Part shown: positions 1 through 56,041 of the stretch, one piece after another
Position numbering within the stretch: position 1 is the first letter of the stretch
Layout of the letters: each line of letters begins with the position of its first letter
Assembly: GCA_002347125.1 (NCBI GenBank)
Contig: DDXG01000263.1
Span: forward strand, 1 to 56,041
Direction of reading: 5' to 3'
Source of the DNA: Phycisphaerales bacterium UBA2266
Lineage (GTDB): Bacteria; Planctomycetota; Phycisphaerae; Sedimentisphaerales; Anaerobacaceae
Length of the DNA: 56,041 nt
The notes under the pieces: model-generated
Database searches by the model: none
Seen by the model: only the letters and a program-made list of their open reading frames with translations
What the model was told of the DNA's origin: nothing
Position numbers and translations under genes: made by a program

Positions 1-1
1 G

Positions 2-1198
2 CGCTTTTTCGAGCGCCTGGCCCTTCTGGGCCGGTTCCGGAAAAGGTTTTTCGCGGCGACGGCATTCAACGAGGGCGTGGAGATTCTCGCGCAGACCGCC
101 GCCAACCTGGCGAACAAAAAGGTTGGCGCGCTGATCGTGATTCAGGGACACGATCCGCTGGACCGGCATCTCACGGGGGGGCACCGTCTGAACGGTATCC
201 TCAGCCAACCTCTGCTGGAAAGCATCTTCGACCCCCATTCGATCGGGCACGACGGCGCCGTCCTTGTCGACGGCAACCGGCTGATGCGGTTCGGCTGCCA
301 CCTTCCCCTCTCGGCGGACGCATCGCAGTACGGAGGTCTGGGTCTCCGACACACGGCGGCCCTCGGCCTGTCGGAGCGGTCCGACGCCATCTGCATCGTG
401 GTCTCCGAGGAGAGGGGGACCATTTCCATCGCCCAGGGGGAGCGCATCCGGCAGATCCCCAACGCCTCCGCCCTGCGCGTCGAATTGGAGTCCTTCTACG
501 CCTGGCGGAACCCGCCCACCAAAACGGGGCCGGTCGTCCGCTGGCTGAAGGAAAACCAAAGGGAGAAGGTGATTGCCGTCGTGCTCGCCTGCACGCTCTG
601 GGCCATCTTCGGATACCAGCGGGAGACGATCCGACGGGATTTTACAGTTCCCATCGAGTACCGGAACCCACCGGCGGAGTGGGTCATCGAAGAGCCTCAG
701 GTGACGACCGCAAAGATCATGCTGACGGGACACGCCCAGGCCTTCCAGCTCCTGCGTGAGGACGAGCTCAAGATCTCGGTGGATATGGCGGATGTCAAGC
801 CCGGGAAACAAGAGGTTACGCTGACCCGCGCCATGGTCAGGGCGCCCTCCAACCTCACGGTCGCCGGGATCAGCCCGGATCGCATCACGGTCGTCACGTC
901 CCGCCTGATCTCGAGGACCATCCCCATCGAGGTCCTGACGGAAAACGCCCCCCCGCAAGGGTTCATCGTCCAGAAGATCACCGTAACCCCGACCGAAGCG
1001 AGGGTTCTCATCCCGCGCCGTCTCAGCGACAAGAGGATCCGGATCATGACGGAGCCGATCGACCTATCGCAACTGGACGTCCAAAGGGCCTTCACGCCGT
1101 CTCTGCGGTACCCGACGGATATTCAGTTTGCAGGAGGGAAAACGCCCGCCGTCCGGGTCGTCGTCTCCACGCTTCAAGGACCCGCGCCGACCCGGTAG
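2..1198 (+). CDS. Diadenylate cyclase (DAC/DisA_N) domain fused to a TM helix and YbbR-type (CdaR-like) repeats; the 5' end lies outside the window
   Basis: The frame is open from nt 2, so the listed GTG at 77 is not the true start. DAC signatures: KKVGALIVI, HDGAVLVDG, GLGLRHTAALGLSERSDAICIVVSEERGTISIA. These are followed by a hydrophobic helix (VIAVVLACTLWAIFGY) and beta-rich repeats (FTVPIEYRN...ISPDRITVV; IPIEVLTEN...ITVTPTEARVL...TEPIDLSQL) typical of YbbR domains. Confidence 0.8.
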   Translation, partial: RFFERLALLGRFRKRFFAATAFNEGVEILAQTAANLANKKVGALIVIQGHDPLDRHLTGGHRLNGILSQPLLESIFDPHSIGHDGAVLVDGNRLMRFGCHLPLSADASQYGGLGLRHTAALGLSERSDAICIVVSEERGTISIAQGERIRQIPNASALRVELESFYAWRNPPTKTGPVVRWLKENQREKVIAVVLACTLWAIFGYQRETIRRDFTVPIEYRNPPAEWVIEEPQVTTAKIMLTGHAQAFQLLREDELKISVDMADVKPGKQEVTLTRAMVRAPSNLTVAGISPDRITVVTSRLISRTIPIEVLTENAPPQGFIVQKITVTPTEARVLIPRRLSDKRIRIMTEPIDLSQLDVQRAFTPSLRYPTDIQFAGGKTPAVRVVVSTLQGPAPTR

Positions 1199-1204
1199 AG
1201 ATCC

Positions 1205-2683
1205 TCAGCGGTATGTCTCTTTTCTGATCCCGTATCTGCGCAGGAGTTTGCTGATCTGGCGAACCGTTACGCCGGCGGATTCCGCTGTCCGGTTGATCCG
1301 GCCGCCGTTTCGGGCGAGGAGCTCCCGGAGATACGTTTTCTCAGCCTCCGCGACGGCCCGCGCTCGCACCTCCGACAGCTTCATGCCGATACCCGCGGAC
1401 GGTGGGGCGGTCAAGGGAAGGCCGGCGAAGAGTTCCGCCGGAAAACTGGCCGGGGTCAGGATCGAGGAAGTCTCCAGGATGCAGGCGCGTTCCACCAGGT
1501 TTTCCAGTTCCCGGATGTTCCCGGGCCAGGAATATCGCTGAAACGCCTCCATCACCTGGGGCTGCACATAGTGGATTCCCCTGTGGTTGAACCGGTTCAT
1601 TTTCCGGAGGAAGATTTCCGTGAGCTGCGGGATATCTTCCCGGCGCTCCCGGAGCGGCGGGATCTCAATCGGAAAGACATTCAACCGGTAAAAGAGGTCG
1701 TTCCGGAAGAGACCCTGCTCCACCATCTGTCCGAGATCCCGGTTCGAGGCGGCGATCACCCGCACATCGGTTTCAATGACCGCCTCGCCTCCGACCCGCT
1801 GAAAGGTCCGCTCCTGAAGAACCTGAAGGAGTTTGATCTGCGCGGCGGGAGTGATCGTGCCGATTTCGTCGAGGAAGATCGTCCCCCCGTGGGCCAGCTC
1901 GAACTTCCCCAGCTTCCGCCGAACGGCGCCGGTAAAAGCTCCCTTCTCGTGGCCGAACAGTTCGCTCTCGAGCAGCGAGTCGCTGAGGGCGGCACAGTTG
2001 ACCCGGATATAGGGCCCGGCGGCGCGTCGGCTCTTGTAGTGAACCAGATAGGCGATCAGCTCCTTGCCGACGCCGCTTTCTCCGGCGATCAGAACGGGGG
2101 CGGAGGTAACGGCCACGCGCTTGGCCAGTTCCACGCACTGGATCATGCGTGGGCTTCGTCCGATGATCTCGAAGAGGCAGCCGCGGCCTTCACGCGCGGC
2201 GGCGATCTTTGCGACACCGTGGTTCGGCAGGTATGTATCGAGCAGATGTTCAAAGCGGCCGCGGTCGACGGGCTTGACCAGAAAATCGCAACAGCCCAGA
2301 CGCATGGCGTCGACAGCCGTGTCGATGCCGGACGAAAGCAACTCGCGTATCGGAGCATCACGGGGGGGGGTGGCATCGCCGAGCATGACGACGGGTAATT
2401 CGGGAGCGGTTTGGCGGATGCGCGACAGGAGCGAGAGTCCGGCGGCCGGCGATCCGGCGGTTGAGCCAATCGCTCCGGCGATGAAAGCGGCATCCACAAC
2501 ACGCTTGTCCACATATTCCATGGCCGCGGCCGCGTCGTCCACGAGATAGGCGAGGATGCCTTTGCGGGCGAGTATCTCCAGCATGAGCCGCCCGGACTGG
2601 GGGTCGCCGTCCACGATCAGGACGCTGGCCGTGGCGTTGGGCCGTTCAAGCCGGATATCCGGGTTTGCGGGGTTACTGCTCAT
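1205..2683 (-). CDS. Sigma-54-dependent enhancer-binding protein (NtrC/FleQ-FlrA class): degenerate receiver + AAA+ + Fis-type HTH
   Basis: Walker A GESGVGKE, sigma-54 contact loop ESELFGHEKGAFTGA, Walker B TIFLDEIG, C-terminal HTH NRTAESAGVTVRQISKLLRRYGI. The ATG at 2683 overlaps the stop of the upstream gene (2673) by 11 nt. Confidence 0.9.
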   Translation of the reverse strand: MSSNPANPDIRLERPNATASVLIVDGDPQSGRLMLEILARKGILAYLVDDAAAAMEYVDKRVVDAAFIAGAIGSTAGSPAAGLSLLSRIRQTAPELPVVMLGDATPPRDAPIRELLSSGIDTAVDAMRLGCCDFLVKPVDRGRFEHLLDTYLPNHGVAKIAAAREGRGCLFEIIGRSPRMIQCVELAKRVAVTSAPVLIAGESGVGKELIAYLVHYKSRRAAGPYIRVNCAALSDSLLESELFGHEKGAFTGAVRRKLGKFELAHGGTIFLDEIGTITPAAQIKLLQVLQERTFQRVGGEAVIETDVRVIAASNRDLGQMVEQGLFRNDLFYRLNVFPIEIPPLRERREDIPQLTEIFLRKMNRFNHRGIHYVQPQVMEAFQRYSWPGNIRELENLVERACILETSSILTPASFPAELFAGLPLTAPPSAGIGMKLSEVRARAVAEAEKTYLRELLARNGGRINRTAESAGVTVRQISKLLRRYGIRKETYR

Positions 2684-3680
2684 TCTGGACGATTCCCTCG
2701 ACCTTGGACAACTGTCGGGCTTGGGCTATTTCGGTTCTGCACTGTTCGAGCAAGTCGAGCGGTTTGTCTTGGACCAGCCAGCCGATGAGTTCCATCTGTG
2801 TTTTGGCAATGGCCACCCACGGGGACTGGGGGAATTCCCGGAGCAGGGCCCGGTAGGATTCCATCGCCGCGGCGGCGTCAGTCTCGTGCAGACACTTGCC
2901 CCGCTGGAGCAGCGTCCAAGCGCGATCGTCGGCGGTGCGACGGTCGTTCGGGTCCATGACCGCAAGCAGCTTGCCGTAGAGCGCGGCCGCCTCGGGCTTG
3001 CGTCCGCTGCGAAGGAGCACCTCGGCCAGGGTCAGTGCGTCGGCCACGGGGCGAGAGGCGTCGAGCTGCTTGCGGACCTCGGCGGCCGTGGCTTCCGTGA
3101 TTCCATCGCCCACAGCCGATGCCGAGGCGATTGCCCTTGGCCCGGTGGTTTGCCAACGGGGGCTATGTAATGCCTGATTCGCATCTGCCGGTATCGGCGG
3201 TACGGTGTTTGGATCGGTGCGCTGTCTGCAGGCTTGGCCGTACCGCTCGCCGGCGTCTTCGTCCGGATGGTCTCCCAGGTCGATCCGCACGGAACGGACC
3301 ATCTCAATCAGTTGCCGTAGCGCCTCACGGCTATCGGACGGCCTGGCTGTCTGGGGGGCGGCGACGCGCTCCTTCCATGCCGTCACGGTTTGCTTATTGG
3401 CGGTGATCTGTTCGAAGGAGGCAGTGAAGGCGTTGGTGTCCGCCGCGACAGGCGTATTGGCTGCTTCGGCCGCGGGGTTGGCGTTCGGATCGATGCCCGC
3501 GGAGTTGGGGTCCGCAATGGCTGTTGGGGCGTTCGGTTCCGTGCTCGGCAGCGGAATTGGGTTGGGGGTCGCCAGGGCCGGTGTGTGCGAGGACGCGAAC
3601 AGCAGTATGAGGAGGATTGACGCGACGCCGCCGTCAAACCGGAAACCCCATGCTCGCCTTGTATGGTCTTCGATATACAT
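2673..3680 (-). CDS. Hypothetical signal-anchored/secreted protein with a Pro/Ala/Asn-rich linker and a C-terminal TPR/YbgF-like region
   Basis: The N-terminal hydrophobic segment VASILLILLFASSHTPALA is followed by low-complexity sequence. The C-terminus (AEVLLRSGRKPEAAALYGKLL...YRALLREFPQSPWVAIAKTQMELIGW) looks TPR-like. The gene sits between two overlapping or tightly spaced genes of the same operon. Confidence 0.6.
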   Translation of the reverse strand: MYIEDHTRRAWGFRFDGGVASILLILLFASSHTPALATPNPIPLPSTEPNAPTAIADPNSAGIDPNANPAAEAANTPVAADTNAFTASFEQITANKQTVTAWKERVAAPQTARPSDSREALRQLIEMVRSVRIDLGDHPDEDAGERYGQACRQRTDPNTVPPIPADANQALHSPRWQTTGPRAIASASAVGDGITEATAAEVRKQLDASRPVADALTLAEVLLRSGRKPEAAALYGKLLAVMDPNDRRTADDRAWTLLQRGKCLHETDAAAAMESYRALLREFPQSPWVAIAKTQMELIGWLVQDKPLDLLEQCRTEIAQARQLSKVEGIVQNEQ

Positions 3681-3699
3681 ATTGCTGTGGACTTCGATT

Positions 3700-6261
3700 T
3701 CAGCGGGTGGCGTAATCGGTTGAGACGGCGCCGACGGGTGTTGCCATGCTCGACGTCTGCGTGGGCACGTCGGCGGGCTTCCATTGCCCGATCAGAGCCT
3801 GCGCGGCCCGCTCATAGTCGCGCCGGCGGGCATAGGCGTGCGCCAGCAGCCGGAGAGTTTGCTGCTTGAGGTCGTCCGACGGGTCCGACTGGAGCAACTC
3901 CAGGCACATCCCCACGGTTTGCTCGTCGCGGCCCAACTCGAAACAGGCGGCAGCCAGTTCTTGTTGCACGGTCTGAGCGGTGGGTCCCGGCGCGGCGTAG
4001 ATGAGTATGTCGCTGAGACACTGAGCGGCGTCGTCGGTGCGGCCCTGGGCCTTGAGGGACCGGGCCAGTTCCAGATTTGCACGGGCTTTGAGTTCAGGGT
4101 CGACCAGATACTGCACGCGGTGGCGGATGAGTCCGGCGGAGGTGTCCGCCAGTCCGATCCGGCACAGTACACGGGCCTTGAGCAGGACGACCTCGAGTGC
4201 GTGTTCCTGTGAGAACTGCTGGGCTTCAGAGATGTCGAGGATATCGAGGGCTTCGAGGAACTCCTCGGCGGCCATGTGGGCCCGGACGAGGGTCAGGAGC
4301 GTCTCAACGTATTGCTCTTTGGACGACATGCCACGAAGCGCCAGCCGTAGGACTTTCTTGGCTTCATCGGCCCGGCCGAGCTCCATGTTGGCCTTGCCTA
4401 GCATCAGGCAGGCCCCGGGGAGGTTGCGCGACCGCATGTCCTTGACGAGGTTGACGTAGCGGGTGAGCCATTTGACGGCGTCCGCATATTCCTTCTGATT
4501 GTAGAGGCCCGTGCCGGCCCCTAATGCAGCGGCCTGCTGGGTGTCTGCGGAGACGGCCACGTTATAAACCTTGGTGTAGAGTCTCACGGCCTCGGCGGCC
4601 ATGCCTGTCTTGAGGGTGGCGTCGGCCAGGTACAGGCACGCACGGTCGGCGAACGATGTGTCAGGGTACTGCTCGACAAGCTGCTGAAGGTCCTTCTGAG
4701 CGCCCGGGTAATCCATGAGGTTGGTGCGAACCCGGCTGGAATTCAGGAGGGCGTACGGAGCCAGGCCGTTGCGAGGAAACCTGTTGGCGACCATCTTGTA
4801 CTCGGCGATAGCCTCGTCGGGGCGTCCAGCCTGCGTCTGCATCAAGCCGAGGGCGAAGTGGACGTTGGCCATGCGGTCATCGGCGTGGTGCTTGAGGGAG
4901 AATCGGCGCCACAGGCGGATGCACTCTTCGGTCAGGGTGGCGATGTGCTCGGACAGGGAAGTGTACTCGGCAGGGTCCGTCAGGGTCAGGAGACCCCTTT
5001 CGTCGGCCTGAACGAGCAGGCCGCTGCACCCGGCAACGAGGGCTGCTATGTCGTCCATCGGCGCATCGGAGGCGTAGAGTACGACCGCTCGCTTGCGGAC
5101 TCCCACGGAGTCGGCGCCCAGGTCCCGGCGCACGTCCAGGCCCGCATTGGCGGCGAAACGGGCGAGAAGTTCTTCCATGGGCGCGCCGTTGCACACGACT
5201 GTGAAGAGGCGGCCGCCTTTGCCGTCGTCGCTATCCTGGACTTCAGGCCCCAGCATGGCTGACTCGAGCCTGGCTCGTCCGGCATCCAAGCATTGCCGAA
5301 TCTGTTTCTCCTTGATCCCCTGTACTGGGTCGTTGGTGAGACTGCCGGCCGTCCAGAGTTCGGCGGGGCAGTCCTTGTCGATATCGCGGAGCGTGAGGAC
5401 TTGTCGGGTCAGGGCCTGGGCCGTGATGAAGCCACAGTCCCGTCTCAAGGCCTCAAGGTGGTCTTGGGGAAGACCTGTGCTCTGAACCAGTGCGTAGGCC
5501 TGATACGCGGCCATTCTTGCGGAGAGGAACTGCTTCTTCTCGAATTCGATCTGGCTGCGATGGTAGTAGGCCAAGGCCCGGACGAAGGGTGAGGCGCTGG
5601 AGGATATCTGTCGCAACAGCAGGCCGGCGGACTCCAATTCCGCCTTCCTACTGAGGCAAAGGGCCATCTTCAGCGTCAGGAAGTCCCGCATCATGGTCTC
5701 AGCGGGCTGTTCGGCCAGGCCGGCGGCCAACTGCTGATAGGCTGCGTACGCCTGCTCGTAGTCCTTCTCGGCATAGAGACCTTCGGCAACGCTCAGCGAG
5801 ACGGCCGATAAGGCCGGCACCGGGGCCTGCTGCATCAACTCGGCAGCTTCGGTCGGCCCGCCGGGGGTGTAGGGTGGAATATGGGCCCGCGGTTCGGCAT
5901 CGACGCCCTTGGGCTGCGTGGGCGGACTGTCAGGCGGCGACGCGACCCGGCGTCCGATGGACCGTGCCAGAAACGGGTAGAGCATGACAGCCGCGACGGC
6001 TAGAATCGTGGCGGCCAGGAGTATCTGAGCCCGTGAGAAGCGGGGGCGAGCAAATGGTTCGCGGAATGAGCCGATTTCCTCAGCGGATTCGCTGACGCTG
6101 GGACGTTCAACGGGACGCACGACCTGCTTCAAGAACGGCAGCTCAGTGGCGAACACGTCTTCATCGGTCAAGTCCTCGCTTACCGTAGCAGCGAAGAGCT
6201 CCTGGTCGCTGGGCGCCGGGTCATTGTGGCCTTGGGTCCTGTTGTGCTCTTCGTCCGTCAT
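3700..6261 (-). CDS. Large TPR-repeat protein with a single N-terminal TM anchor (853 aa)
   Basis: TM helix ILLAATILAVAAVMLYPFLA lies at about aa 90. Many TPR-like helical pairs follow (AYAAYQQLAAG..., ALGLMQTQAGRPDEAIAEYKMVANRFP..., MLGKANMELGRADEAKKVL..., ACFELGRDEQTVGMCLELL...). It is the first gene of the leftward operon, 19 nt upstream of the next gene. Confidence 0.75.
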   Translation of the reverse strand: MTDEEHNRTQGHNDPAPSDQELFAATVSEDLTDEDVFATELPFLKQVVRPVERPSVSESAEEIGSFREPFARPRFSRAQILLAATILAVAAVMLYPFLARSIGRRVASPPDSPPTQPKGVDAEPRAHIPPYTPGGPTEAAELMQQAPVPALSAVSLSVAEGLYAEKDYEQAYAAYQQLAAGLAEQPAETMMRDFLTLKMALCLSRKAELESAGLLLRQISSSASPFVRALAYYHRSQIEFEKKQFLSARMAAYQAYALVQSTGLPQDHLEALRRDCGFITAQALTRQVLTLRDIDKDCPAELWTAGSLTNDPVQGIKEKQIRQCLDAGRARLESAMLGPEVQDSDDGKGGRLFTVVCNGAPMEELLARFAANAGLDVRRDLGADSVGVRKRAVVLYASDAPMDDIAALVAGCSGLLVQADERGLLTLTDPAEYTSLSEHIATLTEECIRLWRRFSLKHHADDRMANVHFALGLMQTQAGRPDEAIAEYKMVANRFPRNGLAPYALLNSSRVRTNLMDYPGAQKDLQQLVEQYPDTSFADRACLYLADATLKTGMAAEAVRLYTKVYNVAVSADTQQAAALGAGTGLYNQKEYADAVKWLTRYVNLVKDMRSRNLPGACLMLGKANMELGRADEAKKVLRLALRGMSSKEQYVETLLTLVRAHMAAEEFLEALDILDISEAQQFSQEHALEVVLLKARVLCRIGLADTSAGLIRHRVQYLVDPELKARANLELARSLKAQGRTDDAAQCLSDILIYAAPGPTAQTVQQELAAACFELGRDEQTVGMCLELLQSDPSDDLKQQTLRLLAHAYARRRDYERAAQALIGQWKPADVPTQTSSMATPVGAVSTDYATR

Positions 6262-6348
6262 GGGGCGCGTCGTTCAGATACGGCGTGAGTCCCCCGGCCC
6301 GGTGCCGGGTCAGTGCGCAAAGAGCTCACGTTGTGTTTTTCTGGTGGA

Positions 6349-6363
6349 GCAAGGTGCGTGCCA
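6349..6363 (-). promoter_or_regulatory. Candidate sigma-54 (-24/-12) promoter driving the leftward operon (TPR protein, secreted protein, sigma-54 activator)
   Basis: The minus strand reads TGGCACgcaccTTGC (plus strand GCAAggtgcGTGCCA), an exact match to TGGCAC-N5-TTGC. It lies about 85-100 nt upstream of the ATG at 6261. Confidence 0.7.
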
Positions 6364-6670
6364 GGGGCGATGAACGCGGCGTCAAGGTAGCCGAACATTC
6401 CATTCCGGGCTGTAAGGCGTGGTGGTTCCACGCGAGAGGGGGATTGCCTGGGCACGCGGGCTGTCGGGATTCCATACAGGCCATTCGCTTTTCCGACAGG
6501 CGATGGGAGCTGCCGCGCTGCGGCCGGCGTCTTGGGGCCTTTGTGCCTTTGAGAGACCAGAAGAGCCACGTTCCTAATCAATAACTCAGGAACTACAGGA
6601 CATTGTCCACGGATCAGGCGTGAGACTGGTCCGCCCGAGGCCGTCGGCAGGTCCCTCGGGTTCGGATAGG

Positions 6671-6695
6671 CCGGCACAATCTTCCGTTGTGGCGG
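6671..6695. promoter_or_regulatory. Imperfect inverted repeat, candidate enhancer (UAS) site for the sigma-54 activator
   Basis: CCGGCACAAt-cttccg-tTGTGGCGG has 8 of 9 arm positions complementary. It lies about 125-150 nt upstream of the -24 element at 6820. A further TTGTGCC half-site (reverse complement of GGCACAA) sits at 6541-6547. Confidence 0.25.
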
Positions 6696-6756
6696 AAGAA
6701 GCGTCCCGACCGGATGGCCGGCTGGGGGGCGAAGTGGCACCTCGTCACAGCGAGCC

Positions 6757-6790
6757 AATTAATCTAAGTGCTTTAATAATAGTAGTTTAC
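6757..6790. promoter_or_regulatory. AT-rich tract between the candidate UAS and the sigma-54 promoter (possible DNA-bending/IHF-type site)
   Basis: AATTAATCTAAGTGCTTTAATAATTAGTAGTTTA is the only strongly AT-rich patch I saw in the window. It lies 30-65 nt upstream of the -24 element. Confidence 0.3.
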
Positions 6791-6819
6791 GTCATGTCGA
6801 TTGCGATGGACAGCGACTT

Positions 6820-6835
6820 GGCACGCGGGTTGCAA
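6820..6835 (+). promoter_or_regulatory. Candidate sigma-54 (-24/-12) promoter for the flgD-flgL operon
   Basis: TGGCACgcgggTTGCA is an exact match to TGGCAC-N5-TTGC. It ends 68 nt upstream of the flgD ATG at 6904. Confidence 0.75.
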
Positions 6836-6903
6836 AGAGGTGAGGGCGGGTCGGCCCGCTTGTCTGGTCCGACACAACGATCACCCTCTACAGGACATAT
6901 GGC

Positions 6904-7287
6904 ATGAGCGAAGTTGCGGCGACTCAGTCAGCGGGCACGATGCAGGCCGATTACATGCGGCTGCTGGTGGCCCAACTTCGGCACCAGAATCCGCTGGAGC
7001 CTCTGGACAACAACGAGATGGCCTCGCAGATGGCGTTGTTCTCGCAATTGCAGCAGCTCGAGACGATGAACGGCAGTTTCAGCCAGGTGCTTCGGATTGT
7101 GGAGAGAGACTACGCCGGCAGCCTGATCGGGAAGGTTGTGAGCTTCATAGGCGACACGGGCATGGGCGTGTCAGGTGTTATAAGTGGCGTTGTAGAAACG
7201 GTTTACAATGATGTAGATGGCGATACGGTCCTGTCCGTCGGCGACCACGCGGTCAGCCTCAAGGACGTAATCGCCGTACAGAACTAG
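6904..7287 (+). CDS. flgD: Flagellar hook assembly/capping protein FlgD
   Basis: The N-terminal FlgD signature YMRLLVAQLRHQNPLEPLDNNEMASQMALFSQLQQLE is present. An AGGA lies 7 nt upstream of the ATG, and the gene is immediately upstream of flgE. Confidence 0.9.
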   Translation: MSEVAATQSAGTMQADYMRLLVAQLRHQNPLEPLDNNEMASQMALFSQLQQLETMNGSFSQVLRIVERDYAGSLIGKVVSFIGDTGMGVSGVISGVVETVYNDVDGDTVLSVGDHAVSLKDVIAVQN

Positions 7288-7306
7288 AGAATAGAGGAGT
7301 CAACAC

Positions 7307-8980
7307 ATGAGTTTCGCACTTTCAGCAGGTGTCAGCGGTCTTCAAGCTCATCAACAGATGCTGGATGTTGCGGGCAACAACCTGGCGAACGTCAACACGA
7401 CGGCGTACAAATCGCACCGGATCATCTTCTCGGAGCTTCTGAGCGAGACGATCAAGAAGGCGTCGCAGCCGACGAGCACGATCGGCGGGACCAACCCGCA
7501 GCAGATGGGCAGCGGCGTGGGGGTGGCCGGGACGAGCCCCAACATGAGCCAGGGCAACATTGTGAATACGGGCAACCCGCTGGATATGGCGATCGAAGGG
7601 GAGGGGTTCTTCGTGCTCAGCGACGGGCAGCGGAAGGTCTACACGCGGGCGGGGACGTTCGCGGTGGATGCCAACTCGAACCTGGTGGACCCGGCGACGG
7701 GTTTCCTGGTCCAACGGATCGGTTCGACCGGCGAGGCCGACACGTTTCAGAGGGCCGGTGACAGCCACGTCAAGATTCCGTACGACGTAGCAATGGCAGC
7801 CAAGGCGACCACGTCGGTGACGGTGGCCGGCAACCTGAGCGCCGACCAGGTTAACACCGTCAACGGACCGAACAAGCTGGCGTCGAACGTCGTGTTCACG
7901 GAGAACAGCGGGACGAAGGCGTCGAGCAGCACAAAGCTGATCGATCTGGACCAATGTTCGAGCGGCAGTCTGGACGGCAGCACTATCACGGTTACGGGCT
8001 ACGACCACGACGGTACGGCGCTGACGCCGGCAACGATTACGCTGGCGGACACGATGACGCTCAGCGACGTGGTCACGGCCCTGGGCGCGGCGCTGGGAGC
8101 GACAAACGCCAAGGCATCATTCAGCGACGGACAGATTGTCGTCACGGATGTGAAGAGCGGCTACAGCAAGTCGGACGTCAAGCTGACGTTCAACCAGGGC
8201 ACGGCGACGTCGGAGCTTGAACTGCCGTCGTACTTTGAGATCGCCAACGTCGGCGGCGAGGCGGTGCAGGATGTCTCGATCACCGTGTACGACAGCCAGG
8301 GCGGACGACATACGCTGTCGGCCGCGCTTGTACGGACGGAGACGCCGAATACGTGGGACATGGTACTGACCTCGATCACGGGCAATGTGCATAATATCAC
8401 CGACCGGCGGATCGAGGGGATTCAGTTCGATACGACGGGCTACTACTCGGGTCTGGATACGGCCATCGGGGATTCGGCGTTGTTCTCGGTGACGTTCGAC
8501 CACGACAAGAGCAATACGCAGAGGATCGGGCTGTCGCTGGGAACGCCGGACATGCTGGACGGCTTGACGCAGTTCGCGGGCAACAGCACGGCCGTGGCCC
8601 GGGGCCAGGACGGGTATGAATCGGGCAAGTTGTCCACGGTCTCGGTGAACAACGAGGGGATTCTGATCGGCGCATTCTCCAACGGCGTCAAGAAGGAGAT
8701 CGCCGCTTTGCAGGTCGCGTTGTTCCAAAACACGACGGGTTTGGAGAGCATCGGCAACGGTTACTTCATTCCTTCGGCGAACTCGGGAGATCCGGCGGCG
8801 ACACAGGCGTTGAGCGGTGGGGCCGGATCAATTCACGGCGGGGCGCTGGAGAAGTCCAATGCGGACGTGGCGACCGAGTTCGTGACGATGATTGAGGCGC
8901 AGAACGGTTTTCAGGCGAACGCCCGGACGATCCGGGTGGCCAACGACATTCTGAGGGAATTGACGAACCTCATCCGGTAG
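7307..8980 (+). CDS. flgE: Flagellar hook protein FlgE
   Basis: The N-terminal axial-protein motif is SGLQAHQQMLDVAGNNLANVNTTAYK. The C-terminal motif is SNADVATEFVTMIEAQNGFQANARTIRVANDILRELTNLIR. The RBS is AGGAG. Confidence 0.95.
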   Translation: MSFALSAGVSGLQAHQQMLDVAGNNLANVNTTAYKSHRIIFSELLSETIKKASQPTSTIGGTNPQQMGSGVGVAGTSPNMSQGNIVNTGNPLDMAIEGEGFFVLSDGQRKVYTRAGTFAVDANSNLVDPATGFLVQRIGSTGEADTFQRAGDSHVKIPYDVAMAAKATTSVTVAGNLSADQVNTVNGPNKLASNVVFTENSGTKASSSTKLIDLDQCSSGSLDGSTITVTGYDHDGTALTPATITLADTMTLSDVVTALGAALGATNAKASFSDGQIVVTDVKSGYSKSDVKLTFNQGTATSELELPSYFEIANVGGEAVQDVSITVYDSQGGRHTLSAALVRTETPNTWDMVLTSITGNVHNITDRRIEGIQFDTTGYYSGLDTAIGDSALFSVTFDHDKSNTQRIGLSLGTPDMLDGLTQFAGNSTAVARGQDGYESGKLSTVSVNNEGILIGAFSNGVKKEIAALQVALFQNTTGLESIGNGYFIPSANSGDPAATQALSGGAGSIHGGALEKSNADVATEFVTMIEAQNGFQANARTIRVANDILRELTNLIR

Positions 8981-8984
8981 TCGG

Positions 8985-10379
8985 GTGATCGGCGCGGATA
9001 ACCGCATGATTCATTCAGTGATGAACACAACGGTGGGGTTGGCACTCAGCGTCGGCGGCCTGATGGTCCCGGGGCCGGGCATCCTGGCGCAGTTGACGCC
9101 TCGCGAGCGATGGGAGGCGATGCAGGGCTATGAGACGGTGATGAGCGAGCGATGGTTCACGATCGGCGGACTGGTGGCGATTGCGTTTCTGTCGGCATTG
9201 CTGTTCTATGTAACATACCGCCGCAAGAGGCAGGAGTTGCGCGTCTCCGGCCGGATGTTTGACGAATATGCGAGGAAATGCGGATTGACGGTTCGCGAGA
9301 AGATAATGTTGCGGGAGATTGCACGCCGCGCGGGGGTTCGCCGGGATGAGTCCATCTTCACGCTCGGCAGCGCATTTGACCGGGGGGCCGGCCGGATGGT
9401 TCAGGAACAGCTTGACGGGGAGCCTTCGCCGGAACAGGTTCGGGAACTGCGGATGGAGTTATCGTTCGTGCGGGAGAAGCTGGGATTCAAGATGTGCCCA
9501 TCCCCCGCGGCGGGCACGGCGGTGGCGGACAGCTCTCAATTGACCAGCCGCCAGATTCCGGCGGGGCGCAAGATTCACATGACCCGGCGACGCGACCGCG
9601 ACGGCGAGATTGAGGCGACGGTGGTTGAGAACACGGACACGGAACTGGCGGTGCGGATGAGCTGCAACGTCAAAGTAACGTTTGGGGAGTTCTGGTGCGT
9701 GCGGTACTACTTTGGAGCGTCGGTGTGGGAATTCGATTCCTCGGTCATCAGTTTTGACGGAGACGTGCTCGGACTGGCCCACAGCGAGAGCGTGCGGTTC
9801 ATCAACCGTCGGCGCTTTCTGCGGGTGCCGGTTCACCGGCAGGGGTATGTCGCGAGTTTCCCATTCCTGGCGCCTCGCGATGAGACCGGAGCGCAGCGGA
9901 GCCGGGCGGCGCAGCCTGCCGATGGGGCCGGTCACGGGGCGGACGGCTCCTGGGGGCCTCCGACGTTCGTACCGGCGGTCATCACCGAGCTGGCGGGGCC
10001 GGGTCTGCGGGTCGAGGCGCCGCTGAAGGTCAAGAGCGGCGACCGCATGCTGGTGATATTCAACCTCGATGAGGATATTGAGGCGGGCGCATCGGCGTCG
10101 ACAGGCCCGTACAAGCACATGGGCAAGATCGTGGAGAATGTCGGCGAAGTCCGCCACGTTACGCCGACAGTCGAAGGGTCGTCGATTGCGCTGGAACTGA
10201 CGTTCCTCAGCGACGCAGCGGTGGGTGAGTTGATCCGGGCCACCAACACGGCGGCCGTGAAGGCGCGGGTCGTGCGCGGCGCGGCGGGCGACGGCACCAC
10301 GACAGGGACGCCGCGGGCCGACGACGAGACATTCGCGTCGTCGGCGCCCGCTGTGGAGAAGGAGGCCGACCATGTCTGA
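8985..10379 (+). CDS. Membrane-anchored PilZ-domain protein (YcgR-like two-barrel architecture) embedded in the flg operon
   Basis: TM helix WFTIGGLVAIAFLSALLFYVTY. PilZ-type RRRFLRV at nt 9807-9824. A degenerate second motif ELAGPG lies at 9987-10004 where (D/N)xSxxG is expected. The start is uncertain (GTG 8985, ATG 9006 or ATG 9021). The stop overlaps the flgF ATG by 8 nt. Confidence 0.7.
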   Translation: MIGADNRMIHSVMNTTVGLALSVGGLMVPGPGILAQLTPRERWEAMQGYETVMSERWFTIGGLVAIAFLSALLFYVTYRRKRQELRVSGRMFDEYARKCGLTVREKIMLREIARRAGVRRDESIFTLGSAFDRGAGRMVQEQLDGEPSPEQVRELRMELSFVREKLGFKMCPSPAAGTAVADSSQLTSRQIPAGRKIHMTRRRDRDGEIEATVVENTDTELAVRMSCNVKVTFGEFWCVRYYFGASVWEFDSSVISFDGDVLGLAHSESVRFINRRRFLRVPVHRQGYVASFPFLAPRDETGAQRSRAAQPADGAGHGADGSWGPPTFVPAVITELAGPGLRVEAPLKVKSGDRMLVIFNLDEDIEAGASASTGPYKHMGKIVENVGEVRHVTPTVEGSSIALELTFLSDAAVGELIRATNTAAVKARVVRGAAGDGTTTGTPRADDETFASSAPAVEKEADHV

Positions 10380-11103
10380 GCTGACCGATCAGATCGGGGC
10401 CACACTCGAGCAACTTGGGATACAATTCGAGGCGATCGCGCATAATCTGGCCAATGCAGGCACGGTCGGGTACAAGCGTCGGATCAGCTCGTTTACGCAG
10501 GCGCTGGCGGAGGCGGGCGTTCCCATGCCCGACGCCGGATACGACATCGACGCCACGACGGTGTACGATTTTTCCCAGGGGTCGGTGACTGAGAGCGGGC
10601 GGCCGCTGGACGTGGCGCTGGAGGGCAAGGGTTTCTTTGTGATCGAGACACCGGACGGGCCGCTCTACACGCGCAGCGGAGTGTTCGGTCTCAACGGCGA
10701 TAATCAGATTGTCGATCTCTCGGGCCGGCCGGTGGCGGGCAGCCGCGGACCGATCTCGGTGCCGCCCCAGACGGCACCGTCGGCGATCCATGTCACGGCC
10801 GACGGTGCGGTGCAGGCCGACGGCATTCAGATCGACAGCTTCAAACTCGTGAGCTTCAAGGAGGAGGACGAGAAGGCCCTTGTGTCCGTCGGAGAGGGCT
10901 GTTTTCGTGCGCCCGCCGGTGCGCGACCTGAAACGTCCGAGGGCCTGACGGTTCGCCAGTATTGCCGCGAGGCCTCCAATGTCCAGCTTATGGAGGAGAT
11001 GGTCAACATGCTGATGGTCTCGCGGCTCTATCAGGCCAATACCCGCGTGCTGTCGGCCACAAAAGACGTCGGCGGCAGCCTCATGAGCGTAGCCATGGGT
11101 TGA
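10372..11103 (+). CDS. flgF: Flagellar basal-body rod protein FlgF
   Basis: The N-terminus reads AIAHNLANAGTVGYKRR and the C-terminus reads SNVQLMEEMVNMLMVSRLYQANTRVL. The size (243 aa) and the position before flgG both fit. Confidence 0.9.
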   Translation: MSELTDQIGATLEQLGIQFEAIAHNLANAGTVGYKRRISSFTQALAEAGVPMPDAGYDIDATTVYDFSQGSVTESGRPLDVALEGKGFFVIETPDGPLYTRSGVFGLNGDNQIVDLSGRPVAGSRGPISVPPQTAPSAIHVTADGAVQADGIQIDSFKLVSFKEEDEKALVSVGEGCFRAPAGARPETSEGLTVRQYCREASNVQLMEEMVNMLMVSRLYQANTRVLSATKDVGGSLMSVAMG

Positions 11104-11137
11104 CCGCCATCACGCAAGTTCGAAGGAGCAAACCACG

Positions 11138-11926
11138 ATGCTCAAAGCATTCTCAACCGCCGCGACAGGCATGAGCGCCCAGGAGTTGATGATCAATGTC
11201 ACGGCCAACAACCTGGCGAACATCAACACGAACGGCTTCAAGCGCAGCCAGGTGGACTTTCAGGACCTGTTGTATGTGCACCTGCGGCAGGCGGGCGCGG
11301 AGATGTTCTCCGGCCAGGCGTCGCCCGGGGGCATGGAGGTCGGCTCGGGCGTGCGGGCCGCCTCGACGGTGAAGGTGTTCAGCCCGGGCGAGCTGGTCAA
11401 CACGACCCGTCCGCTGGACCTGGCCATCACGGGCGAGGGGTTCTTTCAGATATCCATGCCGGATGGCACGACCCGGTATACCCGCGACGGGGCCTTCCAG
11501 AAGGGTCCCAACGGCGAGTTGATGACGGCCACCGGCTATCTGTTGGATCCGCCGATTACGATCCCGACCGATGCCGTGGCGGTGACGATCGGTAAGGACG
11601 GTAGTGTCAACGTAACCGACCCATCAGGCACGCAGTCGGTGGTCGGCAGCATCCAACTGGCGAATTTCCCCAACCCGTCGGGGCTGTCCAGCGAGGGCGA
11701 CAACCTTCTGGCGCAGACGGAGGCCAGCGGCACGGCCGTGACGGGTATTCCGGGCAACAATGGCCTAGGACTGATTCAAGGCGGGTTTCTGGAGAAGTCC
11801 AACGTGCAGATGGTGACGGAATTGGTGAATCTCATCACCGCCCAGCGGGCCTACGAGGTCAGTTCGCGGGCCATCCGGGCGGGCGACCAGATGCTCCAGA
11901 CCGCCATACAGACCGGCAGCTTCTAA
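11138..11926 (+). CDS. flgG: Flagellar distal rod protein FlgG
   Basis: TAATGMSAQELMINVTANNLANINTNGFKRSQVDFQDLLY, then SNVQMVTELVNLITAQRAYEVSSRAIRAGDQML. The protein is 262 aa and the RBS is AAGGAG. Confidence 0.95.
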   Translation: MLKAFSTAATGMSAQELMINVTANNLANINTNGFKRSQVDFQDLLYVHLRQAGAEMFSGQASPGGMEVGSGVRAASTVKVFSPGELVNTTRPLDLAITGEGFFQISMPDGTTRYTRDGAFQKGPNGELMTATGYLLDPPITIPTDAVAVTIGKDGSVNVTDPSGTQSVVGSIQLANFPNPSGLSSEGDNLLAQTEASGTAVTGIPGNNGLGLIQGGFLEKSNVQMVTELVNLITAQRAYEVSSRAIRAGDQMLQTAIQTGSF

Positions 11927-11938
11927 GCTGAGGCAACC

Positions 11939-12919
11939 ATGAGACATAGAGCAACTATCCTGGGTTTGATGCTGAGCGCCGCCTTCGCGGGATGGCCGGC
12001 GGCCGCCGAAAGCGGCACGGGGCCGGGATTGCGGATTCATCTGCCGCGGCAACTGACAATCGAGAACGACGTGCCCACGCTGGGACAGGTGGGAGTGCTT
12101 CTGGGCGAAGAGGGGCTGCTGGACCGGGCCTCGAAGGTGACATTGGGGCGTATCGCCATGCCGGGACAGGAAATCACGGTCAGTCGGACCGTGATACTGA
12201 GCCGGCTGGCGGCGGCGGGGCTGGACGCCTCCTGCGTAGTGTTTTCGGGAGCCGACAGCGTTAAGGTCTCGCGGCCGCACCGGACTGTAACGGGCGGCGA
12301 TTTCGTCCAGTTCGCGTCGGCGTACCTCGATTCGGCGCCGAAGGCTCCCGGAGTTCGCGCCTTTGAGCCGGTGGCGGCGCCTCCGGATCTGGTTCTGGCG
12401 GAACCCCAACCCGCGCTGACATTCACCGCATCGTCGGCCAAGAGCCCGGCGGCCAACCTGGCCATCATCGAGATTCAAGTCAGGCAGGGTCAGACCGTGG
12501 TGGACAGCCGGCGCATCGTATTTCGGGCCAGGTACAATCACCGCACCGTCAAGGCGACGGCCGACATCGCAGCCGGCGACCTGGTCACGAACGACAACGT
12601 CCTGATTGAGACCGTGGCCTCGGACTATCCCGAACCGGCGGACTGGACGGCGCCTTACGGTCTGGTGGCGCGACATCCCATCGCGGCCGGCGGCACGATC
12701 CGGCCGGACATGCTCACGTCGCCCAGGCCCCAGGCCATCGTCAAACGCAACCAGAACGTCGTCATTCAGATCGACCGACTCGGTCTGCTCATCACCGCGA
12801 CGGGTCGCGCCCTTCAGGAGGGCGCCACCGGGCAGTTTATCAAGGTTCAGAACATCGACTCGCAGCGGGTTATCATCTGCAAGGTCCGCGACGAAGGCAC
12901 GGTGGAGCCGGTGTTCTAA
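11939..12919 (+). CDS. flgA: Flagellar P-ring assembly chaperone FlgA (SAF domain)
   Basis: Signal peptide MRHRATILGLMLSAAFAGWPAAA. The C-terminal SAF/FlgA motif is IAAGGTIRPDMLTSPRPQAIVKRNQNVVIQIDRLGLLITATGRALQEGATGQFIKVQN. Confidence 0.85.
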   Translation: MRHRATILGLMLSAAFAGWPAAAESGTGPGLRIHLPRQLTIENDVPTLGQVGVLLGEEGLLDRASKVTLGRIAMPGQEITVSRTVILSRLAAAGLDASCVVFSGADSVKVSRPHRTVTGGDFVQFASAYLDSAPKAPGVRAFEPVAAPPDLVLAEPQPALTFTASSAKSPAANLAIIEIQVRQGQTVVDSRRIVFRARYNHRTVKATADIAAGDLVTNDNVLIETVASDYPEPADWTAPYGLVARHPIAAGGTIRPDMLTSPRPQAIVKRNQNVVIQIDRLGLLITATGRALQEGATGQFIKVQNIDSQRVIICKVRDEGTVEPVF

Positions 12920-12932
12920 GCAAGGAGTGATA

Positions 12933-13547
12933 ATGAAGATACGGATGCTCTTTGTCATCATGATCTGGGTCGTTGCGGCGGCGTTGCGGCCGGTGGCTGC
13001 CGATTCCATTTACGCCAGGCGACTTGCGGTTTCGCGTTCGCTCTACGCGGACGACACCGCCCGCAAGATCGGCGACGTGCTGACGATCGCCGTTACCGAG
13101 GACAGCAAGATCGACAACAAGGCGAAGCGCGACCTCAAGAAAGAAGTCAGCCGGTCCACGACGTTTGACGGAGAGCTGGGTATCGACCATATCCTGCCGA
13201 GCATTCCGGGGTTCACCATGTCGGCGAAATCCGCCAATGAACTCAAGGGCAAGGCGGACTACAAGGACGAGCGCAGCTTCACGGATATGATCACGGTCGT
13301 CGTGATGGATGTTATGCCCAACGGCAACCTCGTCGTGATGGGAACGCGAAGCCGCAACATCGCCGACGACCTCCAGGTTATCGAGGTCAGCGGCATCGTC
13401 AAGCCCAGCGACATCAGCTTTGAGAACGTCGTCAAGAGCGAACAGGTGGCCAACTTCCGGATCGTGACGCGACACTCCGGCGTGGCCGCTCCATACAACA
13501 AGCCCGGCTGGCTGGGCTCGATATTCGACAAGGTCTGGCCCTTCTGA
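12933..13547 (+). CDS. flgH: Flagellar L-ring protein FlgH
   Basis: I moved the start from the listed 12606 to ATG 12933, which is preceded by AAGGAG (12922-12927). Signal peptide MKIRMLFVIMIWVVAAALRPVAA. FlgH motifs: IGDVLTIAVTEDSKIDNKA, GNLVVMGTRSRNI, VSGIVKPSDISFENVVKSEQVAN. Confidence 0.9.
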   Translation: MKIRMLFVIMIWVVAAALRPVAADSIYARRLAVSRSLYADDTARKIGDVLTIAVTEDSKIDNKAKRDLKKEVSRSTTFDGELGIDHILPSIPGFTMSAKSANELKGKADYKDERSFTDMITVVVMDVMPNGNLVVMGTRSRNIADDLQVIEVSGIVKPSDISFENVVKSEQVANFRIVTRHSGVAAPYNKPGWLGSIFDKVWPF

Positions 13548-13548
13548 T

Positions 13549-14724
13549 GTGGATGGAATGATGGAACGCTGTGAAGGTCAAATCATGAGGCTCCGGCAAG
13601 GATACGCCGGATCGGCGAGCTTCGCGCGGGGCTGGCTGCTTGTGGCGGCGGTTCTGTGTATGGCTTCGGCCGGCCGCGCTGAGCGCATCAAGGACATTGT
13701 CGATATTCAGGGTGTCCGCGATAACCCGTTGACGGGTTTCGGCCTGGTGGTGGGGCTGGCCGACACGGGCGATTCGAGTGTGCCGTCCAGACAGGTGCTT
13801 GCCAGCCTGCTGCGCAACGACAGCATCACCGTCTCGCCCTCGGACCTGATTACGGGCAACCTGGCGCTGGTGCTGGTCAGCGCCAAACTAGGGCCGTTCG
13901 ACCGGGAGGGGATGCGGCTGGATGTGGATGTGTCGTCCGTGGGCAACGCCAAGAGCCTTCAGGGGGGGATGCTGCTGCCGACAGAACTCAAGGGTCTCGA
14001 CGGCGACGTGTACGCCGTGGCCTCGGGTCCGGTGAGTCTGGGCGGATGGGGGGCCTCCGGCAGTCAGGCGTCGGTGTCCAAGAACCACCTGACGGTCGGG
14101 CGGATCGCCGGCGGGGCCACCGTCGAGCGTGCGGAGCTGTCGCAGTTCTGGCAGACCACGCCGCAGGGCCGCTTTATTACGCTGCTACTTCGAAACAACG
14201 ACTTTGCGACGATAGAACGTATCGGCAAGGCGATCAACCAATTATACCCGGATGCCGCGCAGGTGGCGGATGCCGGGGCTGTTCGCGTCCGCATCCCGGA
14301 GGCTGTTCCCACATCGGGCATTGCCGGGTTCATCGATCATATCTGCCTGCCGGAGGTGAAGGTGGACTATCCCGCCGTGGTCGTGATCAACGAACGCACC
14401 GGCACTATCGTCGTGGGCGAGAACGTGGGCATCTCGCCGGTAGCCATCTCGCAGGGCAGTCTGGTGGTCAAGGTCAAGGAGACGGAGGTTGTTTCGCAGC
14501 CGACGGCCCCGTTCTCGAACGCCGGCACGACCGAGCGGGTGCCGGATACGTTCGTCGGCGTCGAAGAAACCGAGACCTATCTGATTCCCGTCGAGCACGT
14601 TGTTACCGTATCGGAATTGGCCAAGGCGCTGAACGCCATCGGCGCGACGCCGCGCGATCTTGTGGCAATCTTCAACGCCCTCAAGGCGGCCGGTGCGCTG
14701 CAGGCCAGAATTGAACCGATGTAG
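13549..14724 (+). CDS. flgI: Flagellar P-ring protein FlgI
   Basis: ERIKDIVDIQGVRDNPLTGFGLVVGLADTGDS, SLQGGMLLPTELKG, LAKALNAIGATPRDLVAIFNALKAAGALQARIE. The start may instead be ATG 13585 (MRLRQGY...), which has GAAGG upstream. Confidence 0.9.
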   Translation: MDGMMERCEGQIMRLRQGYAGSASFARGWLLVAAVLCMASAGRAERIKDIVDIQGVRDNPLTGFGLVVGLADTGDSSVPSRQVLASLLRNDSITVSPSDLITGNLALVLVSAKLGPFDREGMRLDVDVSSVGNAKSLQGGMLLPTELKGLDGDVYAVASGPVSLGGWGASGSQASVSKNHLTVGRIAGGATVERAELSQFWQTTPQGRFITLLLRNNDFATIERIGKAINQLYPDAAQVADAGAVRVRIPEAVPTSGIAGFIDHICLPEVKVDYPAVVVINERTGTIVVGENVGISPVAISQGSLVVKVKETEVVSQPTAPFSNAGTTERVPDTFVGVEETETYLIPVEHVVTVSELAKALNAIGATPRDLVAIFNALKAAGALQARIEPM

Positions 14725-14736
14725 GATGGACTGTCC

Positions 14737-15084
14737 ATGAGTGTCGACCATTTGACCGCGAACTCGCCCGTGAGCGTCGCGAACCTTGTTGGCAAGTTCG
14801 ATACCACCGCTCCGATCATAGACGCCAAGAAGATGGAGTTCGCCAAGCAGTTCGAGTCGGTTCTGATGCACCGTGTTCTGGAGCAGATGAAGGAATCGGT
14901 CGGGCAGTGGGGTTTTGAAGTCGATGGAGCGGCCGCTCAGACGTACGACTTGTTCTGGTTCCACCTGGCCGACGAATTGGGCCGGCAGGGGGGCTTGGGT
15001 CTTTGGAAGCAGATCTATCAGTCGCTGCAAGCGGATGGGGTAGCCGCACCGGGTAAACCGCTTGATCAGGGGCAGGGCGTGTGA
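14737..15084 (+). CDS. flgJ: FlgJ-like rod-binding protein (N-terminal Rod_binding domain only, no muramidase domain)
   Basis: KKMEFAKQFESVLMHRVLEQMKES...LADELGRQGGLGLWKQIYQSL matches the FlgJ N-terminal rod-binding region. The protein is only 115 aa, and its position after flgI fits. Confidence 0.7.
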   Translation: MSVDHLTANSPVSVANLVGKFDTTAPIIDAKKMEFAKQFESVLMHRVLEQMKESVGQWGFEVDGAAAQTYDLFWFHLADELGRQGGLGLWKQIYQSLQADGVAAPGKPLDQGQGV

Positions 15085-15091
15085 GGCCACG

Positions 15092-15643
15092 ATGGTGATC
15101 GCCAAGCTACAATTCGACGCCGCTACCGCCGTGCCGGATGAGTGTCTTGACGCGGTGGACGCCCTGTTGGAGTTGTTGGACACCGATATCAAACACCTGG
15201 AGACGAGCCTACGGTGGCTCGACGAGCTGCGCATCGCGGTCGTCAAACGAGACACCGATGCCATGGACACGCTGCTCGAGCGGATTCGGGCCCGTGCGGC
15301 GGACTATGCCGCAATAGAGCAGCAGCGAAGGGCCTTGTGTGGCGTCATTGCCCGCGACCTGGGCCGCGATCCCGGCGAAGTGAAGCTGACAGACGTAGAG
15401 TGCTGCCTGACCGGCCTGCGCAAGACCCTGCTGGCCGAAAAGAGGACCCGGCTGCGGACACTGGCGGAGCGCCTGCGGAGTCGGTATCAGGCGACGGCCG
15501 GTCTGTTGGCGGACTGCGCCCGGTTCAACAGGTTGTTGCTCGATAGAATTGCGGGTCTCTTGGCATCGAACCCGCTGACGTATCGCTGCGACGGCTCGAC
15601 GGGCCGCAGCGGCACCGGGGCTCTGGTGGATGTTCGTTTCTGA
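15092..15643 (+). CDS. FlgN-like export chaperone for hook-associated proteins
   Basis: I moved the start to ATG 15092, just after the flgJ stop at 15084. The protein is all-helical and Leu/Arg-rich (about 183 aa; LLELLDTDIKHLETSLRWLDELRIAVVKRDTDAMDTLLERI...ARFNRLLLDRI). Its position directly upstream of flgK-flgL fits. The assignment rests on context and composition. Confidence 0.55.
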   Translation: MVIAKLQFDAATAVPDECLDAVDALLELLDTDIKHLETSLRWLDELRIAVVKRDTDAMDTLLERIRARAADYAAIEQQRRALCGVIARDLGRDPGEVKLTDVECCLTGLRKTLLAEKRTRLRTLAERLRSRYQATAGLLADCARFNRLLLDRIAGLLASNPLTYRCDGSTGRSGTGALVDVRF

Positions 15644-15697
15644 CAAGAGGCGTTTCACAGTACTGAAAAAGGCCATGCACGGCCTGAAGATGGAACC

Positions 15698-17668
15698 ATG
15701 GCGGATATTTCAATAGGTCTGACGGGGATCAAGGCGGCCCAGCGGGCGTTTGACGTGATTGGCAACAACATCGCCAACGCGGCCACGGAAGGGTACCACC
15801 GGCAGCGCGTCGACCTGACGCCGGCGTATGCGTCTTTCAGCAACGGGGTCCTCCTGGGCGGAGGCGTCAACGTTGCGGGCGTCAGCCGTGTCATTGACAC
15901 ACTGCTCGAACAGGAGATTCTCCGGCAGCGGTCCGCCCTGGAGTCTACGACCCAGGAGAATATCACGTTCGCCTCCATCGAGACGGCCCTGGGGGAATTG
16001 ACCGACAACGGAGGTGGCCTCAATGCCGCGATGGATCGATTCTTCAGTTCGATGGCGGACTTGGCGGCCCATCCGGCGCAGCCGGTCTGGCAGAATCAAC
16101 TGGTCAGCGATGCCCAATCCCTGACGGCCCAGTTCCGCACACTCGGTACATTCCTGCGCGATCTTGACACGCAGATTCGCCTCGAGATCGAGAACGTGAT
16201 CGAGTCGATCAACTCCATCGCCTCGCGCATCGCCGGTCTCAACGAGAACATTGAGCGGTTACAGGCGACGGGCGGCTCAACGGGGAATCTCTGCGACCAG
16301 CGAGACCAAGCGATTGCGGACCTTGCGAAGCTGGCGGGCGTGCAGACGTACGAGCGCAAGTACGGCGTTGTGGACATAACCGTCGCGGGGATGCCTTTAG
16401 TGATGGGTTCCGGCACGGAGAGGCTCGTGTCGGGGCTGACCCTGAACAATGACACGGGCGTGGCGACGGAAGGATCCATTCAATACCGCACGAATATCGA
16501 AGGCGGCAAACTCGGTGCCTTGGTGTCGCTGGTCAACGGCGAGCTGACGACTCTGCGGACGAATCTGGACTTGCTGGCTCAATCGCTGGTGACCGAGGTG
16601 AATCGTCTGCATGTTCAGGGAGTGGGATCGGCGGGGTCTTTCACACGGCTGGACGGGTGGATCATGCCCAGCGACCGGCTTGCGGATTTTCAGCCGGCGG
16701 TCTCTGACGGCAGCTTCTTTGTCCGTTTGACAAACACGTTGACGGGAAGTGTCACGCGCCATGCCGTCGCCGTCGATGCCGCGAACGACACGCTGGCGGA
16801 CATAGCGGCGGCCATATCCGCGATCGACGGCCTGACGGCCTCGGATGCGGGTTCGCGGCTGACAATCATCGCGGACACCGGCTATCGATTTGACTTTCTT
16901 CCGGCTGTCACGGCCGAACCGTCGTCAACGAACCTGAGCGGCGGATTGCCGCCGACGATTACCGTATCCGGCGTCTATACGGGCATGGTGAACGATACGT
17001 TTACGTTCAGCGTCTCCGGGACGGGGTCGGTGGGCAACGGCGGCCTGCAACTGCTCGTAACCGACGGGGACGGCAACGCCGTCAATACGCTCAACATCGG
17101 GTCGGGTTACGCGCCGGGCGACAGGCTCGACGTCGGCAACGGCCTCAAGGTGGCCCTGTCGATCGGGGATCTCGACGCGACGGCGGGCGATCACTTTGAG
17201 GTGAACGCTTATGTGACGCCCGACACGGCGGGATTTCTGGCGGCGGCGGGCCTGAACACGTTCTTCACAGGGGTCGGGGCCACTGACATGAGCGTCGACC
17301 GGCATCTGATCGACACTCCCGCCCGTGCGGCGGCCGCTCTGGGACCGGAGATGTCCGACAATGCCAATGCCCTGGCGATGGCCGGGCTGAAGGACGCGGC
17401 GGTCGGCGGTTTGGGCAACGTCAGTTGCAGCGAGTACTACCGCCGGATGGTGACGGATTTCGGGCATAAGCTGTCGCTGAACCTGTCGCGGCAGGACAAC
17501 ATCGAGATGATGGTGCAGAGCCTGGCGAATCAGCAAAGCGAGGTCAGCGGCGTGGATATCAACGAACAGGCGGCGCAACTGCTGATATTTGAGCAGATGT
17601 TCCAGGCGGTGGCCAAGTACATGAGCACATATAACAGCGCGATGATGACCCTGATGAATATGTTGTAA
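15698..17668 (+). CDS. flgK: Flagellar hook-associated protein 1 FlgK
   Basis: The N-terminus reads IGLTGIKAAQRAFDVIGNNIANAATEGYHRQRV. The C-terminus reads SGVDINEQAAQLLIFEQMFQAVAKYMSTYNSAMMTLMNM. The protein is 656 aa. Confidence 0.95.
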   Translation: MADISIGLTGIKAAQRAFDVIGNNIANAATEGYHRQRVDLTPAYASFSNGVLLGGGVNVAGVSRVIDTLLEQEILRQRSALESTTQENITFASIETALGELTDNGGGLNAAMDRFFSSMADLAAHPAQPVWQNQLVSDAQSLTAQFRTLGTFLRDLDTQIRLEIENVIESINSIASRIAGLNENIERLQATGGSTGNLCDQRDQAIADLAKLAGVQTYERKYGVVDITVAGMPLVMGSGTERLVSGLTLNNDTGVATEGSIQYRTNIEGGKLGALVSLVNGELTTLRTNLDLLAQSLVTEVNRLHVQGVGSAGSFTRLDGWIMPSDRLADFQPAVSDGSFFVRLTNTLTGSVTRHAVAVDAANDTLADIAAAISAIDGLTASDAGSRLTIIADTGYRFDFLPAVTAEPSSTNLSGGLPPTITVSGVYTGMVNDTFTFSVSGTGSVGNGGLQLLVTDGDGNAVNTLNIGSGYAPGDRLDVGNGLKVALSIGDLDATAGDHFEVNAYVTPDTAGFLAAAGLNTFFTGVGATDMSVDRHLIDTPARAAAALGPEMSDNANALAMAGLKDAAVGGLGNVSCSEYYRRMVTDFGHKLSLNLSRQDNIEMMVQSLANQQSEVSGVDINEQAAQLLIFEQMFQAVAKYMSTYNSAMMTLMNML

Positions 17669-17692
17669 CGGCGTCGAATGTGAAGGATTGCG

Positions 17693-18877
17693 ATGGGCGG
17701 AACCCTCAACAGCATCTACAGCAATGTCAGTTTCGCATTGCAGTTACACACGAAATCGATGATGCGGCTGCAGGAGCAGGCTTCGACCGGGGCGAGGATC
17801 AATCGGTCGTCGGACGATCCATCGGCGGCGTACCGCATTCTGGGGCTTGAATCCCAGCAGCGGGCCCTGGCGAAGTACACGGCCAAGATAGCGGAGACAA
17901 CGGACACGCTGGAGATCGGCCTGAATGTGATGCAGAACATGAGCCAGGTGCTGGCGGATGAGAAGGTCCGGCTCAGTCAGATTATCAGCGGGACCTATGA
18001 CCAGGCCGGCCGTGAGCGGGTCGCCGAGGCGATCAACGACGCTCTTGAGCAGATCGTCTCTTTTGCCAATGCCCGGCACATGGATCAGTACCTATTTGGT
18101 GGGGGAGGCACGTCCTCGGCGCCGTATCAGGTGCAGCGTGAAAACGGGCGGATTGTCGGCGTGACCTATCAGGGCGCGGCTGACGCCCGGATGATCGAGG
18201 TCGCGCCGGGGGTGGAGGCCGGGGCGTTTCATGTCGGCGACAGCCTCTTTTGCGTGCAGAATCGTGGGCGGAGCAGCGTCTACGGGGAAACAGGCGCCGC
18301 CGTTGGGAGCGGGACCAGCAGCGTTACCGGCACTGTCTGGCTCACCGTCGCGGACGCCAACACGGACGGCACGTTCGAGTTGTCCATCGACGACGGCCGG
18401 ACCTGGGTCAATGCCGACGGCACCGCCAACCAGGCGGTGGTGGACTCCCGAACGGGAAAGGTCCTGTTCGTTGATACAACCGGCATCACGCAGACAGGGG
18501 TCGATATGGCGTCTTTCGAGGGCACTCACGACGTCTTCGAGACCCTGATCAGTATCCGTGACCTGCTATTCAATGACCGTAACCTGTCGGAGGGGCGCAT
18601 TGACGAGCTGCGGAACGTATCCATGGGGGCACTGGATGAAGTCCGAAACCTCCTGGTTGAAAAGACCACCTCAGTGGGCTCGAAGGTAGGCTTTCTCGAC
18701 CGCCTTCGCGAGATGCTGGAGGACATCCAGTACAACACTGAGGACGAGGCCTCGGGTCTGCGGGATGCGGACATCACCCAGGTGGCCATCGACCTGTCCA
18801 GGCGGCAAGTTCTTTATGAGATGTCGCTGGCGGTTGCAGGCAAGCTCATCTCGATCTCGCTCTTGAACTTTATCTAG
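17693..18877 (+). CDS. flgL: Flagellar hook-associated protein 3 FlgL
   Basis: The flagellin-like N-terminus reads LQEQASTGARINRSSDDPSAAYRILGL. The C-terminus reads DADITQVAIDLSRRQVLYEMSLAVAGKLISISLLNFI. The RBS is AAGGA. Confidence 0.9.
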   Translation: MGGTLNSIYSNVSFALQLHTKSMMRLQEQASTGARINRSSDDPSAAYRILGLESQQRALAKYTAKIAETTDTLEIGLNVMQNMSQVLADEKVRLSQIISGTYDQAGRERVAEAINDALEQIVSFANARHMDQYLFGGGGTSSAPYQVQRENGRIVGVTYQGAADARMIEVAPGVEAGAFHVGDSLFCVQNRGRSSVYGETGAAVGSGTSSVTGTVWLTVADANTDGTFELSIDDGRTWVNADGTANQAVVDSRTGKVLFVDTTGITQTGVDMASFEGTHDVFETLISIRDLLFNDRNLSEGRIDELRNVSMGALDEVRNLLVEKTTSVGSKVGFLDRLREMLEDIQYNTEDEASGLRDADITQVAIDLSRRQVLYEMSLAVAGKLISISLLNFI

Positions 18878-19010
18878 TCTTCCCAGATTTCCTATATTTC
18901 CACGCCGCATCCTTTGGTCCCTGACCGTTTGGCCTACACGGGTGTTTGACATCCATACAGATTCCCCCGTGAGGTTGCCGGGATTGCCCCTAACGTGCTC
19001 AGGAGCAGTC

Positions 19011-19026
19011 GGGCATGGGGTTTGCA
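19011..19026 (+). promoter_or_regulatory. Weaker sigma-54-like -24/-12 element upstream of the glycosylation island
   Basis: In GGGCATggggtTTGCA the GG/GC spacing and the -12 TTGC are exact, but the -24 hexamer is imperfect (GGGCAT versus TGGCAC). It lies about 100 nt upstream of ATG 19123. Confidence 0.35.
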
Positions 19027-19122
19027 GGTTGTTGGCAGGGCGATCTTCCGTGGTCGCACCGCAGCCTGGCCCCGTCCGACGGGGCCGAGACACCAGGAAC
19101 TGGAATACTCGAAGGGGCATAC

Positions 19123-20610
19123 ATGGACGGCCACACGGACGACTACCGGCAAGGGCTCGAGTTGGCCCAATCAGGGCGGCACCAGGAGGCCCTGGAACAC
19201 ATCCGCAGGCACCTTGAGCATTCGCCCGACGACGCCGAGGCTCTCAACGACGCAGGGGCTATCCTGCACTGTTTGGGGCGGTCCGATGAGGCCGTCGACC
19301 TTCTGAAGCGGGCCCGATCCGCCAAGCCGAACAGTGGCGAGATACTGTGGAATCTGTCGGAGACGTACATTGCGGCCGGGCGCGCCAGGGAGGCGATGGG
19401 CCTATTCGGTGATATGCAGCACCTGGAGATTCTCAGCGCCGATGTGCTGAATCGGGCCGCGGCCGTGCTGCTGGATCAGAACGACAAGGCGGCGGCCGTC
19501 GAGGCCCTGTTGTGTTCGCTCAAGATTAGCCCGGAACAGCGCGTGATTCAGCCGATGGTGGACCTGATCCTTGACAAGAGGCCAAGGGTCGCGTTCTTCT
19601 GCGGTGCCGATGGGTCGAATTTCCTCAACGAGATCGTGGAATTCACGCGTAAACGCTTCCGGGTCCGCGTCTTCGAGGGGCGGACCGAGGAAGACCTGCG
19701 TGAGACTATGCAGTGGGCGGACATTTGCTGGTTTGAGTGGTGTACCAACCTCGCGGCCAGGGCGTCCCAGATGCCCAAAGTGTCGCGAAACGTCGTAAGA
19801 CTCCATAGATACGAGGCTTACGAGCCATGGCCCAGGCAGGTCAACTGGTCGAACATCGATACGCTGGTTACCGTTGGCAATAGCGCCACTCTGGAAGCGT
19901 TGACGGCGTCCGTGCCGGATATCCAGTCCAGGACGGCCATCCAGACGATTCCAAATGGTGTTAACCTGGATAAGTTCCCGTTCACGGCGCGCGACAGGGG
20001 TAAGAACCTGGCGATGGTCGCCAATCTGAGGATGGTCAAGAACCCGGCCTTCGGGCTGCAGTGCATGCAGAAGCTGCACTACGTTGATCCCCAGTACAGG
20101 CTGTTCGTCGCCGGGACCATTCAGGATGCGGCCCTTGAGCGGTACCTTAGGCAGATGGTGAGGGCGCTCGACTTGGAGGGCGTGGTGGTATTCGAGGGCT
20201 ATCAACACGACATTGCAGCCTGGCTGGCAGACAAGCACTACGTTGTCTGCACGAGCATCTGTGAGGGGCACCCGGTGGCGGTCCTTGAGGCGATGGCGTG
20301 CGGCCTCAAGCCTGTCGTCCACAACTTCCTGGGTGCGGAGAGCGTCCTGCCGCGGGAGTTTCTCTTCGACATCAGCGAACAGTTCTGCGAGATGATCGTG
20401 CATGGGCCGTATGAACCCGAGCGGTATCGGCGTTATGTCGAGGAGAATGCCTCGCTCAAGGCCCAACTGACCGCGGTGAATGACCTGTTTGCGCGGTTGG
20501 AGCTGGACATCGACGCGGAGAGAAAGCCAGGGCTCATGGATGGGCCGCCGCGGATGTCTGGAACGACCCTGGCGGCGGAAACAGACCCCGCCTTTGCGAC
20601 ACAGTGGTGA
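19123..20610 (+). CDS. N-terminal TPR domain fused to a GT-B (GT4/Glycos_transf_1) glycosyltransferase; FlmG-like architecture
   Basis: I moved the start to ATG 19123 (GAAGGGG RBS 6 nt upstream); the listed 19015 start would cover the promoter-like element. TPR region: GRHQEALEHIRRHLEHSPDDAEALNDAGAILHCLGRSDEAVDLLKRA. GT1 C-terminal motif: TSICEGHPVAVLEAMACGLKPVV. Confidence 0.85.
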   Translation: MDGHTDDYRQGLELAQSGRHQEALEHIRRHLEHSPDDAEALNDAGAILHCLGRSDEAVDLLKRARSAKPNSGEILWNLSETYIAAGRAREAMGLFGDMQHLEILSADVLNRAAAVLLDQNDKAAAVEALLCSLKISPEQRVIQPMVDLILDKRPRVAFFCGADGSNFLNEIVEFTRKRFRVRVFEGRTEEDLRETMQWADICWFEWCTNLAARASQMPKVSRNVVRLHRYEAYEPWPRQVNWSNIDTLVTVGNSATLEALTASVPDIQSRTAIQTIPNGVNLDKFPFTARDRGKNLAMVANLRMVKNPAFGLQCMQKLHYVDPQYRLFVAGTIQDAALERYLRQMVRALDLEGVVVFEGYQHDIAAWLADKHYVVCTSICEGHPVAVLEAMACGLKPVVHNFLGAESVLPREFLFDISEQFCEMIVHGPYEPERYRRYVEENASLKAQLTAVNDLFARLELDIDAERKPGLMDGPPRMSGTTLAAETDPAFATQW

Positions 20611-20639
20611 TGCTGAACTGTGAGAAGGGTAACCCCTGA

Positions 20640-22238
20640 ATGGTTTGCGGCAGCACTGAAAAACGCGGTCCACTGGTCACAGTTGTGATTCCCACACACA
20701 ACCGCAGGGGGTTCCTGCCCGTGGCGCTGTCCAGTGTGCTGAGCCAGAGTTACCGGGACCTGCAAGTCATTGTGGTCCGCGACGGAGGCGAGCGCGCGGA
20801 CGATATCGTGGAAGGGCTGCGGGATCGGCGAGTGCTGTTCATCGACCGGGATGAGAATCTGGGCAAGGCGGCGTCGCTTAACGAGGCGCTGACGCGGGCT
20901 GAGGGCAAGTACATTGCCTATCTTGACGACGATGACATGCTGTATCCGTATCACGTCGAGACCCTGGTCGATGCACTTGAGAGCCGGATGGACTGCCGGC
21001 TGGCCTATACCGACCTGTATCGGGTCTACTGCCGAACCGAGCCTGACGGGACCAGAACGGTCCTGAGCAAGGTCCTCGACATCAGCCGGGACTTCGACCG
21101 TTTTCTGATGTTGTGCTTCAACCACACGCTGCATGTGAGCCTGATGCACCACAGAGATTTGTTGGACCAGACGGGGCCCTTCAATGAGGACCTGAAGGTG
21201 CTGATTGACTGGGACTTTACGCGCAAGGCCGTCTTCTTCACGGATTTCTACCATATCCGGCGGATTACCGGGGAATTCTACAGTCCGGTTGGGGGCGGTG
21301 ATCGGTTGTCGCATCAGGGTCGGCGCGATGCGGATGCCTTCACCGAGGGTTTTCTGACCATTCGAACGACGCGGCCGGCCAAGCCCTGGAGTGCCGTCAA
21401 AGACCTGGCCATCATCATCGTGGCGCAGCGATTCGGCAACAGCGTTGCGCAGATGCTTGAAGCGATCCGCCGCCACACGTTTTACCCATGTCGCGTGTGG
21501 CTGCCGCTGCCGGGGGAGGACGTGGCGGCGCTGAAAGCTGGTCAGGGGCGCGGCACGGTCACGATTGGCGGGCGGACGATGCCCAACGTCGTGCCGATAG
21601 CGGTTGACGCCGCGACGCCCGCCGGCGGGAGGATCGACGCGGCGCTGGACGCCTGCGACGGGGACCTTGTGGCGGTTGCGCCGGAGGGGTTTCCCGTTCG
21701 CAACTTCTGGATCGAAGACTCGGTCTACCCCTTGCTGGCCCATCCTGGCACGGCGTTCGAGCTGGAGGATTCGGATGCGACGCGGTGGGCGGTAGTCGGG
21801 ACAAGAGAAGCCATCTCACGGGCTCGACGGAGCCACCCCGAAATGGCCTTGCGGCGGGCGCTGCCGGCCGTCGACGTGGCGATTCGCCGCGTGCAGCCGG
21901 ACGAGATACCATTTCAGTATGACCAGTTGCTCGAACAGGCCAAGGCACGGGTTGCGGCGCGCCAATGGGCGCAGGCGGCAGGCATGTTCGAGCACATCGC
22001 CGATCGATACGGCAACGAATGGTGGATCCGGTCGCTGGCGGCGAACGCTCACTATCACGGCGGCAACTTTCAACGGGCCGGGGAGCTGTGCCGGCACGTC
22101 AACGCTCGGTGTCCGACGGTCGAGACGCTGCTTCTTGAAGGACGTTTGCACAGGCGCGCAAAGGACCCTGCATCAGCGATTCCACTGCTTGAAAAGGCCG
22201 TGGACTCAATCGATGGAAGAGAGTCTCTATGGACGTGA
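20640..22238 (+). CDS. GT2 glycosyltransferase with a C-terminal TPR-like domain
   Basis: GT2 N-terminus: VTVVIPTHNRRGFLPVALSSVLSQSYRDLQVIVVRDGGE...IAYLDDDDMLYPYHV (DxD). The C-terminus has TPR-like helices (ARQWAQAAGMFEHIADRYGNEWWIRSLAANAHYHGGNFQRAGELC). Confidence 0.85.
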   Translation: MVCGSTEKRGPLVTVVIPTHNRRGFLPVALSSVLSQSYRDLQVIVVRDGGERADDIVEGLRDRRVLFIDRDENLGKAASLNEALTRAEGKYIAYLDDDDMLYPYHVETLVDALESRMDCRLAYTDLYRVYCRTEPDGTRTVLSKVLDISRDFDRFLMLCFNHTLHVSLMHHRDLLDQTGPFNEDLKVLIDWDFTRKAVFFTDFYHIRRITGEFYSPVGGGDRLSHQGRRDADAFTEGFLTIRTTRPAKPWSAVKDLAIIIVAQRFGNSVAQMLEAIRRHTFYPCRVWLPLPGEDVAALKAGQGRGTVTIGGRTMPNVVPIAVDAATPAGGRIDAALDACDGDLVAVAPEGFPVRNFWIEDSVYPLLAHPGTAFELEDSDATRWAVVGTREAISRARRSHPEMALRRALPAVDVAIRRVQPDEIPFQYDQLLEQAKARVAARQWAQAAGMFEHIADRYGNEWWIRSLAANAHYHGGNFQRAGELCRHVNARCPTVETLLLEGRLHRRAKDPASAIPLLEKAVDSIDGRESLWT

Positions 22239-22858
22239 CGACGAACGACGCGGCGGAATTTGAGAATACGACTCAGCGGTGTGAGCTGCTGTGTGAACTT
22301 GGCGACTGCTATACGTCGGTGGGGCGATACGCAGACGCGCGCCGCTGTTATGAACAGGCGGCGACGGTGGGCCCGGATGAGGCCGGTCCGTACGTGGGCC
22401 TGGGGGTGGTGGCGCTGCAGGAGAACGACGTGGAGAACGCGGAGTTGTCTTTCCGCGTGGCCTGTCGGCTGGACGGCGGCTGCGCGAAGGCCTATGCGGG
22501 CCTTGCCATGATCGCCCAGCAGCGCAACAGGGGTCGGCAGGCCTTCGATCTCTATCTGAAGTCGTTGGAGCAGGATGTGGACAATCTGACGGCGCTGCTG
22601 GGACTGTTCCAGGTCTCGTGCATGATGGGGTCGTTTGCGGAGGTAATCCGGCACCTGGAGGCGTATCTGCGGGTGCATCCGGGTGATACGTCGGTGATGT
22701 TCTGCCTGGCGACCTTATACACGAGAGACTCCCGGTTGAGCGAGGCAAGAAGGATGCTGCGCGATATTGTGGCCGCAGACCCTGAGAACCAGGATGCGGC
22801 GAACCTGCTGGAGGAGGTGGAGCGTGGCCTGAACAGCCGGGCTTCGGCGACGACATAG
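22229..22858 (+). CDS. Stand-alone TPR-repeat protein
   Basis: Repeated TPR units are visible (LGDCYTSVGRYADARRCYEQAATVGPDEAGPYVGLGVVALQENDVENAELSFRVACRLD...AYAGLAMIAQQ...). The start overlaps the upstream stop by 10 nt. Confidence 0.8.
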   Translation: MDVTTNDAAEFENTTQRCELLCELGDCYTSVGRYADARRCYEQAATVGPDEAGPYVGLGVVALQENDVENAELSFRVACRLDGGCAKAYAGLAMIAQQRNRGRQAFDLYLKSLEQDVDNLTALLGLFQVSCMMGSFAEVIRHLEAYLRVHPGDTSVMFCLATLYTRDSRLSEARRMLRDIVAADPENQDAANLLEEVERGLNSRASATT

Positions 22859-23182
22859 ATGAATCCGTACCTTGACGACAGTCGGATAGAGCAGGACCTG
22901 GACCGGCTTGAGGTCTGTCTGGGGGAACAGATACGTCTGGCCCGAGGGGGCGAGACGGCGAGGCTTGAGGCCCTGTGCCAGGACAGCGGCGAGATCATCC
23001 GGCGGCTCGTTCAATGGGGGGTCATGGACAGCGAGTTGTTCCGGCGACGGAGCGGGCGGCTGGAGCGGTTGTACGGTGAACTGACACTGGCGGTCGGTTG
23101 CGAGCTTTCGCAAGCGGCCACTGGTTTGAAAGAAGTGCGCAGAGCCAGGAAGACGCTGCGGGCATATAAGAGCCGCGTTTGA
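22859..23182 (+). CDS. Small helical hypothetical protein (107 aa)
   Basis: The ATG directly abuts the upstream TAG (22856-22858). The protein is Leu/Arg/Glu-rich and predicted helical. I recognised no family. Confidence 0.55.
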   Translation: MNPYLDDSRIEQDLDRLEVCLGEQIRLARGGETARLEALCQDSGEIIRRLVQWGVMDSELFRRRSGRLERLYGELTLAVGCELSQAATGLKEVRRARKTLRAYKSRV

Positions 23183-23322
23183 GCGATGCAGGTATTGCTG
23201 GCGCGCCCGTGGCCGCCTCGTGGGGCGCCCGGTTTGAGAGTCTGGATGCCGCCCACGGGGACGGAGTCCGCCCGGACGTCGCCGGACGGGGCGTCGGCAA
23301 CTGAGAAGCGTTGGCGGCAGAA

Positions 23323-24372
23323 ATGTCGAATACAGCTTGGTGCAGGCCGGTCATGATCATTGCCGAATCGGGGGTGAACCACAATGGCTGCGTGGAGACG
23401 GCATGCCGAATGATCGACGTTGCGGCCGATTGCGGGGCCGACGCGGTGAAGTTCCAGACGTTCGAGCCGGAGCGGCTGGTCAGCCGGTTCGCGCCCAAGG
23501 CGGCGTATCAACAACGGCATACGGCGGCCGATGAGTCCCAATTGCAGATGATAGAGCGCTTGCGTCTGTCGGCGGAGGACCATCGGCGGCTCTTGGCACG
23601 CTGTCGCCGGCGCGGCATCGTGTTCATGTCGTCGGCATTTGATCTTGAGAGCATCGATGTGCTGGTCGGATTGGGTCTGGAGACCTTCAAGGTGCCTTCC
23701 GGAGAGATCACGGATGATCCATACCTTCGCAAGATCGGGGCACTGGGGCGTCGGGTGATTCTATCGACCGGGATGGCGGATATGGACGAGATCGGCCGGG
23801 CCCTGGAGATTCTGACGGCGGCGGGTACAGAGAGGGATTCGATCACGGTGCTCCAGTGCAACACGGAGTATCCGACGCCCATGCGGGATGTCAACCTGCG
23901 GGCGATGCAGACGATTCGAGAGGCGTTCGGCGTGGCGGTCGGCTATAGCGACCATACGGAGGGGATAGAGGTGGCGATTGCGGCGGTGGCGATGGGGGCG
24001 ACGGTTATCGAGAAGCACTTTACGCTGGACAGGACGATGGCCGGGCCGGACCACAGTGCCTCGGTCGAGCCGGAGCAATTGCGGGCTTTGGCGGCGGCCG
24101 TGCGGAATGTCGAGCTGGCGATGGGCGACGGGATCAAACGGCCTTCGCCTTCGGAACGGCGGAACCGGGCCGTGGCGAGAAAGAGCGTCGTGGCGGCGGT
24201 TAATATACCGGCCGGTTCGGTCATTGCCCCGGAGATGCTCGCGGTCAAACGCCCGGGCACGGGCGTGCCGCCGGGCGACTTGGAGATGCTGATCGGTTCA
24301 AGGACCCGGCGGTCCATCGATCACGACGAGGTGATTACCTGGCAGGCGGTCGAGCGGAGCGTACTGGTATGA
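23323..24372 (+). CDS. neuB: Nonulosonic acid synthase, NeuB/LegI/PseI family (with C-terminal SAF domain)
   Basis: IIAESGVNHNG...ADAVKFQTF...FMSSAFD...FKVPSGEITD...ILSTGM...VLQCNTEYPTP...VGYSDHTEG, followed by the SAF-type C-terminus. The start could be ATG 23323 or TTG 23311. Confidence 0.9.
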   Translation: MSNTAWCRPVMIIAESGVNHNGCVETACRMIDVAADCGADAVKFQTFEPERLVSRFAPKAAYQQRHTAADESQLQMIERLRLSAEDHRRLLARCRRRGIVFMSSAFDLESIDVLVGLGLETFKVPSGEITDDPYLRKIGALGRRVILSTGMADMDEIGRALEILTAAGTERDSITVLQCNTEYPTPMRDVNLRAMQTIREAFGVAVGYSDHTEGIEVAIAAVAMGATVIEKHFTLDRTMAGPDHSASVEPEQLRALAAAVRNVELAMGDGIKRPSPSERRNRAVARKSVVAAVNIPAGSVIAPEMLAVKRPGTGVPPGDLEMLIGSRTRRSIDHDEVITWQAVERSVLV

Positions 24373-25517
24373 TTCGGCGGGTCTGTGTAATTACAGGCAC
24401 TCGGGCCGATTATGGCATCCTCGCCCCCGTGATGAAGGCCATCCGCGGTGAGCCGGGGTTTGAGCTGCAGATTGTTGCGACGTGTATGCACATGATGGAT
24501 GAGTTCGGGCGGACGGTCGACCTGATTGAACAGGACGGCTTTGAGGTGACTGAGACATTGGATGTCTCCTACGACTTGGACGGCCCTCTGGCACAAGTGC
24601 GGTCGGTGGGGCAGGCCCTGACGGGATTGGCGGAGTGCTTCAACAGGCTCGACCCGGCTATCGTGCTGGTGTTGGGCGACCGGGGCGAGATGCTGGCCGG
24701 CGCGACGGCCGCCAACTATTTGAGGGTCGCCGTGGCTCACGTCCACGGCGGGGAGGTCTCCGGGCACATCGACGGTGTATTGCGGCACGCCATTACCAAG
24801 TTGTCGCATCTGCACTTCTGTGCGACGGCGGCGGCCCGGCGGCGGATTCTGGACCTCGGTGAGGAGCCGTGGCGGGTCTTTCTAACGGGGGCCCCGGCCT
24901 TGGACCGGATCCTGCGGGCCGATTACACGGCGCGCGAGGAGCTTGCGAGTCGGTACGGGTTGGACCCGCAGCGGCCTCTGATCGTGGTTCTTCAGCACCC
25001 GGTCTCGACACAGGTTGAGCAGGCGGCGGCACAGATGGAAGCGACGCTGGAGGCGGTGTTGGCTTGCGAGGTACCCGCGTGGATCATCTACCCGAACGCG
25101 GACGCCGGGGGCCGGGCGATGATTGAGGTCATACGGCGATACGAAGATCGGCCGCTGAGTGCGACATTCAAGAACATCCCGCATAGGGACTACCTGGGTC
25201 TGCTGAGGGTGGCGTCGGTGCTTGTGGGCAACAGTTCAAGCGGCATCATCGAGGCGCCTTCTTTTGGGCTGCCTGTTGTCAACGTCGGTTCACGGCAACA
25301 GGGACGGGAGCGTGCGGGGAACGTCATTGATGTGCCATATGACACGGCGGCGATTGCCGGAGCTATCCACAAAGCTCTGTACGACACCGCCTTTCAAGCC
25401 GGCGCCGCGGTCCGCAACAACCCTTACGGCGACGGCACGGCGAGCGAGGCGATTGTACAGGCGCTGAAGACGGTCCCGTGCGACTCGACGTTGTTGGACA
25501 AGCGGATCATGTATTGA
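24369..25517 (+). CDS. neuC: UDP-N-acetylglucosamine 2-epimerase (hydrolysing), NeuC/LegG family
   Basis: VCVITGTRADYGILAPVMKAI...VLVLGDRGEMLAGATAA...AHVHGGEVSG...RHAITKLSHLHF. An ATGA overlap joins it to neuB. Confidence 0.9.
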   Translation: MIRRVCVITGTRADYGILAPVMKAIRGEPGFELQIVATCMHMMDEFGRTVDLIEQDGFEVTETLDVSYDLDGPLAQVRSVGQALTGLAECFNRLDPAIVLVLGDRGEMLAGATAANYLRVAVAHVHGGEVSGHIDGVLRHAITKLSHLHFCATAAARRRILDLGEEPWRVFLTGAPALDRILRADYTAREELASRYGLDPQRPLIVVLQHPVSTQVEQAAAQMEATLEAVLACEVPAWIIYPNADAGGRAMIEVIRRYEDRPLSATFKNIPHRDYLGLLRVASVLVGNSSSGIIEAPSFGLPVVNVGSRQQGRERAGNVIDVPYDTAAIAGAIHKALYDTAFQAGAAVRNNPYGDGTASEAIVQALKTVPCDSTLLDKRIMY

Positions 25518-25518
25518 G

Positions 25519-26169
25519 ATGTCTCAGGGACTGGTACTTATCTTCGGGGCCGGAGGGCACGGGAAGGTTGTGCTGGACATCCTGCGCAACGCCGCCGTCG
25601 AAGTGGCGGGGTTCCTCGATGAGGACGTCCGCAAAGAAGGGGCCACCCTCGGCGGGCTGAAGATACTCGGCGGCTGGGATTACCTGGATAGCCACCCGGG
25701 TTCGACGGTCGCCCTTGGCATCGGCAACAACCGCGTCCGCGCCCGACTTGCCGCAGAGTTGACGGGTGCCGGGCACCTGCTTACGCCGGCGATTCACCGC
25801 CGTGCAATCGTCTGTGACGATGTGCTTATAGGGCCCGGTGCCGTGGTCATGCCGGGGGCTGTGGTCAATACCGGCTCGACTATCGAGACGGGGTGCGTTG
25901 TCAACACGGGTGCGACCGTCGATCATGATTGCCGGCTGGCGGAGTTTTCGCAAGTGTGGCCGGGGGCCCATCTGGCCGGAGCGGTTACAGTGGGCGCCGG
26001 CTCCTACGTGGGAACGGGCGCGGCCGTCATACCGAATGTCACTATCGGCTCCAACGTCATGATCGGCGCCGGGGCCGCCGTTGTAAACGACCTGCCCGAC
26101 GACGCCGTGGCCGTTGGTGTTCCCGCTCGAATCATCAGGATGCAGACATGGCGCGACAGAGAGATATAA
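25519..26169 (+). CDS. Hexapeptide-repeat sugar N-acetyltransferase (NeuD/PglD/LegH family)
   Basis: The N-terminal Rossmann-like segment is LVLIFGAGGHGKVVLDIL. The C-terminal left-handed beta-helix repeats are IGPGAVVMPGAVVNTGSTIETGCVVNTGATVDHDCRLAEFSQVWPGAHLAG. Confidence 0.85.
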   Translation: MSQGLVLIFGAGGHGKVVLDILRNAAVEVAGFLDEDVRKEGATLGGLKILGGWDYLDSHPGSTVALGIGNNRVRARLAAELTGAGHLLTPAIHRRAIVCDDVLIGPGAVVMPGAVVNTGSTIETGCVVNTGATVDHDCRLAEFSQVWPGAHLAGAVTVGAGSYVGTGAAVIPNVTIGSNVMIGAGAAVVNDLPDDAVAVGVPARIIRMQTWRDREI

Positions 26170-27605
26170 GAGAACTGCTGGTGGGAGAAGACTTGTCGAT
26201 CAAAAAAGTCATGCAGATCATCGACCGCACGGCGCTGAACATCGCCTTTGTCGTGGACAGGGACTGCCGGCTCATCGGGGCTGTCAGCGACGGCGACATC
26301 CGACGTGCGATCCTTCGCGGCTGCGACGTCGGCACCGCGGTGAAGGAGGTGATGAACGGCGAGCCGGTCTTCCTGCACGAACACCAGCTTGCCAATCGAT
26401 ATCTTGTCACGGCGGCGGTTAAGAAGTTGCGGGCGGGTGGCGGCGGCTGCCCGCCGATACCGGTCGTTGACGCCGAGTGCCGGCCGGTTCAACTGGCGGA
26501 TTTCCGCGAACTGACGCGTGTGACGGCGATGTCCGACGACGGACCCAAGCGAGACAACCGCGTGCTTGTGGTGGGCGGCGCGGGCTTCCTCGGGTCGGTC
26601 CTGGTGGGTCGATTGCTGCAGAAGGGCTACACCGTCCGCGTCCTGGACAGTCTTCTGTATGGCCGGCAGTCCATTGAGGCATTCATCGAGAACAGTCGGT
26701 TTGAGCCGTGTGAGGGGGACATGCGGGACATTTCGGTCCTGGCCGGCGCGCTCAAACAGGTCGGTGCCGTGGTCAACCTGGCGGCCATCGTCGGAGACCC
26801 GGCGTGCAAGGCCAGTCCCTCGACGACCATCGAGACCAACTACCTGGCCAACAAGGTCTTGGCGGAGGCCTGCAAGTACAATCAGATCAACCGGTTTATC
26901 TTCGCCTCGACGTGCAGCGTCTATGGGGCCAGCCGGGAGGTGGTGGATGAGACATCCGACTTGCATCCCCTGTCGTTGTACACGCGGTCGAAGATTCATT
27001 CGGAGGAGGGCATTCTGAGCCTGGAGGATGAGAACTTCGCCCCGACGATCCTCCGCATGGCGACGCTGTACGGCTATTCGCCGCGGATGCGGTTCGACCT
27101 GGTGGTCAATACGATGGTCAAGGATGCATTCAGCACGGGACGGATCACGATCCACGGCGGCGGGACTCAGTGGCGGCCGCTGCTGGAGGTTTCGGACGCG
27201 GCCGAGGCATACATCCTGTGTTTGGAGGCGCCGCTCGAACGGATCAAGGGTGAAATCTTCAACCTCGGGGCGGAGAAACAGAACTACCAGATCCTGGACA
27301 TCGCGGCGAAGGTCCGCAGGCACCTGCCGGGTGCCGAGTTGCACTTCGCCGGCGAGATGTTCGACGCACGAGACTATTCTGTGTGCTTCAAGAAGATTCG
27401 GCGGCAACTGAATTTTCGTCCGCGAAAGGGGCTGAACTCGGCCATTATCGAGATCAAGCGGGCCCTGCACCGGGACATCGCCGACGTCGACGACGATCGC
27501 TACTACAACGTCAGGCGCATACAGGATGTTGGGGTCTACGCCCGGCCGCGGGCAGCCGAATACGCGACGGCAGGCGCTGCATCCGTTGACGGGCAGGGCA
27601 CCTGA
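26148..27605 (+). CDS. CBS-pair domain fused to an extended-SDR NAD-dependent sugar dehydratase/epimerase (LegB/PglF-like role)
   Basis: I moved the start to ATG 26148, since the listed 25929 extension is an Arg-rich overlap with the acetyltransferase gene. CBS region: IAFVVDRDCRLIGAVSDGDIRRAILRG. SDR region: VLVVGGAGFLGSVLVGRLLQKGYTV and the catalytic YTRSK. Confidence 0.85.
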   Translation: MARQRDIRELLVGEDLSIKKVMQIIDRTALNIAFVVDRDCRLIGAVSDGDIRRAILRGCDVGTAVKEVMNGEPVFLHEHQLANRYLVTAAVKKLRAGGGGCPPIPVVDAECRPVQLADFRELTRVTAMSDDGPKRDNRVLVVGGAGFLGSVLVGRLLQKGYTVRVLDSLLYGRQSIEAFIENSRFEPCEGDMRDISVLAGALKQVGAVVNLAAIVGDPACKASPSTTIETNYLANKVLAEACKYNQINRFIFASTCSVYGASREVVDETSDLHPLSLYTRSKIHSEEGILSLEDENFAPTILRMATLYGYSPRMRFDLVVNTMVKDAFSTGRITIHGGGTQWRPLLEVSDAAEAYILCLEAPLERIKGEIFNLGAEKQNYQILDIAAKVRRHLPGAELHFAGEMFDARDYSVCFKKIRRQLNFRPRKGLNSAIIEIKRALHRDIADVDDDRYYNVRRIQDVGVYARPRAAEYATAGAASVDGQGT

Positions 27606-27619
27606 CGGGACTACAGGAT

Positions 27620-28810
27620 ATGCATACAGCGGACATTCCAGCCATCCTGGGCGCATCACCGATGTTCGGCGAGATGTTGCCGATTACGCAGCCGACGCTT
27701 CCCGGCGTGGATCTGCTGATCGATGATCTGCGGAGGGTGTTTGACCGGCGGATGATTACAAATGCGGATTTGGTGCGGGAGTTCGAGCAGCGCGTGGCCA
27801 AGCATCTGGGCGTAGGCCATGTGGTGGCCGTAAGCAGTTGCACCAGCGGCCTGATGCTTGTATTACGGGCCCTGGGCTGCGAGGGCGAGGTGATTATGCC
27901 GTCATTTACGTTCTATGCAACGGGCCACGCGGCACTGTGGAACGGTCTGACGCCTGTGTTTGCGGACTGCGACCGCCGAACGGCCAATATCGACCCGCGG
28001 GCCGCGGCCTCGGCGATCACGTCGCGGACCTGCGCTATTCTCGCAGTGCACGTCTTCGGCAACCCGGCCGACACCGATGCGCTGCAGGGCATCGCCGACC
28101 GGCATCATCTGGCCCTGGTCTATGATGCAGCCCACGGCCTTGGCGCCCGGCGGGGCGGGGCCCGGCTGGGCGGCCAGGGCACGGCGTCATCATTCAGCCT
28201 CAGTCCGACGAAACTCATCACGGCGGGAGAGGGGGGGCTTGTGACGACCCAAGATGGGGAGTTGGCAAGGCGGATTCGTATCGGCCGCAACTATGGCGAT
28301 GCGGGGGCCTATGACTGCGAGTTCCTTGGCCTCAGTGCCCGCATGCCGGAATTCAGCGCGCTGCTGGGTCTGCGGTGCATGGAGGACCTTGATGGCAACG
28401 TCCGGCGCCGGCACCGGTTGGCGCAGGTCTACATCGAGCGTCTGTCTCGGTTGCCGGGTGTGTCGTTTCAGGAGATTGCCGCGGCGGATACGACGAGCTA
28501 CAAAGACTTGTCCGTTCATATCGACGCCGACGCGTTCGGTTTGGGCCGCGACGGTCTCTGCCGGTCGTTGGCGGCCGAGAATATCATGACAAAGAAGTAC
28601 TTCTGCCCCCCGCTGCACCACCAGAGGCTGTTCCAGCGGTTTCACGATGCGCGGCGGCCTCTGCCGAACACCGAGTACCTCAGCTACAACAGTCTGTCGT
28701 TGCCGCTATTCTCGCATATGGCAGAAGAGGCGGCTCACAAGGTCTGCGACGCTGTTGAGCGGATCCATCGCCATGCCGGCCGCATCGCCACAATGGGAAC
28801 CACGCCATGA
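27620..28810 (+). CDS. DegT/DnrJ/EryC1/StrS-family PLP sugar aminotransferase (LegC/PglE-like)
   Basis: SCTSGLMLVLRAL...DAAHGLGA...SFSLSPTKLITAGEGG, with the Schiff-base Lys retained. The RBS is AGGA. Confidence 0.9.
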   Translation: MHTADIPAILGASPMFGEMLPITQPTLPGVDLLIDDLRRVFDRRMITNADLVREFEQRVAKHLGVGHVVAVSSCTSGLMLVLRALGCEGEVIMPSFTFYATGHAALWNGLTPVFADCDRRTANIDPRAAASAITSRTCAILAVHVFGNPADTDALQGIADRHHLALVYDAAHGLGARRGGARLGGQGTASSFSLSPTKLITAGEGGLVTTQDGELARRIRIGRNYGDAGAYDCEFLGLSARMPEFSALLGLRCMEDLDGNVRRRHRLAQVYIERLSRLPGVSFQEIAAADTTSYKDLSVHIDADAFGLGRDGLCRSLAAENIMTKKYFCPPLHHQRLFQRFHDARRPLPNTEYLSYNSLSLPLFSHMAEEAAHKVCDAVERIHRHAGRIATMGTTP

Positions 28811-30891
28811 ACACAGGACAGCCGACGCTTCGCGTGTTTCTCTGCGACATGGTGCACAACTACCTTGGCGCGGGGTCGTACATGTTCCCGTTGAACATCG
28901 GTTACCTGGCCGCCTACGCCCGCCGGCAGCTCGGCGACGGGGTGGAGATTCGGCTGTTCAAGTACCCGGATGCGCTGTTGCGGGCCTTGGAATCCGCGAG
29001 CCCGGACGTCGTTGGCTTCGGCAATTACACATGGAACGCCGATCTCAACAACTGCCTGGCCGACCATGTGCGCGGCCTTTGGCCGCGAACACTGATTGTC
29101 TTCGGCGGGCCGAACATCAACTACAGCGACCGGGGCGTTACCGAGTTCTTCCTGTCCCATCAGGCGGCGGACTTCTACATTCCGTTCCAGGGCGAGAGGC
29201 CGCTGGCGCACCTGCTGGCGCGTTTTATGGACGGTGGCGGCGACCGCGAGCGGCTCACGGGCCGCGTTATGGAAGGAGCCTACGCCTACGACGCCGGGGC
29301 CGGTGTTGTGTTGCGGGGCGAGATTCCGCCGCGCATCAGGCAGCCGGATGACATCCCATCGCCTTACCTGACGGGCCTGCTCGACGAGTTCTTCGAATAC
29401 CCGCTGATTCCGATTGTCGAAACGAACCGCGGTTGCCCGTATCAGTGCACTTTCTGTGCCCAGGGGATCTCCTCACATCATCAGATCGACTACTTCAGCA
29501 TGGTTCGGGTGCGGGCCGAGCTGGACTACATCGCGGCGCACGTCAAGCACACCAATATCCTGAACCTGGCCGACAGCAACTTCGGCATCATCGACCGGGA
29601 CATGGATATTGCCCGGCATATTGCCCAGTTGACCCGCACGACGGGCTATCCGCGGCGCTGCAACACAAACTGGGCGAAAAACCAGCCCAAGATATTCCGG
29701 ATCGCGGAGATTCTGGACAACGTGAACCTCGTGGTGTCACTGCAATCGCTCGACGAAGGTGTTCTGGCGAAGGTCAAGCGGCGCAACATCCGCATGGGTG
29801 TATTCAAGGACATTGTAGAGCGTACCAACGCCCTGGGCGCCCAGTCTGGCACGGAGATCATTTTGGGCTTGCCCGGCGAGACCCGTGACAGCCACGTGCG
29901 GACGCTGCGGCAACTGTTTGACTGGGGTGTCTCGTGTATCATCTGCTACAACGGTCTCGTGCTGGACGGCACGGAGCTGGCCCGGCTCAAGGACGAGGGG
30001 GAATTCCGGTGCCGGACCCGTTATCGGCTGATCGACAGTTCGTTCGGCCAGTATGGCCCAATTACGAGTTTCGAGGCCGAGCAGGGCATCATGGCAACGG
30101 ACGCCATGACCGAGGAAGAACTGCTGGGTTCTCGCCCAGTGCACTGGCTTATTCAGTTCCTTTGGAACTACCGCTTCTACTACGACCTGCTTAAGTACGT
30201 GCAGATACACGGTGTGAATCCCCTGGACTTCATTCTGCGTCTGATTGAGGACGCCGACAAGGCGGCCCCGGCGGTGGTCCGACGGCTCTTCGAGGAGTTC
30301 AAACGCCAGGCCCGGGCCGAGTGGTTCGACAGCGTTGAGGACCTGCGGGCCCACTATATACAGGCGGAACCATTTCAGCGTCTGGGGCGGGGGATGCACG
30401 GCAAGATGAACGGCGCGTACATCTTCCGGGTCCTGCTGGAGGCCAAGGGGCCGTTCGAACGCTACATGTTCGAGACGGCGTGCCGATGTCTGCCGCTGTC
30501 GGCCGTCCATAGAGGCATTTTGCGTCAGATCATCGAGCAACTCAGTGCCGCCGTGATCGACTTCAATGGCTGTTGGGACGAGATCGAGCAGCCTCGGCTG
30601 CTGACCGGCCGCTTCGATCTGCCGGCATGGCGGGCCTCTCGCTATGACAGCACCGTCTTCAAGTACCTTAAACCGCGGCCCTGTGCGTGGCGCATCGAGC
30701 TGGGCGAGGACCAACGCCGGGTCCTCAAGCAACTGCTGCGGCAGTACGACCATCCGAACAAGAACGTCACCCTGCGAAAGATGAGCGAGTTCATTTCGGT
30801 TCGCGAGTTACTCTATCGGTTCGAACCGTGTGCGGCGCCGCACACTGGGCCTCACGCGAGGGTTGGCCGGTCGGCTGTGCTGTGCCGCTGA
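28807..30891 (+). CDS. Cobalamin-binding-domain (class B) radical SAM enzyme, 694 aa
   Basis: The N-terminal B12-binding-like region is RVFLCDMVHNY...PDVVGFGNYTWN. The radical SAM cluster motif is ETNRGCPYQCTFCAQG (CxxxCxxC). Confidence 0.8.
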   Translation: MNTGQPTLRVFLCDMVHNYLGAGSYMFPLNIGYLAAYARRQLGDGVEIRLFKYPDALLRALESASPDVVGFGNYTWNADLNNCLADHVRGLWPRTLIVFGGPNINYSDRGVTEFFLSHQAADFYIPFQGERPLAHLLARFMDGGGDRERLTGRVMEGAYAYDAGAGVVLRGEIPPRIRQPDDIPSPYLTGLLDEFFEYPLIPIVETNRGCPYQCTFCAQGISSHHQIDYFSMVRVRAELDYIAAHVKHTNILNLADSNFGIIDRDMDIARHIAQLTRTTGYPRRCNTNWAKNQPKIFRIAEILDNVNLVVSLQSLDEGVLAKVKRRNIRMGVFKDIVERTNALGAQSGTEIILGLPGETRDSHVRTLRQLFDWGVSCIICYNGLVLDGTELARLKDEGEFRCRTRYRLIDSSFGQYGPITSFEAEQGIMATDAMTEEELLGSRPVHWLIQFLWNYRFYYDLLKYVQIHGVNPLDFILRLIEDADKAAPAVVRRLFEEFKRQARAEWFDSVEDLRAHYIQAEPFQRLGRGMHGKMNGAYIFRVLLEAKGPFERYMFETACRCLPLSAVHRGILRQIIEQLSAAVIDFNGCWDEIEQPRLLTGRFDLPAWRASRYDSTVFKYLKPRPCAWRIELGEDQRRVLKQLLRQYDHPNKNVTLRKMSEFISVRELLYRFEPCAAPHTGPHARVGRSAVLCR

Positions 30892-30924
30892 TATGTCAAA
30901 ACGAATCCTGCAAGAGGCCATGCG

Positions 30925-32097
30925 ATGAAGGATTACCTCAAGGAGAAGACACGGTTCGTGATGAAGACCGAGACGCTGATGGGCGACGGCATCGCCAAGG
31001 AATTGCCGGATGTGCTGGCGGCCTGGGAATGGTCGCGGGTGGGTCTGGTTGTGGACGGTGGTCTCTACCGGCACAACGACTACGCCCGGCAGGTTGCGGA
31101 GACCCTCCGACAGCGGCTGGAGCACGTGACGATGCTGATCGCCGACATGCCCGAGCCGACGTATGATTATCTTGACCAGACCCGGGGTGTGTTTGCGGAT
31201 CTGGACCTGGACTGTTTCGTGGGCATCGGGGGCGGCAGCACGCTGGATATTGCCAAGGGGTTGGCGACGCTCATGACCAACGAGGGCGCGGCCGTAAGCT
31301 ACCGGGGTTTCGGCAAGGTGAAGAACACGCCGCTGCCCGTTGTGGCCCTACCGTCCACGGCAGGGACAGGTAGTGAAGTGACTCCGTATGCGGTCTTCAT
31401 CGACACACAGCAGCAGTGGAAGTTCGGCATCAACAGCGAGCACAACTATCCGAAGCTGGCGCTGTACGATCCGCGTCTGCTGGACAGTTGCCCGGACCGA
31501 ATCTACGCATCGGCGGGAATGGACGCCATGACCCATACGTTGGAGAGCTTCGTCGCCAGAAATGCGACGGTGGTCTCGCGGATGTTCTCGAAACAGGCGT
31601 TCAAGCTGCTATTCCCAAACCTCAAGAGAGCGGCCGGCGGCGAACGGTCAACGGCGGTGAAGCTGAACCTGTTGCTTGGAGCCGGCTGCGCGGGGGTGGC
31701 CCTGATGAACAGCGGGGCCGGACCGGCCGGCGCACTAAGCTACCCTCTGGGCGTCTATTACGATGTGCCTCACGGACTGGCGGGTTCGGTCTTTCTGCCG
31801 GCGGTCATCCGGTACAACGTCGAAAACGGATACACGGACTACGCCGAACTGTACGACCTGGTCTGTGACGAGGCCTGCGCGACGGCGGCGGAGAAATCGT
31901 CTCGTTTCGCCGAGGCCATCGAGCAACTCAGCGACGAACTGGGCATCCCGACGGAATTGGGCGGCTTCGGCGTCAAGACGGACGAGGATTCCCGGCGGAT
32001 CATCGACCATTCCATGCAGCTCAAGGCGGCGTTTGAACAGAATCCCATCACTTTCGGCCAATCGGAGGTTGAGAGAATTGTCTATGCACTTAGCTGA
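30925..32097 (+). CDS. Iron-containing (group III) alcohol dehydrogenase
   Basis: VGIGGGSTLDIAKG, ALPSTAGTGSEVT and His-rich metal-site regions (DAMTHTLES, VPHGLA). Confidence 0.85.
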   Translation: MKDYLKEKTRFVMKTETLMGDGIAKELPDVLAAWEWSRVGLVVDGGLYRHNDYARQVAETLRQRLEHVTMLIADMPEPTYDYLDQTRGVFADLDLDCFVGIGGGSTLDIAKGLATLMTNEGAAVSYRGFGKVKNTPLPVVALPSTAGTGSEVTPYAVFIDTQQQWKFGINSEHNYPKLALYDPRLLDSCPDRIYASAGMDAMTHTLESFVARNATVVSRMFSKQAFKLLFPNLKRAAGGERSTAVKLNLLLGAGCAGVALMNSGAGPAGALSYPLGVYYDVPHGLAGSVFLPAVIRYNVENGYTDYAELYDLVCDEACATAAEKSSRFAEAIEQLSDELGIPTELGGFGVKTDEDSRRIIDHSMQLKAAFEQNPITFGQSEVERIVYALS

Positions 32098-33412
32098 AAA
32101 GAAGACCGTATCGCTGAGCTTCAGGCAGTCCGAGTATGTCTATGATCGGGCGCTGGAGGTGATCCCGATGGGCGCCTCGACGTTCAGCCGAAACCCTCAC
32201 CTGTTTGTGATCGGTGCATCGCCGCTCTATATCGACTCGGCGCGGGGCTGCCGCGTCCGGGACGTGGACGGCAACGAGTTCATAGATTACTCGATGGCGC
32301 TGAGCATCATCTTTCTGGGCTACGCCGAACCGCGGGTCAGTGCCGCGGCCAAGGCCGCCATTGACGACGGGCTCATCTTCACCCTCTCGTGCCCGCAGGA
32401 GTCGATTCTGGCGCGCACGATCGTCGATCTCGTCCCCTGCGCCGAGATGGTCCGTTTCTGCAAGAACGGCTCGGACTCATGCGAGGGGGCGGTTCGCCTG
32501 GCCCGCAGACATACGGGCAAGCTCAAGGTCATGACGGTAGGCGGGTACCACGGTTTCCATGACTGGTACATTGCCTCGACGGCCCGCCGAGAAGGTGTTC
32601 CGCCGGCGATGGCCGAGTGGGTGCTGCCGCACGCCTACAACGATATTGACGCCGTCGAACGGACGATCCGCACACAGGCCGGGGAGATCGCCGCGCTGAT
32701 TATGGAGCCGGTGATCAACATTGAGCCACGGCCGGGATTCCTTGAGAGGATTCGGGAGTTGACGTTGCGGCACAACATCGTACTGATCTTCGACGAGATG
32801 AAGACGGGCTTTCGCCTGTCGATCGGCGGGGCCCAGGCGTTCTTTGGCGTCGTGCCGGACCTGGCGGTCTTCGGCAAGGCGCTGTCCAACGGTTTTCCGC
32901 TGAGCGCCCTGGTGGGCAAGCGGGAACTGATGCGGCAGTTCGAGGATGAGAATTGTTTTCTGTCGGCCTCCTATGCCACGGAGAAGGCGTCCATCGCGGC
33001 GGCCCTCAAGACGCTTGAGATACTGGAGGGTGAGCCCGTGCTCGAACATGTCTGGTCGATGGGCGAGCGTCTCAAGGTCGGGATTGTGGAACGGATAGAG
33101 AGGCACCATCTCACAGCCAGCCTGAAGATTATCGGTTTTGCGCCGATGACGCATTTTGTCATCTCCGAGACGGCAGGATTCACCGTTGCCCAGATACGGT
33201 CCTTCATCCAGCAGGAGTCCGTCCGTCGGGGCGTCCTGTTCGTAGGCTACAACCATACCAGCTACGCGCACGGCCCCGCCGACATCGAGTACACGCTCGA
33301 CGTCTACGACGAGGTCTTCGCCCTGCTGAGTCGGCGTCTGGCGGATGGCATGCTGGCTGACCGCATCGAGGGCAGGACCATCAGTTCATTCGGAGTCAGG
33401 GGCATATCATGA
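32084..33412 (+). CDS. Class III PLP aminotransferase (glutamate-1-semialdehyde aminomutase-like)
   Basis: I moved the start to ATG 32084, a 14-nt overlap with the upstream gene. Motifs: GASTFSRNP, ALIMEPV, LIFDEMKTGFRLS (PLP Lys). Confidence 0.85.
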   Translation: MHLAEKKTVSLSFRQSEYVYDRALEVIPMGASTFSRNPHLFVIGASPLYIDSARGCRVRDVDGNEFIDYSMALSIIFLGYAEPRVSAAAKAAIDDGLIFTLSCPQESILARTIVDLVPCAEMVRFCKNGSDSCEGAVRLARRHTGKLKVMTVGGYHGFHDWYIASTARREGVPPAMAEWVLPHAYNDIDAVERTIRTQAGEIAALIMEPVINIEPRPGFLERIRELTLRHNIVLIFDEMKTGFRLSIGGAQAFFGVVPDLAVFGKALSNGFPLSALVGKRELMRQFEDENCFLSASYATEKASIAAALKTLEILEGEPVLEHVWSMGERLKVGIVERIERHHLTASLKIIGFAPMTHFVISETAGFTVAQIRSFIQQESVRRGVLFVGYNHTSYAHGPADIEYTLDVYDEVFALLSRRLADGMLADRIEGRTISSFGVRGIS

Positions 33413-34422
33413 AGACGCTCGTCATCGGGTACGGTTCCATCGGTAGACGCCACGCCCGTAACGCCCGCCGCCTGGGGCATGAGGTGGTCCTGTTACGGCA
33501 CGGTGGCCATGATCCGAATCCCGACGGCCTGAGGGAGTATTATGACTTTGACGAAGTCCTCGCATCCGAGGGGTGCATTGACGCGGCGGTGGTTTGCAGC
33601 CCCACATCCGGCCACCTCGACGATGTTGCAGGCTTGGTCGAACGAGGGATACCGTTTCTGTTGGAGAAGCCGCCGGCCGTCGATCTGTCCGCCACGCGGC
33701 GGATGCGGCGGCTGTTGGAGCGGCCGGGCGCTCCACGATACGATATTGCCTTCAATATGCGCTACTACCCCCCATTGCGGTTCATTCGCCATCGTCTGTC
33801 CGATATGGGGCGGGTGTACTGTGCCCAGGTATGGGCTGGGGCGTATCTACCCGATTGGCGCCCAGGGGTGGACTATAGAACGACCAGCAGCGCCCGTGCG
33901 GAACTCGGCGGCGGCGTCCATGTGGAGCTGGTGCATGAGATCGACTACATCCTGTGGTTTTTCGGTATGCCCGTGAGCGTCTTCGCGACGGCGCGGCGAA
34001 TCAGCGATCTGGAGATCACCACGCAGGACCTCTGTTCGGCCGTGCTGCTCTACGAGGACGGCATGACCGTGGAGTTGCACCTGGACTACCTGTCGCGCAA
34101 GCGCATCCGAGGCTGCCGCGTCATTGCCCGCGATGCGACGCTCGAATGGGATATGGGCGCCGGGCAGATCAGTTGTGTCACGGACGGCTCGCAATGCGGG
34201 GATTTGCAGTTCTCGCTCGATCCCGGTTACGACTTCAACAACACCTATGTTGAGGAACTGGCGCATTTCACGCGGGTAGTGGACGAGGGGGCGGCGCCGG
34301 CCGTTGATATTCACACCGCCCTCAACGCTATGATGGTCCTTGACGCGATCAATGCCTCATCACTGAGCGGACGATGCGTGGGTCTTGCGGAGATACAGGT
34401 CGAGCAGGAGGTCCCGGCGTGA
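33409..34422 (+). CDS. Gfo/Idh/MocA-family NAD(P) oxidoreductase
   Basis: The N-terminal Rossmann segment is MKTLVIGYGSIGRRHARN, followed by LLEKPPA. An ATGA overlap joins it to the upstream gene. Confidence 0.8.
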   Translation: MKTLVIGYGSIGRRHARNARRLGHEVVLLRHGGHDPNPDGLREYYDFDEVLASEGCIDAAVVCSPTSGHLDDVAGLVERGIPFLLEKPPAVDLSATRRMRRLLERPGAPRYDIAFNMRYYPPLRFIRHRLSDMGRVYCAQVWAGAYLPDWRPGVDYRTTSSARAELGGGVHVELVHEIDYILWFFGMPVSVFATARRISDLEITTQDLCSAVLLYEDGMTVELHLDYLSRKRIRGCRVIARDATLEWDMGAGQISCVTDGSQCGDLQFSLDPGYDFNNTYVEELAHFTRVVDEGAAPAVDIHTALNAMMVLDAINASSLSGRCVGLAEIQVEQEVPA

Positions 34423-35162
34423 AACGATGGGTCATCATCTCGGGGGGTTGCGGCGTTCTGGGGCAGAGCTTCGCACGGGCACTTGCGGAAGACGGCTACG
34501 AGCCGCTGCTGCTGGATATCGCAGGCCCGAAGAGCGACAAGCCCCTGGTCGGCGAGTTTCTGCGTTGCGACATCACGGAGCCGTCCGATGTGATGCGGCT
34601 CGAAGGGTATATCGGTGCGCCGGATGCCGAGGTCCACGGGCTGATCAACAATGCCTCGTGCCAGCCGCCGGGTTTCGCCCATGAGCTGGAAGACTACTCG
34701 GTGGAGTGCTACCGCAGGGTTCTGGATGTCAACTTGGCAGGGAGTTTTCTCCTGACGCGCGCGGTTGTGCCGTACATGCAGCGTCAGCGATTCGGCAGCA
34801 TCATCAACATCGGTTCGATCCAGGGGGTGGTGGCGCCCACGTTTGAGATATATGCGGGCACCGGCATCACCTCTCCGCTGGCATACGCGGTCGCCAAGGC
34901 GGGGATGATTCACTTCGCCAAGTGGGTGGCGGCCCGGTACGGCAATTATAACGTCCGGTGCAATGCCGTCTCGCCCGGCGGCGTCAACGATCATCAGAAG
35001 GGCGGCGGCGAGTTCCTCGATGTGTACTGTTCCAGGACACCGCTGAACCGCATGGTCCGTTCGGCGGAGGTGGCGGAACTCGTTCGTTTCCTTATCAGCA
35101 ACCGGTCGGCGTACATCACCGGTCAGAACATTGTGATCGATGGAGGCTGGACGGCCCACTGA
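34419..35162 (+). CDS. Short-chain dehydrogenase/reductase (PtmA-like flagellin-modification oxidoreductase position)
   Basis: GTG 34419 forms a GTGA overlap with the upstream stop. Motifs: VIISGGCGVLGQSFARAL, NNAS, and the catalytic YAVAKAG. The gene sits directly upstream of the cytidylyltransferase. Confidence 0.8.
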   Translation: MKRWVIISGGCGVLGQSFARALAEDGYEPLLLDIAGPKSDKPLVGEFLRCDITEPSDVMRLEGYIGAPDAEVHGLINNASCQPPGFAHELEDYSVECYRRVLDVNLAGSFLLTRAVVPYMQRQRFGSIINIGSIQGVVAPTFEIYAGTGITSPLAYAVAKAGMIHFAKWVAARYGNYNVRCNAVSPGGVNDHQKGGGEFLDVYCSRTPLNRMVRSAEVAELVRFLISNRSAYITGQNIVIDGGWTAH

Positions 35163-35186
35163 GCCACGAGCACCCGCCGCTGCACC

Positions 35187-35918
35187 ATGTACAGGAACCG
35201 ACGAATCCTTGGTCTGATCCCTGCCCGGGGCGGGAGCAAAGGATTGCCCGGAAAGAACATCCGACCCCTGTTAGGCAAACCCCTGATCGTCTGGACGGTT
35301 GAACAGGCTTGTGCGGCCGTGTATCTGGATCGTGTGATCGTCTCGACCGACGACGACCAGATCGCACGGATTGCCGCGGCGGCGGGCGCCGAGGCGCCGT
35401 TTGTCCGCCCGAACGACTTGGCCGCCGATACCTCGCTGATTATTGACACGGTAATCCATGTCCTCGACAGGCTCGCGCAGGACGGGGAGGCATTCAACTA
35501 TGTGGCCCTGCTTGAACCGACTTCACCGTTGCGGGAAGACGGCGATATCGACCGGGCCGTCACCACGCTCATCAACAATGAAGAGCGGGCCGACAGTCTG
35601 ATGTACATCGGCAAGGTGGTCCTTCAGAACCCGCTCATGGCCAAACGCATTGACACCGAGGGCTACCTGCATCCGTTTCTTGATGCATCGACCGACGGGC
35701 GGCGGCAGGAACTGCCCGACGCCTACATCCCCTACGGCGTATGCTATCTGTCGAAGACATCGGCCTTGCGGAAGCACCGCACGTTCTATCAGCCGAGAAC
35801 GCTGGCCCTGGTTACGCAGCGCTGGCAGAACTATGAGATCGATGATATCTGGGATTTCGTCTGCATTGAAGCTGTCATGCAGCGGATCGTCCACGACCAG
35901 CAGCGGGTAAGCCCATGA
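35187..35918 (+). CDS. neuA: Acylneuraminate/nonulosonate cytidylyltransferase (CMP-sugar synthetase, NeuA/LegF/PtmB family)
   Basis: ILGLIPARGGSKGLPGKNIRPLLGKPLIVWT...VSTDD...LEPTSPLR. Confidence 0.9.
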   Translation: MYRNRRILGLIPARGGSKGLPGKNIRPLLGKPLIVWTVEQACAAVYLDRVIVSTDDDQIARIAAAAGAEAPFVRPNDLAADTSLIIDTVIHVLDRLAQDGEAFNYVALLEPTSPLREDGDIDRAVTTLINNEERADSLMYIGKVVLQNPLMAKRIDTEGYLHPFLDASTDGRRQELPDAYIPYGVCYLSKTSALRKHRTFYQPRTLALVTQRWQNYEIDDIWDFVCIEAVMQRIVHDQQRVSP

Positions 35919-36958
35919 CCACGAAGATGCACGACCTCAAAGACCTCGACCACGCCGTATCCAGCAAAGGCGATCCGTACGAGACCCTGGCGGTGCACCT
36001 GGGGCCGGCGGTCCATGCGTATCGCCGCCGGTGGGACTTGGCGGGCAGGGGGGAACTGTTGCCCGAGTTTCCATTGCACCTGAATATCGAGATTGTGTAC
36101 GGGTGCAATCTGCGGTGCGAATTCTGCGCGCACAGCCGTCCCGACCGCAATATCAAGAACCGGACCTGCCGAGGCAAGCGGCTTTCGTTTGAACAATACA
36201 AGCGAATTATCGACGAGGGTCGGCAGCGCGATCTGTGCTCGGTGGCGCTCAATGGCTTCAACGAGCCGCTGCTCCAGAGGGACATCGCCGACTACGTCCG
36301 TTATGCGGCCGACGCGGGGATCCTGGAGGTCTCCCTGCATACGAACGCGCTGCTTCTGAACGAGTCGATGAGCCGGTTCCTGCTGGACTGCGGGCTCAAT
36401 ATTATCATGTTCTCGATCGACGCCTTCAGCCGCGAGACCTATTCGCAAATCCGCAGGGGTGGCGACTACGACACCGTTGTGAGCAACATAACCACCTTCC
36501 TCGAACTGAAGGGCCGCCTGGGACTGACATTGCCGTTGACGCGGGCCTCTTTTGTCAAGACGAAGGTCAACGCCCATGAAATGGAAGACTTCGTTGCGTT
36601 CTGGGACCGGAGAACCGACTACGTTATGCTCCAGGGTTTCTGTAATATGTTCGTCGACGAAGATGGCTACGACGCTGTCGAAGACCGATACCGCCTCGAC
36701 GACCAGCCGTTCGAGACATGTCATCTGCCATGGCAGCGGCTGAGCATCGCGGCCGACGGGGCGGTATTGCCCTGTTGCTCCTACTTCGGCCTGAACATGC
36801 CGGTCGGCCACATTGAAGAAGGCAGCCTCTACGACATCTGGCACGGTCCGCGGATGCGAGAGCTTCGCGGGACCGTCAACACGCAACGGCGGCCGGCGTC
36901 TTGCGACCGGTGCCGGCGCTCCGCCGTCGGCCGCAACTATCGGCCGAATCCATCATGA
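35915..36958 (+). CDS. Radical SAM enzyme with a C-terminal SPASM/twitch-type Cys cluster
   Basis: IEIVYGCNLRCEFCAH (CxxxCxxC). The C-terminal Cys cluster is CHLPWQRLSIAADGAVLPCCSY...CDRC. ATGA overlaps occur at both ends. Confidence 0.8.
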   Translation: MTTKMHDLKDLDHAVSSKGDPYETLAVHLGPAVHAYRRRWDLAGRGELLPEFPLHLNIEIVYGCNLRCEFCAHSRPDRNIKNRTCRGKRLSFEQYKRIIDEGRQRDLCSVALNGFNEPLLQRDIADYVRYAADAGILEVSLHTNALLLNESMSRFLLDCGLNIIMFSIDAFSRETYSQIRRGGDYDTVVSNITTFLELKGRLGLTLPLTRASFVKTKVNAHEMEDFVAFWDRRTDYVMLQGFCNMFVDEDGYDAVEDRYRLDDQPFETCHLPWQRLSIAADGAVLPCCSYFGLNMPVGHIEEGSLYDIWHGPRMRELRGTVNTQRRPASCDRCRRSAVGRNYRPNPS

Positions 36959-37629
36959 CGGCTGTTCTGACAAAGTACTTCGAGACATCTCTCGGCCGCT
37001 ACTTCTTCGATTATCCCAAACGGCACGCAGGGCGGATTCATGAGCGGTTTGTGGCTGGGGGTGATTTGTTCTTCAGCGACCTGGCTGCGAAACACCCCGC
37101 CCATGGGAGCCGCCGGCCGGACGACAGGGAACTGGTCGAGATGATCCAGCTTGATCCGTGCCTGGAAGCTGTTCTGCTCTACCGTGTGGAGCGAAGTCTC
37201 TTTCTTGACGATCCGGACGACCCGCTGCTGCCGTATCTGGCGGGTCTGATGCGGCTCAAGACCGGGATCGAGTTGTATTACAGCACGGAGATCGGGCCGG
37301 GCCTGAACGTCATGCACGGCATGGGCGTCGTCGTGGGGCCCCGGTACAAGATTGGACGCAACTTCACCATCAACCACGGCGCGACCATCGGCCAAAGCGG
37401 GGCCGACGAGCCGGAGTCCATCATCATCGGTGACAATGTCCGCATCTTCGCCGGGGCCAAGGTCATCGGCCGCGTGCGGATCGGCGACAACGTGCATATC
37501 GGAGCCAACGCCGTGCTGATTGACGATGCCGAGTCCAATTCGGTCTATCTTGGCGTCCCCGCCAGAAAGGTCCGGGACTTGTATCACGATTTTGAAGTCG
37601 TTCCACCTCCCTTATCGGCGCCATTGTGA
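36955..37629 (+). CDS. Hexapeptide-repeat O-acetyltransferase (serine acetyltransferase/CysE-like)
   Basis: I moved the start to ATG 36955 (ATGA overlap). Motifs: LLYRVERSLF...GIELYYSTEIGPGLNVMHGMGVVVGP...IGDNVRIFAGAKVIGRVRIGDNVHIGANAV. Confidence 0.8.
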   Translation: MTAVLTKYFETSLGRYFFDYPKRHAGRIHERFVAGGDLFFSDLAAKHPAHGSRRPDDRELVEMIQLDPCLEAVLLYRVERSLFLDDPDDPLLPYLAGLMRLKTGIELYYSTEIGPGLNVMHGMGVVVGPRYKIGRNFTINHGATIGQSGADEPESIIIGDNVRIFAGAKVIGRVRIGDNVHIGANAVLIDDAESNSVYLGVPARKVRDLYHDFEVVPPPLSAPL

Positions 37630-39731
37630 AGACAGAGCCAACGATCCATACCTGCCTGGCCGATACCAACTCGGTCGCGGCGTTGAACGGTCACGCAAGG
37701 GATTTCGTCCACAGGCTCGCGGCCAGATGCGGCATCGAACGGCCCATGCGCCATCCGAGCCATCCGGTCGGCGGCGAGCGGCCGGACATTGGGTGGGCAG
37801 ACCGGGTGCCCGCGGCCGTTGTTGAGACGGCCGTGTTGATCCGGCGCGCGGAGGCGATGCTGCTGGAGTTGTTCTCCGGGGGCAGACTCCATGGGACGGT
37901 CCACACATGTATCGGCCAGGAGTTCTCGGCGGTGGCCTTCGCCGCGGCCATGAGCGACGACGATATAGTATGCTCCAACCACCGGTGCCACGGCCACTAC
38001 ATCGCTTTGACGAATGACTGCGACGGCCTGGTTGCAGAACTGATGGGCAAGACGACCGGCCCCTGCGGCGGGGTCGGCGGCAGTCAGCACCTTTGCACCG
38101 GCCGCTTCTTCTCCAACGGTATTCAGGGGGGCATGGTCCCTGTAGCGGCGGGGATGGCCCTGGCGAGCAAGCTGCGCGGGCAGGAGGCCATCGTGACGGC
38201 CTTCATCGGGGACGGCACGCTTGGCGAGGGCATTGTCTATGAGACCCTCAATATCGCCTCCATAGAATCGTTGCCTCTCTTGATTGTCTGTGAGAACAAC
38301 TTCTACGCGCAGTCCACACCTCAAGACCTCGGATTGGCCGGGGATATTGCGGCCCGCGGGCGTGCATTCGAGGTGAAGACCTTCGCGGGGACGACCGACG
38401 ATCCGGCTGGACTCATGGACGTCGCCCGGCTGTCCGTCGAGTACGTCCGGACCCGCCGCCGGCCCGCTTTCTGCACGGTGGACACCTGGCGCATATCGCC
38501 GCATTCCAAGGGCGACGACCACCGCGATGCGGAAGAGTTGGCGCACCATGCGGCCACCGACCCGTTGAACCAGTTTCAGCAGAGCCACCCGGACCTGTGG
38601 GCATCCATGCGGTCGAGGGCCGACGCGACCGTGCAGACGGCCGTGGACCGTGCCGAGGCGGCGCCCCGGCCGAAGGTAGCCGACTACCTTGACGGGCCCG
38701 GGTCGATGCCGTCCGTTCAATGGAAACCTGCGGACAGAATCGAAAGACGCCAAGGCACGCTTATCAATGAGTTCTTCCTGGAGACGATGCAACAGGATGC
38801 CTCGATGCTATTTATCGGGGAAGACGTTTTGGATCCCTACGGCGGGGCCTTCAAGGTGGCCGCCGGATTGTCTGAGGCATTCCCACAGCGCGTGTTCTCG
38901 ACGCCGATCAGCGAGGCGGCGATCACCGGAATCGCCAACGGCCTGGCTCTGGCGGGGTTTCGCCCGTACGTCGAAATCATGTTTGGCGATTTCATCACCC
39001 TGTCGCTGGACCAGATCATCAACCACGCCTCCAAGTTCCACCACATGTACAACCGGCAGGTTCAGTGCCCGGTGGTCATACGTACACCCATGGGCGGGCG
39101 TCGCTGCTACGGCCCGACCCACTCGCAGACACTCGACAAGCTGCTGCTTGGTATCGACAATGTGACGGTCATTGCACTGAACCGCCTCGTCGATCCTCGC
39201 CACGTCTACCGGAGCATTCATCACCACGAGCGACATCCCGTTGTTGTGATCGAGAACAAGACTGACTACGCCCGTCGCATCGGCGATGCAGAGATCACCG
39301 GCTATTCGCGCGAGCAGACGGTCGAGGACTACCCAACGACACGCATTCGCCCAATACGCTCGCGGCCCACGTTGACCGTCGTGGCATACGGCGGCGCGGC
39401 GGATATCGCCATAGACGGCATTGATCTGCTATTCGATGACCTTGACTTCAAGACGGAACTGCTTGTGCCGTCGAAGATTCACCCGCTTGATCTTGGGGCC
39501 ATACTCGAATCGGTGCGGACCACCGGCAGGCTCCTGGTGGTCGAGGAAGGGTCCGCCTTCGCGGGTCTGGGGGCTGAGATCATCGCCTCGGCGGCCGAGA
39601 CTCTTGGGCATTCGTTCACGGCGCGGCGCGTGGCTGCGAAGGCCGTACCCATCCCCGCGGCGGCGGAGCTTGAGGACTGCGTCCTGCCTGGTGTTGCGGA
39701 CATCCTGACGGCTGCACGGCAACTGCAATGA
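37626..39731 (+). CDS. Thiamine-diphosphate-dependent 2-oxoacid dehydrogenase E1 component, alpha and beta subunits fused (701 aa)
   Basis: The ThDP motif GDGTLGEG...ENN lies at nt 38208-38300. The beta-type region is LFIGEDVLDPYGGAFKVAAGLSEAFPQRVFSTPISEAAITGIANGLALAGFRPYVEIMF, followed by a C-terminal transketolase_C-like part. The start forms a GTGA overlap. Confidence 0.85.
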   Translation: MKTEPTIHTCLADTNSVAALNGHARDFVHRLAARCGIERPMRHPSHPVGGERPDIGWADRVPAAVVETAVLIRRAEAMLLELFSGGRLHGTVHTCIGQEFSAVAFAAAMSDDDIVCSNHRCHGHYIALTNDCDGLVAELMGKTTGPCGGVGGSQHLCTGRFFSNGIQGGMVPVAAGMALASKLRGQEAIVTAFIGDGTLGEGIVYETLNIASIESLPLLIVCENNFYAQSTPQDLGLAGDIAARGRAFEVKTFAGTTDDPAGLMDVARLSVEYVRTRRRPAFCTVDTWRISPHSKGDDHRDAEELAHHAATDPLNQFQQSHPDLWASMRSRADATVQTAVDRAEAAPRPKVADYLDGPGSMPSVQWKPADRIERRQGTLINEFFLETMQQDASMLFIGEDVLDPYGGAFKVAAGLSEAFPQRVFSTPISEAAITGIANGLALAGFRPYVEIMFGDFITLSLDQIINHASKFHHMYNRQVQCPVVIRTPMGGRRCYGPTHSQTLDKLLLGIDNVTVIALNRLVDPRHVYRSIHHHERHPVVVIENKTDYARRIGDAEITGYSREQTVEDYPTTRIRPIRSRPTLTVVAYGGAADIAIDGIDLLFDDLDFKTELLVPSKIHPLDLGAILESVRTTGRLLVVEEGSAFAGLGAEIIASAAETLGHSFTARRVAAKAVPIPAAAELEDCVLPGVADILTAARQLQ

Positions 39732-40957
39732 CGACCTGCGTACAGGAAATCCATGTTCCCCGCCAGACCGCCAACGACGCCGTCGCCACGGTTGTCGCCC
39801 TGAGATACGGCAACGGCGATGAAGTCCGTGCGGGGGATGAACTGTTGGACCTTGAGACGAGCAAGACCGTGTTCTCCATTACGGCCGAGTCCGGCGGCTA
39901 TGTGGAGTACTTCTGCGAACCGGAGCAGGATGTCGCCGTCGGCGCGGTGGTGGCGAGGGTATATTCACAGAAACCCGGTGCCGCCTCTGGGGCCGCCGGC
40001 ACACAGAGGCTGTGTGGTTCGGCTTCGGCCGTTCGTTTCTCGCCGGGAGCCCTGCGACGCCTGGGCGAACTGGGCATGGACCGAAGTATGTTCTCGCAAC
40101 ACGACCTCGTGACGGTCCACGATGTGAACGATCGCGTCGTCGGCTTGTCTGTGGAGTCCGCCGATGTCCGCTTTGAGAAGCTCTCCCGCGCTAAGCAGAC
40201 CGAGATCTCGCGGCTCCGGGAGGTGCAGTCGCGCGGGCTGACCGGCTCGGTCACCATCAAGGCGGACGTCCGGGGGGTGCTCGGCCGCCTCAATCGGCAC
40301 ATGACCTTCTTCCAGGATTCACTGCTGCCGCTGGTTGTCTACGAATCGTCCCGTCTTCTGCGGTGTTACGAGCGGCTCAACGCATACTTGGACGATGGAC
40401 GCATCGCCCTGCATAACGGGGTTCATGTGGGCATTGCGATAGACATCGACGATGGTCTAAAGGTTGCGAAGATTGTCGACGCCGACCGCCTGAGCTTCCC
40501 CGGGATCGAAGCGGAGATACGCCGCCTGACCGGGCGATACCTGGACAAGACGCTCACACCGTCCGAGTTGTCCGGGGCAACATTTACCGTTACGGACCTT
40601 TCGGCTGAAGGCGTGTACAGCTTCATCCCGCTTATCGACGCGGGTCAGTCGGCCATCCTGGCCATCGCCGCCGTCGATCCCGCCGAGGCGTGTTGTCTGC
40701 TGACGCTTACGTTTGACCACCGTGTCAGCGAAGGCAGGACGGCGGCCCGGTTCCTCGCGGAGCTCTCAAGACGCATTGAGAGTCACCGCAGCACCGGTGC
40801 GTCGGCGCCCACGGATCGTGCTCAGACGGTTCGGTGCGCCCGCTGTCTCAAGACACTTGCTGAAGACCGCTCCTCAAGGGGACCCGGGATGATACGAGTC
40901 CTTAACCATGAGGCCAACGAGGTCCTCCTGTGCCGATCGTGCTTTGACGGCTGGTAG
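39728..40957 (+). CDS. E2-type acyltransferase: lipoyl-attachment domain + peripheral-subunit-binding-like segment + 2-oxoacid dehydrogenase acyltransferase catalytic domain + C-terminal Cys4 tail
   Basis: The lipoyl motif is LLDLETSKTVFSITAESGGYV (Lys at nt 39863-39865). RFSPGALRRLGELGMD resembles an E3/E1-binding domain. The catalytic motif is FDHRVSEG (canonical DHRxxDG). The tail is CARC...CRSC at 40835-40957. Confidence 0.8.
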   Translation: MTTCVQEIHVPRQTANDAVATVVALRYGNGDEVRAGDELLDLETSKTVFSITAESGGYVEYFCEPEQDVAVGAVVARVYSQKPGAASGAAGTQRLCGSASAVRFSPGALRRLGELGMDRSMFSQHDLVTVHDVNDRVVGLSVESADVRFEKLSRAKQTEISRLREVQSRGLTGSVTIKADVRGVLGRLNRHMTFFQDSLLPLVVYESSRLLRCYERLNAYLDDGRIALHNGVHVGIAIDIDDGLKVAKIVDADRLSFPGIEAEIRRLTGRYLDKTLTPSELSGATFTVTDLSAEGVYSFIPLIDAGQSAILAIAAVDPAEACCLLTLTFDHRVSEGRTAARFLAELSRRIESHRSTGASAPTDRAQTVRCARCLKTLAEDRSSRGPGMIRVLNHEANEVLLCRSCFDGW

Positions 40958-40973
40958 GCCATCGAGCATCACC

Positions 40974-41603
40974 ATGCAGACTACGATTGACATTCATCAA
41001 GTCCGCGAGATCGTCGCTTCGTTTGTGGGCGAGGGGCCTTCGGCGCTTCAAGAGGATACCGACATCGGACGCACGGCCGTCCGCAGTTCGGTGCTTCTGC
41101 ACAGAATGTACGCACGGCTGGCGGAGGCGGGTCTGAAAGTCCCTGCCGGGCGGCGTCCCAGGACCTTTGGTGAGTTGATCGCCATGACCTATGAGGCGGC
41201 ACCCGCCCCCTCCGCGGGGCCGCGGGCCCCGGCGCCGTCGGCGGGCACCGCGGCCGCCGTGGCTGTGGGTATCGACATGGAGGATGTGGCCAACCTGCCG
41301 GCGGCGGCGGATTATCGCACAGATCCATTCTATACACAGAACTTCTCGCCCGCGGAGATCGCATATTGTGTCTTGCAGGCCGATCCGCGCCGGAGCTTCG
41401 CCGGGCGCTTCTGCGCCAAGGAGGCCGTTGTAAAAGCCGACAATGGCTATCGCGATGTGCCGTTCAATCGTCTGGAAATCGAGACGGACTCCGCCGGGCG
41501 ACCCGGCTTTGGGGACTTCGCCCTCTCGATTTCTCACACCGACGACAAAGTGGTTGCGGTCGCCGTGCGGATTACGCCGCCGACCGGGATTGTCCGAACA
41601 TGA
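40974..41603 (+). CDS. AcpS-type 4'-phosphopantetheinyl transferase with an extra ~75-aa N-terminal helical domain (possible carrier domain) and a Pro/Ala linker
   Basis: I moved the start to ATG 40974. PPTase motifs from nt ~41259: VGIDMEDV, FAGRFCAKEAVVKA, LSISHTDDKVVAVAV. The N-terminal domain (40974-41190) contains DIGRTAVRSSVLL at the position where carrier proteins carry the DSL serine. That resemblance is weak. Confidence 0.7.
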   Translation: MQTTIDIHQVREIVASFVGEGPSALQEDTDIGRTAVRSSVLLHRMYARLAEAGLKVPAGRRPRTFGELIAMTYEAAPAPSAGPRAPAPSAGTAAAVAVGIDMEDVANLPAAADYRTDPFYTQNFSPAEIAYCVLQADPRRSFAGRFCAKEAVVKADNGYRDVPFNRLEIETDSAGRPGFGDFALSISHTDDKVVAVAVRITPPTGIVRT

Positions 41604-43042
41604 GCTATATTCCCCGACTCGAATACGTCTTCTGCGTTCCGCGGGTCTACCAACTCGACTGGCACGTGCCGCTGTACCGCTACATGAACACCATTGGCTT
41701 GCGCCCGCGGATACTGATCGGCGACCTGGATGTCCCGGGGTATCTCAACGGTCACGGGATCGCCTACGAGAGCCTCCGCGAACTGCCCGAGTGCTATGAT
41801 GTCTTCATACCACTGACGACAGGTTTCATGCCCTTTACCCGGTACTGGCTGGAGAAGAGCCTTGCCCGCGGCAAGTTCAACTGCTGGGTTCTGTTGACGG
41901 CGCTGCCGTTTCGCTGTGAGGGGGAGTTCATCTGCCCGACACAGACGCGTTTCCTGCATGCGATGTGCGTGACGGATCAATTGACTATCGACATCGCCCG
42001 CACGATCAACAGCGAAGTCCTCATGCTCAATACGGGCCATCCCCTCTGGGACGACTTCGGCAGACCGTCATTCCACACCGGCGTACAGGAGATACGCAGC
42101 CGCTACGGCCCACGGCTGCTGGTGGTTTCGATTGACCATGACATAGCGAACGACTACCTGTATGCCGAACAGGTCACCCAGGTTGCCCAGGGTCTGGGTT
42201 TTCGCGTCGTGGTGCAGGCCCACCCGGGGATTGTGGACCGCGTGCCCGCATCCCTTCGGGGGCTGCTCAATCCGGGGTTCGATCGATACGCACTGTTTCG
42301 GGCGGCCTCACACGCGATCTGCTTCGTCCTCAGCACGATGAGTTCCGAATGCCTCTATTTGGGCACAAGACTGGCATGCAAGCCCCTCGGGATAGGCCCT
42401 GGTTGTACAAACCCAGGGGACTACTGCTGGTTCAGTGACATCGACCAGTGGTACGAATATCATCGCCCGCTTTTTGACCGGCGATTTCTCGATGCAGTTG
42501 CGATGGTGTATGACGAGGCCACGCTGGTCGAATTTCTGCGCAGCGACGGCCCTGCCATGGCGCATGACCATGTGGCCGGCCTGTTCGGCTGGCCTTGTGT
42601 GCCGTGCTACAGCGAGAATGTCCTGCGTGTGATCGAGCAGGCGTACAGCCGCCCGGAGACGGTGGATCATACGGTCCGCAAGACGCGGGCCGAGACGGGC
42701 ATGACCGTGGATTTCTCCTGGAAGCTGGAGGGCCCCCTCTCACAGTTCGGTGGCTTGAGGGATGCGCCGGCTCTGACGCGGGCCGCCGCCGAACTGCTCA
42801 AACAAGGCCGTATCGACGCTGCACAGAACTGCCTGCGGAGGGCCGAGCGGTTCAGCGGAACCGAACACTTCGACTTCGTCCAGTACGCCCAGGCCCTGTG
42901 CCAGGCCATGACGGGTAACTTGGCGGAGGCGCGAAAGAACATTTACCGCGCACTGTTCGTCAATCCGAGTTGTCCGAGCTACATCGAACTGAGAGACAGA
43001 ATCAATGCCCACCTCGCCTGCTCGTCGGTGGCCGGTTCGTGA
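41600..43042 (+). CDS. Hypothetical protein (480 aa) with C-terminal TPR-like helices; family not recognised
   Basis: I moved the start to ATG 41600 (ATGA overlap). GC3-rich codon usage is consistent with its neighbours. The C-terminus (AAELLKQGRIDAAQNCLRRAERF...ALCQAMTGNLAEARKNIYRALFVNP) is TPR-like. Confidence 0.65.
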   Translation: MSYIPRLEYVFCVPRVYQLDWHVPLYRYMNTIGLRPRILIGDLDVPGYLNGHGIAYESLRELPECYDVFIPLTTGFMPFTRYWLEKSLARGKFNCWVLLTALPFRCEGEFICPTQTRFLHAMCVTDQLTIDIARTINSEVLMLNTGHPLWDDFGRPSFHTGVQEIRSRYGPRLLVVSIDHDIANDYLYAEQVTQVAQGLGFRVVVQAHPGIVDRVPASLRGLLNPGFDRYALFRAASHAICFVLSTMSSECLYLGTRLACKPLGIGPGCTNPGDYCWFSDIDQWYEYHRPLFDRRFLDAVAMVYDEATLVEFLRSDGPAMAHDHVAGLFGWPCVPCYSENVLRVIEQAYSRPETVDHTVRKTRAETGMTVDFSWKLEGPLSQFGGLRDAPALTRAAAELLKQGRIDAAQNCLRRAERFSGTEHFDFVQYAQALCQAMTGNLAEARKNIYRALFVNPSCPSYIELRDRINAHLACSSVAGS

Positions 43043-43050
43043 ACACAGGG

Positions 43051-44340
43051 ATGCTTGACGCCCATTCATCAGGTCGTACGGCCGTACTGAGCAACGGTGC
43101 TCACATACCGGTTCCGCCTGCCGAGCGGCCGCAGGCGAATACAGGATCTACAGCGACCGGCCCCAGGATTCGCCGGCGGGGTCTGCGTTGCACGATTGTC
43201 CTCTGTGGCGGCGAGGACGCAACCCGATTGGAGGCCGCCCTGCGGGCCTGGGCCCCCGTGGTGGTTGACTTCGAGCACGAGGTGCTGCTGGTCAATGACG
43301 GGCATCTAAGCCTGAATGTTACGGCGCTGGGTTCTATCATGGACAACCTCGCGGTCCTGACGCCACCCAGGGATGCAACGCCCGAACAGACGACGCGGCT
43401 GGCGGCCGAGAGGGCCGGCGGCAAGTACCTCGTGTTCGCGCCGGAGCGGGTCCTCCTGGATCGCCTGACGATTCGCAAGCTCGCCGGACGACTCGAGGTA
43501 ACGGGCCTGGCGGCGACGACCCGCGACGGGGCCGCCATTGTGAACCGAAACACGCTACTGGAATACACCGGTCTTTCTGAACTGTTGGAACGAAGCGCCG
43601 CAGATGGCGAATCGACGCGCCGTCGTCAGTATCACCATCACATGTTCGCCGAACTGGCGCATCATATCGACCTCAAGGGCAAGCGAGTGCTTGTTCTGGG
43701 GTGCTCCTACGGCATGGAGTGCGAGTTGATGCGTCTGGCCGGGGCCTCGCGGGTCGTCGGGGTGGATACCTACCCCTGGCTCGGCGTCTATTACGGCCAC
43801 CACGCCATCGAGTATGTCCGGACATCAGCCGAACAGTTGCCCTTTGGCGACGGTTCTTTTGACGTATGCTTCTCGATAGCCACATTCGAGCATATCCCCG
43901 ATCCATGGGCCGCGGCCGAGGAGGCCCTGCGAGTCACGGCCAGCGGCGGATTACTCTACATCCATGCCGCACCACTGTGGAACAGCCCACACGGCCATCA
44001 CAAGGACCATGTGCTGCCGGACCCCTGGATACACCTGGCCATGCCATCGGCCGAACGGATGAAGGCATTCTACCGAGACATCCTGGACCGGCCCGCCGAG
44101 GGGGCCACCGTGGCCGATGTGATCGACTGGCTGTACCACCACAACGACTGCAACCGCAGGCCGCTGGGCGACTACCACAGGATTCTGCGGCGGATGCTGG
44201 ACGATGGCGAGCCGATCCGTGTGGAGTTCACCATGAAACCGCGTGGGATGCTGACCTTGCCGATCCGCGGGCAATTGACCGACTACACCGACGATGAACT
44301 GCTTACGGAGTCCTTGCTGTGGATTCTCAGGCGAACGTAG
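43051..44340 (+). CDS. Class I SAM-dependent methyltransferase with a degenerate GT2-like N-terminal domain
   Basis: I moved the start to ATG 43051. N-terminus: CTIVLCGGEDATRLEAALRAW...LLVNDG...GKYLVFAPE. Methyltransferase region: KRVLVLGCSYGMECELMRLAGASRVVGVD...FDVCFSIATFEHIPDP...LRVTASGGLLYI. Confidence 0.75.
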   Translation: MLDAHSSGRTAVLSNGAHIPVPPAERPQANTGSTATGPRIRRRGLRCTIVLCGGEDATRLEAALRAWAPVVVDFEHEVLLVNDGHLSLNVTALGSIMDNLAVLTPPRDATPEQTTRLAAERAGGKYLVFAPERVLLDRLTIRKLAGRLEVTGLAATTRDGAAIVNRNTLLEYTGLSELLERSAADGESTRRRQYHHHMFAELAHHIDLKGKRVLVLGCSYGMECELMRLAGASRVVGVDTYPWLGVYYGHHAIEYVRTSAEQLPFGDGSFDVCFSIATFEHIPDPWAAAEEALRVTASGGLLYIHAAPLWNSPHGHHKDHVLPDPWIHLAMPSAERMKAFYRDILDRPAEGATVADVIDWLYHHNDCNRRPLGDYHRILRRMLDDGEPIRVEFTMKPRGMLTLPIRGQLTDYTDDELLTESLLWILRRT

Positions 44341-45311
44341 CTCACGGGATATCCGACATATCGAATCGAACCGAACCGGTGCATGTGCTCGTGACAGGAG
44401 GGGCCGGCTATATCGGCTCGATTCTCGTGCCGGCGCTGCTGGCGCGGCGCCACCGCGTCACGGTTATTGACAATATGCTCTACCACCAGGCGTCCCTGCT
44501 CGATTGCTGTGGTGATCCGGCCCTTGAGGTCGTTCGGGGTGACGCCAGGGACCGGGACCTGATCGCCCGGAGCCTCAAGACGGCGGACGTCATCATGCCG
44601 CTGGCCTGTCTGACGGGGGCGCCTCTGTGTGACCGCGACCCCATTGCCGCCAAGACCACGAATCTCGACGCAATCCGGATGCTGCTTGAGTTGCGGGGCC
44701 GCAGCCAGTGGATCATCTTCCCGACGACCAACAGCGGTTACGGTGTCGGTGTCGAGGGCGTCTATTGCACGGAAGAAACGCCGCTGAATCCGATCAGCCT
44801 CTACGGCCGCCTCAAGAGCGACGCTGAGACCGCCATACTCGATGCAGGCAACGCCGTTACGTTCCGACTGGCGACGGTCTTCGGGGCCAGCCCGCGAATG
44901 CGGCTCGACCTGCTCGTCAATGACTTCACGTATCGGGCGGTGACCGACCGGGCGATTGTGCTCTTTGAGGCCCATTTCAGGCGCAACTTCATCCACGTTC
45001 GGGACGTTGCCGCCGCCTTTGCCCACGCGCTGGATTGCTTCGAGGCGATGAAGGACCAGCCGTACAACGTGGGCCGGTCCGACGCCAACTGCTCCAAACT
45101 GGAACTGTGCGAGCACATCCGACAGGTGGTCCCGGACTTCTACTTCACCGAGGCCCGTATCGGCGAGGATCCCGACAAACGTGACTACATCGTCAGCAAC
45201 GAGAAGATCGAGGCAACGGGTTTTCGGGCGGCCCACTCCCTTGACGATGGCATTCGGGAACTGGTGAAGGCCTATAGAATCATCCGCAAGAGTACCTACG
45301 CAAACGTATGA
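44319..45311 (+). CDS. NAD-dependent sugar epimerase/dehydratase/reductase (extended SDR)
   Basis: VLVTGGAGYIGSILVPALLARRHRV and the catalytic YGRLK. The start is uncertain (GTG 44319, overlapping upstream by 22 nt, or GTG 44379). Confidence 0.8.
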   Translation: MDSQANVAHGISDISNRTEPVHVLVTGGAGYIGSILVPALLARRHRVTVIDNMLYHQASLLDCCGDPALEVVRGDARDRDLIARSLKTADVIMPLACLTGAPLCDRDPIAAKTTNLDAIRMLLELRGRSQWIIFPTTNSGYGVGVEGVYCTEETPLNPISLYGRLKSDAETAILDAGNAVTFRLATVFGASPRMRLDLLVNDFTYRAVTDRAIVLFEAHFRRNFIHVRDVAAAFAHALDCFEAMKDQPYNVGRSDANCSKLELCEHIRQVVPDFYFTEARIGEDPDKRDYIVSNEKIEATGFRAAHSLDDGIRELVKAYRIIRKSTYANV

Positions 45312-46117
45312 CGCCGCGAGAACGACTCCAGGAAAGGTCCGAATGGGTGCGTGCCGAAACGCTCCGGCTGCACGCCCGGGCCCCGGAGACTCGGATCGCT
45401 TCATCGCTGTCCGATGTTGAGATACTCGTGGCCCTCTGCTATGGGGGCTTTCTCGATTCCACGGCTGACAACCAGGATAACAGCGAGCGCGACCATCTGA
45501 TTGTCAGCAAGGCGCACGGGGCGGTCTCGCTATATCCCATACTGGCCGATCGAGGCTTCTTCAGTCTTGATGAGCTACAGCGCATCGGCCGGGAGGATGC
45601 ACTGCTGTGCCCGATGCCCGACTGCACCATCCCAGGTATCGAGGCGATCAACGGGTCGCTCGGCCACGGGGTGGGCGTTGCATGCGGCATGGCCTTGGGC
45701 AAGCGGGCCAAGGGTCTGAAATCCACGGTCTTCGTCGTCTGCGGCGATGGGGAACTGAACAGCGGGGCGGTCTGGGAGGCGGTGATGTTCGCGGCACGCC
45801 ATCGCCTGGCGAATGTCGTTCTGATCGTGGACAACAACCGAACCTCCATGCTGGGCCGCCAGAAAGACATCCTGGCGCTCGAACCGCTCGAAGACAAGTT
45901 CGCCGCGTTCGGCTGGGTCGTGCGGACATGCGACGGGCACGACCTCGACGCCCTGTGCGAAGCCATCGGCGGCCTGAAGTGCGAAACCCGTAACGCTCCC
46001 AAGGTCCTCATCGCGAACACTGTCAAGGGCAAAGGCGTGCCGTCGCTGGAAGATGACCCGCTCTGCCACGTTCGATCGCTGCGGCTCGAATACATCGAAG
46101 AGATACTGAGCCGATGA
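45308..46117 (+). CDS. Transketolase, N-terminal (ThDP-binding) subunit
   Basis: DHLIVSKAHGAVSLYPILA, GSLGHGVGVACGMAL, CGDGELNSGAVWEAVMFAARHRLANVVLIVDNN (GDG...NN). An ATGA overlap joins it to the upstream gene. Confidence 0.85.
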   Translation: MTPRERLQERSEWVRAETLRLHARAPETRIASSLSDVEILVALCYGGFLDSTADNQDNSERDHLIVSKAHGAVSLYPILADRGFFSLDELQRIGREDALLCPMPDCTIPGIEAINGSLGHGVGVACGMALGKRAKGLKSTVFVVCGDGELNSGAVWEAVMFAARHRLANVVLIVDNNRTSMLGRQKDILALEPLEDKFAAFGWVVRTCDGHDLDALCEAIGGLKCETRNAPKVLIANTVKGKGVPSLEDDPLCHVRSLRLEYIEEILSR

Positions 46118-47085
46118 AGGAACTGCCACTCCAGACCATGCGGGATGCCCTGATCGAGGGGCTTTGCCGGAGGATGCGCACCGACGGCCGCACGTTCTTT
46201 CTCAGCGCCGATCTGGGTGCCCCGGCCCTGGACCGTCTGCGGACGGACTTTCCTGACCGCTTCATCAACGTAGGCATTGCCGAGCAGAATCTTGTGAACG
46301 TAGCTACAGGGCTGGCGCTGGAGGGTTTTACCGTGTATGCCTATGCGATCGCATCGTTTCTGTCGATGCGGGCATTCGAGCAGATTCGTGTGAATCTCGC
46401 CCTGATGTCGCAGACACGGCCGCTCAACGTCAACCTGGTGGGGCTGGGCGGGGGCGTCAGCTATGATCTCTCCGGGCCGACCCACCATTGTCTTGAAGAC
46501 CTTTCGATTATTCGCACACTGCCCAACCTCATGCTCTTGTCGCCAAGCGACTCGATCATGGCGGGCCGTCTGGCGGATTTCTCGATCTGTATGCGGCGGC
46601 CCAAGTATATCCGCCTCGACGGTAAGCCCTTGCCCTGCATCTACGGTCAGAAGTCCGTCTTTGACTGGGCCAGGGGCTTCCACGAACACACCGTCGGCGA
46701 CGATCTCTGCATAGTGGCGACCGGCTACATGACGCACAAGGCCTTGGGGATCGCCCGGCAACTGGCCGGGCGGATCCGAGTCGGCATCATCGACCTGTTC
46801 ATGCTGAACCCCGTTGACGGCGCCGCCTTGGCCCAAGCCATGAGCCGATACACCTGCGTCGTCACATTGGAGGAGGGGTTCATCGGCCGAGGCGGTCTGG
46901 ACAGCCTTGTGGCGAGCTGTGTAAGGGAATACGGGCTCAACGTGGAGCTGAAGGCCCTGGGTTTCAAGGATGAATACCTGTTCGCTCCGGGTGCGCGGGA
47001 ATCGCTCTACCGCCGACACGGTCTTGGCCAGGAGCAGATTGTCGATCTGATAGCGAGCCTCGTTCCGGCCGCCCATTCCGCATGA
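46114..47085 (+). CDS. Transketolase, C-terminal (pyrimidine-binding) subunit
   Basis: FINVGIAEQNLVNVATGLALEGFTVYAYAIASFLSMRAFEQIR, GPTHHCLEDLSIIRTLPNLMLLSPSD. An ATGA overlap joins it to the upstream gene. Confidence 0.85.
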   Translation: MKELPLQTMRDALIEGLCRRMRTDGRTFFLSADLGAPALDRLRTDFPDRFINVGIAEQNLVNVATGLALEGFTVYAYAIASFLSMRAFEQIRVNLALMSQTRPLNVNLVGLGGGVSYDLSGPTHHCLEDLSIIRTLPNLMLLSPSDSIMAGRLADFSICMRRPKYIRLDGKPLPCIYGQKSVFDWARGFHEHTVGDDLCIVATGYMTHKALGIARQLAGRIRVGIIDLFMLNPVDGAALAQAMSRYTCVVTLEEGFIGRGGLDSLVASCVREYGLNVELKALGFKDEYLFAPGARESLYRRHGLGQEQIVDLIASLVPAAHSA

Positions 47086-48587
47086 GAAGCGACGGTATCG
47101 ACATCCTGTTCGTCCGCCCAACGGATCGCGACGCCATCTACGGCACGCTCAGCACCGCTGTCTCAGCGGTGGAGCCGCCGCTGTGGACCGCCTGGTTGGC
47201 GGCCGTGGCGCGGCGAGAGGGATTCAATGTCCGGATCATAGACGCCGAGGTGGAGCCTGTCTCGCCTGAATCCGTCGCCGCAAGTGCCCGCGGCTTGGGT
47301 GCGGCGCTGGTGGTCTTCACGGTTGTCGGATCGAACCTCTCGGCCTCGACATGGCACATGGAAGGCGCCCGACGGTACCTGGCGGCGTTTGCCGACGATG
47401 CGACACTGCCCCCAACGATGTTGTGGGGCCTGCACCCGTCGGCCCTGCCGCGGAGAACTCTTGAAGAGGAGACCGCCGATTTCCTTTGCGAGGGCGAAGG
47501 CTTCCATACGATCACAGCTCTGGCGGGTGTGCTCAAGGCGGGTAATCGGCCGGGGCACAAGGATATCCCGGGACTCTGGCATCGCCACGGCGGACGAATT
47601 GTGTGCAACCGACGGCAGCGGCCCGTTGAGCGGCTTGATGAACTGCCCGGCCCGGCCTGGGATCTGCTGCCCATGGACCGCTACCGGGCGCACAACTGGC
47701 ACTGTTTCGAAACGCCCGACCGACGGACGCCCTACGCAGTCGTCTGCACGAGCCTGGGCTGTCCGTTTGACTGCGACTTCTGCAACCTCAAGATGCTTCT
47801 TGGCGGTCCCGGCGTGCGCTTCAGGAGTCCACGCAAGGTCCTCGAAGACATTGACAGGCTTGTCTATGAGTACGGGGTCCGTCATATCAAGGTCCTGGAC
47901 GAGTGTTTCGTGCTGCGTGCGAGCCACGTTCATGCCATCTGCGACCTGCTCATCGAACGCGGCTATGACCTCAATATCTGGGCGTACGCGCGCGTCGATA
48001 CGGTAACCGAGCCGCTGCTCCATAAACTTCGGCAGGCTGGCTTTCGGTGGCTGGCGTTCGGGATTGAGTCGGCTACCGCGGAGGTCCGTAACGGCGTTTC
48101 AAAAGGCCAATACACACGCGACGACATCGTTCGAGCCGTCGAAATGACGAACCGGGCGGGTATTCACGTCTTGGCGAACTTCATGTTCGGGTTGCCGGAC
48201 GACGATCTCGACTCGATGCAGCGGACACTCGACCTGGCCATGCAGCTCAATGCCCAGTACACGAACTTCTACTCCACCAAGGCCTATCCCGGTTCGCGGC
48301 TCTACCAGCAGGCCCTCGCCGACGGCGTTCCGCTGCCGGATAGCTGGCGGGGATACCCCGAGTTCAGCGAGGACTGCCTGCCGCTGCCGACAAAGCATCT
48401 GACCGGCGAAGAGGTCCTGGCGTTTCGAGACCGCGCCTTCGTGGAGTTCCACAGCCGGCCCGAGTACCTCAACATGCTTGAATCCCGCTTCGGTCCGGCG
48501 GCCGCAACTCAGATGCGCAATGTCCTCACGCACAGACTCAAACGCCGCCACCGACCCCAGCCGCTTCGGATGATGCCATGCCGTTGA
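47082..48587 (+). CDS. Cobalamin-binding-domain (class B) radical SAM enzyme, 501 aa
   Basis: The N-terminal B12-binding-like region is IDILFVRP...LVVFTVVGSN. The cluster motif is CTSLGCPFDCDFCNL. An ATGA overlap joins it to the upstream gene. Confidence 0.8.
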   Translation: MRSDGIDILFVRPTDRDAIYGTLSTAVSAVEPPLWTAWLAAVARREGFNVRIIDAEVEPVSPESVAASARGLGAALVVFTVVGSNLSASTWHMEGARRYLAAFADDATLPPTMLWGLHPSALPRRTLEEETADFLCEGEGFHTITALAGVLKAGNRPGHKDIPGLWHRHGGRIVCNRRQRPVERLDELPGPAWDLLPMDRYRAHNWHCFETPDRRTPYAVVCTSLGCPFDCDFCNLKMLLGGPGVRFRSPRKVLEDIDRLVYEYGVRHIKVLDECFVLRASHVHAICDLLIERGYDLNIWAYARVDTVTEPLLHKLRQAGFRWLAFGIESATAEVRNGVSKGQYTRDDIVRAVEMTNRAGIHVLANFMFGLPDDDLDSMQRTLDLAMQLNAQYTNFYSTKAYPGSRLYQQALADGVPLPDSWRGYPEFSEDCLPLPTKHLTGEEVLAFRDRAFVEFHSRPEYLNMLESRFGPAAATQMRNVLTHRLKRRHRPQPLRMMPCR

Positions 48588-49789
48588 CAGCCCGAACACA
48601 GAAGAAACCCGCCACGGTCCCATATCTTGACTGGCCTCTGATGCGCAAAAACATCGCGCCGCAGGATTTGGACGTCTTGGTTGAGTTTCTGCGGACCAAC
48701 CCGCGATTGACTCAGTCCGACAACGTCCGGAGGTTCGAGGCCGAGTGGTCGCGGTGGCTCGGTGTCAAGTACAGCGTCTTCGTCAACTCCGGCGCCTCGG
48801 CGAACCTCATCACCATGGCCGCGCTCAGACACCTCCACGGTCCCGGCGAAGTCATCGTGCCGACGCTGACCTGGGTATCGGACATTGCCTCGGTTCTGCA
48901 CGCGGGTCTGACGCCGATCTTTGTGGACATCGACCCGGCGACGCTGTGTATGGATGGCGTCCAGGTCCTGACGAAACTCACCAGCCGCACCCGTGGGGTC
49001 TTTCTCACACACGTCCAGGGCTTCAACGGACTGACGGAGCCTCTTCTGTCGGAATTGCGGGATCGAAGCATACCCTTGATCGAGGACGTGTGCGAGGCGC
49101 ACGGCGCCACGTTCGACGGCCGCAAGCTCGGCAGTCTCGGCTGGGCGTCGAATTTCTCGTTCTACTTCGCCCACCACATGAGCACGATCGAGGGTGGTAT
49201 GATCTGTACAAACGATCCGGAGCTGCACGATATTCTCCGCATGATGCGGTCGCACGGCATGGTACGCGAAGCCGCCGACCCGGCACGGCGGGGCCGCTAC
49301 GCGGCGGACCACCCGGACCTCAATCCGGATTTCATCTTCGCCTTTGGTGCGTTCAATGTCCGTAACACGGAAATCGGGGCCGTCCTCGGCCTGAGCCAAC
49401 TGGCCCGCCTCGACGCCAACAACGTACAACGGCGTCATAACTTCGGGGTATTCCTCGACCATCTCGATCCGACGAAGTACCGCACGGATTTCCATATCGA
49501 GGGAAGCTGCAACTACGCCTTCAACCTCATCCTCAGAGAACCTGACAGAGACCTCCGGGACCGCGTCGAACAGACGCTGCGGCAGGCCGGTGTCGAGTTC
49601 CGGCGGGGCAGCGCCGGCGGCGGAAATCAGCTTCGCCAGCCCTACCTTCGCGGTGTTGTCCCGGATGGCGCCTGGCGTCAATACCCCCACGTTGAGCACG
49701 TCCACTTCTTCGGCTGGTACATCGGCAACTACCCCGGCCTGGAAAAGGCCCGGATTCTGCAACTATGCAGTCTCCTTAATACCCTTTGA
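48578..49789 (+). CDS. DegT-fold PLP/PMP sugar 3-dehydratase (ColD / E1-AscC type), not an aminotransferase
   Basis: The protein has a DegT-like fold, but the Schiff-base Lys position reads His: NFSFYFAHHMSTIEGGMICT. Compare SFSLSPTKLITAGEGG in the 27620 gene. Confidence 0.75.
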   Translation: MPLTARTQKKPATVPYLDWPLMRKNIAPQDLDVLVEFLRTNPRLTQSDNVRRFEAEWSRWLGVKYSVFVNSGASANLITMAALRHLHGPGEVIVPTLTWVSDIASVLHAGLTPIFVDIDPATLCMDGVQVLTKLTSRTRGVFLTHVQGFNGLTEPLLSELRDRSIPLIEDVCEAHGATFDGRKLGSLGWASNFSFYFAHHMSTIEGGMICTNDPELHDILRMMRSHGMVREAADPARRGRYAADHPDLNPDFIFAFGAFNVRNTEIGAVLGLSQLARLDANNVQRRHNFGVFLDHLDPTKYRTDFHIEGSCNYAFNLILREPDRDLRDRVEQTLRQAGVEFRRGSAGGGNQLRQPYLRGVVPDGAWRQYPHVEHVHFFGWYIGNYPGLEKARILQLCSLLNTL

Positions 49790-49794
49790 ACCTC

Positions 49795-50331
49795 ATGTCA
49801 GTGATTCATGTGGAGCCGACCCAACTGGAGGGTGTCGCGGACATCCGGATCGACGCTTTCGCCGATCACCGCGGCCGCTTCATCGAAACGTACAACCGCG
49901 GTCTCTATGCCCGCCACGGTATCGACATCGATTTCGTGCAGGACGACCTGTCCATCTCCGGTCGCGATGTGCTGCGGGGGTTCCACGGCGACAATTGCAC
50001 GCGGAAACTCGTCTCCTGCATCCACGGACGCATCTTCTTCGTCGTCCTCAACTGTGACCGCACATCCGACCAGTGCGGACAGTGGCAATCGTTTACGCTC
50101 GACGGCGACGAGCCCAGGCAGATTCTCATCCCCCCGCGTTTTGCCAATGCGTACCTGGCCCTCAGCGACAAGATCGTCTTCACATACAAGCAATCGGCCT
50201 ATTACGACCGGTCCCGCCAGTTCTCTGTCCGGTGGAACGACCCGCGACTGGCAATTGACTGGCCCATCCAGCATCCTATTCTGTCCGAACGTGATCGAAC
50301 GTCGCCTTTCTTCGCGGAGTTGGCCGGATGA
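49795..50331 (+). CDS. RmlC-fold NDP-4-keto-6-deoxy-sugar 3,5-epimerase
   Basis: DHRGRFIETYN, VLRGFHGD, and a cupin-type C-terminus. The start could be ATG 49795 or TTG 49786 (TTGA overlap). Confidence 0.85.
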   Translation: MSVIHVEPTQLEGVADIRIDAFADHRGRFIETYNRGLYARHGIDIDFVQDDLSISGRDVLRGFHGDNCTRKLVSCIHGRIFFVVLNCDRTSDQCGQWQSFTLDGDEPRQILIPPRFANAYLALSDKIVFTYKQSAYYDRSRQFSVRWNDPRLAIDWPIQHPILSERDRTSPFFAELAG

Positions 50332-51347
50332 TCATCAGCAGAACGCCATTTCGAATCTCGTTCTTCGGCGGCGGCACCGATTACCCCGGTTGGTACCAAA
50401 AAGACGGCGGGGCGGTGCTGAGCACGACGATTGACAAGTACTGTTATATCTCGTGCCGCTACCTGCCTCCATTCTTCGACCACCGCTATCTCATCCGCTA
50501 CCGTGTTATCGAGACGGTCGGACACATGGAAGAAATCCGCCATCCGTCCGTCCGCGAGTGCCTGCGGTTCATGGGCATCCAGGACGGCATCGAGATGGTC
50601 CATAACAGCGACCTGCCCGCACGCTCCGGGATCGGTTCCAGTTCCGCCTTCACTGTTGGTCTCCTGAATACGCTCTATGCCCTGACCGGTCGCATGGTCG
50701 GTAAACGCAAACTCGCCGCCGACGCCATCTGTATCGAACAACAGATGATCCGCGAAAACGTCGGTTCGCAGGACCAGGTTGCGGCCGCATTCGGCGGCCT
50801 TAACCGCATCGAGTTCAACGGCCGCGAGGACTTCATTGTCAGCCCCATCACCATCGACCATCGCAAGATCAGGACCCTGCAGAACCATCTCATGCTATTT
50901 TTTACGGGTCTGTCGCGAACGGCTTCGGAGATCGCCGCCGAACAGATGCGCAACGTGGAGCATAACCGCGCGGAACTGCGCACCATGAGACAGATGGTGG
51001 ATGAGGCCGTCCGCATCCTCAACGGCCCGGTGGACGGCATAGAGGACTTCGGGCGGCTGCTCAATGAGTCGTGGATGCTCAAACGCACGCTGTCCAGCCG
51101 TGTGTCGAACACGGCCATCGACGACATTTACCAGGCCGCGATGCAGAGCGGCGCCATCGGGGGCAAGTTGTGCGGGGCGGGCGGCGGGGGGTTCATCCTG
51201 TTGTTTGTCCCCCCGCGCAAGCAGCGAATGGTCCGCCGCGCGCTCAAGGATTTGCTCTTCGTGCCGTTTACATTTGAAACACTCGGCTCCCATATCATTC
51301 TCTACGCGAACAAGGAATATGACGCCAGGCCACTTATCTGGAACTGA
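50328..51347 (+). CDS. GHMP-family sugar kinase (HddA-like D-glycero-D-manno-heptose 7-phosphate kinase type)
   Basis: RTPFRISFFGGGTDYP..., GHMP motif DLPARSGIGSSSAFTVGL, GGKLCGAGGGGFILLF. An ATGA overlap joins it to the upstream gene. Confidence 0.8.
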   Translation: MIISRTPFRISFFGGGTDYPGWYQKDGGAVLSTTIDKYCYISCRYLPPFFDHRYLIRYRVIETVGHMEEIRHPSVRECLRFMGIQDGIEMVHNSDLPARSGIGSSSAFTVGLLNTLYALTGRMVGKRKLAADAICIEQQMIRENVGSQDQVAAAFGGLNRIEFNGREDFIVSPITIDHRKIRTLQNHLMLFFTGLSRTASEIAAEQMRNVEHNRAELRTMRQMVDEAVRILNGPVDGIEDFGRLLNESWMLKRTLSSRVSNTAIDDIYQAAMQSGAIGGKLCGAGGGGFILLFVPPRKQRMVRRALKDLLFVPFTFETLGSHIILYANKEYDARPLIWN

Positions 51348-52059
51348 TGTTGTGATTCTGTGCGGCGGCAAGGGCTCCCGTCTGCGACCGGCCGTCAACG
51401 ACCGTCCCAAGCCCATGGCCGACATCCACGGCCGGCCCTTCCTTCGGATTCTGGTGGACTACTTTGCCGGATTCGGAGCCGAACGCTTCATCTTCTGCAC
51501 CGGCTACAGGGCCGACGCCATACGTGACTATTTCACCAACCGCCAGGCGCCGCTCCAGTTTGTCTTTTCGGAGGAGCCCATTTTCCTGGGAACGGCCGGC
51601 GGCCTGCGGCACGCGCAGCGATTCATCCATAGCGATCCGTTCCTTGTGACAAACGGCGATTCCTTCTGTCCGGCCAACCTGGCGTGGTTCTACTACTTCC
51701 ACAGCCTGCGCCGGGCTCTGATGTCCATGATCGCCGTCAAGAGCGACGACCCGGTCGACTACGGATCCGTCACCTTCGATGATGGTCTGCGGTTTACGGG
51801 TTTCGCGGAAAAGGCCTGTGAACGCGGTCCCTCCCATGTGAATGCGGGCATCTATCTGTTCAGCAGGGACCTGCTCGCCCTGATTCCGGCCGGTCGGCCC
51901 TGGTCGCTGGAATTCGACCTTTTCCCCAAGCTGGTACACGGCCCCGGCTATGTCCTGCCCTGCAATGCCAATTGTATCGACATAGGCACGCCCGAGCGCC
52001 TCGCGGCGGCTCGACAGTACTTCGCCGCTCAGACGGCGACTGTCGGGGTCGGCTCATGA
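51319..52059 (+). CDS. Sugar-1-phosphate nucleotidyltransferase (HddC/RmlA-fold)
   Basis: VVILCGGKGSRLRPAVNDRPKPMADIHGRPFL...GTAGGL...NGDSF. The start is uncertain (ATG 51319, overlapping the kinase gene by 29 nt, or GTG 51352); the listed 51064 extension is not credible. Confidence 0.8.
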   Translation: MTPGHLSGTDVVILCGGKGSRLRPAVNDRPKPMADIHGRPFLRILVDYFAGFGAERFIFCTGYRADAIRDYFTNRQAPLQFVFSEEPIFLGTAGGLRHAQRFIHSDPFLVTNGDSFCPANLAWFYYFHSLRRALMSMIAVKSDDPVDYGSVTFDDGLRFTGFAEKACERGPSHVNAGIYLFSRDLLALIPAGRPWSLEFDLFPKLVHGPGYVLPCNANCIDIGTPERLAAARQYFAAQTATVGVGS

Positions 52060-55000
52060 CGATGGAACGGACACGGCCCTATCCACTGGTTTCCCTGGTC
52101 TGCTTCTGCAGGAATGCCGCGCCGACCATCCTCCATTGCATTGATGCGGCCCTGGCGCAGGACTATCCGAATGTCGAGGTCGTGGTTCAGGACGGCGCCT
52201 CGACGGACGGCACGCTGGAGATTCTGAGGACCTACGGGGACCGGATCCGCCTGGTCAGCGAGCCCGACAAGGGGCCCAACGACGCCATGTGCAAGGCCCT
52301 GCGGCGCGTCAACGGGGAGATATTCGCCTTTACACTGGCCGATGAACAACTCATGCCCCACGCCGTCTCCTGGGCGGTCCAGAGCCTGTCAGAGTGGCCC
52401 CAGACGGCCGCAGTCTACGGTCCGCACTACACCACCGACATCGAGGGCAACATCACAGGCACTGTGACACCGCCGGCCTGGGATTGCCCGGCATATCTGT
52501 GTTCGGAGATCACGCCGCCGTTGTGCAGTTCCTTCTTCCGCCGCCGGGTCTACGAGCAGATTGCCTTTGACCAATACACCGGTGCGGATGAATTTGACCT
52601 CTGGATCAACCTGGGCGTTCGATTCGACATCCGCTATGTCCCGTGTCCGCTACCCTTGGCCAAGTACGCCGTCCACGGCGGATCCGTCAGCTTCACCAAG
52701 GAGCACCAGGACAGGCGCCTGGCCTCGCGGCGGCGCGCCATCGAGAAGCTGTGTACGGACCCCGCCACGCCGGAGTGGGCGCGCCGGCTGAAGGACCGCG
52801 CCATCGACAGCCTCCTGGTCTGGCACGCCGATAGCCTCTGCTGTCTTGGCCTCTGGGAGCATGTCAAGGACGAGGCGCCTCGTGCATTTGCCGCCGGCCC
52901 GAACCGTCAGGTCCTTCATACGTTGGCCGTCAAGATACTGCGCCACGCCGAACAGTTGCACCGGCGCGGCGAGAATGCCGAAGCCCGCGAATTCATCAAC
53001 CTGCTCAAACGCTGCAAGATTCACGGCGAACCGATCGATACTCTCAAGCATGTTGTCGAGGCGGACTGCGCCTCGGTTGCCGATCCGGCCCCATGCCCCT
53101 CCAACCCGATTGCCCCTTCCTCACGGAGATCCGATATGCCGTTGCGATTCTTGATTGTCAACACGGATTATGAGCCGTTTCTCGCCCGCCTGTACGCCGA
53201 AAACCCCGGTCTCGAGATGCGGCCCTTCGAACAGCAGTATGAGGCCCGTATGGCCACCTGTTTCGGCGTGGCGGACTTCTACTCGAAGAACCTGAGGGCC
53301 CTGGGCCACGAAGCCGCCGACATCATCTACAACGCCCCATTCATGCAATACGCCTGGGCCCGCGAGAACGGCCTGATCGCCCGGACGCAAACCGACCCGC
53401 GGCAGATCGCCGCCATGACGGCGGAGCATCTGGCCGCCATACTTCAGGCCAGGGTCCGCCTGTTCAAGCCGGATATCATCATCAACCTGGCGATGGAGCA
53501 AGTCACCAGCGACGTCCTGAATCCCGTCAAACCCTTTGTCCGTCTGATTGTGGGCCAACATGCCGCGCCTCTGACAATGGCCATGAGGGACCTGTCGGCC
53601 TATGATCTACTGTTGTCCTCCATACCGGGCTATGTCGACGGTTTCCGCCGTCTGGGCAAGCCCGCCGAGTACTTTCGTCTGGGCTTCGAGTCGACCCTCC
53701 TGGACCACGTGGACATCCCATCGGACCGGCCGGTTGACGTTGCCTTCGTAGGCCAGTTCACGGGCGGCCACAAGGGTGGAACCGAGCTATTCAACGCCCT
53801 CGCCGACCGCGGCTTCGCCATGAATCTGCACGGCTTCGGATACGACGGTCTCTCGGATAAGGCCCGCGAGTCTTTCAAGGGTCCGCTCTTCGGGCTGGAG
53901 ATGTACAGACTCTACAGCCGCGCCCGAGTCGTCCTGAACCGCCACATTGACATTGCCGGTCCGCACGCCAACAACATGCGGCTCTACGAGGCCACGGGCA
54001 TGGGGGCCTTGCTGCTGACCGACCGCAAGGACAATCTCCATGAACTGTTTGCTCCCGGCCGGGAGGTTGTGGCCTACGAATCCGCGGAACACTGCGCCGA
54101 GTTGCTGCGGCACTTCCTGGATAGCGAATCCGAACGGGCCCGTATCGCCGCCGCCGGCCAGGGGCGGACGCTGCGGGAGCATACCTACCGACATCGGATG
54201 GCCGAATTGGCGCAGATGGTTCAGGAATACACCACAACCGCCGACAAGGCGGCCTCGCCGCCGTTGTCGGAATCGGTCGCACCGCATCACGTGATCGAGA
54301 TTCGGCCGGAGAGCACACGGCAGGACTTCGAGCGATTACGGAGCCTCGCGGGGCGGGAGCGGTTCGGCGACTACTGCGTCAAGTTCAATGGCCTGACGAT
54401 CTACTGCCACGACCTGCTGTCGTTCTACATGGCCGCCAAAGACATCTTCCTGCAGCGCATCTATGACTTCGAGACGGACAATCCGCGACCGGTCATAATC
54501 GATGGGGGCGGACACATCGGCCTGTTCAGCCTGTACACCGCGCAGCGATACCCCGACGCCCGAATCACCATCTTCGAGCCGGACGGCGAGTCGCTCGAGT
54601 TATTGCACAAGAACCTCCGGGCCAACAACGTCACGGCCACCGTGGTGGATGCGGGTTTGCACAAGTCCGACGCGACGCTCGGTTTCTCCGCCGACCACTC
54701 CGATGGTGGCAGTTTCTACAGCGGATCCGGTGACACGAAGGTACGGGTCGTCCCGCTGAGCCGGTATATCGAGGGTGAAATCGACTTTCTGAAGCTCAAC
54801 ATCGAAGGGGCCGAGACCGACGTCGTCGCCGAGATCGCCGACAGATTGCACTTTGTCGAGGAACTGGTCATCGAGTACCACGGCTTTCCTGAAACAGGCC
54901 AGAATCTTCACAAGATACTGGCGCTCTTGGCGGCGGCGGGATTCCGCTACATGATCCACGACTTCGACGGTCTGACCAACCCCGCCACCAAGCCGCCGTT

Positions 55001-56041
55001 CAGGATAACCGCCGAGACACGCTTCTTCCTGCTGGTCTACGCCAAGCGGGTTCTCTCGCCGGAACTGATGGGGAATGAATCTGGGACAGAGAAGGACAGT
55101 TGCTCATCACCGCGGCGTATAGCGGCCGTGTGCAGCGCCGGATGTGAGCCGGTCAGCCGCAGATTCGGCTACGATCTCGGAACGCCCATCGACCGTATCT
55201 ACATTGAGCGGTTTCTTGCGGAGAATGCCTCCGCCATCCGGGGCATAGTGCTGGAAATCGGCGACGACCAATACAGCCGCAAGTACGGCTCCCGGACCAC
55301 TCGTGTGGACGTCCTGAGTGCTGCGGCTTCGGAGACGGCCACGCTCGTGGGCGACCTGGCGACCGGCCGGAACATCCCGTCGAGCGCCTACGATTGCATT
55401 ATCCTGACGCAGACCCTTCAGATGATATACGACGTCAAGGCCGCCCTGCGGATCGCCGCCGAGGCCCTCAAACCCGGCGGGACATTGCTGCTGACGGCCT
55501 CCGGCATCAGCCACATATCACGCTATGATATGGACCGCTGGGGCGAATACTGGCGGTTCACGGACAAGAGCCTGCGTATGCTCCTCGACGAGGTCTTTCC
55601 TGAAGGCAGCGTGAATGTCCAGGCGTACGGCAACGTGGCGGCGGCCAAGGCCTTTCTTGATGGCGTACCTGCCGAACAGTTGTCCAACGAGGTCCTTGCC
55701 CACAATGATCCGGACTATCAGGTTCTGCTGGCCGCCCGAGCCATCAAGGCCGCCGCGCCTGTCGGGAATCATGCCGCGAAACCCGCTGTGGTGTCTGGGG
55801 AGCCAAGGGACTCCATGGCGGCTACGCCTGCGCCGAATTCGGGGGGCGGGCGTCCGAGGGTTGTCTTCGAGCATCCTCTGATCCTCCTATACCACCGCGT
55901 CGCCGATGACCCCGTTGACGCCCAGCTCCTGGCGGCCAGCCCGGAGAATTTCGATGCTCACATGGCCGAACTGGCGGCGTATTGGCGTGTCGTGCCGCTG
56001 CCGACCCTCGTAGAGGAGATCCGCCACGGCCGGTATGCGCC
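52056..56041 (+). CDS. Multidomain glycan-tailoring protein, partial at the 3' end (at least 1,328 aa): GT2 + CgeB-like GT + FkbM methyltransferase + class I SAM methyltransferase + polysaccharide-deacetylase-like N-terminus
   Basis: This ORF is not in the supplied track because it has no stop inside the window. Reading frame 0 codon by codon from ATG 52056 (ATGA overlap with the upstream stop) to nt 56041 gives no stop. Motifs: VSLVCFCRNAAP...VVVQDGASTDGT (GT2); MPLRFLIVNTDYEPF...NMRLYEATGMGALLLTD (from 53136); VIIDGGGHIGLF...IDFLKLNIEGAE (FkbM); IVLEIGDD...LKPGGTLLLT (methyltransferase); HPLILLYHRV (deacetylase-like). Confidence 0.85.
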   Translation, partial: MTMERTRPYPLVSLVCFCRNAAPTILHCIDAALAQDYPNVEVVVQDGASTDGTLEILRTYGDRIRLVSEPDKGPNDAMCKALRRVNGEIFAFTLADEQLMPHAVSWAVQSLSEWPQTAAVYGPHYTTDIEGNITGTVTPPAWDCPAYLCSEITPPLCSSFFRRRVYEQIAFDQYTGADEFDLWINLGVRFDIRYVPCPLPLAKYAVHGGSVSFTKEHQDRRLASRRRAIEKLCTDPATPEWARRLKDRAIDSLLVWHADSLCCLGLWEHVKDEAPRAFAAGPNRQVLHTLAVKILRHAEQLHRRGENAEAREFINLLKRCKIHGEPIDTLKHVVEADCASVADPAPCPSNPIAPSSRRSDMPLRFLIVNTDYEPFLARLYAENPGLEMRPFEQQYEARMATCFGVADFYSKNLRALGHEAADIIYNAPFMQYAWARENGLIARTQTDPRQIAAMTAEHLAAILQARVRLFKPDIIINLAMEQVTSDVLNPVKPFVRLIVGQHAAPLTMAMRDLSAYDLLLSSIPGYVDGFRRLGKPAEYFRLGFESTLLDHVDIPSDRPVDVAFVGQFTGGHKGGTELFNALADRGFAMNLHGFGYDGLSDKARESFKGPLFGLEMYRLYSRARVVLNRHIDIAGPHANNMRLYEATGMGALLLTDRKDNLHELFAPGREVVAYESAEHCAELLRHFLDSESERARIAAAGQGRTLREHTYRHRMAELAQMVQEYTTTADKAASPPLSESVAPHHVIEIRPESTRQDFERLRSLAGRERFGDYCVKFNGLTIYCHDLLSFYMAAKDIFLQRIYDFETDNPRPVIIDGGGHIGLFSLYTAQRYPDARITIFEPDGESLELLHKNLRANNVTATVVDAGLHKSDATLGFSADHSDGGSFYSGSGDTKVRVVPLSRYIEGEIDFLKLNIEGAETDVVAEIADRLHFVEELVIEYHGFPETGQNLHKILALLAAAGFRYMIHDFDGLTNPATKPPFRITAETRFFLLVYAKRVLSPELMGNESGTEKDSCSSPRRIAAVCSAGCEPVSRRFGYDLGTPIDRIYIERFLAENASAIRGIVLEIGDDQYSRKYGSRTTRVDVLSAAASETATLVGDLATGRNIPSSAYDCIILTQTLQMIYDVKAALRIAAEALKPGGTLLLTASGISHISRYDMDRWGEYWRFTDKSLRMLLDEVFPEGSVNVQAYGNVAAAKAFLDGVPAEQLSNEVLAHNDPDYQVLLAARAIKAAAPVGNHAAKPAVVSGEPRDSMAATPAPNSGGGRPRVVFEHPLILLYHRVADDPVDAQLLAASPENFDAHMAELAAYWRVVPLPTLVEEIRHGRYA

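Follow-up and report, generated by a model that had tools for sequence, protein, structure and literature searches.

The flagellar locus of Phycisphaerales bacterium UBA2266 raises the question of whether two -24/-12 elements lying back to back in one intergenic region are sigma-54 promoters and, if so, which activators would act on them. The window (the whole stretch of DNA that was analyzed, 56,041 bp) contains this 642-bp region at 6262-6903, where it is the single spacer between flgD and a TPR gene and holds both elements. The genes on either side are as follows.

6904-18877, plus strand: rightward operon of flgD, flgE, a gene for a 464-aa membrane protein, flgF, flgG, flgA, flgH, flgI, a gene for a 115-aa FlgJ-like protein, flgN, flgK and flgL
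3700-6261, minus strand: TPR853, first gene of the leftward operon, characterized by Pfam TPR matches, hydropathy and an AlphaFold model
2673-3680, minus strand: TPR335, second gene of the leftward operon, TPR-like with a signal peptide and syntenic in related loci
1926-2683, minus strand: genuine 5' part of EBP2, encoding an atypical receiver domain and the first half of an AAA+ domain, up to GAFTGA

Every intergenic gap in the rightward flgD-flgL operon was shorter than 60 nt, and a weight-matrix scan detected no further strong sigma-54 site within 6904-18877. The gene calls made in an earlier note on this DNA were correct to the right of the spacer (FlgD, FlgE, FlgF/G, FlgA, FlgH, FlgI, FlgN, FlgK and FlgL) and to its left (a TPR protein of 853 aa, a TPR protein of 335 aa and a sigma-54 activator). 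Its placement of the activator as the last gene of the leftward operon was wrong. A native EBP2 of 496 aa with an HTH_8 domain, followed by fliL-fliM-fliN-flhA-x-fliA, is encoded in three further assemblies from this population and in L004, a 77%-identical relative. Because the native operon continues in this way in L001-L004, EBP2 is not terminal; the order TPR853, TPR335, EBP2, fliL, fliM, fliN, flhA, x, fliA was found in these and in most of the loci compared.

The presence in the spacer of two perfect TGGCAC-N5-TTGC elements, each oriented toward its flanking gene, was confirmed, as was the extended TGGCACGC common to both. The coordinates previously given for the minus-strand element (6363 to 6349) were correct, while those for the plus-strand element (6820-6834) were off by one base. 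The elements and the leaders predicted to follow them are listed here.

6349-6363, minus strand: P_TPR, sigma-54 -24/-12 element TGGCACGCACCTTGC, an exact match with GG at 6362-6361 and GC at 6350-6349
6819-6833, plus strand: P_flgD, sigma-54 -24/-12 element TGGCACGCGGGTTGC, an exact match with GG at 6820-6821 and GC at 6832-6833
6262-6337, minus strand: 5' leader predicted for the TPR operon mRNA, highly conserved with L004
6845-6903, plus strand: 5' leader predicted for the flgD operon mRNA, conserved with L004, its start deduced

In both elements the GG and GC dinucleotides are exactly 10 bp apart within TGGCAC-N5-TTGC(W). The end of the GC lies 70 nt from the flgD ATG (6904) in P_flgD and 87 nt from the ATG of the 853-aa TPR gene (6261) in P_TPR. 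Transcription from P_TPR is predicted to start at about 6337, judging from the position of the -12 box, and transcription from P_flgD at about 6845. These two were the only exact matches to the motif on either strand of the 56,041 bp, and both fell in the 642-bp spacer; dinucleotide shuffles gave a chance expectation of 0.18 per window, and two matches were reached in 1 of 100 shuffles. When up to two mismatches were allowed, 52 matches were found against 58.8 expected, with no enrichment, and therefore only the two exact sites stand out. Scored with a weight matrix that is our own approximation of the published consensus, P_TPR (16.8 bits) and P_flgD (15.5 bits) were the two best sites in the window, and the next best scored 14.4.

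Other signals were scarce. Within 6200-6960, no sigma-70-like site was found with a consensus that may not fit Planctomycetota, and neither an intrinsic terminator nor an Rfam family was detected. Neither the window nor L001 contained a sigma-28-like TAAA-N15-GCCGATAA. A recurrent sub-threshold "promoter", TGGCTCGATTTATGCT, in the 5' end of EBP2 at many loci was attributed to codon conservation (..ARFML..) and rejected. A conserved leader element downstream of P_TPR was considered as a small upstream open reading frame, and a coding role was rejected because neither frame nor length is conserved. The same leader carries a CCCGGC/GCCGGG hairpin at 6293-6309, corresponding to inverted repeat I4.

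Conservation of the elements was assessed by phylogenetic footprinting of 79 loci from GTDB species representatives of the Phycisphaerae, in which the TPR protein shows only about 40% identity. A -24/-12 element was present 43-130 nt ahead of flgD in all 58 related loci (weight-matrix score of at least 12.9); among 57 sequences (56 loci and the window), 55 had a score of at least 15. Upstream of the TPR gene, an element was found in 69 of 70 related loci at a distance of 73-173 nt. Outside these two promoter positions, only 12 matches scoring at least 15 occurred in 2.78 Mb of strand sequence. The -24/-12 bases were nearly invariant across genomes with a GC content of 0.40-0.65, the spacer and flanks varied, and information content was concentrated on the -24/-12 bases rather than on the surrounding sequence. 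Thus, as the earlier note had proposed in placing both operons under sigma-54 control, the elements behave as genuine sigma-54 promoters, with position and orientation kept in some 60 to 70 Phycisphaerae species. Collectively, these comparisons make it likely that the two elements function as sigma-54 (RpoN) promoters in a flagellar regulon conserved across the Phycisphaerae. A six-frame regular-expression search for the RpoN box was negative both for the window and for all loci retrieved, and the UBA2266 organism is presumed to have rpoN.

The back-to-back layout itself is peculiar to the lineage of the window and L004. In most relatives a distance of about 2.2 kb (median) separates the two promoters, and in 42 of the 55 loci with both promoters an activator gene, EBP1, lies between them. 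In most relatives EBP1 is immediately upstream of the TPR-side promoter and the enhancer-like element that accompanies it, listed below as UAS_T. Of the 42 loci examined, none had a sigma-54 site above 9 bits upstream of EBP1. No EBP1 remnant was detected in the 642-bp spacer or in the rest of the window. In a profile search for EBP1, the best 120 of 1,864 matches included none from the 200-kb contig ERZ27315059:k141_290584, and a metagenome scan with the EBP1 profile (generic activator motifs) recovered only paralogues at most 47% identical.

Each promoter is accompanied by its own conserved, enhancer-like dyad at a fixed offset, about 100-150 bp upstream. These elements and the other conserved features of the spacer are the following.

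6462-6498, minus strand: UAS_T, a 37-bp palindromic enhancer-like element TGTCGGAAAAGCGAATGGCCTGTATGGAATCCCGACA, at -135 to -99 from the T of the P_TPR TGGCAC
6673-6706, plus strand: UAS_D, two tandem dyads upstream of P_flgD, GGCACAATCTTCCGT (6673-6687, offset -146) and CGGAAGAAGCGTCC (6693-6706, offset -126)
6756-6805, plus strand: AT-rich spacer between UAS_D and P_flgD, with a conserved core CTAAg-N13-AtAGtAGTTtAC at 6763-6790
6590-6611, plus strand: diverged counterpart of an element conserved near -225, with the clade consensus yTTATGGGACGT...GTCAC

In a comparison of the window with L004, UAS_T and UAS_D stand out as islands of identity. UAS_T, centered about 117 bp upstream of the P_TPR TGGCAC, is a 41-nt block nearly identical in the two sequences amid diverged flanks; it corresponds to inverted repeat I1, of which the window has one copy, and its clade consensus, TGTCAGAAAATCtrTCGGctCGTATAGAATCCTGACA, was found at the same offset in 63 loci. 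The UAS_D block, whose dyad pair is centered about 130 bp upstream of P_flgD, is likewise conserved between the window and L004 and corresponds to inverted repeat I3, TCTTCCG/CGGAAGA. Its clade consensus, GGCAAAATTTTCTGG at about -147 and AGGAAAATTTATCC at about -127, 20 bp apart, was present in most of 57 sequences (56 loci and the window). We infer that UAS_T and UAS_D are bound by an activator. Their architectures differ, a 37-bp palindrome against tandem dyads of 14-15 bp, and they have in common a ATTTTCTG half-site, so that one protein could serve both. The AT-rich spacer has the clade consensus CTAAC-N13-CAAGAAGTTAT at -62 to -25 and is a candidate site for a DNA-bending protein; no convincing match to the IHF consensus was found in it (6756-6805). 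In relatives, the element at about -225 is on the EBP1 side of the flgD-EBP1 spacer.

The receivers of both activators are atypical. Native EBP2 has a GAFTGA loop with Sigma54_activat, AAA_lid_14 and HTH_8 domains, and EBP1 of the relatives has a GSFTGA loop. In EBP2 the phospho-acceptor Asp is missing from the receiver; where Asp54 would be expected, 66 of 67 EBP2 sequences have Ser, Gly or Ala, the residue in the window being Ala. From the EBP1 receiver the acidic pocket, the Thr and the Lys are missing. No histidine kinase gene was found at the flagellar locus. With no canonical phospho-receiver in either activator and no kinase gene close by, control probably runs through a protein partner, by analogy with FlbD-FliX or FleQ-FleN, rather than through phosphorylation. 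The helix-turn-helix motifs are highly conserved in EBP1 and EBP2 alike, and for that reason their conservation does not indicate which activator binds the more conserved enhancer.

These features can be assembled into a mechanism. In the real genome, P_TPR would drive TPR853, TPR335, EBP2, fliL, fliM, fliN, flhA, x and fliA, and P_flgD would drive the 12-kb hook, rod, ring and junction operon from flgD to flgL. At each promoter, the enhancer would be bound by an AAA+ activator carrying a GAFTGA loop and a Fis-type helix-turn-helix; this activator would reach the closed complex by looping and open it at the expense of ATP. EBP1 would activate P_TPR, yielding EBP2, C-ring and export parts and sigma-28, and EBP2 would then activate P_flgD. 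This cascade, modeled on Vibrio FlrA to FlrC, is the reading that we prefer, at somewhat less than an even chance.

The closest parallel is the four-tier hierarchy of Vibrio cholerae and Pseudomonas aeruginosa, a system from a different phylum that, like the Phycisphaerae loci, has two sigma-54 activators (PMC7064773, PMC3930126). In that hierarchy, FlrA or FleQ activates sigma-54-dependent class II genes, including flrBC or fleSR, flhA and fliA; FlrC or FleR with sigma-54 then activates the rod and hook operons, and sigma-28 acts last (PMC7064773, PMC3930126). In gene content, the Phycisphaerae operons resemble Vibrio class II (C ring, export apparatus, second activator and fliA) and class III (rod, hook and junction) (PMC7064773, PMC3930126). 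In both systems a sigma-54-dependent operon encodes the second activator together with C-ring and export components and FliA, and a separate sigma-54 promoter precedes the rod, hook and junction genes. The first activator of the hierarchy has no sigma-54 promoter, and the same appears to hold for EBP1 in relatives. However, the Phycisphaerae locus has no gene for a histidine kinase of the FlrB/FleS type and its second activator is not a response regulator of the phosphorylatable type; two TPR proteins head the class II-like operon; and one promoter appears to serve flgD-flgL, in contrast to separate flgB, flgF and flgK promoters.

The degenerate receivers of EBP1 and EBP2 fit the type represented by FlbD/FliX of Caulobacter crescentus, a receiver-like sigma-54 activator without control by a cognate kinase. 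FlbD binds dyad enhancers (ftr) at hook-gene promoters, and a partner that reports assembly sets its activity (PMC3930126, PMC7064773). Neither a FliX homologue nor another trans-acting partner was identified, and FliA, which is present at the Phycisphaerae locus, has no part in the control of flagella in Caulobacter. Divergent sigma-54 promoters (flbG/flaN) with ftr elements in common are a feature of the Caulobacter hook cluster. The enhancers described here appear unrelated in sequence to ftr. In Campylobacter jejuni and Helicobacter pylori, FlgS-FlgR controls rod and hook genes that depend on sigma-54 and sigma-28 serves the late genes (PMC3930126). The Phycisphaerae locus is similar in having its rod and hook genes behind sigma-54 promoters and a sigma-28 gene; FlgR, unlike the Phycisphaerae activators, is a phosphorylated response regulator and needs no enhancer binding. 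The conserved enhancers together with the conserved helix-turn-helix motifs argue for DNA-bound activators in the Phycisphaerae.

The enhancers and the position of EBP1 also bear on two rival schemes. In the first, the activator of the leftward operon alone would act on both promoters, autoregulating its own operon and co-controlling flgD-flgL. The ATTTTCTG half-site common to the enhancers would suit a single protein, and neither the window nor L004 contains another activator gene at the locus, yet UAS_T is under selection there. Nevertheless, this scheme started from the premise that the activator gene is terminal, which is wrong, the open reading frame being chimeric and the native operon continuing to fliL-fliA; the two enhancer architectures differ; an EBP1 gene without its own sigma-54 promoter, upstream of UAS_T and P_TPR in most relatives, is the layout expected of a master regulator; and a purely autoregulated sigma-54 operon cannot start. 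Positive autoregulation by the operon's own activator, which the earlier note had raised, is possible, and the EBP1 cascade is at least as likely; sole control of both promoters by this activator is unlikely.

Somewhat more doubtful still is a scheme in which an EBP1-type master encoded elsewhere in the genome activates both promoters; EBP2 would then either serve flagellar promoters beyond the window or act as an accessory subunit, comparable to FleT beside FleQ in Rhodobacter sphaeroides. PMC3162934 cites (as its reference 117) a precedent with two activators. Between the two promoters and adjacent to both is where EBP1 lies in most genomes, and the half-site common to the enhancers would again suit one binder, but the distinct architectures suggest distinct ones, and EBP2, unlike FleT, keeps a highly conserved Fis-type helix-turn-helix. 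To our knowledge, FleT has no DNA-binding domain.

The activator gene as it stands in the window is a separate matter. The earlier note was right to call the product of the open reading frame 1205-2683 a sigma-54 activator; however, this is not a native single gene but a chimera, joined at about 1926-1967. The left end of the window is made up as follows.

1-1925: foreign DNA, Syntrophaceae-like, outside the flagellar locus
Window edge to 1198, plus strand: foreign, Syntrophaceae-like cdaA/ybbR gene that runs off the window
1205-1925, minus strand: foreign 3' half of an unrelated sigma-54 activator from a Syntrophaceae-like deltaproteobacterium
1926-1967: chimeric junction, 42 nt common to both parent sequences and encoding LESELFGHEKG

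The join falls at the ELFGHEKGAFTGA-coding stretch of the open reading frame; by Pfam, Response_reg lies in the native part of the whole hybrid and Sigma54_activat spans the join. The foreign origin of the left end was settled through homologues of the C-terminal half of the activator: Syntrophaceae genomes have an activator converging on cdaA, with the same synteny as the left part of the window. A metagenome contig, L084, matches window positions 1109-1967 at 97.7% and then diverges, with a different activator N-terminus of its own. To the right of the join, L001 is 99.98% identical to window positions 1926-16261, and L002 and L003 are comparably near-identical. An exact 38-nt pattern from the foreign half had no match in metagenome contigs, nor did exact-protein look-ups of the cdaA fragment and the hybrid activator return any. 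The possibility that the foreign C-terminal half is EBP1 was ruled out, as it is equally distant from EBP1 and EBP2 (35-38% identical). The left 1.9 kb of the window belongs to a different organism.

An intact reading frame across the join and the lack of a change in GC content there would be expected of a real recombination or horizontal transfer, in which case the hybrid would be a true gene rather than an assembly artefact. This is very improbable: three separately assembled records 99.9% identical to the window run on into fliL-fliA, as does the 77%-identical L004; the left part has both its near-identical counterpart with a different N-terminus and its synteny in Syntrophaceae; and the crossover coincides with the 42 nt that all sigma-54 activators conserve best, a typical place for a graph mis-join. 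A chimera across phyla at this end of the window makes inference from the hybrid "gene" unsafe.

That the two motifs themselves arose by chance, or owe their conservation to something other than sigma-54, is scarcely credible, for although the window is GC-rich and the motif occurs at background frequency with two mismatches allowed, the exact matches exceed expectation, the elements are kept in nearly every related locus against so few comparable matches elsewhere, and sigma-54 activators are encoded alongside.

The TPR proteins at the head of the leftward operon had been put forward as flagellar partners, and because both genes are syntenic with flagellar genes throughout the clade, they are reasonable candidates. 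TPR853 orthologues occur in the 79 Phycisphaerae loci, always adjoining flagellar genes. By hydropathy, TPR853 is a bitopic membrane protein with an acidic N-terminal tail and one transmembrane helix at about residues 77-102, and its large TPR solenoid is predicted to be periplasmic (AlphaFold model, pLDDT 71.7). Sequence-profile comparison with the PDB matched only CpoB, PilF and generic TPR proteins, and Foldseek with the model likewise gave only generic TPR matches; a similarity search with TPR335 yielded nothing significant. An identity of TPR853 with the Campylobacter PflA/PflB periplasmic motor scaffold was rejected, as no specific similarity of sequence or fold was found beyond generic TPR repeats: the C. 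jejuni scaffold chain 9hmf_K ranked 31 with a TM of 0.20, no better than unrelated TPR solenoids. It is conceivable, as a long shot, that the kinase-less two-activator cascade uses TPR853 and TPR335, whose genes always come first in the EBP2 operon, as FliX-like assembly-sensing partners, relaying the periplasmic or envelope state to a pseudo-receiver activator and so timing hook and rod transcription. If true, this would be a new signaling route into a sigma-54 activator.

Sigma-54 regulons have been predicted in this phylum before. In an in silico study, sigma-54 promoters are predicted ahead of motility and basal-body genes in Planctomycetia, with predictions that also cover Phycisphaerae (PMC12316311), and a study of Pirellula sp. 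strain 1 that it cites predicted a sigma-54 regulon for Planctomycetota in silico. Neither the present locus nor its enhancers, its arrangement with two activators or its TPR genes are described in the accessible text of these surveys. A literature search found no experimental work on Phycisphaerae flagellar regulation, and flagellar gene control has apparently gone without experimental study in other Planctomycetota as well. The control described here is of a familiar kind, newly documented in the Phycisphaerae clade. It provides a compact, class-wide regulatory map that comprises a pair of near-invariant sigma-54 promoters, a distinct conserved enhancer at a fixed distance from each, two atypical activators and sigma-28. 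The map can help in the annotation of metagenome-assembled genomes and in the choice of reporter constructs, and the locus may reveal how a kinase-less sigma-54 activator is switched on.

Exact matches to TGGCAC-N5-TTGC were found just twice in the 56-kb window, both in the 642-bp intergenic region (6262-6903) between flgD and the gene for TPR853, the 853-aa TPR protein that begins the leftward operon. Shuffled sequences gave an expectation of 0.18 exact matches by chance, and two were attained in 1 of 100 shuffles; with two mismatches tolerated, the motif occurred at background frequency. The same elements, the putative promoters P_TPR (16.8 bits) and P_flgD (15.5 bits), were the top two sites of the window when scored with an approximate sigma-54 weight matrix. 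Each points to its adjoining gene, with a GC-to-start-codon distance of 87 nt for TPR853 and 70 nt for flgD. Scanning of the intergenic region revealed neither a sigma-70-like promoter nor a terminator, and no Rfam family. Thus, the proposal in an earlier note of two exact sigma-54 elements between these genes was borne out; its coordinates were right for the minus-strand element but off by one base for the plus-strand element.

Features of the window
6904-7287, + strand: flgD
6261-3700, - strand: TPR853 gene, 853 aa
6363-6349, - strand: P_TPR element TGGCACGCACCTTGC, exact match to TGGCAC-N5-TTGC
6819-6833, + strand: P_flgD element TGGCACGCGGGTTGC, exact match to TGGCAC-N5-TTGC
6462-6498: window copy of UAS_T, the enhancer-like element upstream of P_TPR (TGTCGG...CCGACA), single occurrence in the window
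6673-6687 and 6693-6706: window dyads of UAS_D, the enhancer-like element upstream of P_flgD, also conserved relative to the 77%-identical relative L004
6763-6790: window core of the AT-rich element CTAAC-N13-CAAGAAGTTAT, at -62 to -25, between UAS_D and P_flgD
8985-10379, + strand: 464-aa protein between flgE and flgF, one transmembrane helix (~residues 58-76)
52650-55874, - strand: six consecutive small ORFs of 118-167 aa without a Pfam match

Homologues of TPR853 were found in Phycisphaerae, Sedimentisphaerales and Planctomycetota metagenome-assembled genomes. A search of GTDB species representatives with a TPR853 profile yielded 79 loci, which are all of Phycisphaerae type, with TPR853 identities mostly of 36-44%. 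Synteny was conserved in related loci, with flgG...flgE-flgD on one strand and TPR853, TPR335 (a 335-aa TPR protein), EBP2 (the flagellar sigma-54 activator), fliL, fliM, (fliN), flhA, x and fliA on the other. Within 350 nt upstream of flgD, the best site scored 12.9-18.1 bits in 57/57 sequences (56 loci plus the window) and at least 15 bits in 55 of the 57, at 43-130 nt from the start codon; with one locus that the extraction had missed, P_flgD was found in 58/58 loci. A P_TPR-type site, usually TGGCACAATTATTGCT in relatives, was present upstream of the TPR gene in 69 of the 70 loci with sufficient sequence. Elsewhere in the related loci, only 12 sites of at least 15 bits occurred in 2.78 Mb, both strands counted. 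Anchored alignments demonstrated that TGGCAC and TTGC hold most of the information as spacer and flanks drift, across loci from genomes with a GC of 0.40 to 0.65. Such a footprint is the signature of selection on -24/-12 elements.

The median distance between P_flgD and P_TPR was 2,168 bp across the 55 loci having both promoters; back-to-back promoters were seen only in the window and L004 (464 bp in L004). In most relatives, the intervening DNA codes for another sigma-54 activator, EBP1 (e.g., L009:8098-9549). This protein is ~480-500 aa long and combines a receiver-like domain and HTH_8 with an AAA+ domain that contains GSFTGA. The EBP1 and TPR853 genes share a strand, with P_TPR placed after the EBP1 stop and before the TPR853 start, and no site above 9 bits was found upstream of EBP1 in the 42 loci with a detected EBP1 ORF. 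EBP1 is missing from the window and from the L004 locus, and no remnant was found. The back-to-back arrangement arose when the locus lost EBP1 in this lineage.

Enhancer-like elements were identified by k-mer enrichment and anchored inspection. UAS_T is a 37-bp palindrome with the consensus TGTCAGAAAATCtrTCGGctCGTATAGAATCCTGACA, located in 63 loci at -135 to -99, counted from the T of TGGCAC; its window copy falls in a 41-nt identity island shared with L004. UAS_D consists of two dyads 20 bp apart, GGCAAAATTTTCTGG (~-147) and AGGAAAATTTATCC (~-127); in GC-rich genomes the dyads are themselves richer in GC. Activator-binding enhancers are expected at fixed offsets of ~100-150 bp, and the offsets of UAS_T and UAS_D fit such a putative role. 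The AT-rich element may be a bending site, with a poor match to the IHF consensus.

Other conserved noncoding elements were also observed. In the L073 locus, where flgD and TPR853 are 7.5 kb apart, an extra copy of the UAS_T palindrome (L073:5246-5282) is found 4.6 kb farther upstream than the usual copy. The element yTTATGGGACGT-N7-GTCAC is conserved at ~-225 from P_flgD in the flgD-EBP1 spacer of relatives, with a diverged copy at window 6590-6611; it might be an EBP1 promoter or operator, and its spacing departs from that of a standard sigma-70 promoter. A 5'-leader element, AAGGTTGTGAAATACGCCCTCA, is conserved at +15 to +45 after P_TPR in many relatives (e.g., L026 and L029), some with an inserted GC hairpin; its reading as a small ORF was rejected, as the ORF was not conserved. 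The window leader (6262-6337, hairpin 6293-6309) differs from this type and is kept between the window and L004.

The leftward operon of the window reads TPR853, TPR335 and a sigma-54 activator ORF, which the earlier note had taken as the last gene. Three near-identical records, L001 (ENA 200-kb contig), L002 (JGI 3300002821) and L003 (Logan SRR5324028), are 99.9% identical to window 1926-16261 (L003 up to its contig's reach), and window 1-1925 is unmatched in all three. Their activator has 496 aa with HTH_8 and is followed by fliL, fliM, fliN, flhA, an 81-aa ORF, fliA and small ORFs. The window ORF, of 492 aa, agrees with this activator over its first ~252 residues and switches to unrelated sequence exactly at ELFGHEKGAFTGA. 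The foreign C-terminal half has 83-99% identity with Syntrophaceae, Syntrophales and Deltaproteobacteria proteins, and in the genomes of these groups an activator of this sort and a 487-aa cdaA gene are convergent, like window 1-2683. L084, a JGI contig, shows 97.7% identity with window 1109-1967, beyond which it has its own N-terminus. Window 1-1967 is a cross-phylum chimera, with a Syntrophaceae-like cdaA/ybbR and the 3' half of an unrelated sigma-54 activator on a Phycisphaerae flagellar activator. The overlap common to both parents is only ~42 nt (1926-1967), coding for ELFGHEKG, the most conserved part of all sigma-54 activators, and the join is in frame. Real recombination is the less likely source of this join, which is very probably an assembly mis-join. 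It follows that the activator is not the terminal gene of its operon. The cdaA/ybbR gene at 1-1198 is foreign to this organism. The earlier interpretation is partly supported, its promoters being real-looking and conserved; its operon structure and terminal activator are wrong, owing to the chimeric contig end.

Receivers were checked by aligning them with that of E. coli NtrC. EBP2 lacks the phospho-acceptor Asp, with Ser, Gly or Ala in 66/67 sequences (Ala in the window), nor is Asp consistently present at the adjacent position. EBP1 retains the phospho-acceptor Asp and lacks the acidic pair as well as the Thr and the Lys. The helix-turn-helix is highly conserved in both, and no histidine kinase gene was found in the locus, in the window lineage or in related loci. 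In the known hierarchy, FlrA or FleQ switches on MS-ring, C-ring and export genes, a second activator and fliA, and FlrC or FleR with sigma-54 then switches on rod and hook operons (PMC7064773; PMC3930126). The gene content of both operons here runs parallel to this Vibrio and Pseudomonas hierarchy. Caulobacter FlbD, under the control of its partner FliX (PMC3930126; PMC7064773), is closer in that the locus here has neither a kinase nor a canonical receiver. UAS_T and UAS_D are unlike in architecture but have the half-site ATTTTCTG in common; one activator may serve both P_TPR and P_flgD, or EBP2 may autoregulate its own operon. Because of the analogy with Vibrio and Pseudomonas, we tentatively favour, at somewhat short of an even chance, action of EBP1 at UAS_T/P_TPR and of EBP2 at UAS_D/P_flgD. 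Under this assignment, sigma-28 would then follow. In the proposed mechanism as a whole, sigma-54 holoenzyme would sit on both -24/-12 elements as closed complexes, and AAA+ activators bound at the enhancers would remodel them.

The rightward operon comprises flgD, flgE, the 464-aa membrane protein, flgF, flgG, flgA, flgH, flgI, a FlgJ-like 115-aa ORF, flgN, flgK and flgL, with all gaps below 60 nt. The 464-aa protein had no match in Pfam or NCBIfam, yet almost every related locus keeps it between flgE and flgF (34-50% identity). TPR853 has one transmembrane helix and a large TPR solenoid, and TPR335 a signal peptide; clade-wide synteny supports a flagellar role for both. A PDB profile search with TPR853 returned only CpoB/YbgF-type TPR (E = 5e-6) and other generic TPR proteins. 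Its AlphaFold model (pLDDT 71.7) contains the transmembrane helix, an N-terminal helical domain, the long solenoid and a low-confidence alpha/beta insert (~residues 318-430); Foldseek with this model gave generic matches and nothing specific, with a C. jejuni periplasmic motor scaffold chain at rank 31 (TM 0.20).

Directly after flgL lies a sugar-biosynthesis/glycosyltransferase island of ~30-33 kb (19015-52059, + strand) encoding NeuB, UDP-GlcNAc 2-epimerase, PglD-like acetyltransferase, DegT aminotransferases, CMP-sugar cytidylyltransferase, TPR-glycosyltransferases, B12/radical-SAM enzymes, 2-oxoacid dehydrogenase E1/E2-like genes and a PPTase. Its role is probably flagellin glycosylation with nonulosonic acid; no flagellin gene was found in the 56-kb window. 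The third-ranking sigma-54-like site of the window, GGGCATGGGGTTTGCA (19011-19026, + strand, 14.4 bits), falls in the 137 bp that separate flgL from the first TPR-glycosyltransferase gene, overlapping the listed ATG of that ORF (19015), and could be an island promoter or a chance match.

That rod and hook genes are under sigma-54 control is textbook knowledge for several phyla. Such control has also been predicted in silico for Planctomycetia, in a study with sigma-54 promoter predictions extending to Phycisphaerae (PMC12316311). Thus, the promoters themselves belong to a known type of flagellar control rather than a new one. Added here are their clade-wide footprint, two enhancer-like elements, two atypical activators without a kinase, and a loss of EBP1 at the locus, specific to this lineage, that led to the back-to-back layout.

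Follow-up and report, generated by a model that had tools for sequence, protein, structure and literature searches.

Gene content and organization

The window, i.e., the whole stretch of 56,041 nt that we analyzed, is contig DDXG01000263.1 (assembly GCA_002347125.1) of Phycisphaerales bacterium UBA2266, a member of the Planctomycetota whose habitat is anaerobic hydrocarbon or sludge. Each gene that the original prediction had named at 23323-37629 is an intact plus-strand open reading frame of the family proposed for it, as judged with Pfam and NCBIfam models. The features of interest are as follows.

15698..22858 (+): flgK, flgL, a TPR+GT4 gene, a GT2+TPR gene and a TPR gene (Pfam)
22859..23182 (+): fliT-like flagellar chaperone gene, adjoining neuB on its 5' side
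23323..24372 (+): nonulosonic acid synthase of the LegI lineage, NeuB and SAF domains (TIGR03569)
24369..25517 (+): hydrolysing NDP-sugar 2-epimerase, NeuC family (TIGR03568)
25519..26169 (+): PglD/NeuD-type N-acetyltransferase, PglD_N and Hexapep (TIGR03570, 216 bits, cut-off 161)
26148..27605 (+): CBS pair and extended SDR of the NAD-epimerase/dehydratase fold, here CBS-SDR (Pfam)
27620..28810 (+): DegT-family sugar aminotransferase (PF01041, 324 bits)
28807..30891 (+): cobalamin-type (class B) radical SAM enzyme, B12-binding and Radical_SAM
30925..32097 (+): Fe-dependent alcohol dehydrogenase, lactaldehyde-reductase-like, Fe-ADH and ADH_Fe_C
32084..33412 (+): class III aminotransferase, glutamate-1-semialdehyde aminomutase-like (PF00202, 160 bits)
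33409..34422 (+): Gfo/Idh/MocA oxidoreductase, PtmF homologue (Pfam)
about 34374..35162 (+): classical SDR, PtmA homologue (adh_short_C2, 148 bits)
35187..35918 (+): CMP-nonulosonate synthetase, CTP_transf_3 (PF02348, 83 bits)
35915..36958 (+): SPASM/twitch radical SAM enzyme, Radical_SAM and SPASM, CNLRCEFC at 36104-36127
36955..37629 (+): CysE/EpsC-like hexapeptide acyltransferase, Hexapep (EpsC model 116 bits, cut-off 150)
37626..41603 (+): fused E1 alpha-beta, lipoyl-E2 and Sfp-type phosphopantetheinyl transferase (Pfam, NCBIfam)

The genes at 23323-37629 are co-directional and mostly overlapping: seven junctions overlap, four of these by 4 bp (ATGA), and the widest gap is 33 bp. This packing is that of an operon. 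As to start codons, the class III aminotransferase begins at the ATG at 32084, and the PtmA-like SDR may begin near 34419. The acyltransferase frame is open from 36901, and since its ATG at 36955 overlaps the stop codon of the SPASM gene, 36955 is the likely start. The end of the cluster had been set at 37629, which is too early, as the E1, E2 and phosphopantetheinyl transferase genes follow to 41603, coupled by 4-bp overlaps at 37626 and 39728. Beyond 41603 there are more sugar genes as far as the end of the window.

In a related locus (L002), the whole gene set is kept gene for gene at 63-66% protein identity, the hexapeptide acyltransferase included, and the 19 genes that begin with flgK and end with the second acetyltransferase all stand in the same order. 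Conservation at this level of identity argues that the gene set is under selection and is not a chance arrangement. Parts of most genes are matched at 90-99% identity by contigs from anaerobic-digester RNA libraries, a weak sign of expression, given that such contigs may represent DNA carry-over.

Directly 5' of the sugar operon lie flagellar genes from flgE through flgL, the TPR-glycosyltransferases and fliT, and the order from flgK to the TPR gene is also found in L002. The window's fliT-like frame itself has no Pfam match; its L002 orthologue (107 aa) contains Pfam FliT and matches the window frame at 54.7 bits. By its place immediately before neuB, this gene links the flagellar genes with the sugar operon. 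No Maf was found in the genome, and the TPR-glycosyltransferases are candidate flagellin glycosyltransferases.

The synthase indicates a legionaminic lineage

The original prediction of a legionaminic rather than pseudaminic product agrees with our analysis of the synthase. The window's NeuB scores 467 bits with TIGR03569 (cut-off 400) and 260 bits with the PseI model, which is under that model's cut-off of 340. Its identity is 49.5% with Campylobacter jejuni LegI, 31% with PseI and 30% with NeuB1, and in the NeuB tree, whose inspection had been suggested as a check, the enzyme falls in an 82-row clade that holds C. jejuni LegI (SH-aLRT 97). Its homologues at 60-64% identity are named N,N'-diacetyllegionaminate synthase by JGI, and no PseG was found in the genome. 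The window's NeuB, being an ordinary LegI-type synthase, belongs to a group whose known substrate is a 6-deoxy sugar, and this counts against a retained terminal hydroxymethyl group. The NeuBs of three other CBS-SDR cassettes (L003, L100 and L101) lie outside the LegI clade.

The corresponding check on NeuC (421 bits with TIGR03568, cut-off 236) turned out differently. The window's NeuC clusters with those of L003, L100, L101 and L102, C. jejuni LegG being in a different clade, and the tree assigns it to a lineage that travels with CBS-SDR cassettes. It shares its clade with C. jejuni NeuC1, the latter on a long branch. This grouping, together with scores of NeuB and NeuC that exceed the cut-offs of the NeuB_NnaB and NeuC_NnaA models, might suggest a NeuB/NeuC/NeuD/NeuA cluster for sialic acid (Neu5Ac), with the SDR and DegT enzymes serving a different sugar. 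We consider this very improbable, in view of the much lower identity of NeuB to NeuB1 than to LegI, the presence of a PglD_N-type transferase, which is an amino-sugar N-acetyltransferase, and the conservation of the NeuB-NeuC-PglD-SDR-DegT block as a unit across phyla.

The DegT aminotransferase has its PLP-lysine intact (Lys198, 28211-28213, in an SPTK motif). Its NCBIfam matches are DesI (310 bits), PseC (209) and LegC (168), all under their cut-offs.

The CBS-SDR lacks the acid/base pair of known 4,6-dehydratases

The gene at 26148-27605 had been called a dehydratase, a name that holds at the level of the superfamily but not in the sense of a LegB-like enzyme: its LegB-model score is 93 bits (cut-off 475), and it has no catalytic dyad. 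Thr255, Tyr278 and Lys282 are present, and Cys256-Ser257 (26913-26918) occupy the site of Asp/Ser-Glu or Asp-Lys in 4,6-dehydratases. Whereas C. jejuni LegB has STSE and C. jejuni PseB has TDK, the window's enzyme has S-T-C-S; other known 4,6-dehydratase types also use Glu or Asp-Lys. The ASTCSVYG motif is at least 90% conserved across 120 CBS-SDR homologues, and STSEVYG is carried by C. jejuni LegB and by 36 of 80 LegI-type loci (L005-L084). The claim of a complete legionaminic pathway is thus not borne out, as the SDR has no counterpart of the acid/base residues that known sugar 4,6-dehydratases use.

The best PDB match of the CBS-SDR is 6VO6 (142 bits). This structure matches a C. jejuni protein adjoining hddA/hddC homologues (678 bits over 309 residues), i.e., Cj1427, which is a C4-dehydrogenase (PMC10680097). 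With its motif and about 32% identity to Cj1427, the CBS-SDR is probably an NDP-HexNAc C4-dehydrogenase. The missing base and the likeness to Cj1427 together mean that 9-deoxygenation cannot be assumed from this enzyme; the Cys-Ser replacement would imply C4-dehydrogenase action without loss of the 6-OH, so that the terminal hydroxymethyl group would be kept. Dehydration might nevertheless rely on the conserved Cys or on a base at another site of the SDR fold, and the genome has other dehydratase-like SDRs elsewhere, e.g., a PseB/PglF-like gene on contig C296.

Alternatively, the CBS-SDR might be a true 4,6-dehydratase with unusual catalytic residues, the product might be ordinary 9-deoxy CMP-legionaminic acid, and the additional genes might only remodel its N-acyl groups, e.g., by methylating acetyl to propionyl or by building an amino- or hydroxy-acyl chain. 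The placement of NeuB speaks for this possibility, as do the parallel between DegT, PglD, NeuC and the CMP-transferase and LegC/H/G/F, the best DegT model (DesI being an enzyme of a 4-keto-6-deoxy sugar) and the acyl-supplying E1/E2 genes. However, besides the residues and LegB score described above, NeuC lies outside the LegG clade, and the distribution of SDR motifs described below also argues against it. We regard this alternative as unlikely.

A conserved tailoring module

The B12-radical SAM enzyme (CPYQCTFC at 29434-29457; 198 bits with a KedN5-family model) has TokK and CysS as its best PDB matches and is a probable C-methyltransferase. Since TokK, CysS and KedN5 extend alkyl groups on side chains, these relatives also fit the N-acyl remodelling just considered. 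The best NCBIfam model of the Fe-ADH is lactaldehyde reductase (207 bits, under cut-off). The class III aminotransferase scores 349 bits with PRK06209 (versus 486), and its PDB relatives include sugar C-6' aminotransferases (7LLD and 7LM0). Among PDB entries, the SPASM enzyme has weak similarity to BtrN, BlsE and MoaA.

These four genes had been seen as non-canonical insertions scattered among the core genes, but in other phyla they form a conserved module adjoining the CMP-transferase. L120 shows the window's gene order (B12-radical SAM, Fe-ADH, class III aminotransferase, Gfo, SDR, CMP-transferase), and L100, L104 and L121 carry the same set. In L105 and L106, Fe-ADH, B12-radical SAM, SPASM, DegT and CMP-transferase genes occur together, in L106 beside maf and flagellin genes. 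P0295 and P0305 carry fusions of the B12-radical SAM family with CTP_transf_3 and NeuB, and the family lies within nonulosonic acid loci in six of seven further contexts sampled. The window's Fe-ADH is 42-68% identical to the Fe-ADHs of eight other nonulosonic acid loci, and its SPASM enzyme is 37-38% identical to those adjoining the B12-radical SAM gene in L105, L106 and L119. From these comparisons of sequence and gene order, we conclude that the module is real and linked to nonulosonic acids.

An SDR with S-T-C-S or S-S-C-S occurs in the window and in L002, L003, L100, L101, L104, L106, L120 and L121, in all cases with the Fe-ADH, and wherever a nearby SDR of the CBS-SDR type was found in the module loci sampled, it had one of these motifs; the loci were gathered with three different queries, so such co-occurrence counts do not represent a random sample. 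The Fe-ADH occurs in none of the 80 LegI-type loci L005-L084. Among 301 Omnitrophota genomes, the CBS-SDR is present in five and the module Fe-ADH in four, with both in two genomes, 5-6 kb apart. In L102 and L074, the stretch seen includes an S-T-C-S SDR but no Fe-ADH.

Two further genes are less foreign to legionaminic acid loci than had been thought. The Gfo/Idh/MocA protein is a homologue of C. jejuni PtmF (79.5 bits with phmmer; 25% identity and 112 bits with tblastn), and the class III aminotransferase recurs in about 10 ordinary legionaminic acid loci, paired with a PtmA-like SDR and an STSE LegB, without Fe-ADH. The role of the aminotransferase and the PtmA-like SDR thus need not involve the terminal carbon. 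The predicted resemblance of the SDR-cytidylyltransferase pair to ptmA-ptmB was confirmed: the SDR (129 bits with the PtmA model, cut-off 350) is 31% identical to C. jejuni PtmA, and the CMP-transferase (140 bits with the PseF model, cut-off 206) is 27% identical to LegF/PtmB.

The module enzymes might instead build a separate substituent, aminoalkyl or hydroxyalkyl and possibly carrier-borne, that is attached to an unmodified sugar skeleton. An Fe-ADH paired with an aminotransferase can convert small alcohols, aldehydes and amines into one another, the substrates of TokK and CysS carry pantetheine, and the operon includes a phosphopantetheinyl transferase and E1/E2 unit. However, the operon yielded no carrier-protein gene or domain, and its gaps are too small for one. 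Other module loci are without the E1/E2/phosphopantetheinyl transferase genes, and the fused B12 enzyme, CMP-transferase and NeuB of some lineages suggest that the sugar itself is the target. We therefore consider a separate substituent quite improbable. A phosphonate product was ruled out, as no PEP mutase is present.

Proposed pathway and comparison with known systems

With modest confidence, applying to the explanation as a whole, we propose that the locus forms one half of a flagellin glycosylation island, the half that supplies the sugar, and encodes a variant route to a tailored, CMP-activated 5,7-diamino nonulosonic acid of legionaminic lineage. By homology, the CBS-SDR would oxidize an NDP-HexNAc at C4, DegT would transaminate it, the PglD-type enzyme would N-acetylate it, NeuC would release and 2-epimerize the sugar, the LegI-type synthase would condense it with PEP, and the CMP-transferase would activate it. 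The CBS-SDR may act like Cj1427, leaving the 6-OH in place. The B12-radical SAM, Fe-ADH, aminotransferase and SPASM enzymes, with the PtmF/PtmA-like oxidoreductases, would then modify the sugar, probably after CMP activation and, again probably, at the terminal carbon, in the presumed order of C-methylation, oxidation and transamination. The second acetyltransferase and the E1/E2 unit may add acyl groups, and transfer of the product to flagellin would fall to the TPR-glycosyltransferases. The product possibly has ten carbons, although the methylation target could instead be an N-acyl group.

Precedents for such chemistry are GenK, GenQ and GenB1 in gentamicin, and Fom3, which acts on a CMP-linked alcohol. 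With an SDR that lacks the usual residues for 6-deoxygenation and a tailoring module that recurs in other phyla, the locus probably makes a legionaminic-lineage sugar that is both new and more extensively modified.

Organization of the operon and its flagellar setting

The window is a flagellar island with a G+C content of approximately 62%. The genes that flank the sugar operon (23323-37629, + strand) are as follows.

Upstream part of the window, + strand: flgE, rod genes, flgA, flgH, flgI, flgN, flgK and flgL (domain searches)
After flgK-flgL and before the 107-codon ORF, + strand: a TPR+GT4 gene, a GT2+TPR gene and a TPR gene (domain search)
22859-23182, + strand: FliT-like ORF of 107 codons (no Pfam match of its own; the orthologue in L002, a relative's locus, carries a FliT domain)
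37626-41603: fused E1 alpha-beta, lipoyl-E2 and Sfp-type phosphopantetheinyl transferase (PPTase), joined to the sugar operon by 4-bp overlaps

A flagellar chaperone gene (22859-23182) is thus placed between the glycosyltransferase genes and neuB. Domain and model searches recovered all genes named in the original prediction as intact ORFs of the stated family. They are densely packed (seven overlapping junctions, four of them of 4 bp, and a largest gap of 33 bp); ATG 32084 is the start codon of the class III aminotransferase gene, and 36955 is the probable start of the second acetyltransferase gene. The operon had been taken to end at 37629, but genes coupled by 4-bp overlaps run on to 41603, and more sugar genes lie beyond this point, up to the end of the window. 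The E1/E2/PPTase trio is absent from all other loci examined that carry the tailoring module discussed below, one of which (L103) has a lone E1-type gene. As for a carrier protein on which the PPTase could act, Pfam scans of the window detect no PP-binding domain, and the intergenic gaps leave no room for one.

In the relative's locus, the stretch that begins with flgK and ends with the second acetyltransferase has the same 19 genes in the same order, with protein identities of 63-66%, which argues that the arrangement is maintained and not accidental. The operon is real and conserved, and it holds the only NeuB-family gene of the genome (4.76 Mb in 402 contigs). In public DNA data sets, the window is best matched by a hydrocarbon metagenome, from which the sample may have come; small shares in landfill and sludge runs carry no meaning for its habitat.

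Lineages of the synthase and the epimerase

We used Campylobacter jejuni as an anchor because its three NeuB paralogues have been biochemically assigned; one genome supplied all three. A scan of species genomes found, in C. jejuni, one NeuB gene followed by NeuC2, PtmE, PtmF, PtmB and PtmA, which is the legI locus. Of the other paralogues, one adjoins a NeuC gene (NeuB1) and the other shares a contig with PseB and PseC (PseI). Identity of the window's NeuB to C. jejuni LegI reaches 49.5% (365 bits), versus 31% and 30% for the other two paralogues, and the protein passes TIGR03569. In a quick tree search with SH-aLRT support (92 rows), it and C. jejuni LegI are members of one clade of 82 rows (support of 97), and PseI and NeuB1 are outside. 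The prediction of a legionaminic-type locus is therefore upheld where the phylogeny of NeuB is concerned, as this protein groups with LegI and not with PseI or NeuB1.

The phylogeny of NeuC does not speak in favour of the prediction in this way. The window's NeuC passes the family model TIGR03568, and it lies outside the 30-row clade that contains C. jejuni LegG. It groups with the NeuC proteins of cassettes whose SDR is of the type encoded at 26148-27605 (CBS-SDR, see below); C. jejuni NeuC1 joins this group on a long branch. Against such cassettes of Omnitrophota and Margulisbacteria, the window's NeuC, PglD, SDR and DegT score 444, 225, 481 and 421 bits, respectively, versus at most about 310, 125, 87 and 176 bits against ordinary Leg loci. 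Because NeuB is in the LegI clade but NeuC is outside the LegG clade, the cluster looks like a mosaic of two lineages, i.e., a LegI-type synthase combined with a different front end (NeuC, PglD, SDR and DegT).

Other core enzymes

The remaining core proteins were compared with models of the Leg and Pse pathways. An N-acetyltransferase of the PglD/LegH type is present (PglD_N and Hexapep domains; TIGR03570, 216 versus 161). The DegT aminotransferase has its PLP-lysine, and it reaches 168 with the LegC model (cut-off 420), its best model being DesI. A CMP-nonulosonate synthetase is also present (CTP_transf_3, 83 bits; 27% identity to C. jejuni LegF); in a search of NCBIfam-type models, it passed no equivalog model. 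The exclusion of a pseudaminic product in the original prediction agrees with our results, in that NeuB fails the PseI model (260 versus 340), the best PseG match in the genome reaches 22 bits, and the PseB model gives 34 bits on the SDR. We therefore rejected a pseudaminic pathway.

A PtmE-type protein, combining CBS domains with a guanylyltransferase, was not found beside the core genes, where the CBS pair forms part of the SDR. The sole PtmE-like match (51349-52023) has the transferase domain only, and it is located in a second sugar sub-cluster of the window (44319-52059), which resembles the C. jejuni genes for capsular GDP-heptose modification. In this sub-cluster, the SDR encoded at 44319-45311 shares 56% identity with an orthologue of the C4-dehydrogenase Cj1427, to which it is much closer than the CBS-SDR is, and the genes for a GHMP kinase and a nucleotidyltransferase, each at 30% identity, match the hddA-like and hddC-like neighbours of Cj1427. 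Interspersed with these are genes for an epimerase of the RmlC type, another DegT, a split transketolase and another B12-radical SAM enzyme.

Dehydratase or C4-dehydrogenase

The protein encoded at 26148-27605, originally described as a dehydratase, is an extended SDR that carries a fused CBS pair. Its catalytic residues are present (Thr255, Tyr278 and Lys282), and Cys256-Ser257 directly follows the threonine. In sugar 4,6-dehydratases, an acid/base pair follows the catalytic threonine: Asp-Glu in RmlB, Ser-Glu in GDP-mannose dehydratase, and Asp-Lys in PglF, PseB and CDP-glucose dehydratase. In the C. jejuni sequences, the motif is S-T-S-E in LegB and T-N-S in Cj1427. The CBS-SDR scores 93 bits with the LegB model TIGR04180 (versus 475) and 34 with the PseB model (versus 408), and the GalE and RmlB models do no better than LegB.

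Among 120 homologues of the CBS-SDR, the motif ASTCSVYG shows at least 90% conservation; these proteins, all with generic names only, belong to Omnitrophota, Margulisbacteria, bacteria of the candidate phyla radiation and DPANN archaea. An SDR with exactly STSEVYG occurs in 36 of 80 LegI-type loci from other species. The nearest solved structure is PDB 6VO6, which matches the SDR domain with 142 bits and approximately 32% identity. We identify 6VO6 as Cj1427, an identity reached indirectly, through its match to a C. jejuni protein (678 bits over 309 residues) that adjoins homologues of hddA and hddC. Cj1427 is the GDP-D-glycero-D-manno-heptose C4-dehydrogenase of C. jejuni, which oxidizes C4 without dehydration (PMC10680097).

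Given the S-T-C-S motif, the failed LegB model, the kinship with Cj1427 and the presence of STSEVYG in Leg loci, the CBS-SDR is, as judged from its sequence, not a LegB orthologue and is predicted to be devoid of the residues for dehydration. The cluster thus has neither a LegB-type (T-S-E) nor a PglF-like (T-D-K) 4,6-dehydratase, and a complete legionaminic acid pathway is not supported, since its SDR has S-T-C-S and fails the LegB and PseB models. The most economical reading is that the CBS-SDR would act as a C4-dehydrogenase feeding the DegT aminotransferase. In that case, the sugar would retain its 6-OH, which would become the 9-OH of the nonulosonic acid, and the product would, strictly speaking, be a sugar other than legionaminic acid. 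The product of the operon is probably not plain legionaminic acid, and we lean slightly towards a variant of the Leg-lineage route in which the SDR serves as a C4-dehydrogenase.

A recurrent tailoring module

The genes between the core genes had been considered to be insertions foreign to the textbook pathway. However, the Gfo/Idh/MocA oxidoreductase and the SDR are canonical for ptm loci, and match C. jejuni PtmF and PtmA, respectively. The class III aminotransferase, together with the PtmA-like SDR and the CMP-transferase, also occurs in about 10 of the 80 ordinary Leg loci. The B12-radical SAM, Fe-ADH and SPASM genes, for their part, are not isolated insertions but form a recurrent module in other nonulosonic acid loci.

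We surveyed this module in gene neighbourhoods centred on relatives of either the CBS-SDR or the B12-radical SAM enzyme. One block, NeuB-NeuC-PglD-(CBS-)SDR-DegT, recurs as a unit, as does a second block consisting of Fe-ADH, class III aminotransferase, Gfo, SDR and CMP-transferase (loci L100, L104 and L121). In L120, from a proteobacterial assembly with a PtmE-type front end, the B12 enzyme heads the block from Fe-ADH to CMP-transferase in exactly the order of the window. Locus L105 (Nitrospirota) and the L106 set have Fe-ADH, B12-radical SAM, SPASM radical SAM, DegT and CMP-transferase. In L106 itself (GCA_964649725.1), the module and an unfused S-T-C-S SDR are beside maf, flaF, flbT and flagellin genes, and this flagellin-glycosylation locus is a good second test system for the module. 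Identities to the window's proteins are 37-38% for the SPASM proteins of the L105 and L106 sets and 42-68% for the Fe-ADHs of module loci.

Three fusion proteins were found among the relatives:

L103, 9001-12645: P0295, a fusion of CMP-transferase, B12-radical SAM and NeuB (1214 residues)
P0305: a fusion of B12-radical SAM and CMP-transferase (907 residues)
L121, 10776-12530: a fusion of NeuB and CMP-transferase (584 residues)

The fusions with CMP-transferase and NeuB are the strongest sign that the B12 enzyme may act on a nonulosonate, perhaps as its CMP ester. The enzyme has the PF02310 and PF04055 domains and the CPYQCTFC motif of class B radical SAM proteins, scores 198 bits with the KedN5-family model (below the equivalog cut-off), and finds its best PDB matches in TokK and CysS, which methylate sp3 carbons. 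It is a member of the class B (cobalamin) radical SAM methyltransferase family by these features, and methyl transfer is predicted. The class III aminotransferase belongs to a glutamate-semialdehyde-aminomutase-like group that includes sugar C-6' aminotransferases.

The SDR motif appears to be related to the module. S-T-C-S (S-S-C-S in L003) is found in every module locus where such an SDR was found, with or without a fused CBS pair, namely in the window and in L002, L003, L100, L101, L104, L106, L120 and L121. None of the 80 LegI-type loci has the Fe-ADH. Among 301 sampled Omnitrophota genomes, five have the CBS-SDR, four have a module-type Fe-ADH, and two have both, where approximately 0.07 would be expected by chance; in these two genomes, the genes are on one contig, 5-6 kb apart. 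Because the samples are small, were gathered by different queries and include kin, we take the correlation between the S-T-C-S SDR and the Fe-ADH as suggestive.

A tentative route and product

Two cobalamin radical SAM enzymes offer precedents. In gentamicin biosynthesis, GenK, an enzyme of this kind, C-methylates a CH2OH carbon, after which GenQ and GenB1 act: the C-methylation is followed by oxidation and then by the action of a glutamate-semialdehyde-aminomutase-like class III aminotransferase on the sugar. In the fosfomycin pathway, the cobalamin radical SAM enzyme Fom3 C-methylates the CH2OH carbon of a CMP-linked hydroxyethyl substrate. By this logic, the B12 enzyme of the window would first methylate the carbon that bears the unremoved 6-OH, and the alcohol dehydrogenase and the further aminotransferase would then work on the retained 6-OH position, so that the end product would be a ten-carbon, tri-amino sugar.

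The gene combination of Fe-ADH, B12-radical SAM and cytidylyltransferase is also that of fosfomycin, and could be read as a phosphonate pathway. We rejected this reading because no PEP mutase was found in the genome, which is 95% complete.

We put forward, as a speculation that is more probably wrong than right, a further-reaching reading of the retained 6-OH. The S-T-C-S SDR and the module might define a branch of nonulosonic acid biosynthesis not described so far, which would retain the terminal carbon and C-methylate and aminate it to give a C10 tri-amino "higher-carbon ulosonic acid". This branch might be the missing genetic basis of the C10 CMP-ulosonic acids of Magnetospirillum gryphiswaldense, and here would decorate a planctomycete flagellum. 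For M. gryphiswaldense, a preprint that names no genes describes the mass-spectrometric detection of CMP-activated ulosonic acids whose marker fragment has ten carbons (bioRxiv 10.64898/2026.04.20.719630). In the SugarBase preprint, this fragment has an m/z of 297.09 for nine carbons and 311.10 for ten. The papers searched describe neither cobalamin radical SAM chemistry on nonulosonic acids nor a combination of nonulosonic acid, radical SAM and flagellin.

Flagellar and surface nonulosonic acids govern motility, phage recognition and immune recognition, and mass-spectrometric surveys continue to reveal variants for which no genes are known, among them some with ten carbons. The locus and its relatives are a test case for whether a widespread family of SDRs takes the place of the textbook dehydratase, and for whether cobalamin radical SAM chemistry lengthens the carbon skeleton of sialic-acid-like sugars.

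Distribution, expression and use

Among 151 sampled genomes of the window's class, 84 have a NeuB-family gene, four reach the NeuB/LegI cut-off, none has a full-length match to the CBS-SDR, and only the window's genome has the B12 enzyme. This makes the island unusual within its lineage. The nearest relatives of several of its genes are in other phyla, which suggests that it may have been acquired by transfer.

In four RNA libraries of one anaerobic-digester study (X8 and X12-X14), contigs match scattered pieces of most genes in 22859-41603 with 90-99% identity, where regions without cover carry no meaning. These matches show that a close relative of the window's organism lives in anaerobic digesters, and hint that the operon is transcribed, with the caveat that the contigs may be DNA carry-over. 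Two of the RNA-library contig sets show an apparent 775-bp joint (23459 to 24235; sides of 23 bases), which was taken as a chimera from other organisms.

The location points to the use of the sugar in flagellin glycosylation, as the operon follows flgK-flgL, is beside the TPR-glycosyltransferases and fliT, and keeps this arrangement in the relative. The genome has one flagellin gene (contig C209, 52941-53357), for a short protein of approximately 270 residues with 16% Ser+Thr, and no Maf-family gene anywhere in its assembly. Documented here are putative flagellin-glycosylation genes in Planctomycetota with TPR-glycosyltransferases in place of Maf.

Comparison with known systems

Legionella pneumophila and Acinetobacter baumannii make legionaminic acid by a UDP-linked route, in which PglF-, PglE- and PglD-like enzymes are followed by NeuC, NeuB and NeuA; their dehydratase is of the Polysacc_synt_2 type (T-D-K). 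The window resembles this route in its PglD-type acetyltransferase, and a UDP-sugar start is plausible because there is no dedicated guanylyltransferase beside the core genes. It differs in that the window has no Polysacc_synt_2 (T-D-K) dehydratase, one such gene being on another contig.

The three gene types that recall GenK/GenQ/GenB1 and Fom3 are adjacent in the window (28807-33412), and are beside a CMP-transferase. This is an analogy of logic only. Among solved structures, TokK and CysS, and not GenK or Fom3, come closest to the window's B12 enzyme. In addition, the window's oxidoreductase is an Fe-ADH, whereas that of gentamicin is a flavoenzyme.

Cj1427 shares with the CBS-SDR the subfamily motifs AAxVGxPxCK and SPRMRxDLxVN, and a Ser instead of Glu two residues past the catalytic Thr. 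The differences are that Cj1427 has T-N-S where the window has T-C-S, lacks the CBS pair, and uses a heptose substrate.

With the C. jejuni leg/ptm locus, the operon shares its link to the flagellum, the LegI-type synthase, a NeuC-family epimerase, DegT, an N-acetyltransferase, and the trio of PtmF-like Gfo/Idh/MocA, PtmA-like SDR and CMP-transferase. However, the window's SDR has S-T-C-S, whereas LegB has S-T-S-E, and the CBS pair is on this SDR and not, as in C. jejuni, on PtmE. The window has no PtmE beside the core genes and no Maf, and its NeuC is in another clade. What it adds to the C. jejuni arrangement is the B12-radical SAM enzyme, the Fe-ADH, the class III aminotransferase, the SPASM radical SAM enzyme and the E1/E2/PPTase genes.

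Follow-up and report, generated by a model that had tools for sequence, protein, structure and literature searches.

A 2-oxoacid dehydrogenase-like module with a carrier-PPTase fusion, recurrent in glycan gene clusters, as a candidate acyl supply for sugars

Loading of a carrier protein by E1 and E2 enzymes is already known in antibiotic pathways. In the Qnc/Nap/Scl systems of tetrahydroisoquinoline and scleric acid biosynthesis (QncN, QncL and QncM; SclQ1-4), a ThDP enzyme, a lipoyl-E2, an ACP and a 4'-phosphopantetheinyl transferase (PPTase, SclP) together make glycolicacyl-S-ACP (PMC6335953). In the pepteridine pathway of Photorhabdus, an E1-like protein and Plu2796, an E2-T-C fusion, form a pyruvate dehydrogenase (PDH)-like pair that turns 2-oxobutyrate into an acyl group on the fused carrier domain, with E3 supplied by primary metabolism, and mutation of the carrier serine abolishes the product (PMC5384830). 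ACP genes are also common in the flagellin glycosylation islands of Enterobacteriaceae (PMC4875605). We found no description in the literature of an E1/E2-to-carrier acyl supply for glycans, but the broader statement of the first-pass annotation of the locus analyzed here, that no described route uses an E1/E2/PPTase set, does not hold in view of these two cases from secondary metabolism.

Here, we describe a gene cassette in a 56,041-nucleotide stretch of DNA from Phycisphaerales bacterium UBA2266 (GCA_002347125.1, DDXG01000263.1:1-56041), hereafter the window. A hexapeptide-repeat, CysE/EpsC-like acyltransferase gene (LbH; 36955..37629; Pfam Hexapep 6.7e-12) is followed on the same, plus strand by three genes, identified by Pfam matches together with family conservation for the second and with AlphaFold and Foldseek for the third. 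They encode a ThDP-dependent 2-oxoacid dehydrogenase component (E1, 701 aa; 37626..39731), an E2 with lipoyl, linker/PSBD-like and acyltransferase parts and a Zn-ribbon-like tail (409 aa; 39728..40957), and CP-AcpS, a 209-aa chain of a carrier domain, a linker and an AcpS-type PPTase (40974..41603). The annotated GTGA and ATGA overlaps and 16-nt gap are confirmed: GTGA (37626-37629) is where the LbH stop overlaps the E1 start, which, as an addition to the annotation, couples these two genes translationally, E1 and E2 meet in ATGA (39728-39731), and the gap separates the E2 stop at 40957 from the next ATG at 40974. The 701-, 409- and 209-aa products have equal lengths in independent ENA, JGI and Logan calls of the same contig, and the LbH is a 224-aa gene (P0212) in public assemblies. 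The annotation had listed neither an E3 nor a stand-alone ACP in the window, and our searches agree: no Pyr_redox-type product occurs among the scanned ORFs (likely genes selected, about 100 aa or more), and a six-frame search of the window with E. coli AcpP or the N-domain profile found no second carrier protein. Nor was a KS, C or A domain, all of carrier-dependent enzymes, seen among the scanned ORFs. Positions 36955-41603 are best explained as a four-gene acylation cassette of LbH, E1 alpha-beta, lipoyl-E2 and the CP-AcpS fusion.

Three Pfam domains on one chain, E1_dh (residues 69-351; 3.8e-46, 158 bits), Transket_pyr (379-548) and Transketolase_C (577-693), make E1 an alpha-beta fusion, as had been proposed, with the alpha part at residues 69-351 and the beta part at 379-693; PDB sequence matches were also found. 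Transketolase_N does not match E1 but does match a separate split transketolase at 45308-47085. The ThDP-binding motif GDG(X)25NN lies exactly where it had been placed, at 38208..38300 on the plus strand (translation GDGTLGEGIVYETLNIASIESLPLLIVCENN), and IGDGTLGEG...CENN is kept at a level of at least 90% in the E1 family (49 sequences). The alpha segment PHSKGDD (38499..38519, plus strand; aHSKGDD conserved in the family) contains a His-Ser pair that we take to be the catalytic His/phospho-loop position of PDH E1 alpha (YRxHGHSMSDP motif), and the His of GPTHSQ in the beta part (39111..39128, plus strand; GYGPTHSQ at least 90% conserved in the family) presumably corresponds to H128-beta of G. 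stearothermophilus E1p. In the latter enzyme, H128-beta contacts pyruvate (PMC2663715). The nearest NCBIfam models are PDH E1 alpha-y (198.5 bits, cut-off 393.85) and E1 beta (189 bits, cut-off 321), and the alpha part is nearer to PDH than to branched-chain E1, which favors a C2-C4 unit (acetyl, propionyl or glycolyl) as the acyl group.

In E2, Biotin_lipoyl covers residues 8-77 and 2-oxoacid_dh residues 150-353. The lipoylation motif ETSKT (residues 43-47; 39854..39868, plus strand; Lys46 codon 39863-39865) aligns with ETDK of a solved E2o, and E, S and K of the family pattern fEtSKt are each at least 90% conserved across 55 members. The catalytic motifs, from FTVTD through DHRVSEG (40583..40735, plus strand), align with FTISN and DHRIIDG of solved E2 chains and are conserved in the family as FTiTDLS and FDHRvTeG; DHRVSEG occupies residues 330-336 and includes the catalytic His331, and Thr289 of FTVTD sits at the Ser/Thr position. 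The lipoyl and catalytic parts of the annotated E2 were thereby upheld, but its subunit-binding segment (residues 103-139, RFSPGALRRLGELG..., with a family-conserved FS..A core) was recognized by eye and does not match Pfam E3_binding, so that it can be called only PSBD-like. Matches to known E2 models and structures (solved E2o and E2p) stop at or before residue 354. The C-terminal tail, CxxC(370-373)...CxxC(402-405) (40835..40942, plus strand), is conserved across the family as C.kC...iCqsC, is not present in canonical E2 proteins, and is possibly a Zn ribbon or a docking element.

The third gene of the trio had been read as an AcpS-type PPTase with an additional N-terminal helical domain of about 75 aa and a Pro/Ala linker, a layout confirmed by the Pfam ACPS match and the structural model. 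Comparison with ACP folds, which the annotation had proposed as a check, predicts that the N-terminal domain (residues 1-75; 40974..41198, plus strand) is itself the carrier protein. Its AlphaFold model (pLDDT 85.5; helices 7-18, 39-51 and 65-74) retrieved ACPs as all of the top 50 PDB hits in Foldseek (TM 0.53-0.73), and the predicted phosphopantetheine site, Ser39 (41088-41090, plus strand), lies at the start of helix II and is present in 149/150 representatives. Sequence similarity to ACPs is weak, and the case for an ACP fold is drawn from predicted structures: an Aquifex ACP is the top PDB sequence match of the carrier profile (E 0.023) and pairs its DSL serine with Ser39, a comparison with E. 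coli AcpP by hhalign gives a probability of 1.7%, and Pfam PP-binding does not match the domain. An AcpS domain is present in 130 of the 150 carrier-domain representatives, and CP-AcpS homologues often have a membrane anchor. The flexible, Pro/Ala-rich linker (residues 76-95; 41199..41258, plus strand; APAPSAGPRAPAPSAGTAAA) has pLDDT <50 at residues 78-92 and differs in length among homologues. The PPTase domain (residues 96-209 and stop; 41259..41603, plus strand; Pfam ACPS 9e-12) scores 45.7 bits against TIGR00556 (cut-off 45.35), has its Foldseek matches in bacterial AcpS and, as the best structural match, in the PPT domain of fungal FAS (probability 1.00, TMt 0.7-0.78), and has D101, K149 and E150 as invariant residues.

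The order of E1, E2 and CP-AcpS is constant, and all three share a strand, in 52 genome loci (31-58% identity), with no counter-example among related genome loci whose contigs extend far enough; the order is likewise kept in four metagenome loci (L074-L077). Such recurrence in independent loci makes the trio more than a chance association. Its hosts are mostly Bacteroidota, with Pirellulales, delta/Geobacteraceae, Campylobacterota, Saganbacteria, Verrucomicrobiota, Acidobacteriota and alphaproteobacteria also represented; those named are Chitinophagaceae and other Bacteroidota, Pirellulales, a delta-proteobacterium, Geobacteraceae, Sulfuricurvum, Campylobacterales, Saganbacteria, Chthoniobacteraceae, Acidobacteriaceae, Rhodopila and Lichenihabitans. 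Among the 36 trio loci with at least 3 kb on each flank, an LbH acyltransferase gene is present in 33, LbH or AT3 in 34, and GT2 or GT4 in 30. LbH genes are common in glycan clusters generally. The 33 LbH-positive loci, mostly from Bacteroidota, may share a single ancestral arrangement. A WcaF-family LbH (208 bits, cut-off 192) is encoded directly upstream of E1 in 23 loci and also adjoins the trio in the Acidobacteriaceae, Rhodopila and Chthoniobacteraceae loci, and an AT3 gene lies directly downstream of the trio in L063; in L009 and L073, no acyltransferase or glycan genes were found within 5-10 kb. The suggested survey of co-occurrence with neuB returned NeuB-type genes in the window, L007, L072 and L050 only. 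The module is not confined to nonulosonic acid islands, most copies being in polysaccharide loci of Bacteroidota.

The LbH of the window, the sole one detected among the scanned ORFs of the island, scores 116 bits against NCBIfam EpsC, below the cut-off of 150, and belongs to a nonulosonic-acid-cluster subfamily that occurs without E1, E2 and CP-AcpS in Pedobacter, in a Thermodesulfobacteriota flagellin island and in a groundwater contig. It may be the ordinary acetyl-CoA-dependent N-acetyltransferase of the pathway. Two related islands (L157 and L158) share flanking genes with the window, including those for a CMP-transferase, an rSAM-SPASM protein, a 480-aa protein, an epimerase and the split transketolase, but have neither the LbH nor the trio, so that the four cassette genes behave as one insertion.

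Non-housekeeping scores, the carrier fold and the glycan linkage jointly make delivery of an acyl group to a sugar via lipoamide and phosphopantetheine the best-supported reading. To the specific route, from E1 through lipoyl-E2 and a self-primed carrier to a sugar acyltransferase, we assign a probability of about 0.58. The AcpS domain would transfer phosphopantetheine from CoA to Ser39 of its own or a neighboring subunit's carrier. E1 with ThDP would decarboxylate a small 2-oxoacid and reductively acylate the lipoyl-Lys46 arm of E2, as expected from the chemistry of the family, the required motifs of which are present. From the gene linkage, one fusion protein and analogy, we infer that the E2 catalytic domain (His331, Thr289) would pass the acyl group from dihydrolipoamide to the phosphopantetheine thiol of the carrier rather than to free CoA. 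An acyltransferase, probably the coupled LbH in the window and a WcaF-type LbH or AT3 elsewhere, would then attach it, at an amino or hydroxyl group, to a nucleotide-sugar or glycan, in the window probably a nonulosonic acid of legionaminic/sialic type from the flagellar glycosylation island. Dihydrolipoamide would be re-oxidized by the E3 of the host cell or, in the delta/epsilon-type loci, perhaps by an AhpD-like protein encoded after the cassette. Counted against this route are the lack of an E3 gene at the locus and, should the acyl group be plain acetyl, the difficulty of seeing an advantage over acetyl-CoA. The original interpretation is thus partly supported: its sequence-level observations are confirmed and its acyl route is favored, whereas the sugar, the acyl group and the LbH as consumer are tentative assignments. 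The presence of the trio in surface-sugar clusters of many phyla suggests an undescribed acyl supply for sugar decoration.

The alternative that survives best, although unlikely, keeps the machinery and changes the donor: E1, akin to the transketolase-type enzymes of Qnc/Nap/Scl or to acetoin dehydrogenase, would cleave a ketose phosphate or another alpha-hydroxyketone, not a 2-oxoacid, or use hydroxypyruvate, giving the carrier a glycolyl-like C2 unit and the cell an N-glycolyl-type nonulosonic acid. The sole experimentally studied combination of ThDP enzyme, lipoyl-E2, ACP and PPTase does yield glycolicacyl-S-ACP, and a dedicated generator would make sense in cells that have no glycolyl-CoA pool. 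From Tannerella forsythia UB4, a possible N-glycolyl legionaminic acid has been reported whose genetic origin is unknown, and the same source describes the basis of N-glyceroyl and N-glycolyl groups as unknown (PMC5378307). However, no Tannerella locus is among the trio matches, and E1 is of the PDH type by its 158-bit E1_dh match and lacks a Transketolase_N match.

Rather improbable is a second alternative, that E1 and E2 form a dedicated acyl-CoA generator with CoA as acceptor and that the LbH uses the acyl-CoA, in which case CP-AcpS would prime a carrier used elsewhere, or its AcpS domain would load acyl-phosphopantetheine from acyl-CoA onto the carrier. Every characterized E2 core of 2-oxoacid dehydrogenases uses CoA, the catalytic motifs here are canonical, acyl-CoA is the normal donor for LbH sugar acetyltransferases of the CysE, WcaF and PglD types, and the LbH subfamily of the window has its trio-free members. 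Against this stand the strict co-linearity of CP-AcpS with E2 over the 52 loci, a 625-aa protein (P0196) in which one chain runs from a lipoyl domain through an E2 catalytic domain and CP to AcpS, and a window in which the six-frame search and the scanned ORFs gave no other carrier and no KS, C or A domain.

Far less credible is a redox device in which 2-oxoacid oxidation would charge the lipoyl arm of E2 with electrons for an AhpD-like thiol oxidoreductase, for peroxide defense or another reduction, with the carrier as no more than an acyl sink. In M. tuberculosis, the lipoyl-E2 DlaT serves as the reductant of AhpD. Immediately after CP-AcpS in L008, L009 and L011 comes a gene of the AhpD/CMD family (Pfam CMD 9.6e-16; TIGR00778), and the Sulfuricurvum operon encodes an AhpD-like protein and contains no glycan genes. 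Yet such a gene is absent from the window and most loci, the glycan-cluster context is overwhelming, and a redox device needs neither a dedicated carrier nor its own PPTase. That the trio is an ordinary pyruvate or acetoin dehydrogenase lodged in the island by chance can be all but dismissed: although its closest curated families are those of PDH (E1 alpha, E1 beta and E2), and a shared E3 would make one in cis unnecessary, the scores fall below all equivalog cut-offs, at about half of each or less, E1 is fused, E2 has a Cys4 tail and CP-AcpS is always next. The trio also lies among glycan genes, to which it is translationally coupled, but is missing from the otherwise syntenic L157 and L158, and it occurs in Campylobacterota, in which ferredoxin-dependent oxidoreductases take the place of these complexes. 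There it has lipoylation genes of its own (in Sulfuricurvum, a lipoyl synthase scoring 270 bits with the cut-off at 203, together with a lipoate ligase-like gene immediately before E1). The annotation's view that the module is not of the central-metabolism type accords with these scores and with the carrier-PPTase and glycan clusters in many phyla.

Compared by description rather than by sequence, Qnc/Nap/Scl resembles the trio in its ThDP enzyme with PP, Pyr and TK-C domains, lipoyl and E2 catalytic domains, dedicated small ACP and in-cluster PPTase, as well as in a cluster without E3 and in the transfer, proposed here, from lipoamide to a carrier instead of CoA. It differs in that Pyr/TK-C is fused to E2 in Qnc, whereas here E1 is an alpha-beta fusion and the ACP is fused to AcpS; in the donor, a ketose phosphate (transketolase-like) there and a PDH-type E1 by Pfam here; and in the consumer, an NRPS C domain there and a sugar LbH or AT3 in a glycan cluster here. 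Plu2796 of the pepteridine pathway is, like P0196, an E2-carrier fusion, but its carrier is a T domain of the NRPS kind with a pterin-acylating C domain after it, and it lacks the AcpS fusion, the Cys4 tail and the glycan context. The pyruvate, acetoin and branched-chain complexes (E1 alpha2-beta2, E2, E3) share the E1 and E2 protein families and catalytic motifs, whereas the trio has a fused E1, a Cys4 tail on E2, no E3, an obligatory CP-AcpS partner and a place in glycan clusters. The Dlt system (DltA, DltC, DltB) and the ACP/FabG/LuxE-type genes of flagellin islands likewise provide a small dedicated carrier from which an acyltransferase of the envelope or glycan receives its acyl group, but these carriers are loaded by adenylating ligases or FAS enzymes with ATP rather than by lipoyl-dependent oxidative decarboxylation, and they have no PPTase fusion. 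Finally, the alpha chain of fungal type I fatty acid synthase unites an AcpS-type PPT domain with its carrier on one polypeptide, as CP-AcpS does, but as a megasynthase of about 1,800 aa, in contrast to the minimal two-domain, 209-aa chain described here.

Three consecutive genes, encoding a ThDP-dependent E1 (37626-39731), a lipoyl-domain E2 (39728-40957), and a carrier-AcpS protein (CP-AcpS; 40974-41603), follow a hexapeptide-repeat acyltransferase gene (LbH; 36955-37629) within a glycosylation island. The first-pass annotation described an E1/E2/PPTase module inside a nonulosonic acid island, and this sequence-level observation was confirmed as a whole, down to the junctions: LbH and E1 overlap by GTGA, E1 and E2 overlap by ATGA, and E2 is separated from the ATG at 40974 by a 16-nt gap. 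The gene after CP-AcpS, encoding a 480-aa orphan protein, in turn overlaps the CP-AcpS stop codon by ATGA. In public gene calls on the same contig, the products are likewise 701, 409, and 209 aa long; current annotations name the genes as pyruvate dehydrogenase components and “PPTase superfamily protein”. By sequence and predicted structure, the catalytic motifs of E1, E2, and AcpS are all present, along with a predicted carrier fold bearing a conserved serine.

E1 (701 aa) joins the alpha and beta parts of a heterotetrameric-type E1 in one chain, with matches to the Pfam families E1_dh, Transket_pyr, and Transketolase_C and the ThDP-binding GDG...NN motif at 38208-38300. The motifs PHSKGDD and GPTHSQ, each containing a histidine, are kept in 49 family members, and we take these residues to be the catalytic histidines of pyruvate dehydrogenase (PDH) E1. 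Assignment to E1_dh, not Transketolase_N, leans against a donor of the ketose-phosphate transketolase type. For 2-oxoacid specificity, the only usable sequence signal was the bit score against solved structures in the PDB, where the alpha part reached 108 bits with PDH E1 alpha and ~59 bits with BCKDH alpha; these PDH-like features favor a C2-C4 acyl unit.

E2 (409 aa) carries a Biotin_lipoyl domain (residues 8-77) with the lipoyl-lysine site Lys46 in the sequence ETSKT, followed by a PSBD-like stretch (residues 103-139) in which the FS..A core is kept in the family and which produced no match to Pfam E3_binding. The catalytic threonine (FTVTD) and histidine (DHRVSEG) align with those of solved E2 cores and are likewise kept. 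All matches to known E2 proteins stop at residue 354, and beyond this point lies a CxxC...CxxC (Cys4) tail that is conserved family-wide and that canonical E2s lack.

Judged by their sequences, E1 and E2 are homologs of the PDH-type components with extra features. Like the PDH, acetoin dehydrogenase, and BCKDH complexes, the trio combines a ThDP E1 with PP, Pyr, and TK-C domains and a lipoyl E2 with catalytic His and Ser/Thr residues. Unlike these complexes, it has the additional features just described, is not accompanied by an E3 (dihydrolipoamide dehydrogenase), and misses the NCBIfam equivalog thresholds, with scores about half the cut-off for E1 (alpha, 198.5 vs 393.85; beta, 189.1 vs 321) and further below it for E2 (104.8 vs 722; 101.5 vs 449). 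As the first-pass annotation had claimed, neither E3 nor a second, stand-alone ACP was found within the 56-kb window, and no E3 was seen among the annotated neighbor genes of related loci.

In the CP-AcpS protein (209 aa), the C-terminal 115 aa are modeled with the AcpS/fungal-FAS-PPT fold (Foldseek probability 1.00), match Pfam ACPS, and narrowly pass the TIGR00556 cut-off (45.7 vs 45.35), and the residues of the AcpS-type GxD...E metal site and the KEA..K motif (G99, D101, E103, K149, E150, and K154) show little or no variation. The N-terminal region (CP, residues 1-75), whose structure the first-pass annotation proposed to compare with ACP folds, is predicted (pLDDT 85.5) to form helices at residues 7-18, 39-51, and 65-74, with helix II starting at Ser39. 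The best 50 Foldseek matches of this model in the PDB are all acyl carrier proteins (TM 0.53-0.73). When the CP profile was searched against PDB sequences, the best match was the Aquifex ACP (2ehs; E 0.023), in which the phosphopantetheinylated DSL serine aligned to Ser39. In Pfam, no match to PF00550 (PP-binding) was obtained, and hhalign of the CP profile with E. coli AcpP returned a probability of 1.7%, with helix I alone aligned, so that the assignment is based on the predicted fold together with the position and conservation of the serine. Because sequence similarity to ACPs is otherwise weak, residues 1-75 are referred to here as a predicted carrier-fold domain with a conserved serine, short of a proven ACP. 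A two-domain, Sfp-type PPTase was considered and ruled out, given that the N-terminal half has a predicted ACP fold and is not a second PPT lobe.

The surrounding island is long, lies on the plus strand of the window (G+C ~62%), and comes after a set of flagellar genes (FlgE, FlgI, FlgN, FlgK, and an FlgL-like flagellin-family gene). Directly 3' of the last of these, a TPR-GT1 fusion, a GT2-TPR fusion, and a stand-alone TPR protein (19015-22858) may represent flagellin glycosyltransferases, and the window shows no Maf (MptE-like) gene. Further island genes encode NeuB (467 bits, above the NeuB_NnaB cut-off), NeuC (421 bits), an NDP-sugar 4,6-dehydratase/epimerase that is weakly LegB-like (25929-27605), a DegT aminotransferase, GFO- and SDR-type oxidoreductases (PtmA-like), and a CMP-sugar cytidylyltransferase. 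The dehydratase has an N-terminal extension of ~200 aa with a CBS domain; the Campylobacter-type pathways differ in having the CBS pair on the nucleotidyltransferase PtmE. Inside the nonulosonic acid cluster, an iron-dependent alcohol dehydrogenase (Fe-ADH; lactaldehyde-reductase-like) and a class-III aminotransferase (glutamate-1-semialdehyde-aminomutase-like; 30925-33412), kept in a related Pirellulales locus (L007), might make or tailor an acyl or amino substituent. The sugar genes also include a pair of cobalamin-dependent radical SAM enzymes, one KedN5-like (a C-methyltransferase family; 28807-30891) and the other preceding a DegT gene (47082-48587), as well as a radical-SAM/SPASM protein immediately before LbH and the trio (35915-36958); this set suggests C-methylation or other radical chemistry on sugars or acyl groups. 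Downstream of the trio are the 480-aa orphan (41600-43042), a methyltransferase, an epimerase, a transketolase split into separate, overlapping genes for its N and C halves (45308-47085), the second B12-radical-SAM enzyme with its DegT neighbor, and finally an RmlC-like epimerase, a GHMP kinase, and a nucleotidyltransferase. On the minus strand, seven small ORFs in a row (52029-55874; 110-167 aa) have no Pfam matches and a lower third-position G+C than the island genes.

Homologs of the carrier-AcpS protein were collected from 1.84 billion proteins represented by 50%-identity clusters, yielding 319 representatives at E<=1e-3 (212 at E<=1e-10). Among the best 150 of these, the serine is present in 149 and the AcpS domain in 130; a hydrophobic, anchor-like C-terminal tail occurs in 91 of 130 CP-AcpS homologs (~70%; e.g., P0006, L004:10001-10714) and is missing from the protein in the window. 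The cassette spans about eight phyla. Its hosts are mostly Chitinophagaceae and other Bacteroidota, along with a Pirellulales MAG, a delta-proteobacterium, Geobacteraceae, Sulfuricurvum, Campylobacterales, Saganbacteria, Chthoniobacteraceae, Acidobacteriaceae, Rhodopila, and Lichenihabitans; Niastella populi (L018), Pollutibacter soli (L017), and Ferruginibacter sp. SUN002 (L044) are hosts that can be cultured. In the one-genome-per-species data, the order E1-E2-CP-AcpS is kept in every locus with a long enough contig (52 loci), and in one protein (P0196) a lipoyl domain, an E2 catalytic domain, a carrier, and AcpS are joined in a single chain, so that the linkage of the trio, as far as gene order and fusion can indicate, is obligatory and in one case covalent between E2 and carrier. 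A scan of metagenomes retrieved mostly ordinary AcpS genes, the informative loci being L074-L078.

Across these loci, the genomic context of the trio is that of sugar acylation. Among 36 loci with adequate flanks, LbH is present in 33, LbH or an acyltransferase of another family (AT3) in 34, and a GT2 or GT4 glycosyltransferase in 30. An LbH of the WcaF family lies directly upstream of E1 in 23 loci and also adjoins the trio in the Acidobacteriaceae, Rhodopila, and Chthoniobacteraceae loci. The usual order in Bacteroidota is GT4, LbH, E1, E2, CP-AcpS, GT2, and that in the Saganbacteria locus is NeuC, LbH, NeuB, DegT, PseB-like, E1, E2, CP-AcpS, CMP-transferase. The anchor-like tails suggest that in Bacteroidota the carrier acts at the membrane, in some cases beside an AT3 membrane acyltransferase. 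One locus (L073) has the trio alone, with no glycan genes, and none were seen around the operon of a Sulfuricurvum MAG (L009, 3596-9523), which consists of lipoyl synthase (270 bits vs a cut-off of 203), a lipoate-ligase-like protein, E1, E2, CP-AcpS, and an AhpD/CMD-family CxxC protein. From this gene set, a lipoylated and active E2 is to be expected, and the last gene hints at a substitute for E3. AhpD-like genes also follow the trio in delta-proteobacterial and Campylobacterales contigs (L008:10759-11085 and L011:2390-2719), and their products may re-oxidize the dihydrolipoyl arm in place of E3.

Comparison of related islands separates the cassette from its neighbors. From Fe-ADH through to the GHMP kinase, the Pirellulales locus and the window are syntenic (48-83% identity). 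Two other islands (L157 and L158) share with the window the NeuB, CMP-transferase, and radical-SAM/SPASM genes on one side and, on the other, the 480-aa orphan, epimerase, B12-radical-SAM, split transketolase, DegT, RmlC-like, GHMP kinase, and NTP-transferase genes, and have neither LbH nor the trio. LbH and the trio therefore behave as a four-gene insertion, with the 480-aa orphan and the split transketolase forming part of a separate module. This co-occurrence was the ground for rejecting the split transketolase as a second donor for E2 in the style of the antibiotic-pathway Qnc system, as well as the 480-aa protein as a consumer of the acyl carrier; the latter, in addition, has only five homologs among 5.8 billion proteins and no relative in Pfam or the PDB. 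With or without the trio, the orphan is always found in this type of island, beside the epimerase and the split-transketolase/GHMP-kinase block, and it contains a “QAHPG” sequence that might be a sialyltransferase-like HP motif. The block itself (44319-45311, the split transketolase, and 47082-52059) is kept in L007, L157, L158, and a further locus, L072. It is independent of E1 and E2, and its likely product is a second nucleotide sugar, either heptose-like or branched.

The most far-reaching interpretation, to which we give slightly less than even odds (a probability of roughly 0.45), is that of a widespread cassette in which a lipoyl-dependent 2-oxoacid dehydrogenase pair loads a self-priming, often membrane-anchored carrier-AcpS protein, supplying non-CoA acyl donors to sugar acyltransferases. 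Nonulosonic acids, flagellin glycans, and exopolysaccharides would then owe unusual N- or O-acyl groups, such as glycolyl or propionyl, to a hitherto unrecognized source. In the proposed mechanism, the AcpS domain would prime Ser39; E1 would decarboxylate a small 2-oxoacid and place the acyl group on lipoyl-Lys46; E2 would hand it to the carrier thiol, not to CoA; and an LbH or AT3 transferase would use the acyl-CP to acylate the sugar, with the lipoamide re-oxidized by a host E3 or the AhpD-like protein. The first-pass interpretation is thus supported in part: acyl delivery from a 2-oxoacid to a sugar made by the flanking genes stands as the best reading, but such logic is already known from other pathways, and the module is not confined to nonulosonic acids. 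In the window, the LbH coupled to E1 is the sole one in the island, and its subfamily also provides the sole LbH in a legionaminic-type flagellin island of Thermodesulfobacteriota (L155), which makes it attractive to read the window LbH as a LegH-equivalent N-acyltransferase and the cassette as changing the N-acyl group of the nonulosonic acid. Since members of this subfamily occur in L154-L156 with no trio, the scheme is least secure at this step.

For legionaminic and pseudaminic acids and for many exopolysaccharides, few of the enzymes that install non-acetyl acyl groups are known, and the origin of N-glyceroyl and possible N-glycolyl groups has been stated as unresolved (PMC5378307). Such groups shape antigenicity, recognition by phages and the immune system, and flagellar function. 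The cassette offers an entry point, comprising four defined genes with clear, testable chemistry that are widespread and unannotated as such; the present gene names would mislead metabolic reconstructions of MAGs. It also places a lipoate-dependent system in Campylobacterota and Saganbacteria, unexpected lineages that, to our knowledge, largely lack such enzymes. If the proposed mechanism holds, the small ACP-AcpS fusion would be a minimal self-priming carrier, and the logic of carrier loading by E1 and E2 would extend from a few antibiotic pathways to envelope biogenesis.

The first-pass statement that no E1/E2/PPTase route had been described is incorrect, because two such precedents exist. 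In the Qnc/Nap/Scl systems, a ThDP enzyme, a lipoyl-E2-like protein, an ACP, and the PPTase SclP produce glycolicacyl-S-ACP for an NRPS (PMC6335953), and in pepteridine biosynthesis, a PDH-like E1 and the E2-T-C fusion Plu2796 place propionyl on the T domain, with E3 borrowed from the host (PMC5384830). By analogy, these would be the closest known systems in how the cassette works. As in Qnc/Nap/Scl, a ThDP enzyme, a lipoyl-E2-like acyltransferase, a dedicated carrier, and a PPTase are encoded together; unlike there, the window has no NRPS or PKS domains and the neighbors of the trio are sugar-modifying enzymes. The trio is set outside the Qnc family on the basis of this different consumer, with Qnc compared by the description of its components only. 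ACP genes are known from flagellin glycosylation islands (PMC4875605), where they are loaded by ligase or FAS chemistry; the word “lipoyl” in that paper refers to fatty acylation. For glycan biosynthesis, including legionaminic and pseudaminic acids, flagellin glycosylation, O-antigen, and O-acetylation, no description of an E1/E2/carrier cassette was found in the open-access literature; subscription journals may hold one. Compared with the antibiotic systems, new features are the glycan and flagellin-island context of the E1/E2-to-carrier logic, the architecture, with an ACP-AcpS fusion, a Cys4-tailed E2, and a fused E1, and the partners, namely LbH or AT3 along with the AhpD-like protein, LipA, and lipoate ligase.

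Follow-up and report, generated by a model that had tools for sequence, protein, structure and literature searches.

The window, that is the whole stretch of 56,041 nucleotides which was analysed, ends within a single gene that fuses five glycan-related modules. The fusion is genuine, and we consider it likely that it formed in place, belongs to a flagellin glycosylation island and extends and tailors the flagellin glycan in the cytoplasm.

Translation of the window gives an open frame that runs from the ATG at 52056 to position 56041 on the + strand, 1,328 codons with no stop, whereas the remaining five frames over 52056-56041 have 11-44 stops each and a longest open stretch of 182 codons. 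The chance of such a stop-free run, calculated from local base composition, is 7e-17, and the GC content at codon positions 1, 2 and 3 (0.64/0.44/0.79) has ordinary coding periodicity. Translation and coding statistics thus bear out the initial annotation, which had claimed an open frame of at least 1,328 codons from this ATG and had attributed its absence from the ORF track to its running off the window; the list does exclude ORFs of that kind. The start codon (52056-52058) shares the sequence ATGA with the TGA (52057-52059) of the upstream nucleotidyltransferase gene, which is the overlap with sugar-nucleotide genes that had been described. Two full-length orthologues, P0001 (1,589 aa, 92% identity) and P0003 (1,587 aa, 58% identity), predict a total length of approximately 1,612-1,614 aa, so that about 285 codons lie past the window end. 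The frame makes up the 5' 83% of one genuine gene, which belongs to a Phycisphaerales-like planctomycete and has a product of approximately 1,612 aa. An exact 50-mer from the window end, which might have served to extend the contig, found no match in the metagenome collection. The gene and its parts are listed below with the evidence for each.

52056..56041, + strand: fused gene, 5' 1,328 codons (open frame and its chance probability, periodicity, full-length orthologues)
52056..52700, + strand: M1, soluble GT-A fold family-2 glycosyltransferase, aa 1-215 (PF00535, AF2, Foldseek)
52701..53075, + strand: seven-helix folded domain joined to M1, aa 216-340 (AF2, co-occurrence, dN/dS)
53076..53135, + strand: tether 1, aa 341-360, approximately 20 residues, disordered, Pro/Ser-rich (pLDDT 31-37)
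53136..54230, + strand: M2, CgeB-like / Glyco_trans_1_2 GT-B-type glycosyltransferase, aa 361-725 (PF13524)
54231..54305, + strand: tether 2, aa 726-750 (pLDDT below 50 for residues 728-750)
54306..55061, + strand: M3, FkbM-family SAM methyltransferase, aa 751-1002 (PF05050, TIGR01444, motifs, AF2)
55062..55142, + strand: tether 3, aa 1003-1029, disordered in the AF2 model (strain comparison)
55143..55790, + strand: M4, atypical class I methyltransferase-fold domain, aa 1030-1245 (PF13489, PF08241, AF2)
55791..55874, + strand: tether 4, aa 1246-1273 (alignment gaps; 25-aa indel relative to P0001)
55875..56041, + strand: start of M5, CE4 polysaccharide-deacetylase-like, aa 1274-1328 (alignment to M5 of P0001 and P0003)

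Profile searches recovered four of the five modules from the window above curated thresholds, in agreement with the GT2, CgeB-like, FkbM and class I methyltransferase assignments made earlier. M1 matches PF00535 (Glycos_transf_2) with 64.0 bits (cut-off 23.3) over aa 15-127; its AF2 model has a pLDDT of approximately 80 and a Foldseek TM score of 0.83 to 6p61, with K4CP, SpsA and WrtF also among the matches. Asp46, Asp51 and Asp96 show conservation of 90% or more, and the DXD position reads A-D-E, so that one Asp alone is strictly kept. What follows M1 had been described as a helical linker, a description that has to be replaced: the AF2 model and co-occurrence point to a folded seven-helix domain which always accompanies the GT2, the tether being residues ~341-360 only. 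This domain is compact (pLDDT 85-92), with short helices of 5-20 residues and a dN/dS of 0.19-0.25. Together with M1 it heads four further giants (E values from 1e-23 to 1e-31), and it also accompanies M1 in the stand-alone protein P0206.

M2 matches nearly the whole of PF13524 (118.7 bits, cut-off 25) over aa 578-719; in its AF2 model the N-terminal, Rossmann-like half has a pLDDT of 60-87, and the C-terminal half is poorly modelled (below 50) because of a shallow alignment. In M3, PF05050 (Methyltransf_21; 44.6 bits, cut-off 22.7) and TIGR01444 (63.5 bits, cut-off 37.7) are both recovered, the motifs IDGGGHIGLF, FEPD and KLNIEG are conserved, the AF2 pLDDT is above 90, and the profile matches the FkbM structure 2py6 in the PDB. 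M4 matches PF13489 (Methyltransf_23; 32.9 bits, cut-off 27) and PF08241 (Methyltransf_11; 25.3 bits, cut-off 21.2), in each case with the C-terminal half of the profile only; its AF2 model (pLDDT above 90) has the class I methyltransferase fold, and Foldseek matches it to tandem and single class I methyltransferases. Its signature is ISRYDMDRWGEYWRFT. A glycine-rich motif I (E/DxGxGxG) was not found in M4, where the segment reads VLEIGDDQY and only VLE...Y is conserved in 34-57 homologues. The absence of a GxGxG SAM loop makes methyltransferase activity uncertain, and M4 may not be a methyltransferase. It is found both by itself and in fusions with many other tailoring enzymes, its partners in different proteins being sulfo-, pyruvyl-, methyl- and glycosyl-transferases. 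Catalytic signatures are otherwise conserved across all modules.

The deacetylase that had been proposed at the end of the frame is recognised by its profile only in orthologues of full length. Within the window M5 gave no PF01522 match at E <= 0.1, because the approximately 55 residues present are all N-terminal to the Pfam-defined core. In the full-length orthologue P0001, M5 matches PF01522 (Polysacc_deac_1) with 74.7 bits (cut-off 23.1), and 23 homologues share the motifs TFDDGY, GxHxxxH and YPxG. The residues present in the window match the beginning of the CE4 modules of the orthologues, the final 43 (aa 1286-1328) with 88% identity to P0001 and 63% to P0003.

Comparison of strains shows that the fusion is real. 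It is intact at 92% identity in an independent JGI assembly (L034, encoding P0001) and at 58% in a MAG from the Pirellulales (L002, encoding P0003), so that the uninterrupted frame is common to three independent assemblies. Every module has a dN/dS of 0.12-0.25, which indicates purifying selection on all modules, while the tethers have values of 0.65-0.80 (tether 1, 24% identity to L002 and dN/dS 0.65; tether 2, 30% and 0.80) and their indels are all in frame. Tether 3 is constant at 27 codons yet hypervariable between near-identical strains (30% aa identity, dN 0.73, dS ~1.0, between flanks of 94-98% identity), with no frameshift. Every module is also found as a stand-alone protein, the ends of which coincide with the tethers. 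One might suspect an artefact, either a decaying pseudogene or a set of neighbours run together when assembly or sequencing dropped a stop or introduced an indel at a junction, because close relatives show both fused (P0001) and unfused (P0002) forms, because indels can occur in contigs from MAGs and metagenomes, and because tethers 3 and 4 diverge sharply between close strains. The recurrence of the frame at 92% and 58% identity, the selection on all modules, the in-frame tether indels and the chance probability of 7e-17 nevertheless argue against it, and the unfused state of strain L001 comes from an out-of-frame deletion of 860 nt, with a vestige remaining, and not from a junction stop codon. 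We therefore regard an artefact of either kind as almost certainly excluded.

The initial annotation took the internal Met at 53136 for a former start codon, and comparison with homologues strongly supports it as the old start of M2. Dozens of stand-alone M2 homologues align their own residue 1 to query residue 361-364, and P0002, P0004, P0186 and L007 begin at the equivalent Met, as does the gene in L001. Within tether 1 a Shine-Dalgarno-like GGAG (53125-53128) is followed after 7 nt by the ATG, and both are kept in the window, L034, L001 and L002; in an older fusion of M2 to another head (L003, P0187, P0188) the Met was lost. If the site at 53125-53138 still initiated translation, the gene would give two products, one with all five modules and one with M2-M5 only. 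Several observations fit this: the window and L002, whose proteins are 58% identical, both retain GGAG, spacing and ATG in a tether which is only 24% identical; the site is the sole start in L001 and L007; the older fusion has lost the Met; and a similar SD-like motif was seen for 11 of the 29 + strand genes whose starts were checked in the window. Against it, there are just two independent fused lineages, conservation of approximately 12 of 15 nt could reflect chance or recent common ancestry, and the residues R-[RS]-S-D-M could be kept for protein reasons; we rate a second product as rather unlikely. It would be compatible with the five-module reading and does not exclude it.

How the fusion formed can be read from its relatives. 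In orthologous operons the modules are carried as separate adjacent genes, as had been claimed for such activities in general; in other phyla the order is MT / CE4 / GT4 / GT2, and the M4-M5 order of the separate-gene operons is kept in the fusion. Since the modules are separate neighbouring genes elsewhere, the M4-M5 order is kept and the old M2 start is retained with its GGAG, the fusion probably arose in place from adjacent operon genes. A graded series is seen, which starts with separate genes, passes through fusions of two, three and four modules and ends with the five-module fusion. Of 1.84 billion representatives clustered at 50% identity, a single cluster has the exact five-module form, but the same core also underlies many other fusions of at least five modules; the rarity implied at first was thus overstated, and the arrangement is unusual, not unprecedented. 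Public databases already hold homologues under the uninformative name 'FkbM family methyltransferase'. Strain L001, which is 86-93% identical, has no counterpart of window region 23276-52016 (a 28.7 kb sugar island); it has also lost M1, of which a decayed, out-of-frame vestige remains, and its gene starts at the internal Met. By this alignment L001 is a natural deletion variant in which M1 and the sugar island were lost together. As L001 keeps M2-M5 although the whole island is missing, these modules are independent of the sugars made there, which counts against the mechanism proposed below.

The surroundings of the fused gene are those of a flagellar locus, a context absent from the first reading of the sequence. 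FlgE, FlgF/G, FlgA, FlgH, FlgI, FlgN and FlgK are encoded upstream of the flagellin gene, which is listed below with the features that follow it.

17693..18877, + strand: flagellin gene, presumed acceptor (Flagellin_N)
19015..20610, + strand: TPR + GT-B (Glycos_transf_1) protein of FlmG-like architecture (Pfam TPR + GT1)
20640..22858, + strand: GT2 protein (20640-22238) and TPR protein (22229-22858) (Pfam; same order in L038)
23311..52059, + strand: sugar-biosynthesis island, ~26 genes (Pfam)
44319..52059, + strand: second sugar-nucleotide cassette at the island's 3' end (epimerase, split transketolase, B12-rSAM, DegT, RmlC-like, GHMP kinase, NTP-transferase)

The TPR-GT gene also directly follows flagellin in L001, L007 and L038, and by analogy its product is a candidate flagellin-binding priming transferase. 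The island encodes a nonulosonic-acid pathway (NeuB, NeuC-type epimerase, PglD-like, PseB/LegB-like dehydratase, DegT and CMP-synthetase) plus tailoring genes, and the equivalent of its second cassette directly precedes M1-headed giants in L034, L002, L035, L036 and L037. In relatives the fused gene is followed by a protein of approximately 2,200 aa with five glycosyltransferase domains (GT4 and four GT2), and then by fliD, which comes after this next gene in L001, L002, L007, L036, L037 and L038 and would lie beyond the window here. Every Planctomycetota locus seen has the fused gene between flagellin and fliD, and the same locus type surrounds four other M1-headed giants. The M3-M4-M5 core adjoins flagellin genes and FlbT on a contig that encodes a protein named by NCBI from Trichlorobacter lovleyi, and it adjoins NeuB and CMP-synthetase genes in L040. 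Among the window genes Pfam annotation turned up neither a flippase nor a polymerase, an ABC exporter or a priming transferase; for the set of priming phosphoglycosyltransferase, flippase, polymerase, ABC exporter and ligase the outcome was likewise negative, both in the window and in the flagellar loci of relatives. No transmembrane segment or signal peptide was found in the fused protein, the following giant, the TPR-GT1 protein or the GT2 protein. On gene content the locus is a probable flagellin glycosylation island in which membrane and export genes were not found, and the fused product is predicted to be a soluble, cytoplasmic multi-enzyme.

Several characterised systems have parts of this arrangement. 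WsaE, of the S-layer glycan of Geobacillus stearothermophilus NRS 2004/3a, is a soluble protein with a methyltransferase and two glycosyltransferase domains (PMC2943079). Compared by description, it likewise puts glycan-extending and methylating enzymes on one polypeptide, but it consists of three modules, works on a lipid-linked rhamnan served by a Wzm/Wzt exporter and ends the chain with a methyl cap, whereas the fused protein has five modules, including a CE4 and a second methyltransferase-fold domain, in a flagellar locus with no exporter genes found nearby. The O-antigen proteins Klebsiella O7 ORF6 and O4 ORF7, WbdA/WbdD and WbbB distribute their glycosyltransferase, methyltransferase and kinase modules variably between single- and multi-module proteins, depending on the serotype (PMC11231755), to which the module shuffling among the fused protein and its relatives is a parallel. 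Terminators of the WbdD/WbbB type are Wzm/Wzt-dependent and have a long coiled-coil molecular ruler; in the fused protein the helical region is modelled as a compact domain of seven helices, with no ABC transporter by Pfam among the window genes and a presumed protein acceptor. In the FlmG systems of Caulobacter and Brevundimonas a TPR + GT-B protein, encoded with nonulosonic-acid genes, adds pseudaminic or legionaminic acid to flagellin in the cytoplasm (PMC7591256; bioRxiv 10.1101/2022.03.25.485807). By architecture the window resembles these systems, in that a single train of genes encodes flagellin, a TPR-GT-B protein and a NeuB/CMP-synthetase pathway; FlmG systems as described add one nonulosonic acid, and the cited FlmG literature describes no counterpart of the five-module tailoring protein and the five-GT giant. 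Flagellin islands of Geobacillus, Pseudomonas syringae and Clostridium botulinum are inserted in the flagellar locus near flagellin and fliD and have nonulosonic-acid genes, glycosyltransferases and FkbM methyltransferases (PMC5109656), but there the methyltransferases are described as separate genes, not fused modules. The soluble chlorovirus PBCV-1 protein A111/114R combines three glycosyltransferase functions on a protein-linked glycan (PMC7826918); as far as that description extends, it is viral, is made up of GT domains alone and has an N-linked glycan of the capsid as its target, and it is not known to be related in sequence to the fused protein.

Since the gene lies within a flagellum gene cluster, it probably both builds and trims the sugar coat on flagellin. 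We infer that the acceptor would be the flagellin glycan, as we do the donor sugars, the reaction order and the activity of each module. The TPR-GT protein would probably prime flagellin in the cytoplasm with CMP-nonulosonic acid from the island, after which the five-module protein and the following ~2,200-aa protein would extend the glycan. M1 probably takes an NDP-sugar from the cassette directly upstream, M3 and M4 may O- or N-methylate the glycan and M5 may de-N-acetylate it, with extension, methylation and de-N-acetylation all preceding flagellin export. The part suggested earlier, that of an assembly-line finishing enzyme, would be of this kind.

The target could instead be a lipid-linked surface polysaccharide (O-antigen, capsule or EPS), the position in a flagellar cluster being incidental. 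CE4 deacetylases and FkbM methyltransferases are classic polysaccharide tailors, action outside the cytoplasm is commoner for CE4 enzymes, which counts against cytoplasmic tailoring, and WsaE and Klebsiella O7 ORF6, the multi-module GT/MT proteins that have been characterised best, use undecaprenol-linked glycans. Moreover, Chitinophagaceae and Desulfuromonadales have a reduced, unfused cassette (MT / CE4 / GT4 / GT2) beside a Wzx flippase gene (with Wzy in L025), so the modules are not intrinsically flagellin-specific. What makes this reading distinctly unlikely for the fused gene is the lack of lipid-carrier and export genes by Pfam in the window and in relatives' flagellar loci, the flagellin-fliD position in every Planctomycetota locus seen, the flagellins and FlbT that adjoin the core on the Trichlorobacter-type contig, and the constant neighbour of FlmG-like architecture.

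The flagellin reading can be carried further, to a combination that we rate as rather unlikely as a whole. In Planctomycetota and some Desulfuromonadota the flagellin-fliD interval might be a lipid-carrier-independent cytoplasmic line in which two mega-enzymes (at least 10 modules) make a long, methylated, partly de-N-acetylated heteroglycan on flagellin; module shuffling by swapped heads, insertions and deletions such as that in L001 might give strain-level diversity of the flagellar surface, and the internal start might give two isoforms.

Flagellin glycosylation has mainly been worked out for one or a few sugars added by single-domain enzymes. Here approximately ten glycosyltransferase, methyltransferase and deacetylase modules occur in two soluble proteins within a flagellar locus, with no membrane machinery by Pfam. 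The practical value is modest; the natural series from separate genes to fusion is a clean evolutionary record of an operon condensing into a multi-enzyme, and M4 is a widespread, uncharacterised hub domain of biochemical interest. If the flagellin reading is true, bacteria can assemble and tailor complex protein glycans wholly in the cytoplasm, and gene fusion and module swapping would vary the flagellar glycan between strains.

A stop-free frame of 1,328 codons extends by translation from ATG 52056 to the end of the window (52056-56041, + strand), as the initial annotation had proposed. The chance of such an open frame, given the local base composition, is 7e-17; the other five frames of this stretch contain 11-44 stops, and GC content in the fused frame is 0.64/0.44/0.79 at codon positions 1/2/3. 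The frame is missing from the ORF lists solely because it runs off the window, the reason suspected initially, and the predicted ATGA overlap with the upstream sugar-nucleotide gene was confirmed, the start codon of the fused gene being shared with the TGA of the preceding nucleotidyltransferase gene. The mechanical ORF of that neighbor (51064-52059, 331 aa) overlaps the GHMP kinase gene, its Pfam match does not begin until residue 96, and locus L034 has a called orthologue of 235 aa; the true start in the window probably lies near 51350.

In an attempt to extend the window, the exact 50-mer at 55950-55999 had no match in metagenome_contigs, and the true stop of the fused gene was therefore inferred from orthologues. 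P0001 (1,589 aa, 92% identity to the fused protein) is from an independent JGI metagenome contig with identical upstream genes, 4-nt start/stop overlap and following gene, and P0003 (1,587 aa, 58% identity) is from a Pirellulales MAG that is collinear with window 42374-55602. Compared with both relatives, every module has a dN/dS of 0.12-0.25, while the linkers between modules (tethers) are near-neutral (dN/dS 0.65-0.80) and differ by in-frame indels. The fusion is intact in independent assemblies and its modules are under constraint; together with the in-frame tether indels, this excludes an assembly artefact or pseudogene for practical purposes, and we regard the former as extremely improbable. 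That the structural claims for the fused protein hold is nearly certain.

Modules were placed by Pfam and NCBIfam matches above curated thresholds.

Modules of the fused protein matched within the window
Residues 15-127, Glycos_transf_2 (M1)
Residues 578-719, Glyco_trans_1_2 (M2)
Residues 813-965, FkbM / Methyltransf_21 (M3)
Residues 1096-1169, Methyltransf_23/11 (M4)

Four of the five modules named initially were thus recovered. The fifth, a deacetylase (M5), has no profile match within the window sequence, where about 55 of its residues are present, ahead of the Pfam core; in alignments they correspond to the first part of the CE4 module of full-length orthologues, and it is there that PF01522 is matched (74.7 bits). 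AlphaFold models were made of residues 1-750 and, from a 57-sequence alignment, of residues 750-1250. The first contains a GT-A domain in M1 followed by a confidently folded seven-helix domain (residues 215-340, pLDDT 85-92), and only residues ~342-361, tether 1, are disordered (pLDDT 31-37), so that most of what had been called a helical linker is a domain. A coiled-coil molecular ruler as in WbdD/WbbB was considered for this region and rejected, since in the model its helices are short and packed into a compact bundle, and this bundle is found wherever M1 is. M1 and its helical domain are modeled well, but the C-terminal half of M2 poorly, which leaves the GT-B fold of M2 a prediction. Foldseek neighbors of M1 are soluble GT2 enzymes, among them 6p61 (TM 0.83), K4CP, SpsA and WrtF. 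The second model (mean pLDDT 89.8) consists of two class I methyltransferase folds with a disordered tether between them. Signature residues are kept in all modules across fused and unfused homologues; M4 departs from this in one respect, being without the GxGxG SAM loop, but has a nearly invariant block, ISRYDMDRWGEYWRFT. A PDB sequence search with a whole orthologue found relatives for M1 and M5 only, an M3+M4 profile found only uncharacterised structural-genomics methyltransferases, and Foldseek of the M3+M4 model found generic class I folds; none of these searches returned a characterised close relative.

Tether 3 (window 55062-55142, aa 1003-1029) has hypervariable DNA in a comparison of three strains whose identity elsewhere is 94-98%, with 30% aa identity, dN of 0.73 and dS of ~1.0 over a constant length of 27 codons. 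Paired compensating frameshifts were rejected because the DNA alignment has constant-length substitutions and no alternative-frame match; local hypermutation, diversifying selection and mosaic recombination are candidate causes.

The initial annotation described a glycan island, and the sugar genes do lie upstream of the fused gene; it missed the flagellar nature of the locus, which Pfam annotation reveals.

Gene train leading to the fused gene
Start of the train, + strand, annotated FlgE, rod proteins, FlgA, FlgH, FlgI, FlgN and FlgK, in that order
17693-18877, + strand, flagellin, following FlgK
19015-20610, + strand, TPR + GT-B protein, after flagellin
After the TPR + GT-B gene, + strand, GT2, then a TPR protein
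Next, + strand, about 26 sugar genes: NeuB, NeuC-type epimerase, PglD-like protein, dehydratase, DegT, CMP-synthetase
Sugar genes continued, + strand, B12-radical-SAM enzymes, an E1/E2/PPTase set, split transketolase
Sugar genes continued, + strand, RmlC-like protein, GHMP kinase, NTP-transferase; then the fused gene

In two related loci, L001 (a Phycisphaerales MAG) and L002 (which carries P0003), the next gene downstream of the fused one encodes 2,175-2,292 aa and combines a GT4 domain with four GT2 domains, and FliD comes after it; L007 is arranged likewise, its fusion being M2-M4-M5. The TPR + GT-B protein has the architecture of FlmG, a flagellin pseudaminyl/legionaminyl transferase (PMC7591256; bioRxiv 10.1101/2022.03.25.485807), a likeness of architecture alone. 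Neither transmembrane segments nor signal peptides were found in the fused protein, the five-GT giant, TPR-GT1 or GT2. The soluble giant is encoded at L001 13971-20849, L002 14770-21297, L007 12809-19360 and L040 14526-21254. Other phyla with unfused operons encode its N-terminal GT4 part on its own, directly after the CE4 gene; a second operon-to-polyprotein condensation thus adjoins the first.

Within the nonulosonic-acid island, window 37626-41603 encodes a fused E1 alpha+beta 2-oxoacid dehydrogenase (701 aa), a lipoyl-E2 acyltransferase and a 4'-phosphopantetheinyl transferase, near two B12-radical-SAM enzymes, a radical-SAM/SPASM enzyme and the split transketolase; this set, unusual for a sugar pathway, suggests an acyl or branched-chain sugar decoration. 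Ahead of the flagellar genes (77-1198, +; 1205-2683, -; 3700-6261, -) are a DisA_N (DAC)/YbbR diadenylate-cyclase-like protein, a sigma-54-dependent response regulator, which may control flagellar gene expression, and large TPR proteins. Three conserved ORFs could be assigned to no Pfam family with significance: a 107-aa ORF after the TPR gene (22859-23182), with a counterpart in L038; one of 464 aa in the FlgE/rod-gene interval (8985-10379); and an island ORF of ~480 aa (41366-43042) with weak TPR matches only.

The modules are widely distributed. Adjacent unfused genes in the order MT, CE4, GT4, GT2 are found in Acidobacteria, Binatia, Verrucomicrobia, Gemmatimonadota, Chitinophagaceae and Desulfuromonadales; fusions elsewhere are M3-M4-M5, M2-M4-M5 or M2-M3-M4-M5, and the M3+M4 didomain is very common as a stand-alone protein. 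When 1.84 billion representatives were scanned exhaustively with HMMER, only one cluster representative, P0003, matched residues 3-1200 in one stretch. Other fusions of at least five modules (P0186, P0187, P0192, P0193 and P0194) have different heads or inserts on the same core, and the gene for P0187 is preceded by NeuB and CMP-synthetase genes. M4, with its invariant block and no GxGxG, is a promiscuous fusion partner: in the survey of its fusions (P0068, P0070, P0130-P0146, P0154-P0182) it is joined to sulfotransferases (PF00685), pyruvyl transferases (PF04230), GT2, CE4, FkbM and a capsule-synthesis domain (PF05159), and may be a common docking or recognition domain, not a methyltransferase.

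M1 and the helical domain also head four other giants (L035-L038; 1,755-2,150 aa) at 47-59% identity, with quite different downstream modules, and all four sit between flagellin and fliD, a slot that appears to be a hot spot of module shuffling. This head is the sole part shared with the window protein; the other modules include GT9, Methyltransf_24, GT1 and TPR, and GT11 in a second giant. A GHMP kinase and NTP-transferase immediately precede M1 in six of seven loci; strict coupling was rejected because L038 breaks it, and the association is therefore only a tendency.

The initial reading of Met 361 (ATG 53136) as a former start codon is well supported. P0002, P0004 and P0186 have the N-terminus MS[LY]RF[LM]IVNTDY exactly at this residue, dozens of stand-alone M2 proteins begin at query residues 361-364, and L007 has a stop three codons upstream of the equivalent Met. 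In L001 (DSDB01000614; 86-93% DNA identity) the alignment covers 13311-23275 and resumes at 53011. Between these, what remains in L001 is ~40 nt from the 3' end of the last island gene plus the initial ~31 codons of M1 (74% identity), after which the sequence joins the tether out of frame; the vestigial ORF, 62 codons long and decayed, ends 25 nt before the M2 start (L001 9960-10100). The ancestor of L001 therefore had the island and the fusion. Two separate deletions followed, one of 28.7 kb (23276-52016) and one that took 860 nt out of the GT2 module (52151-53010), and L001 would now express M2-M5 from the old start; in effect, both the island and M1 have been knocked out naturally.

Two products might still be made from the intact gene by internal initiation at ATG 53136: a GGAG lies 7 nt upstream and is kept with the ATG in the window and L002 though the surrounding tether is 24% identical, and older fusions that join M2 to other heads have lost the Met, which leaves such initiation a possibility. 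We rate it as fairly unlikely; it is compatible with the main model. The alternative that the protein acts on a lipid-linked surface polysaccharide instead of flagellin draws on Pfam context in two other phyla, where a reduced, unfused cassette adjoins Wzx/Wzy, so that the modules are not intrinsically flagellin-specific; by phmmer, most non-Planctomycetota loci have no flagellar genes in their 10-kb flanks. Against this alternative, Pfam annotation finds no flippase, polymerase, exporter or priming transferase among the window genes, and outside Planctomycetota an M3-M4-M5 protein named by NCBI from Trichlorobacter lovleyi has two flagellin genes and FlbT as neighbors, besides GT4/GT2 genes and one that is CgeB-like; we consider the alternative unlikely.

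Characterised precedents exist for multi-module glycan enzymes, namely WsaE, in which a methyltransferase is joined to two rhamnosyltransferase domains (PMC2943079), and Klebsiella O-antigen enzymes (PMC11231755), and for flagellin glycosylation, in FlmG systems (PMC7591256; bioRxiv 10.1101/2022.03.25.485807) and islands with FkbM genes (PMC5109656). The window protein differs in joining five modules, a CE4 and an atypical MT-fold domain included, and in lying among flagellar genes, in a locus that yielded no export genes. A literature search found nothing specific on flagellin glycosylation in Planctomycetes. Databases already list close homologues under the name 'FkbM family methyltransferase'; as far as we found, the module-shuffled family is without prior description.

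The fused protein probably functions in building and tailoring a flagellin glycan. In the proposed mechanism, the TPR-GT protein probably primes flagellin while it is in the cytoplasm, with a CMP-nonulosonic acid made by the island, and the glycan would then be extended by the five-module protein and the five-GT protein that follows. The donor for M1 is probably the NDP-sugar of the cassette just upstream, which would explain their joint loss in L001. Before export, M3 and M4 would methylate the glycan and M5 would remove N-acetyl groups, and the fusion would hold consecutive activities together on a substrate that lacks a membrane anchor.
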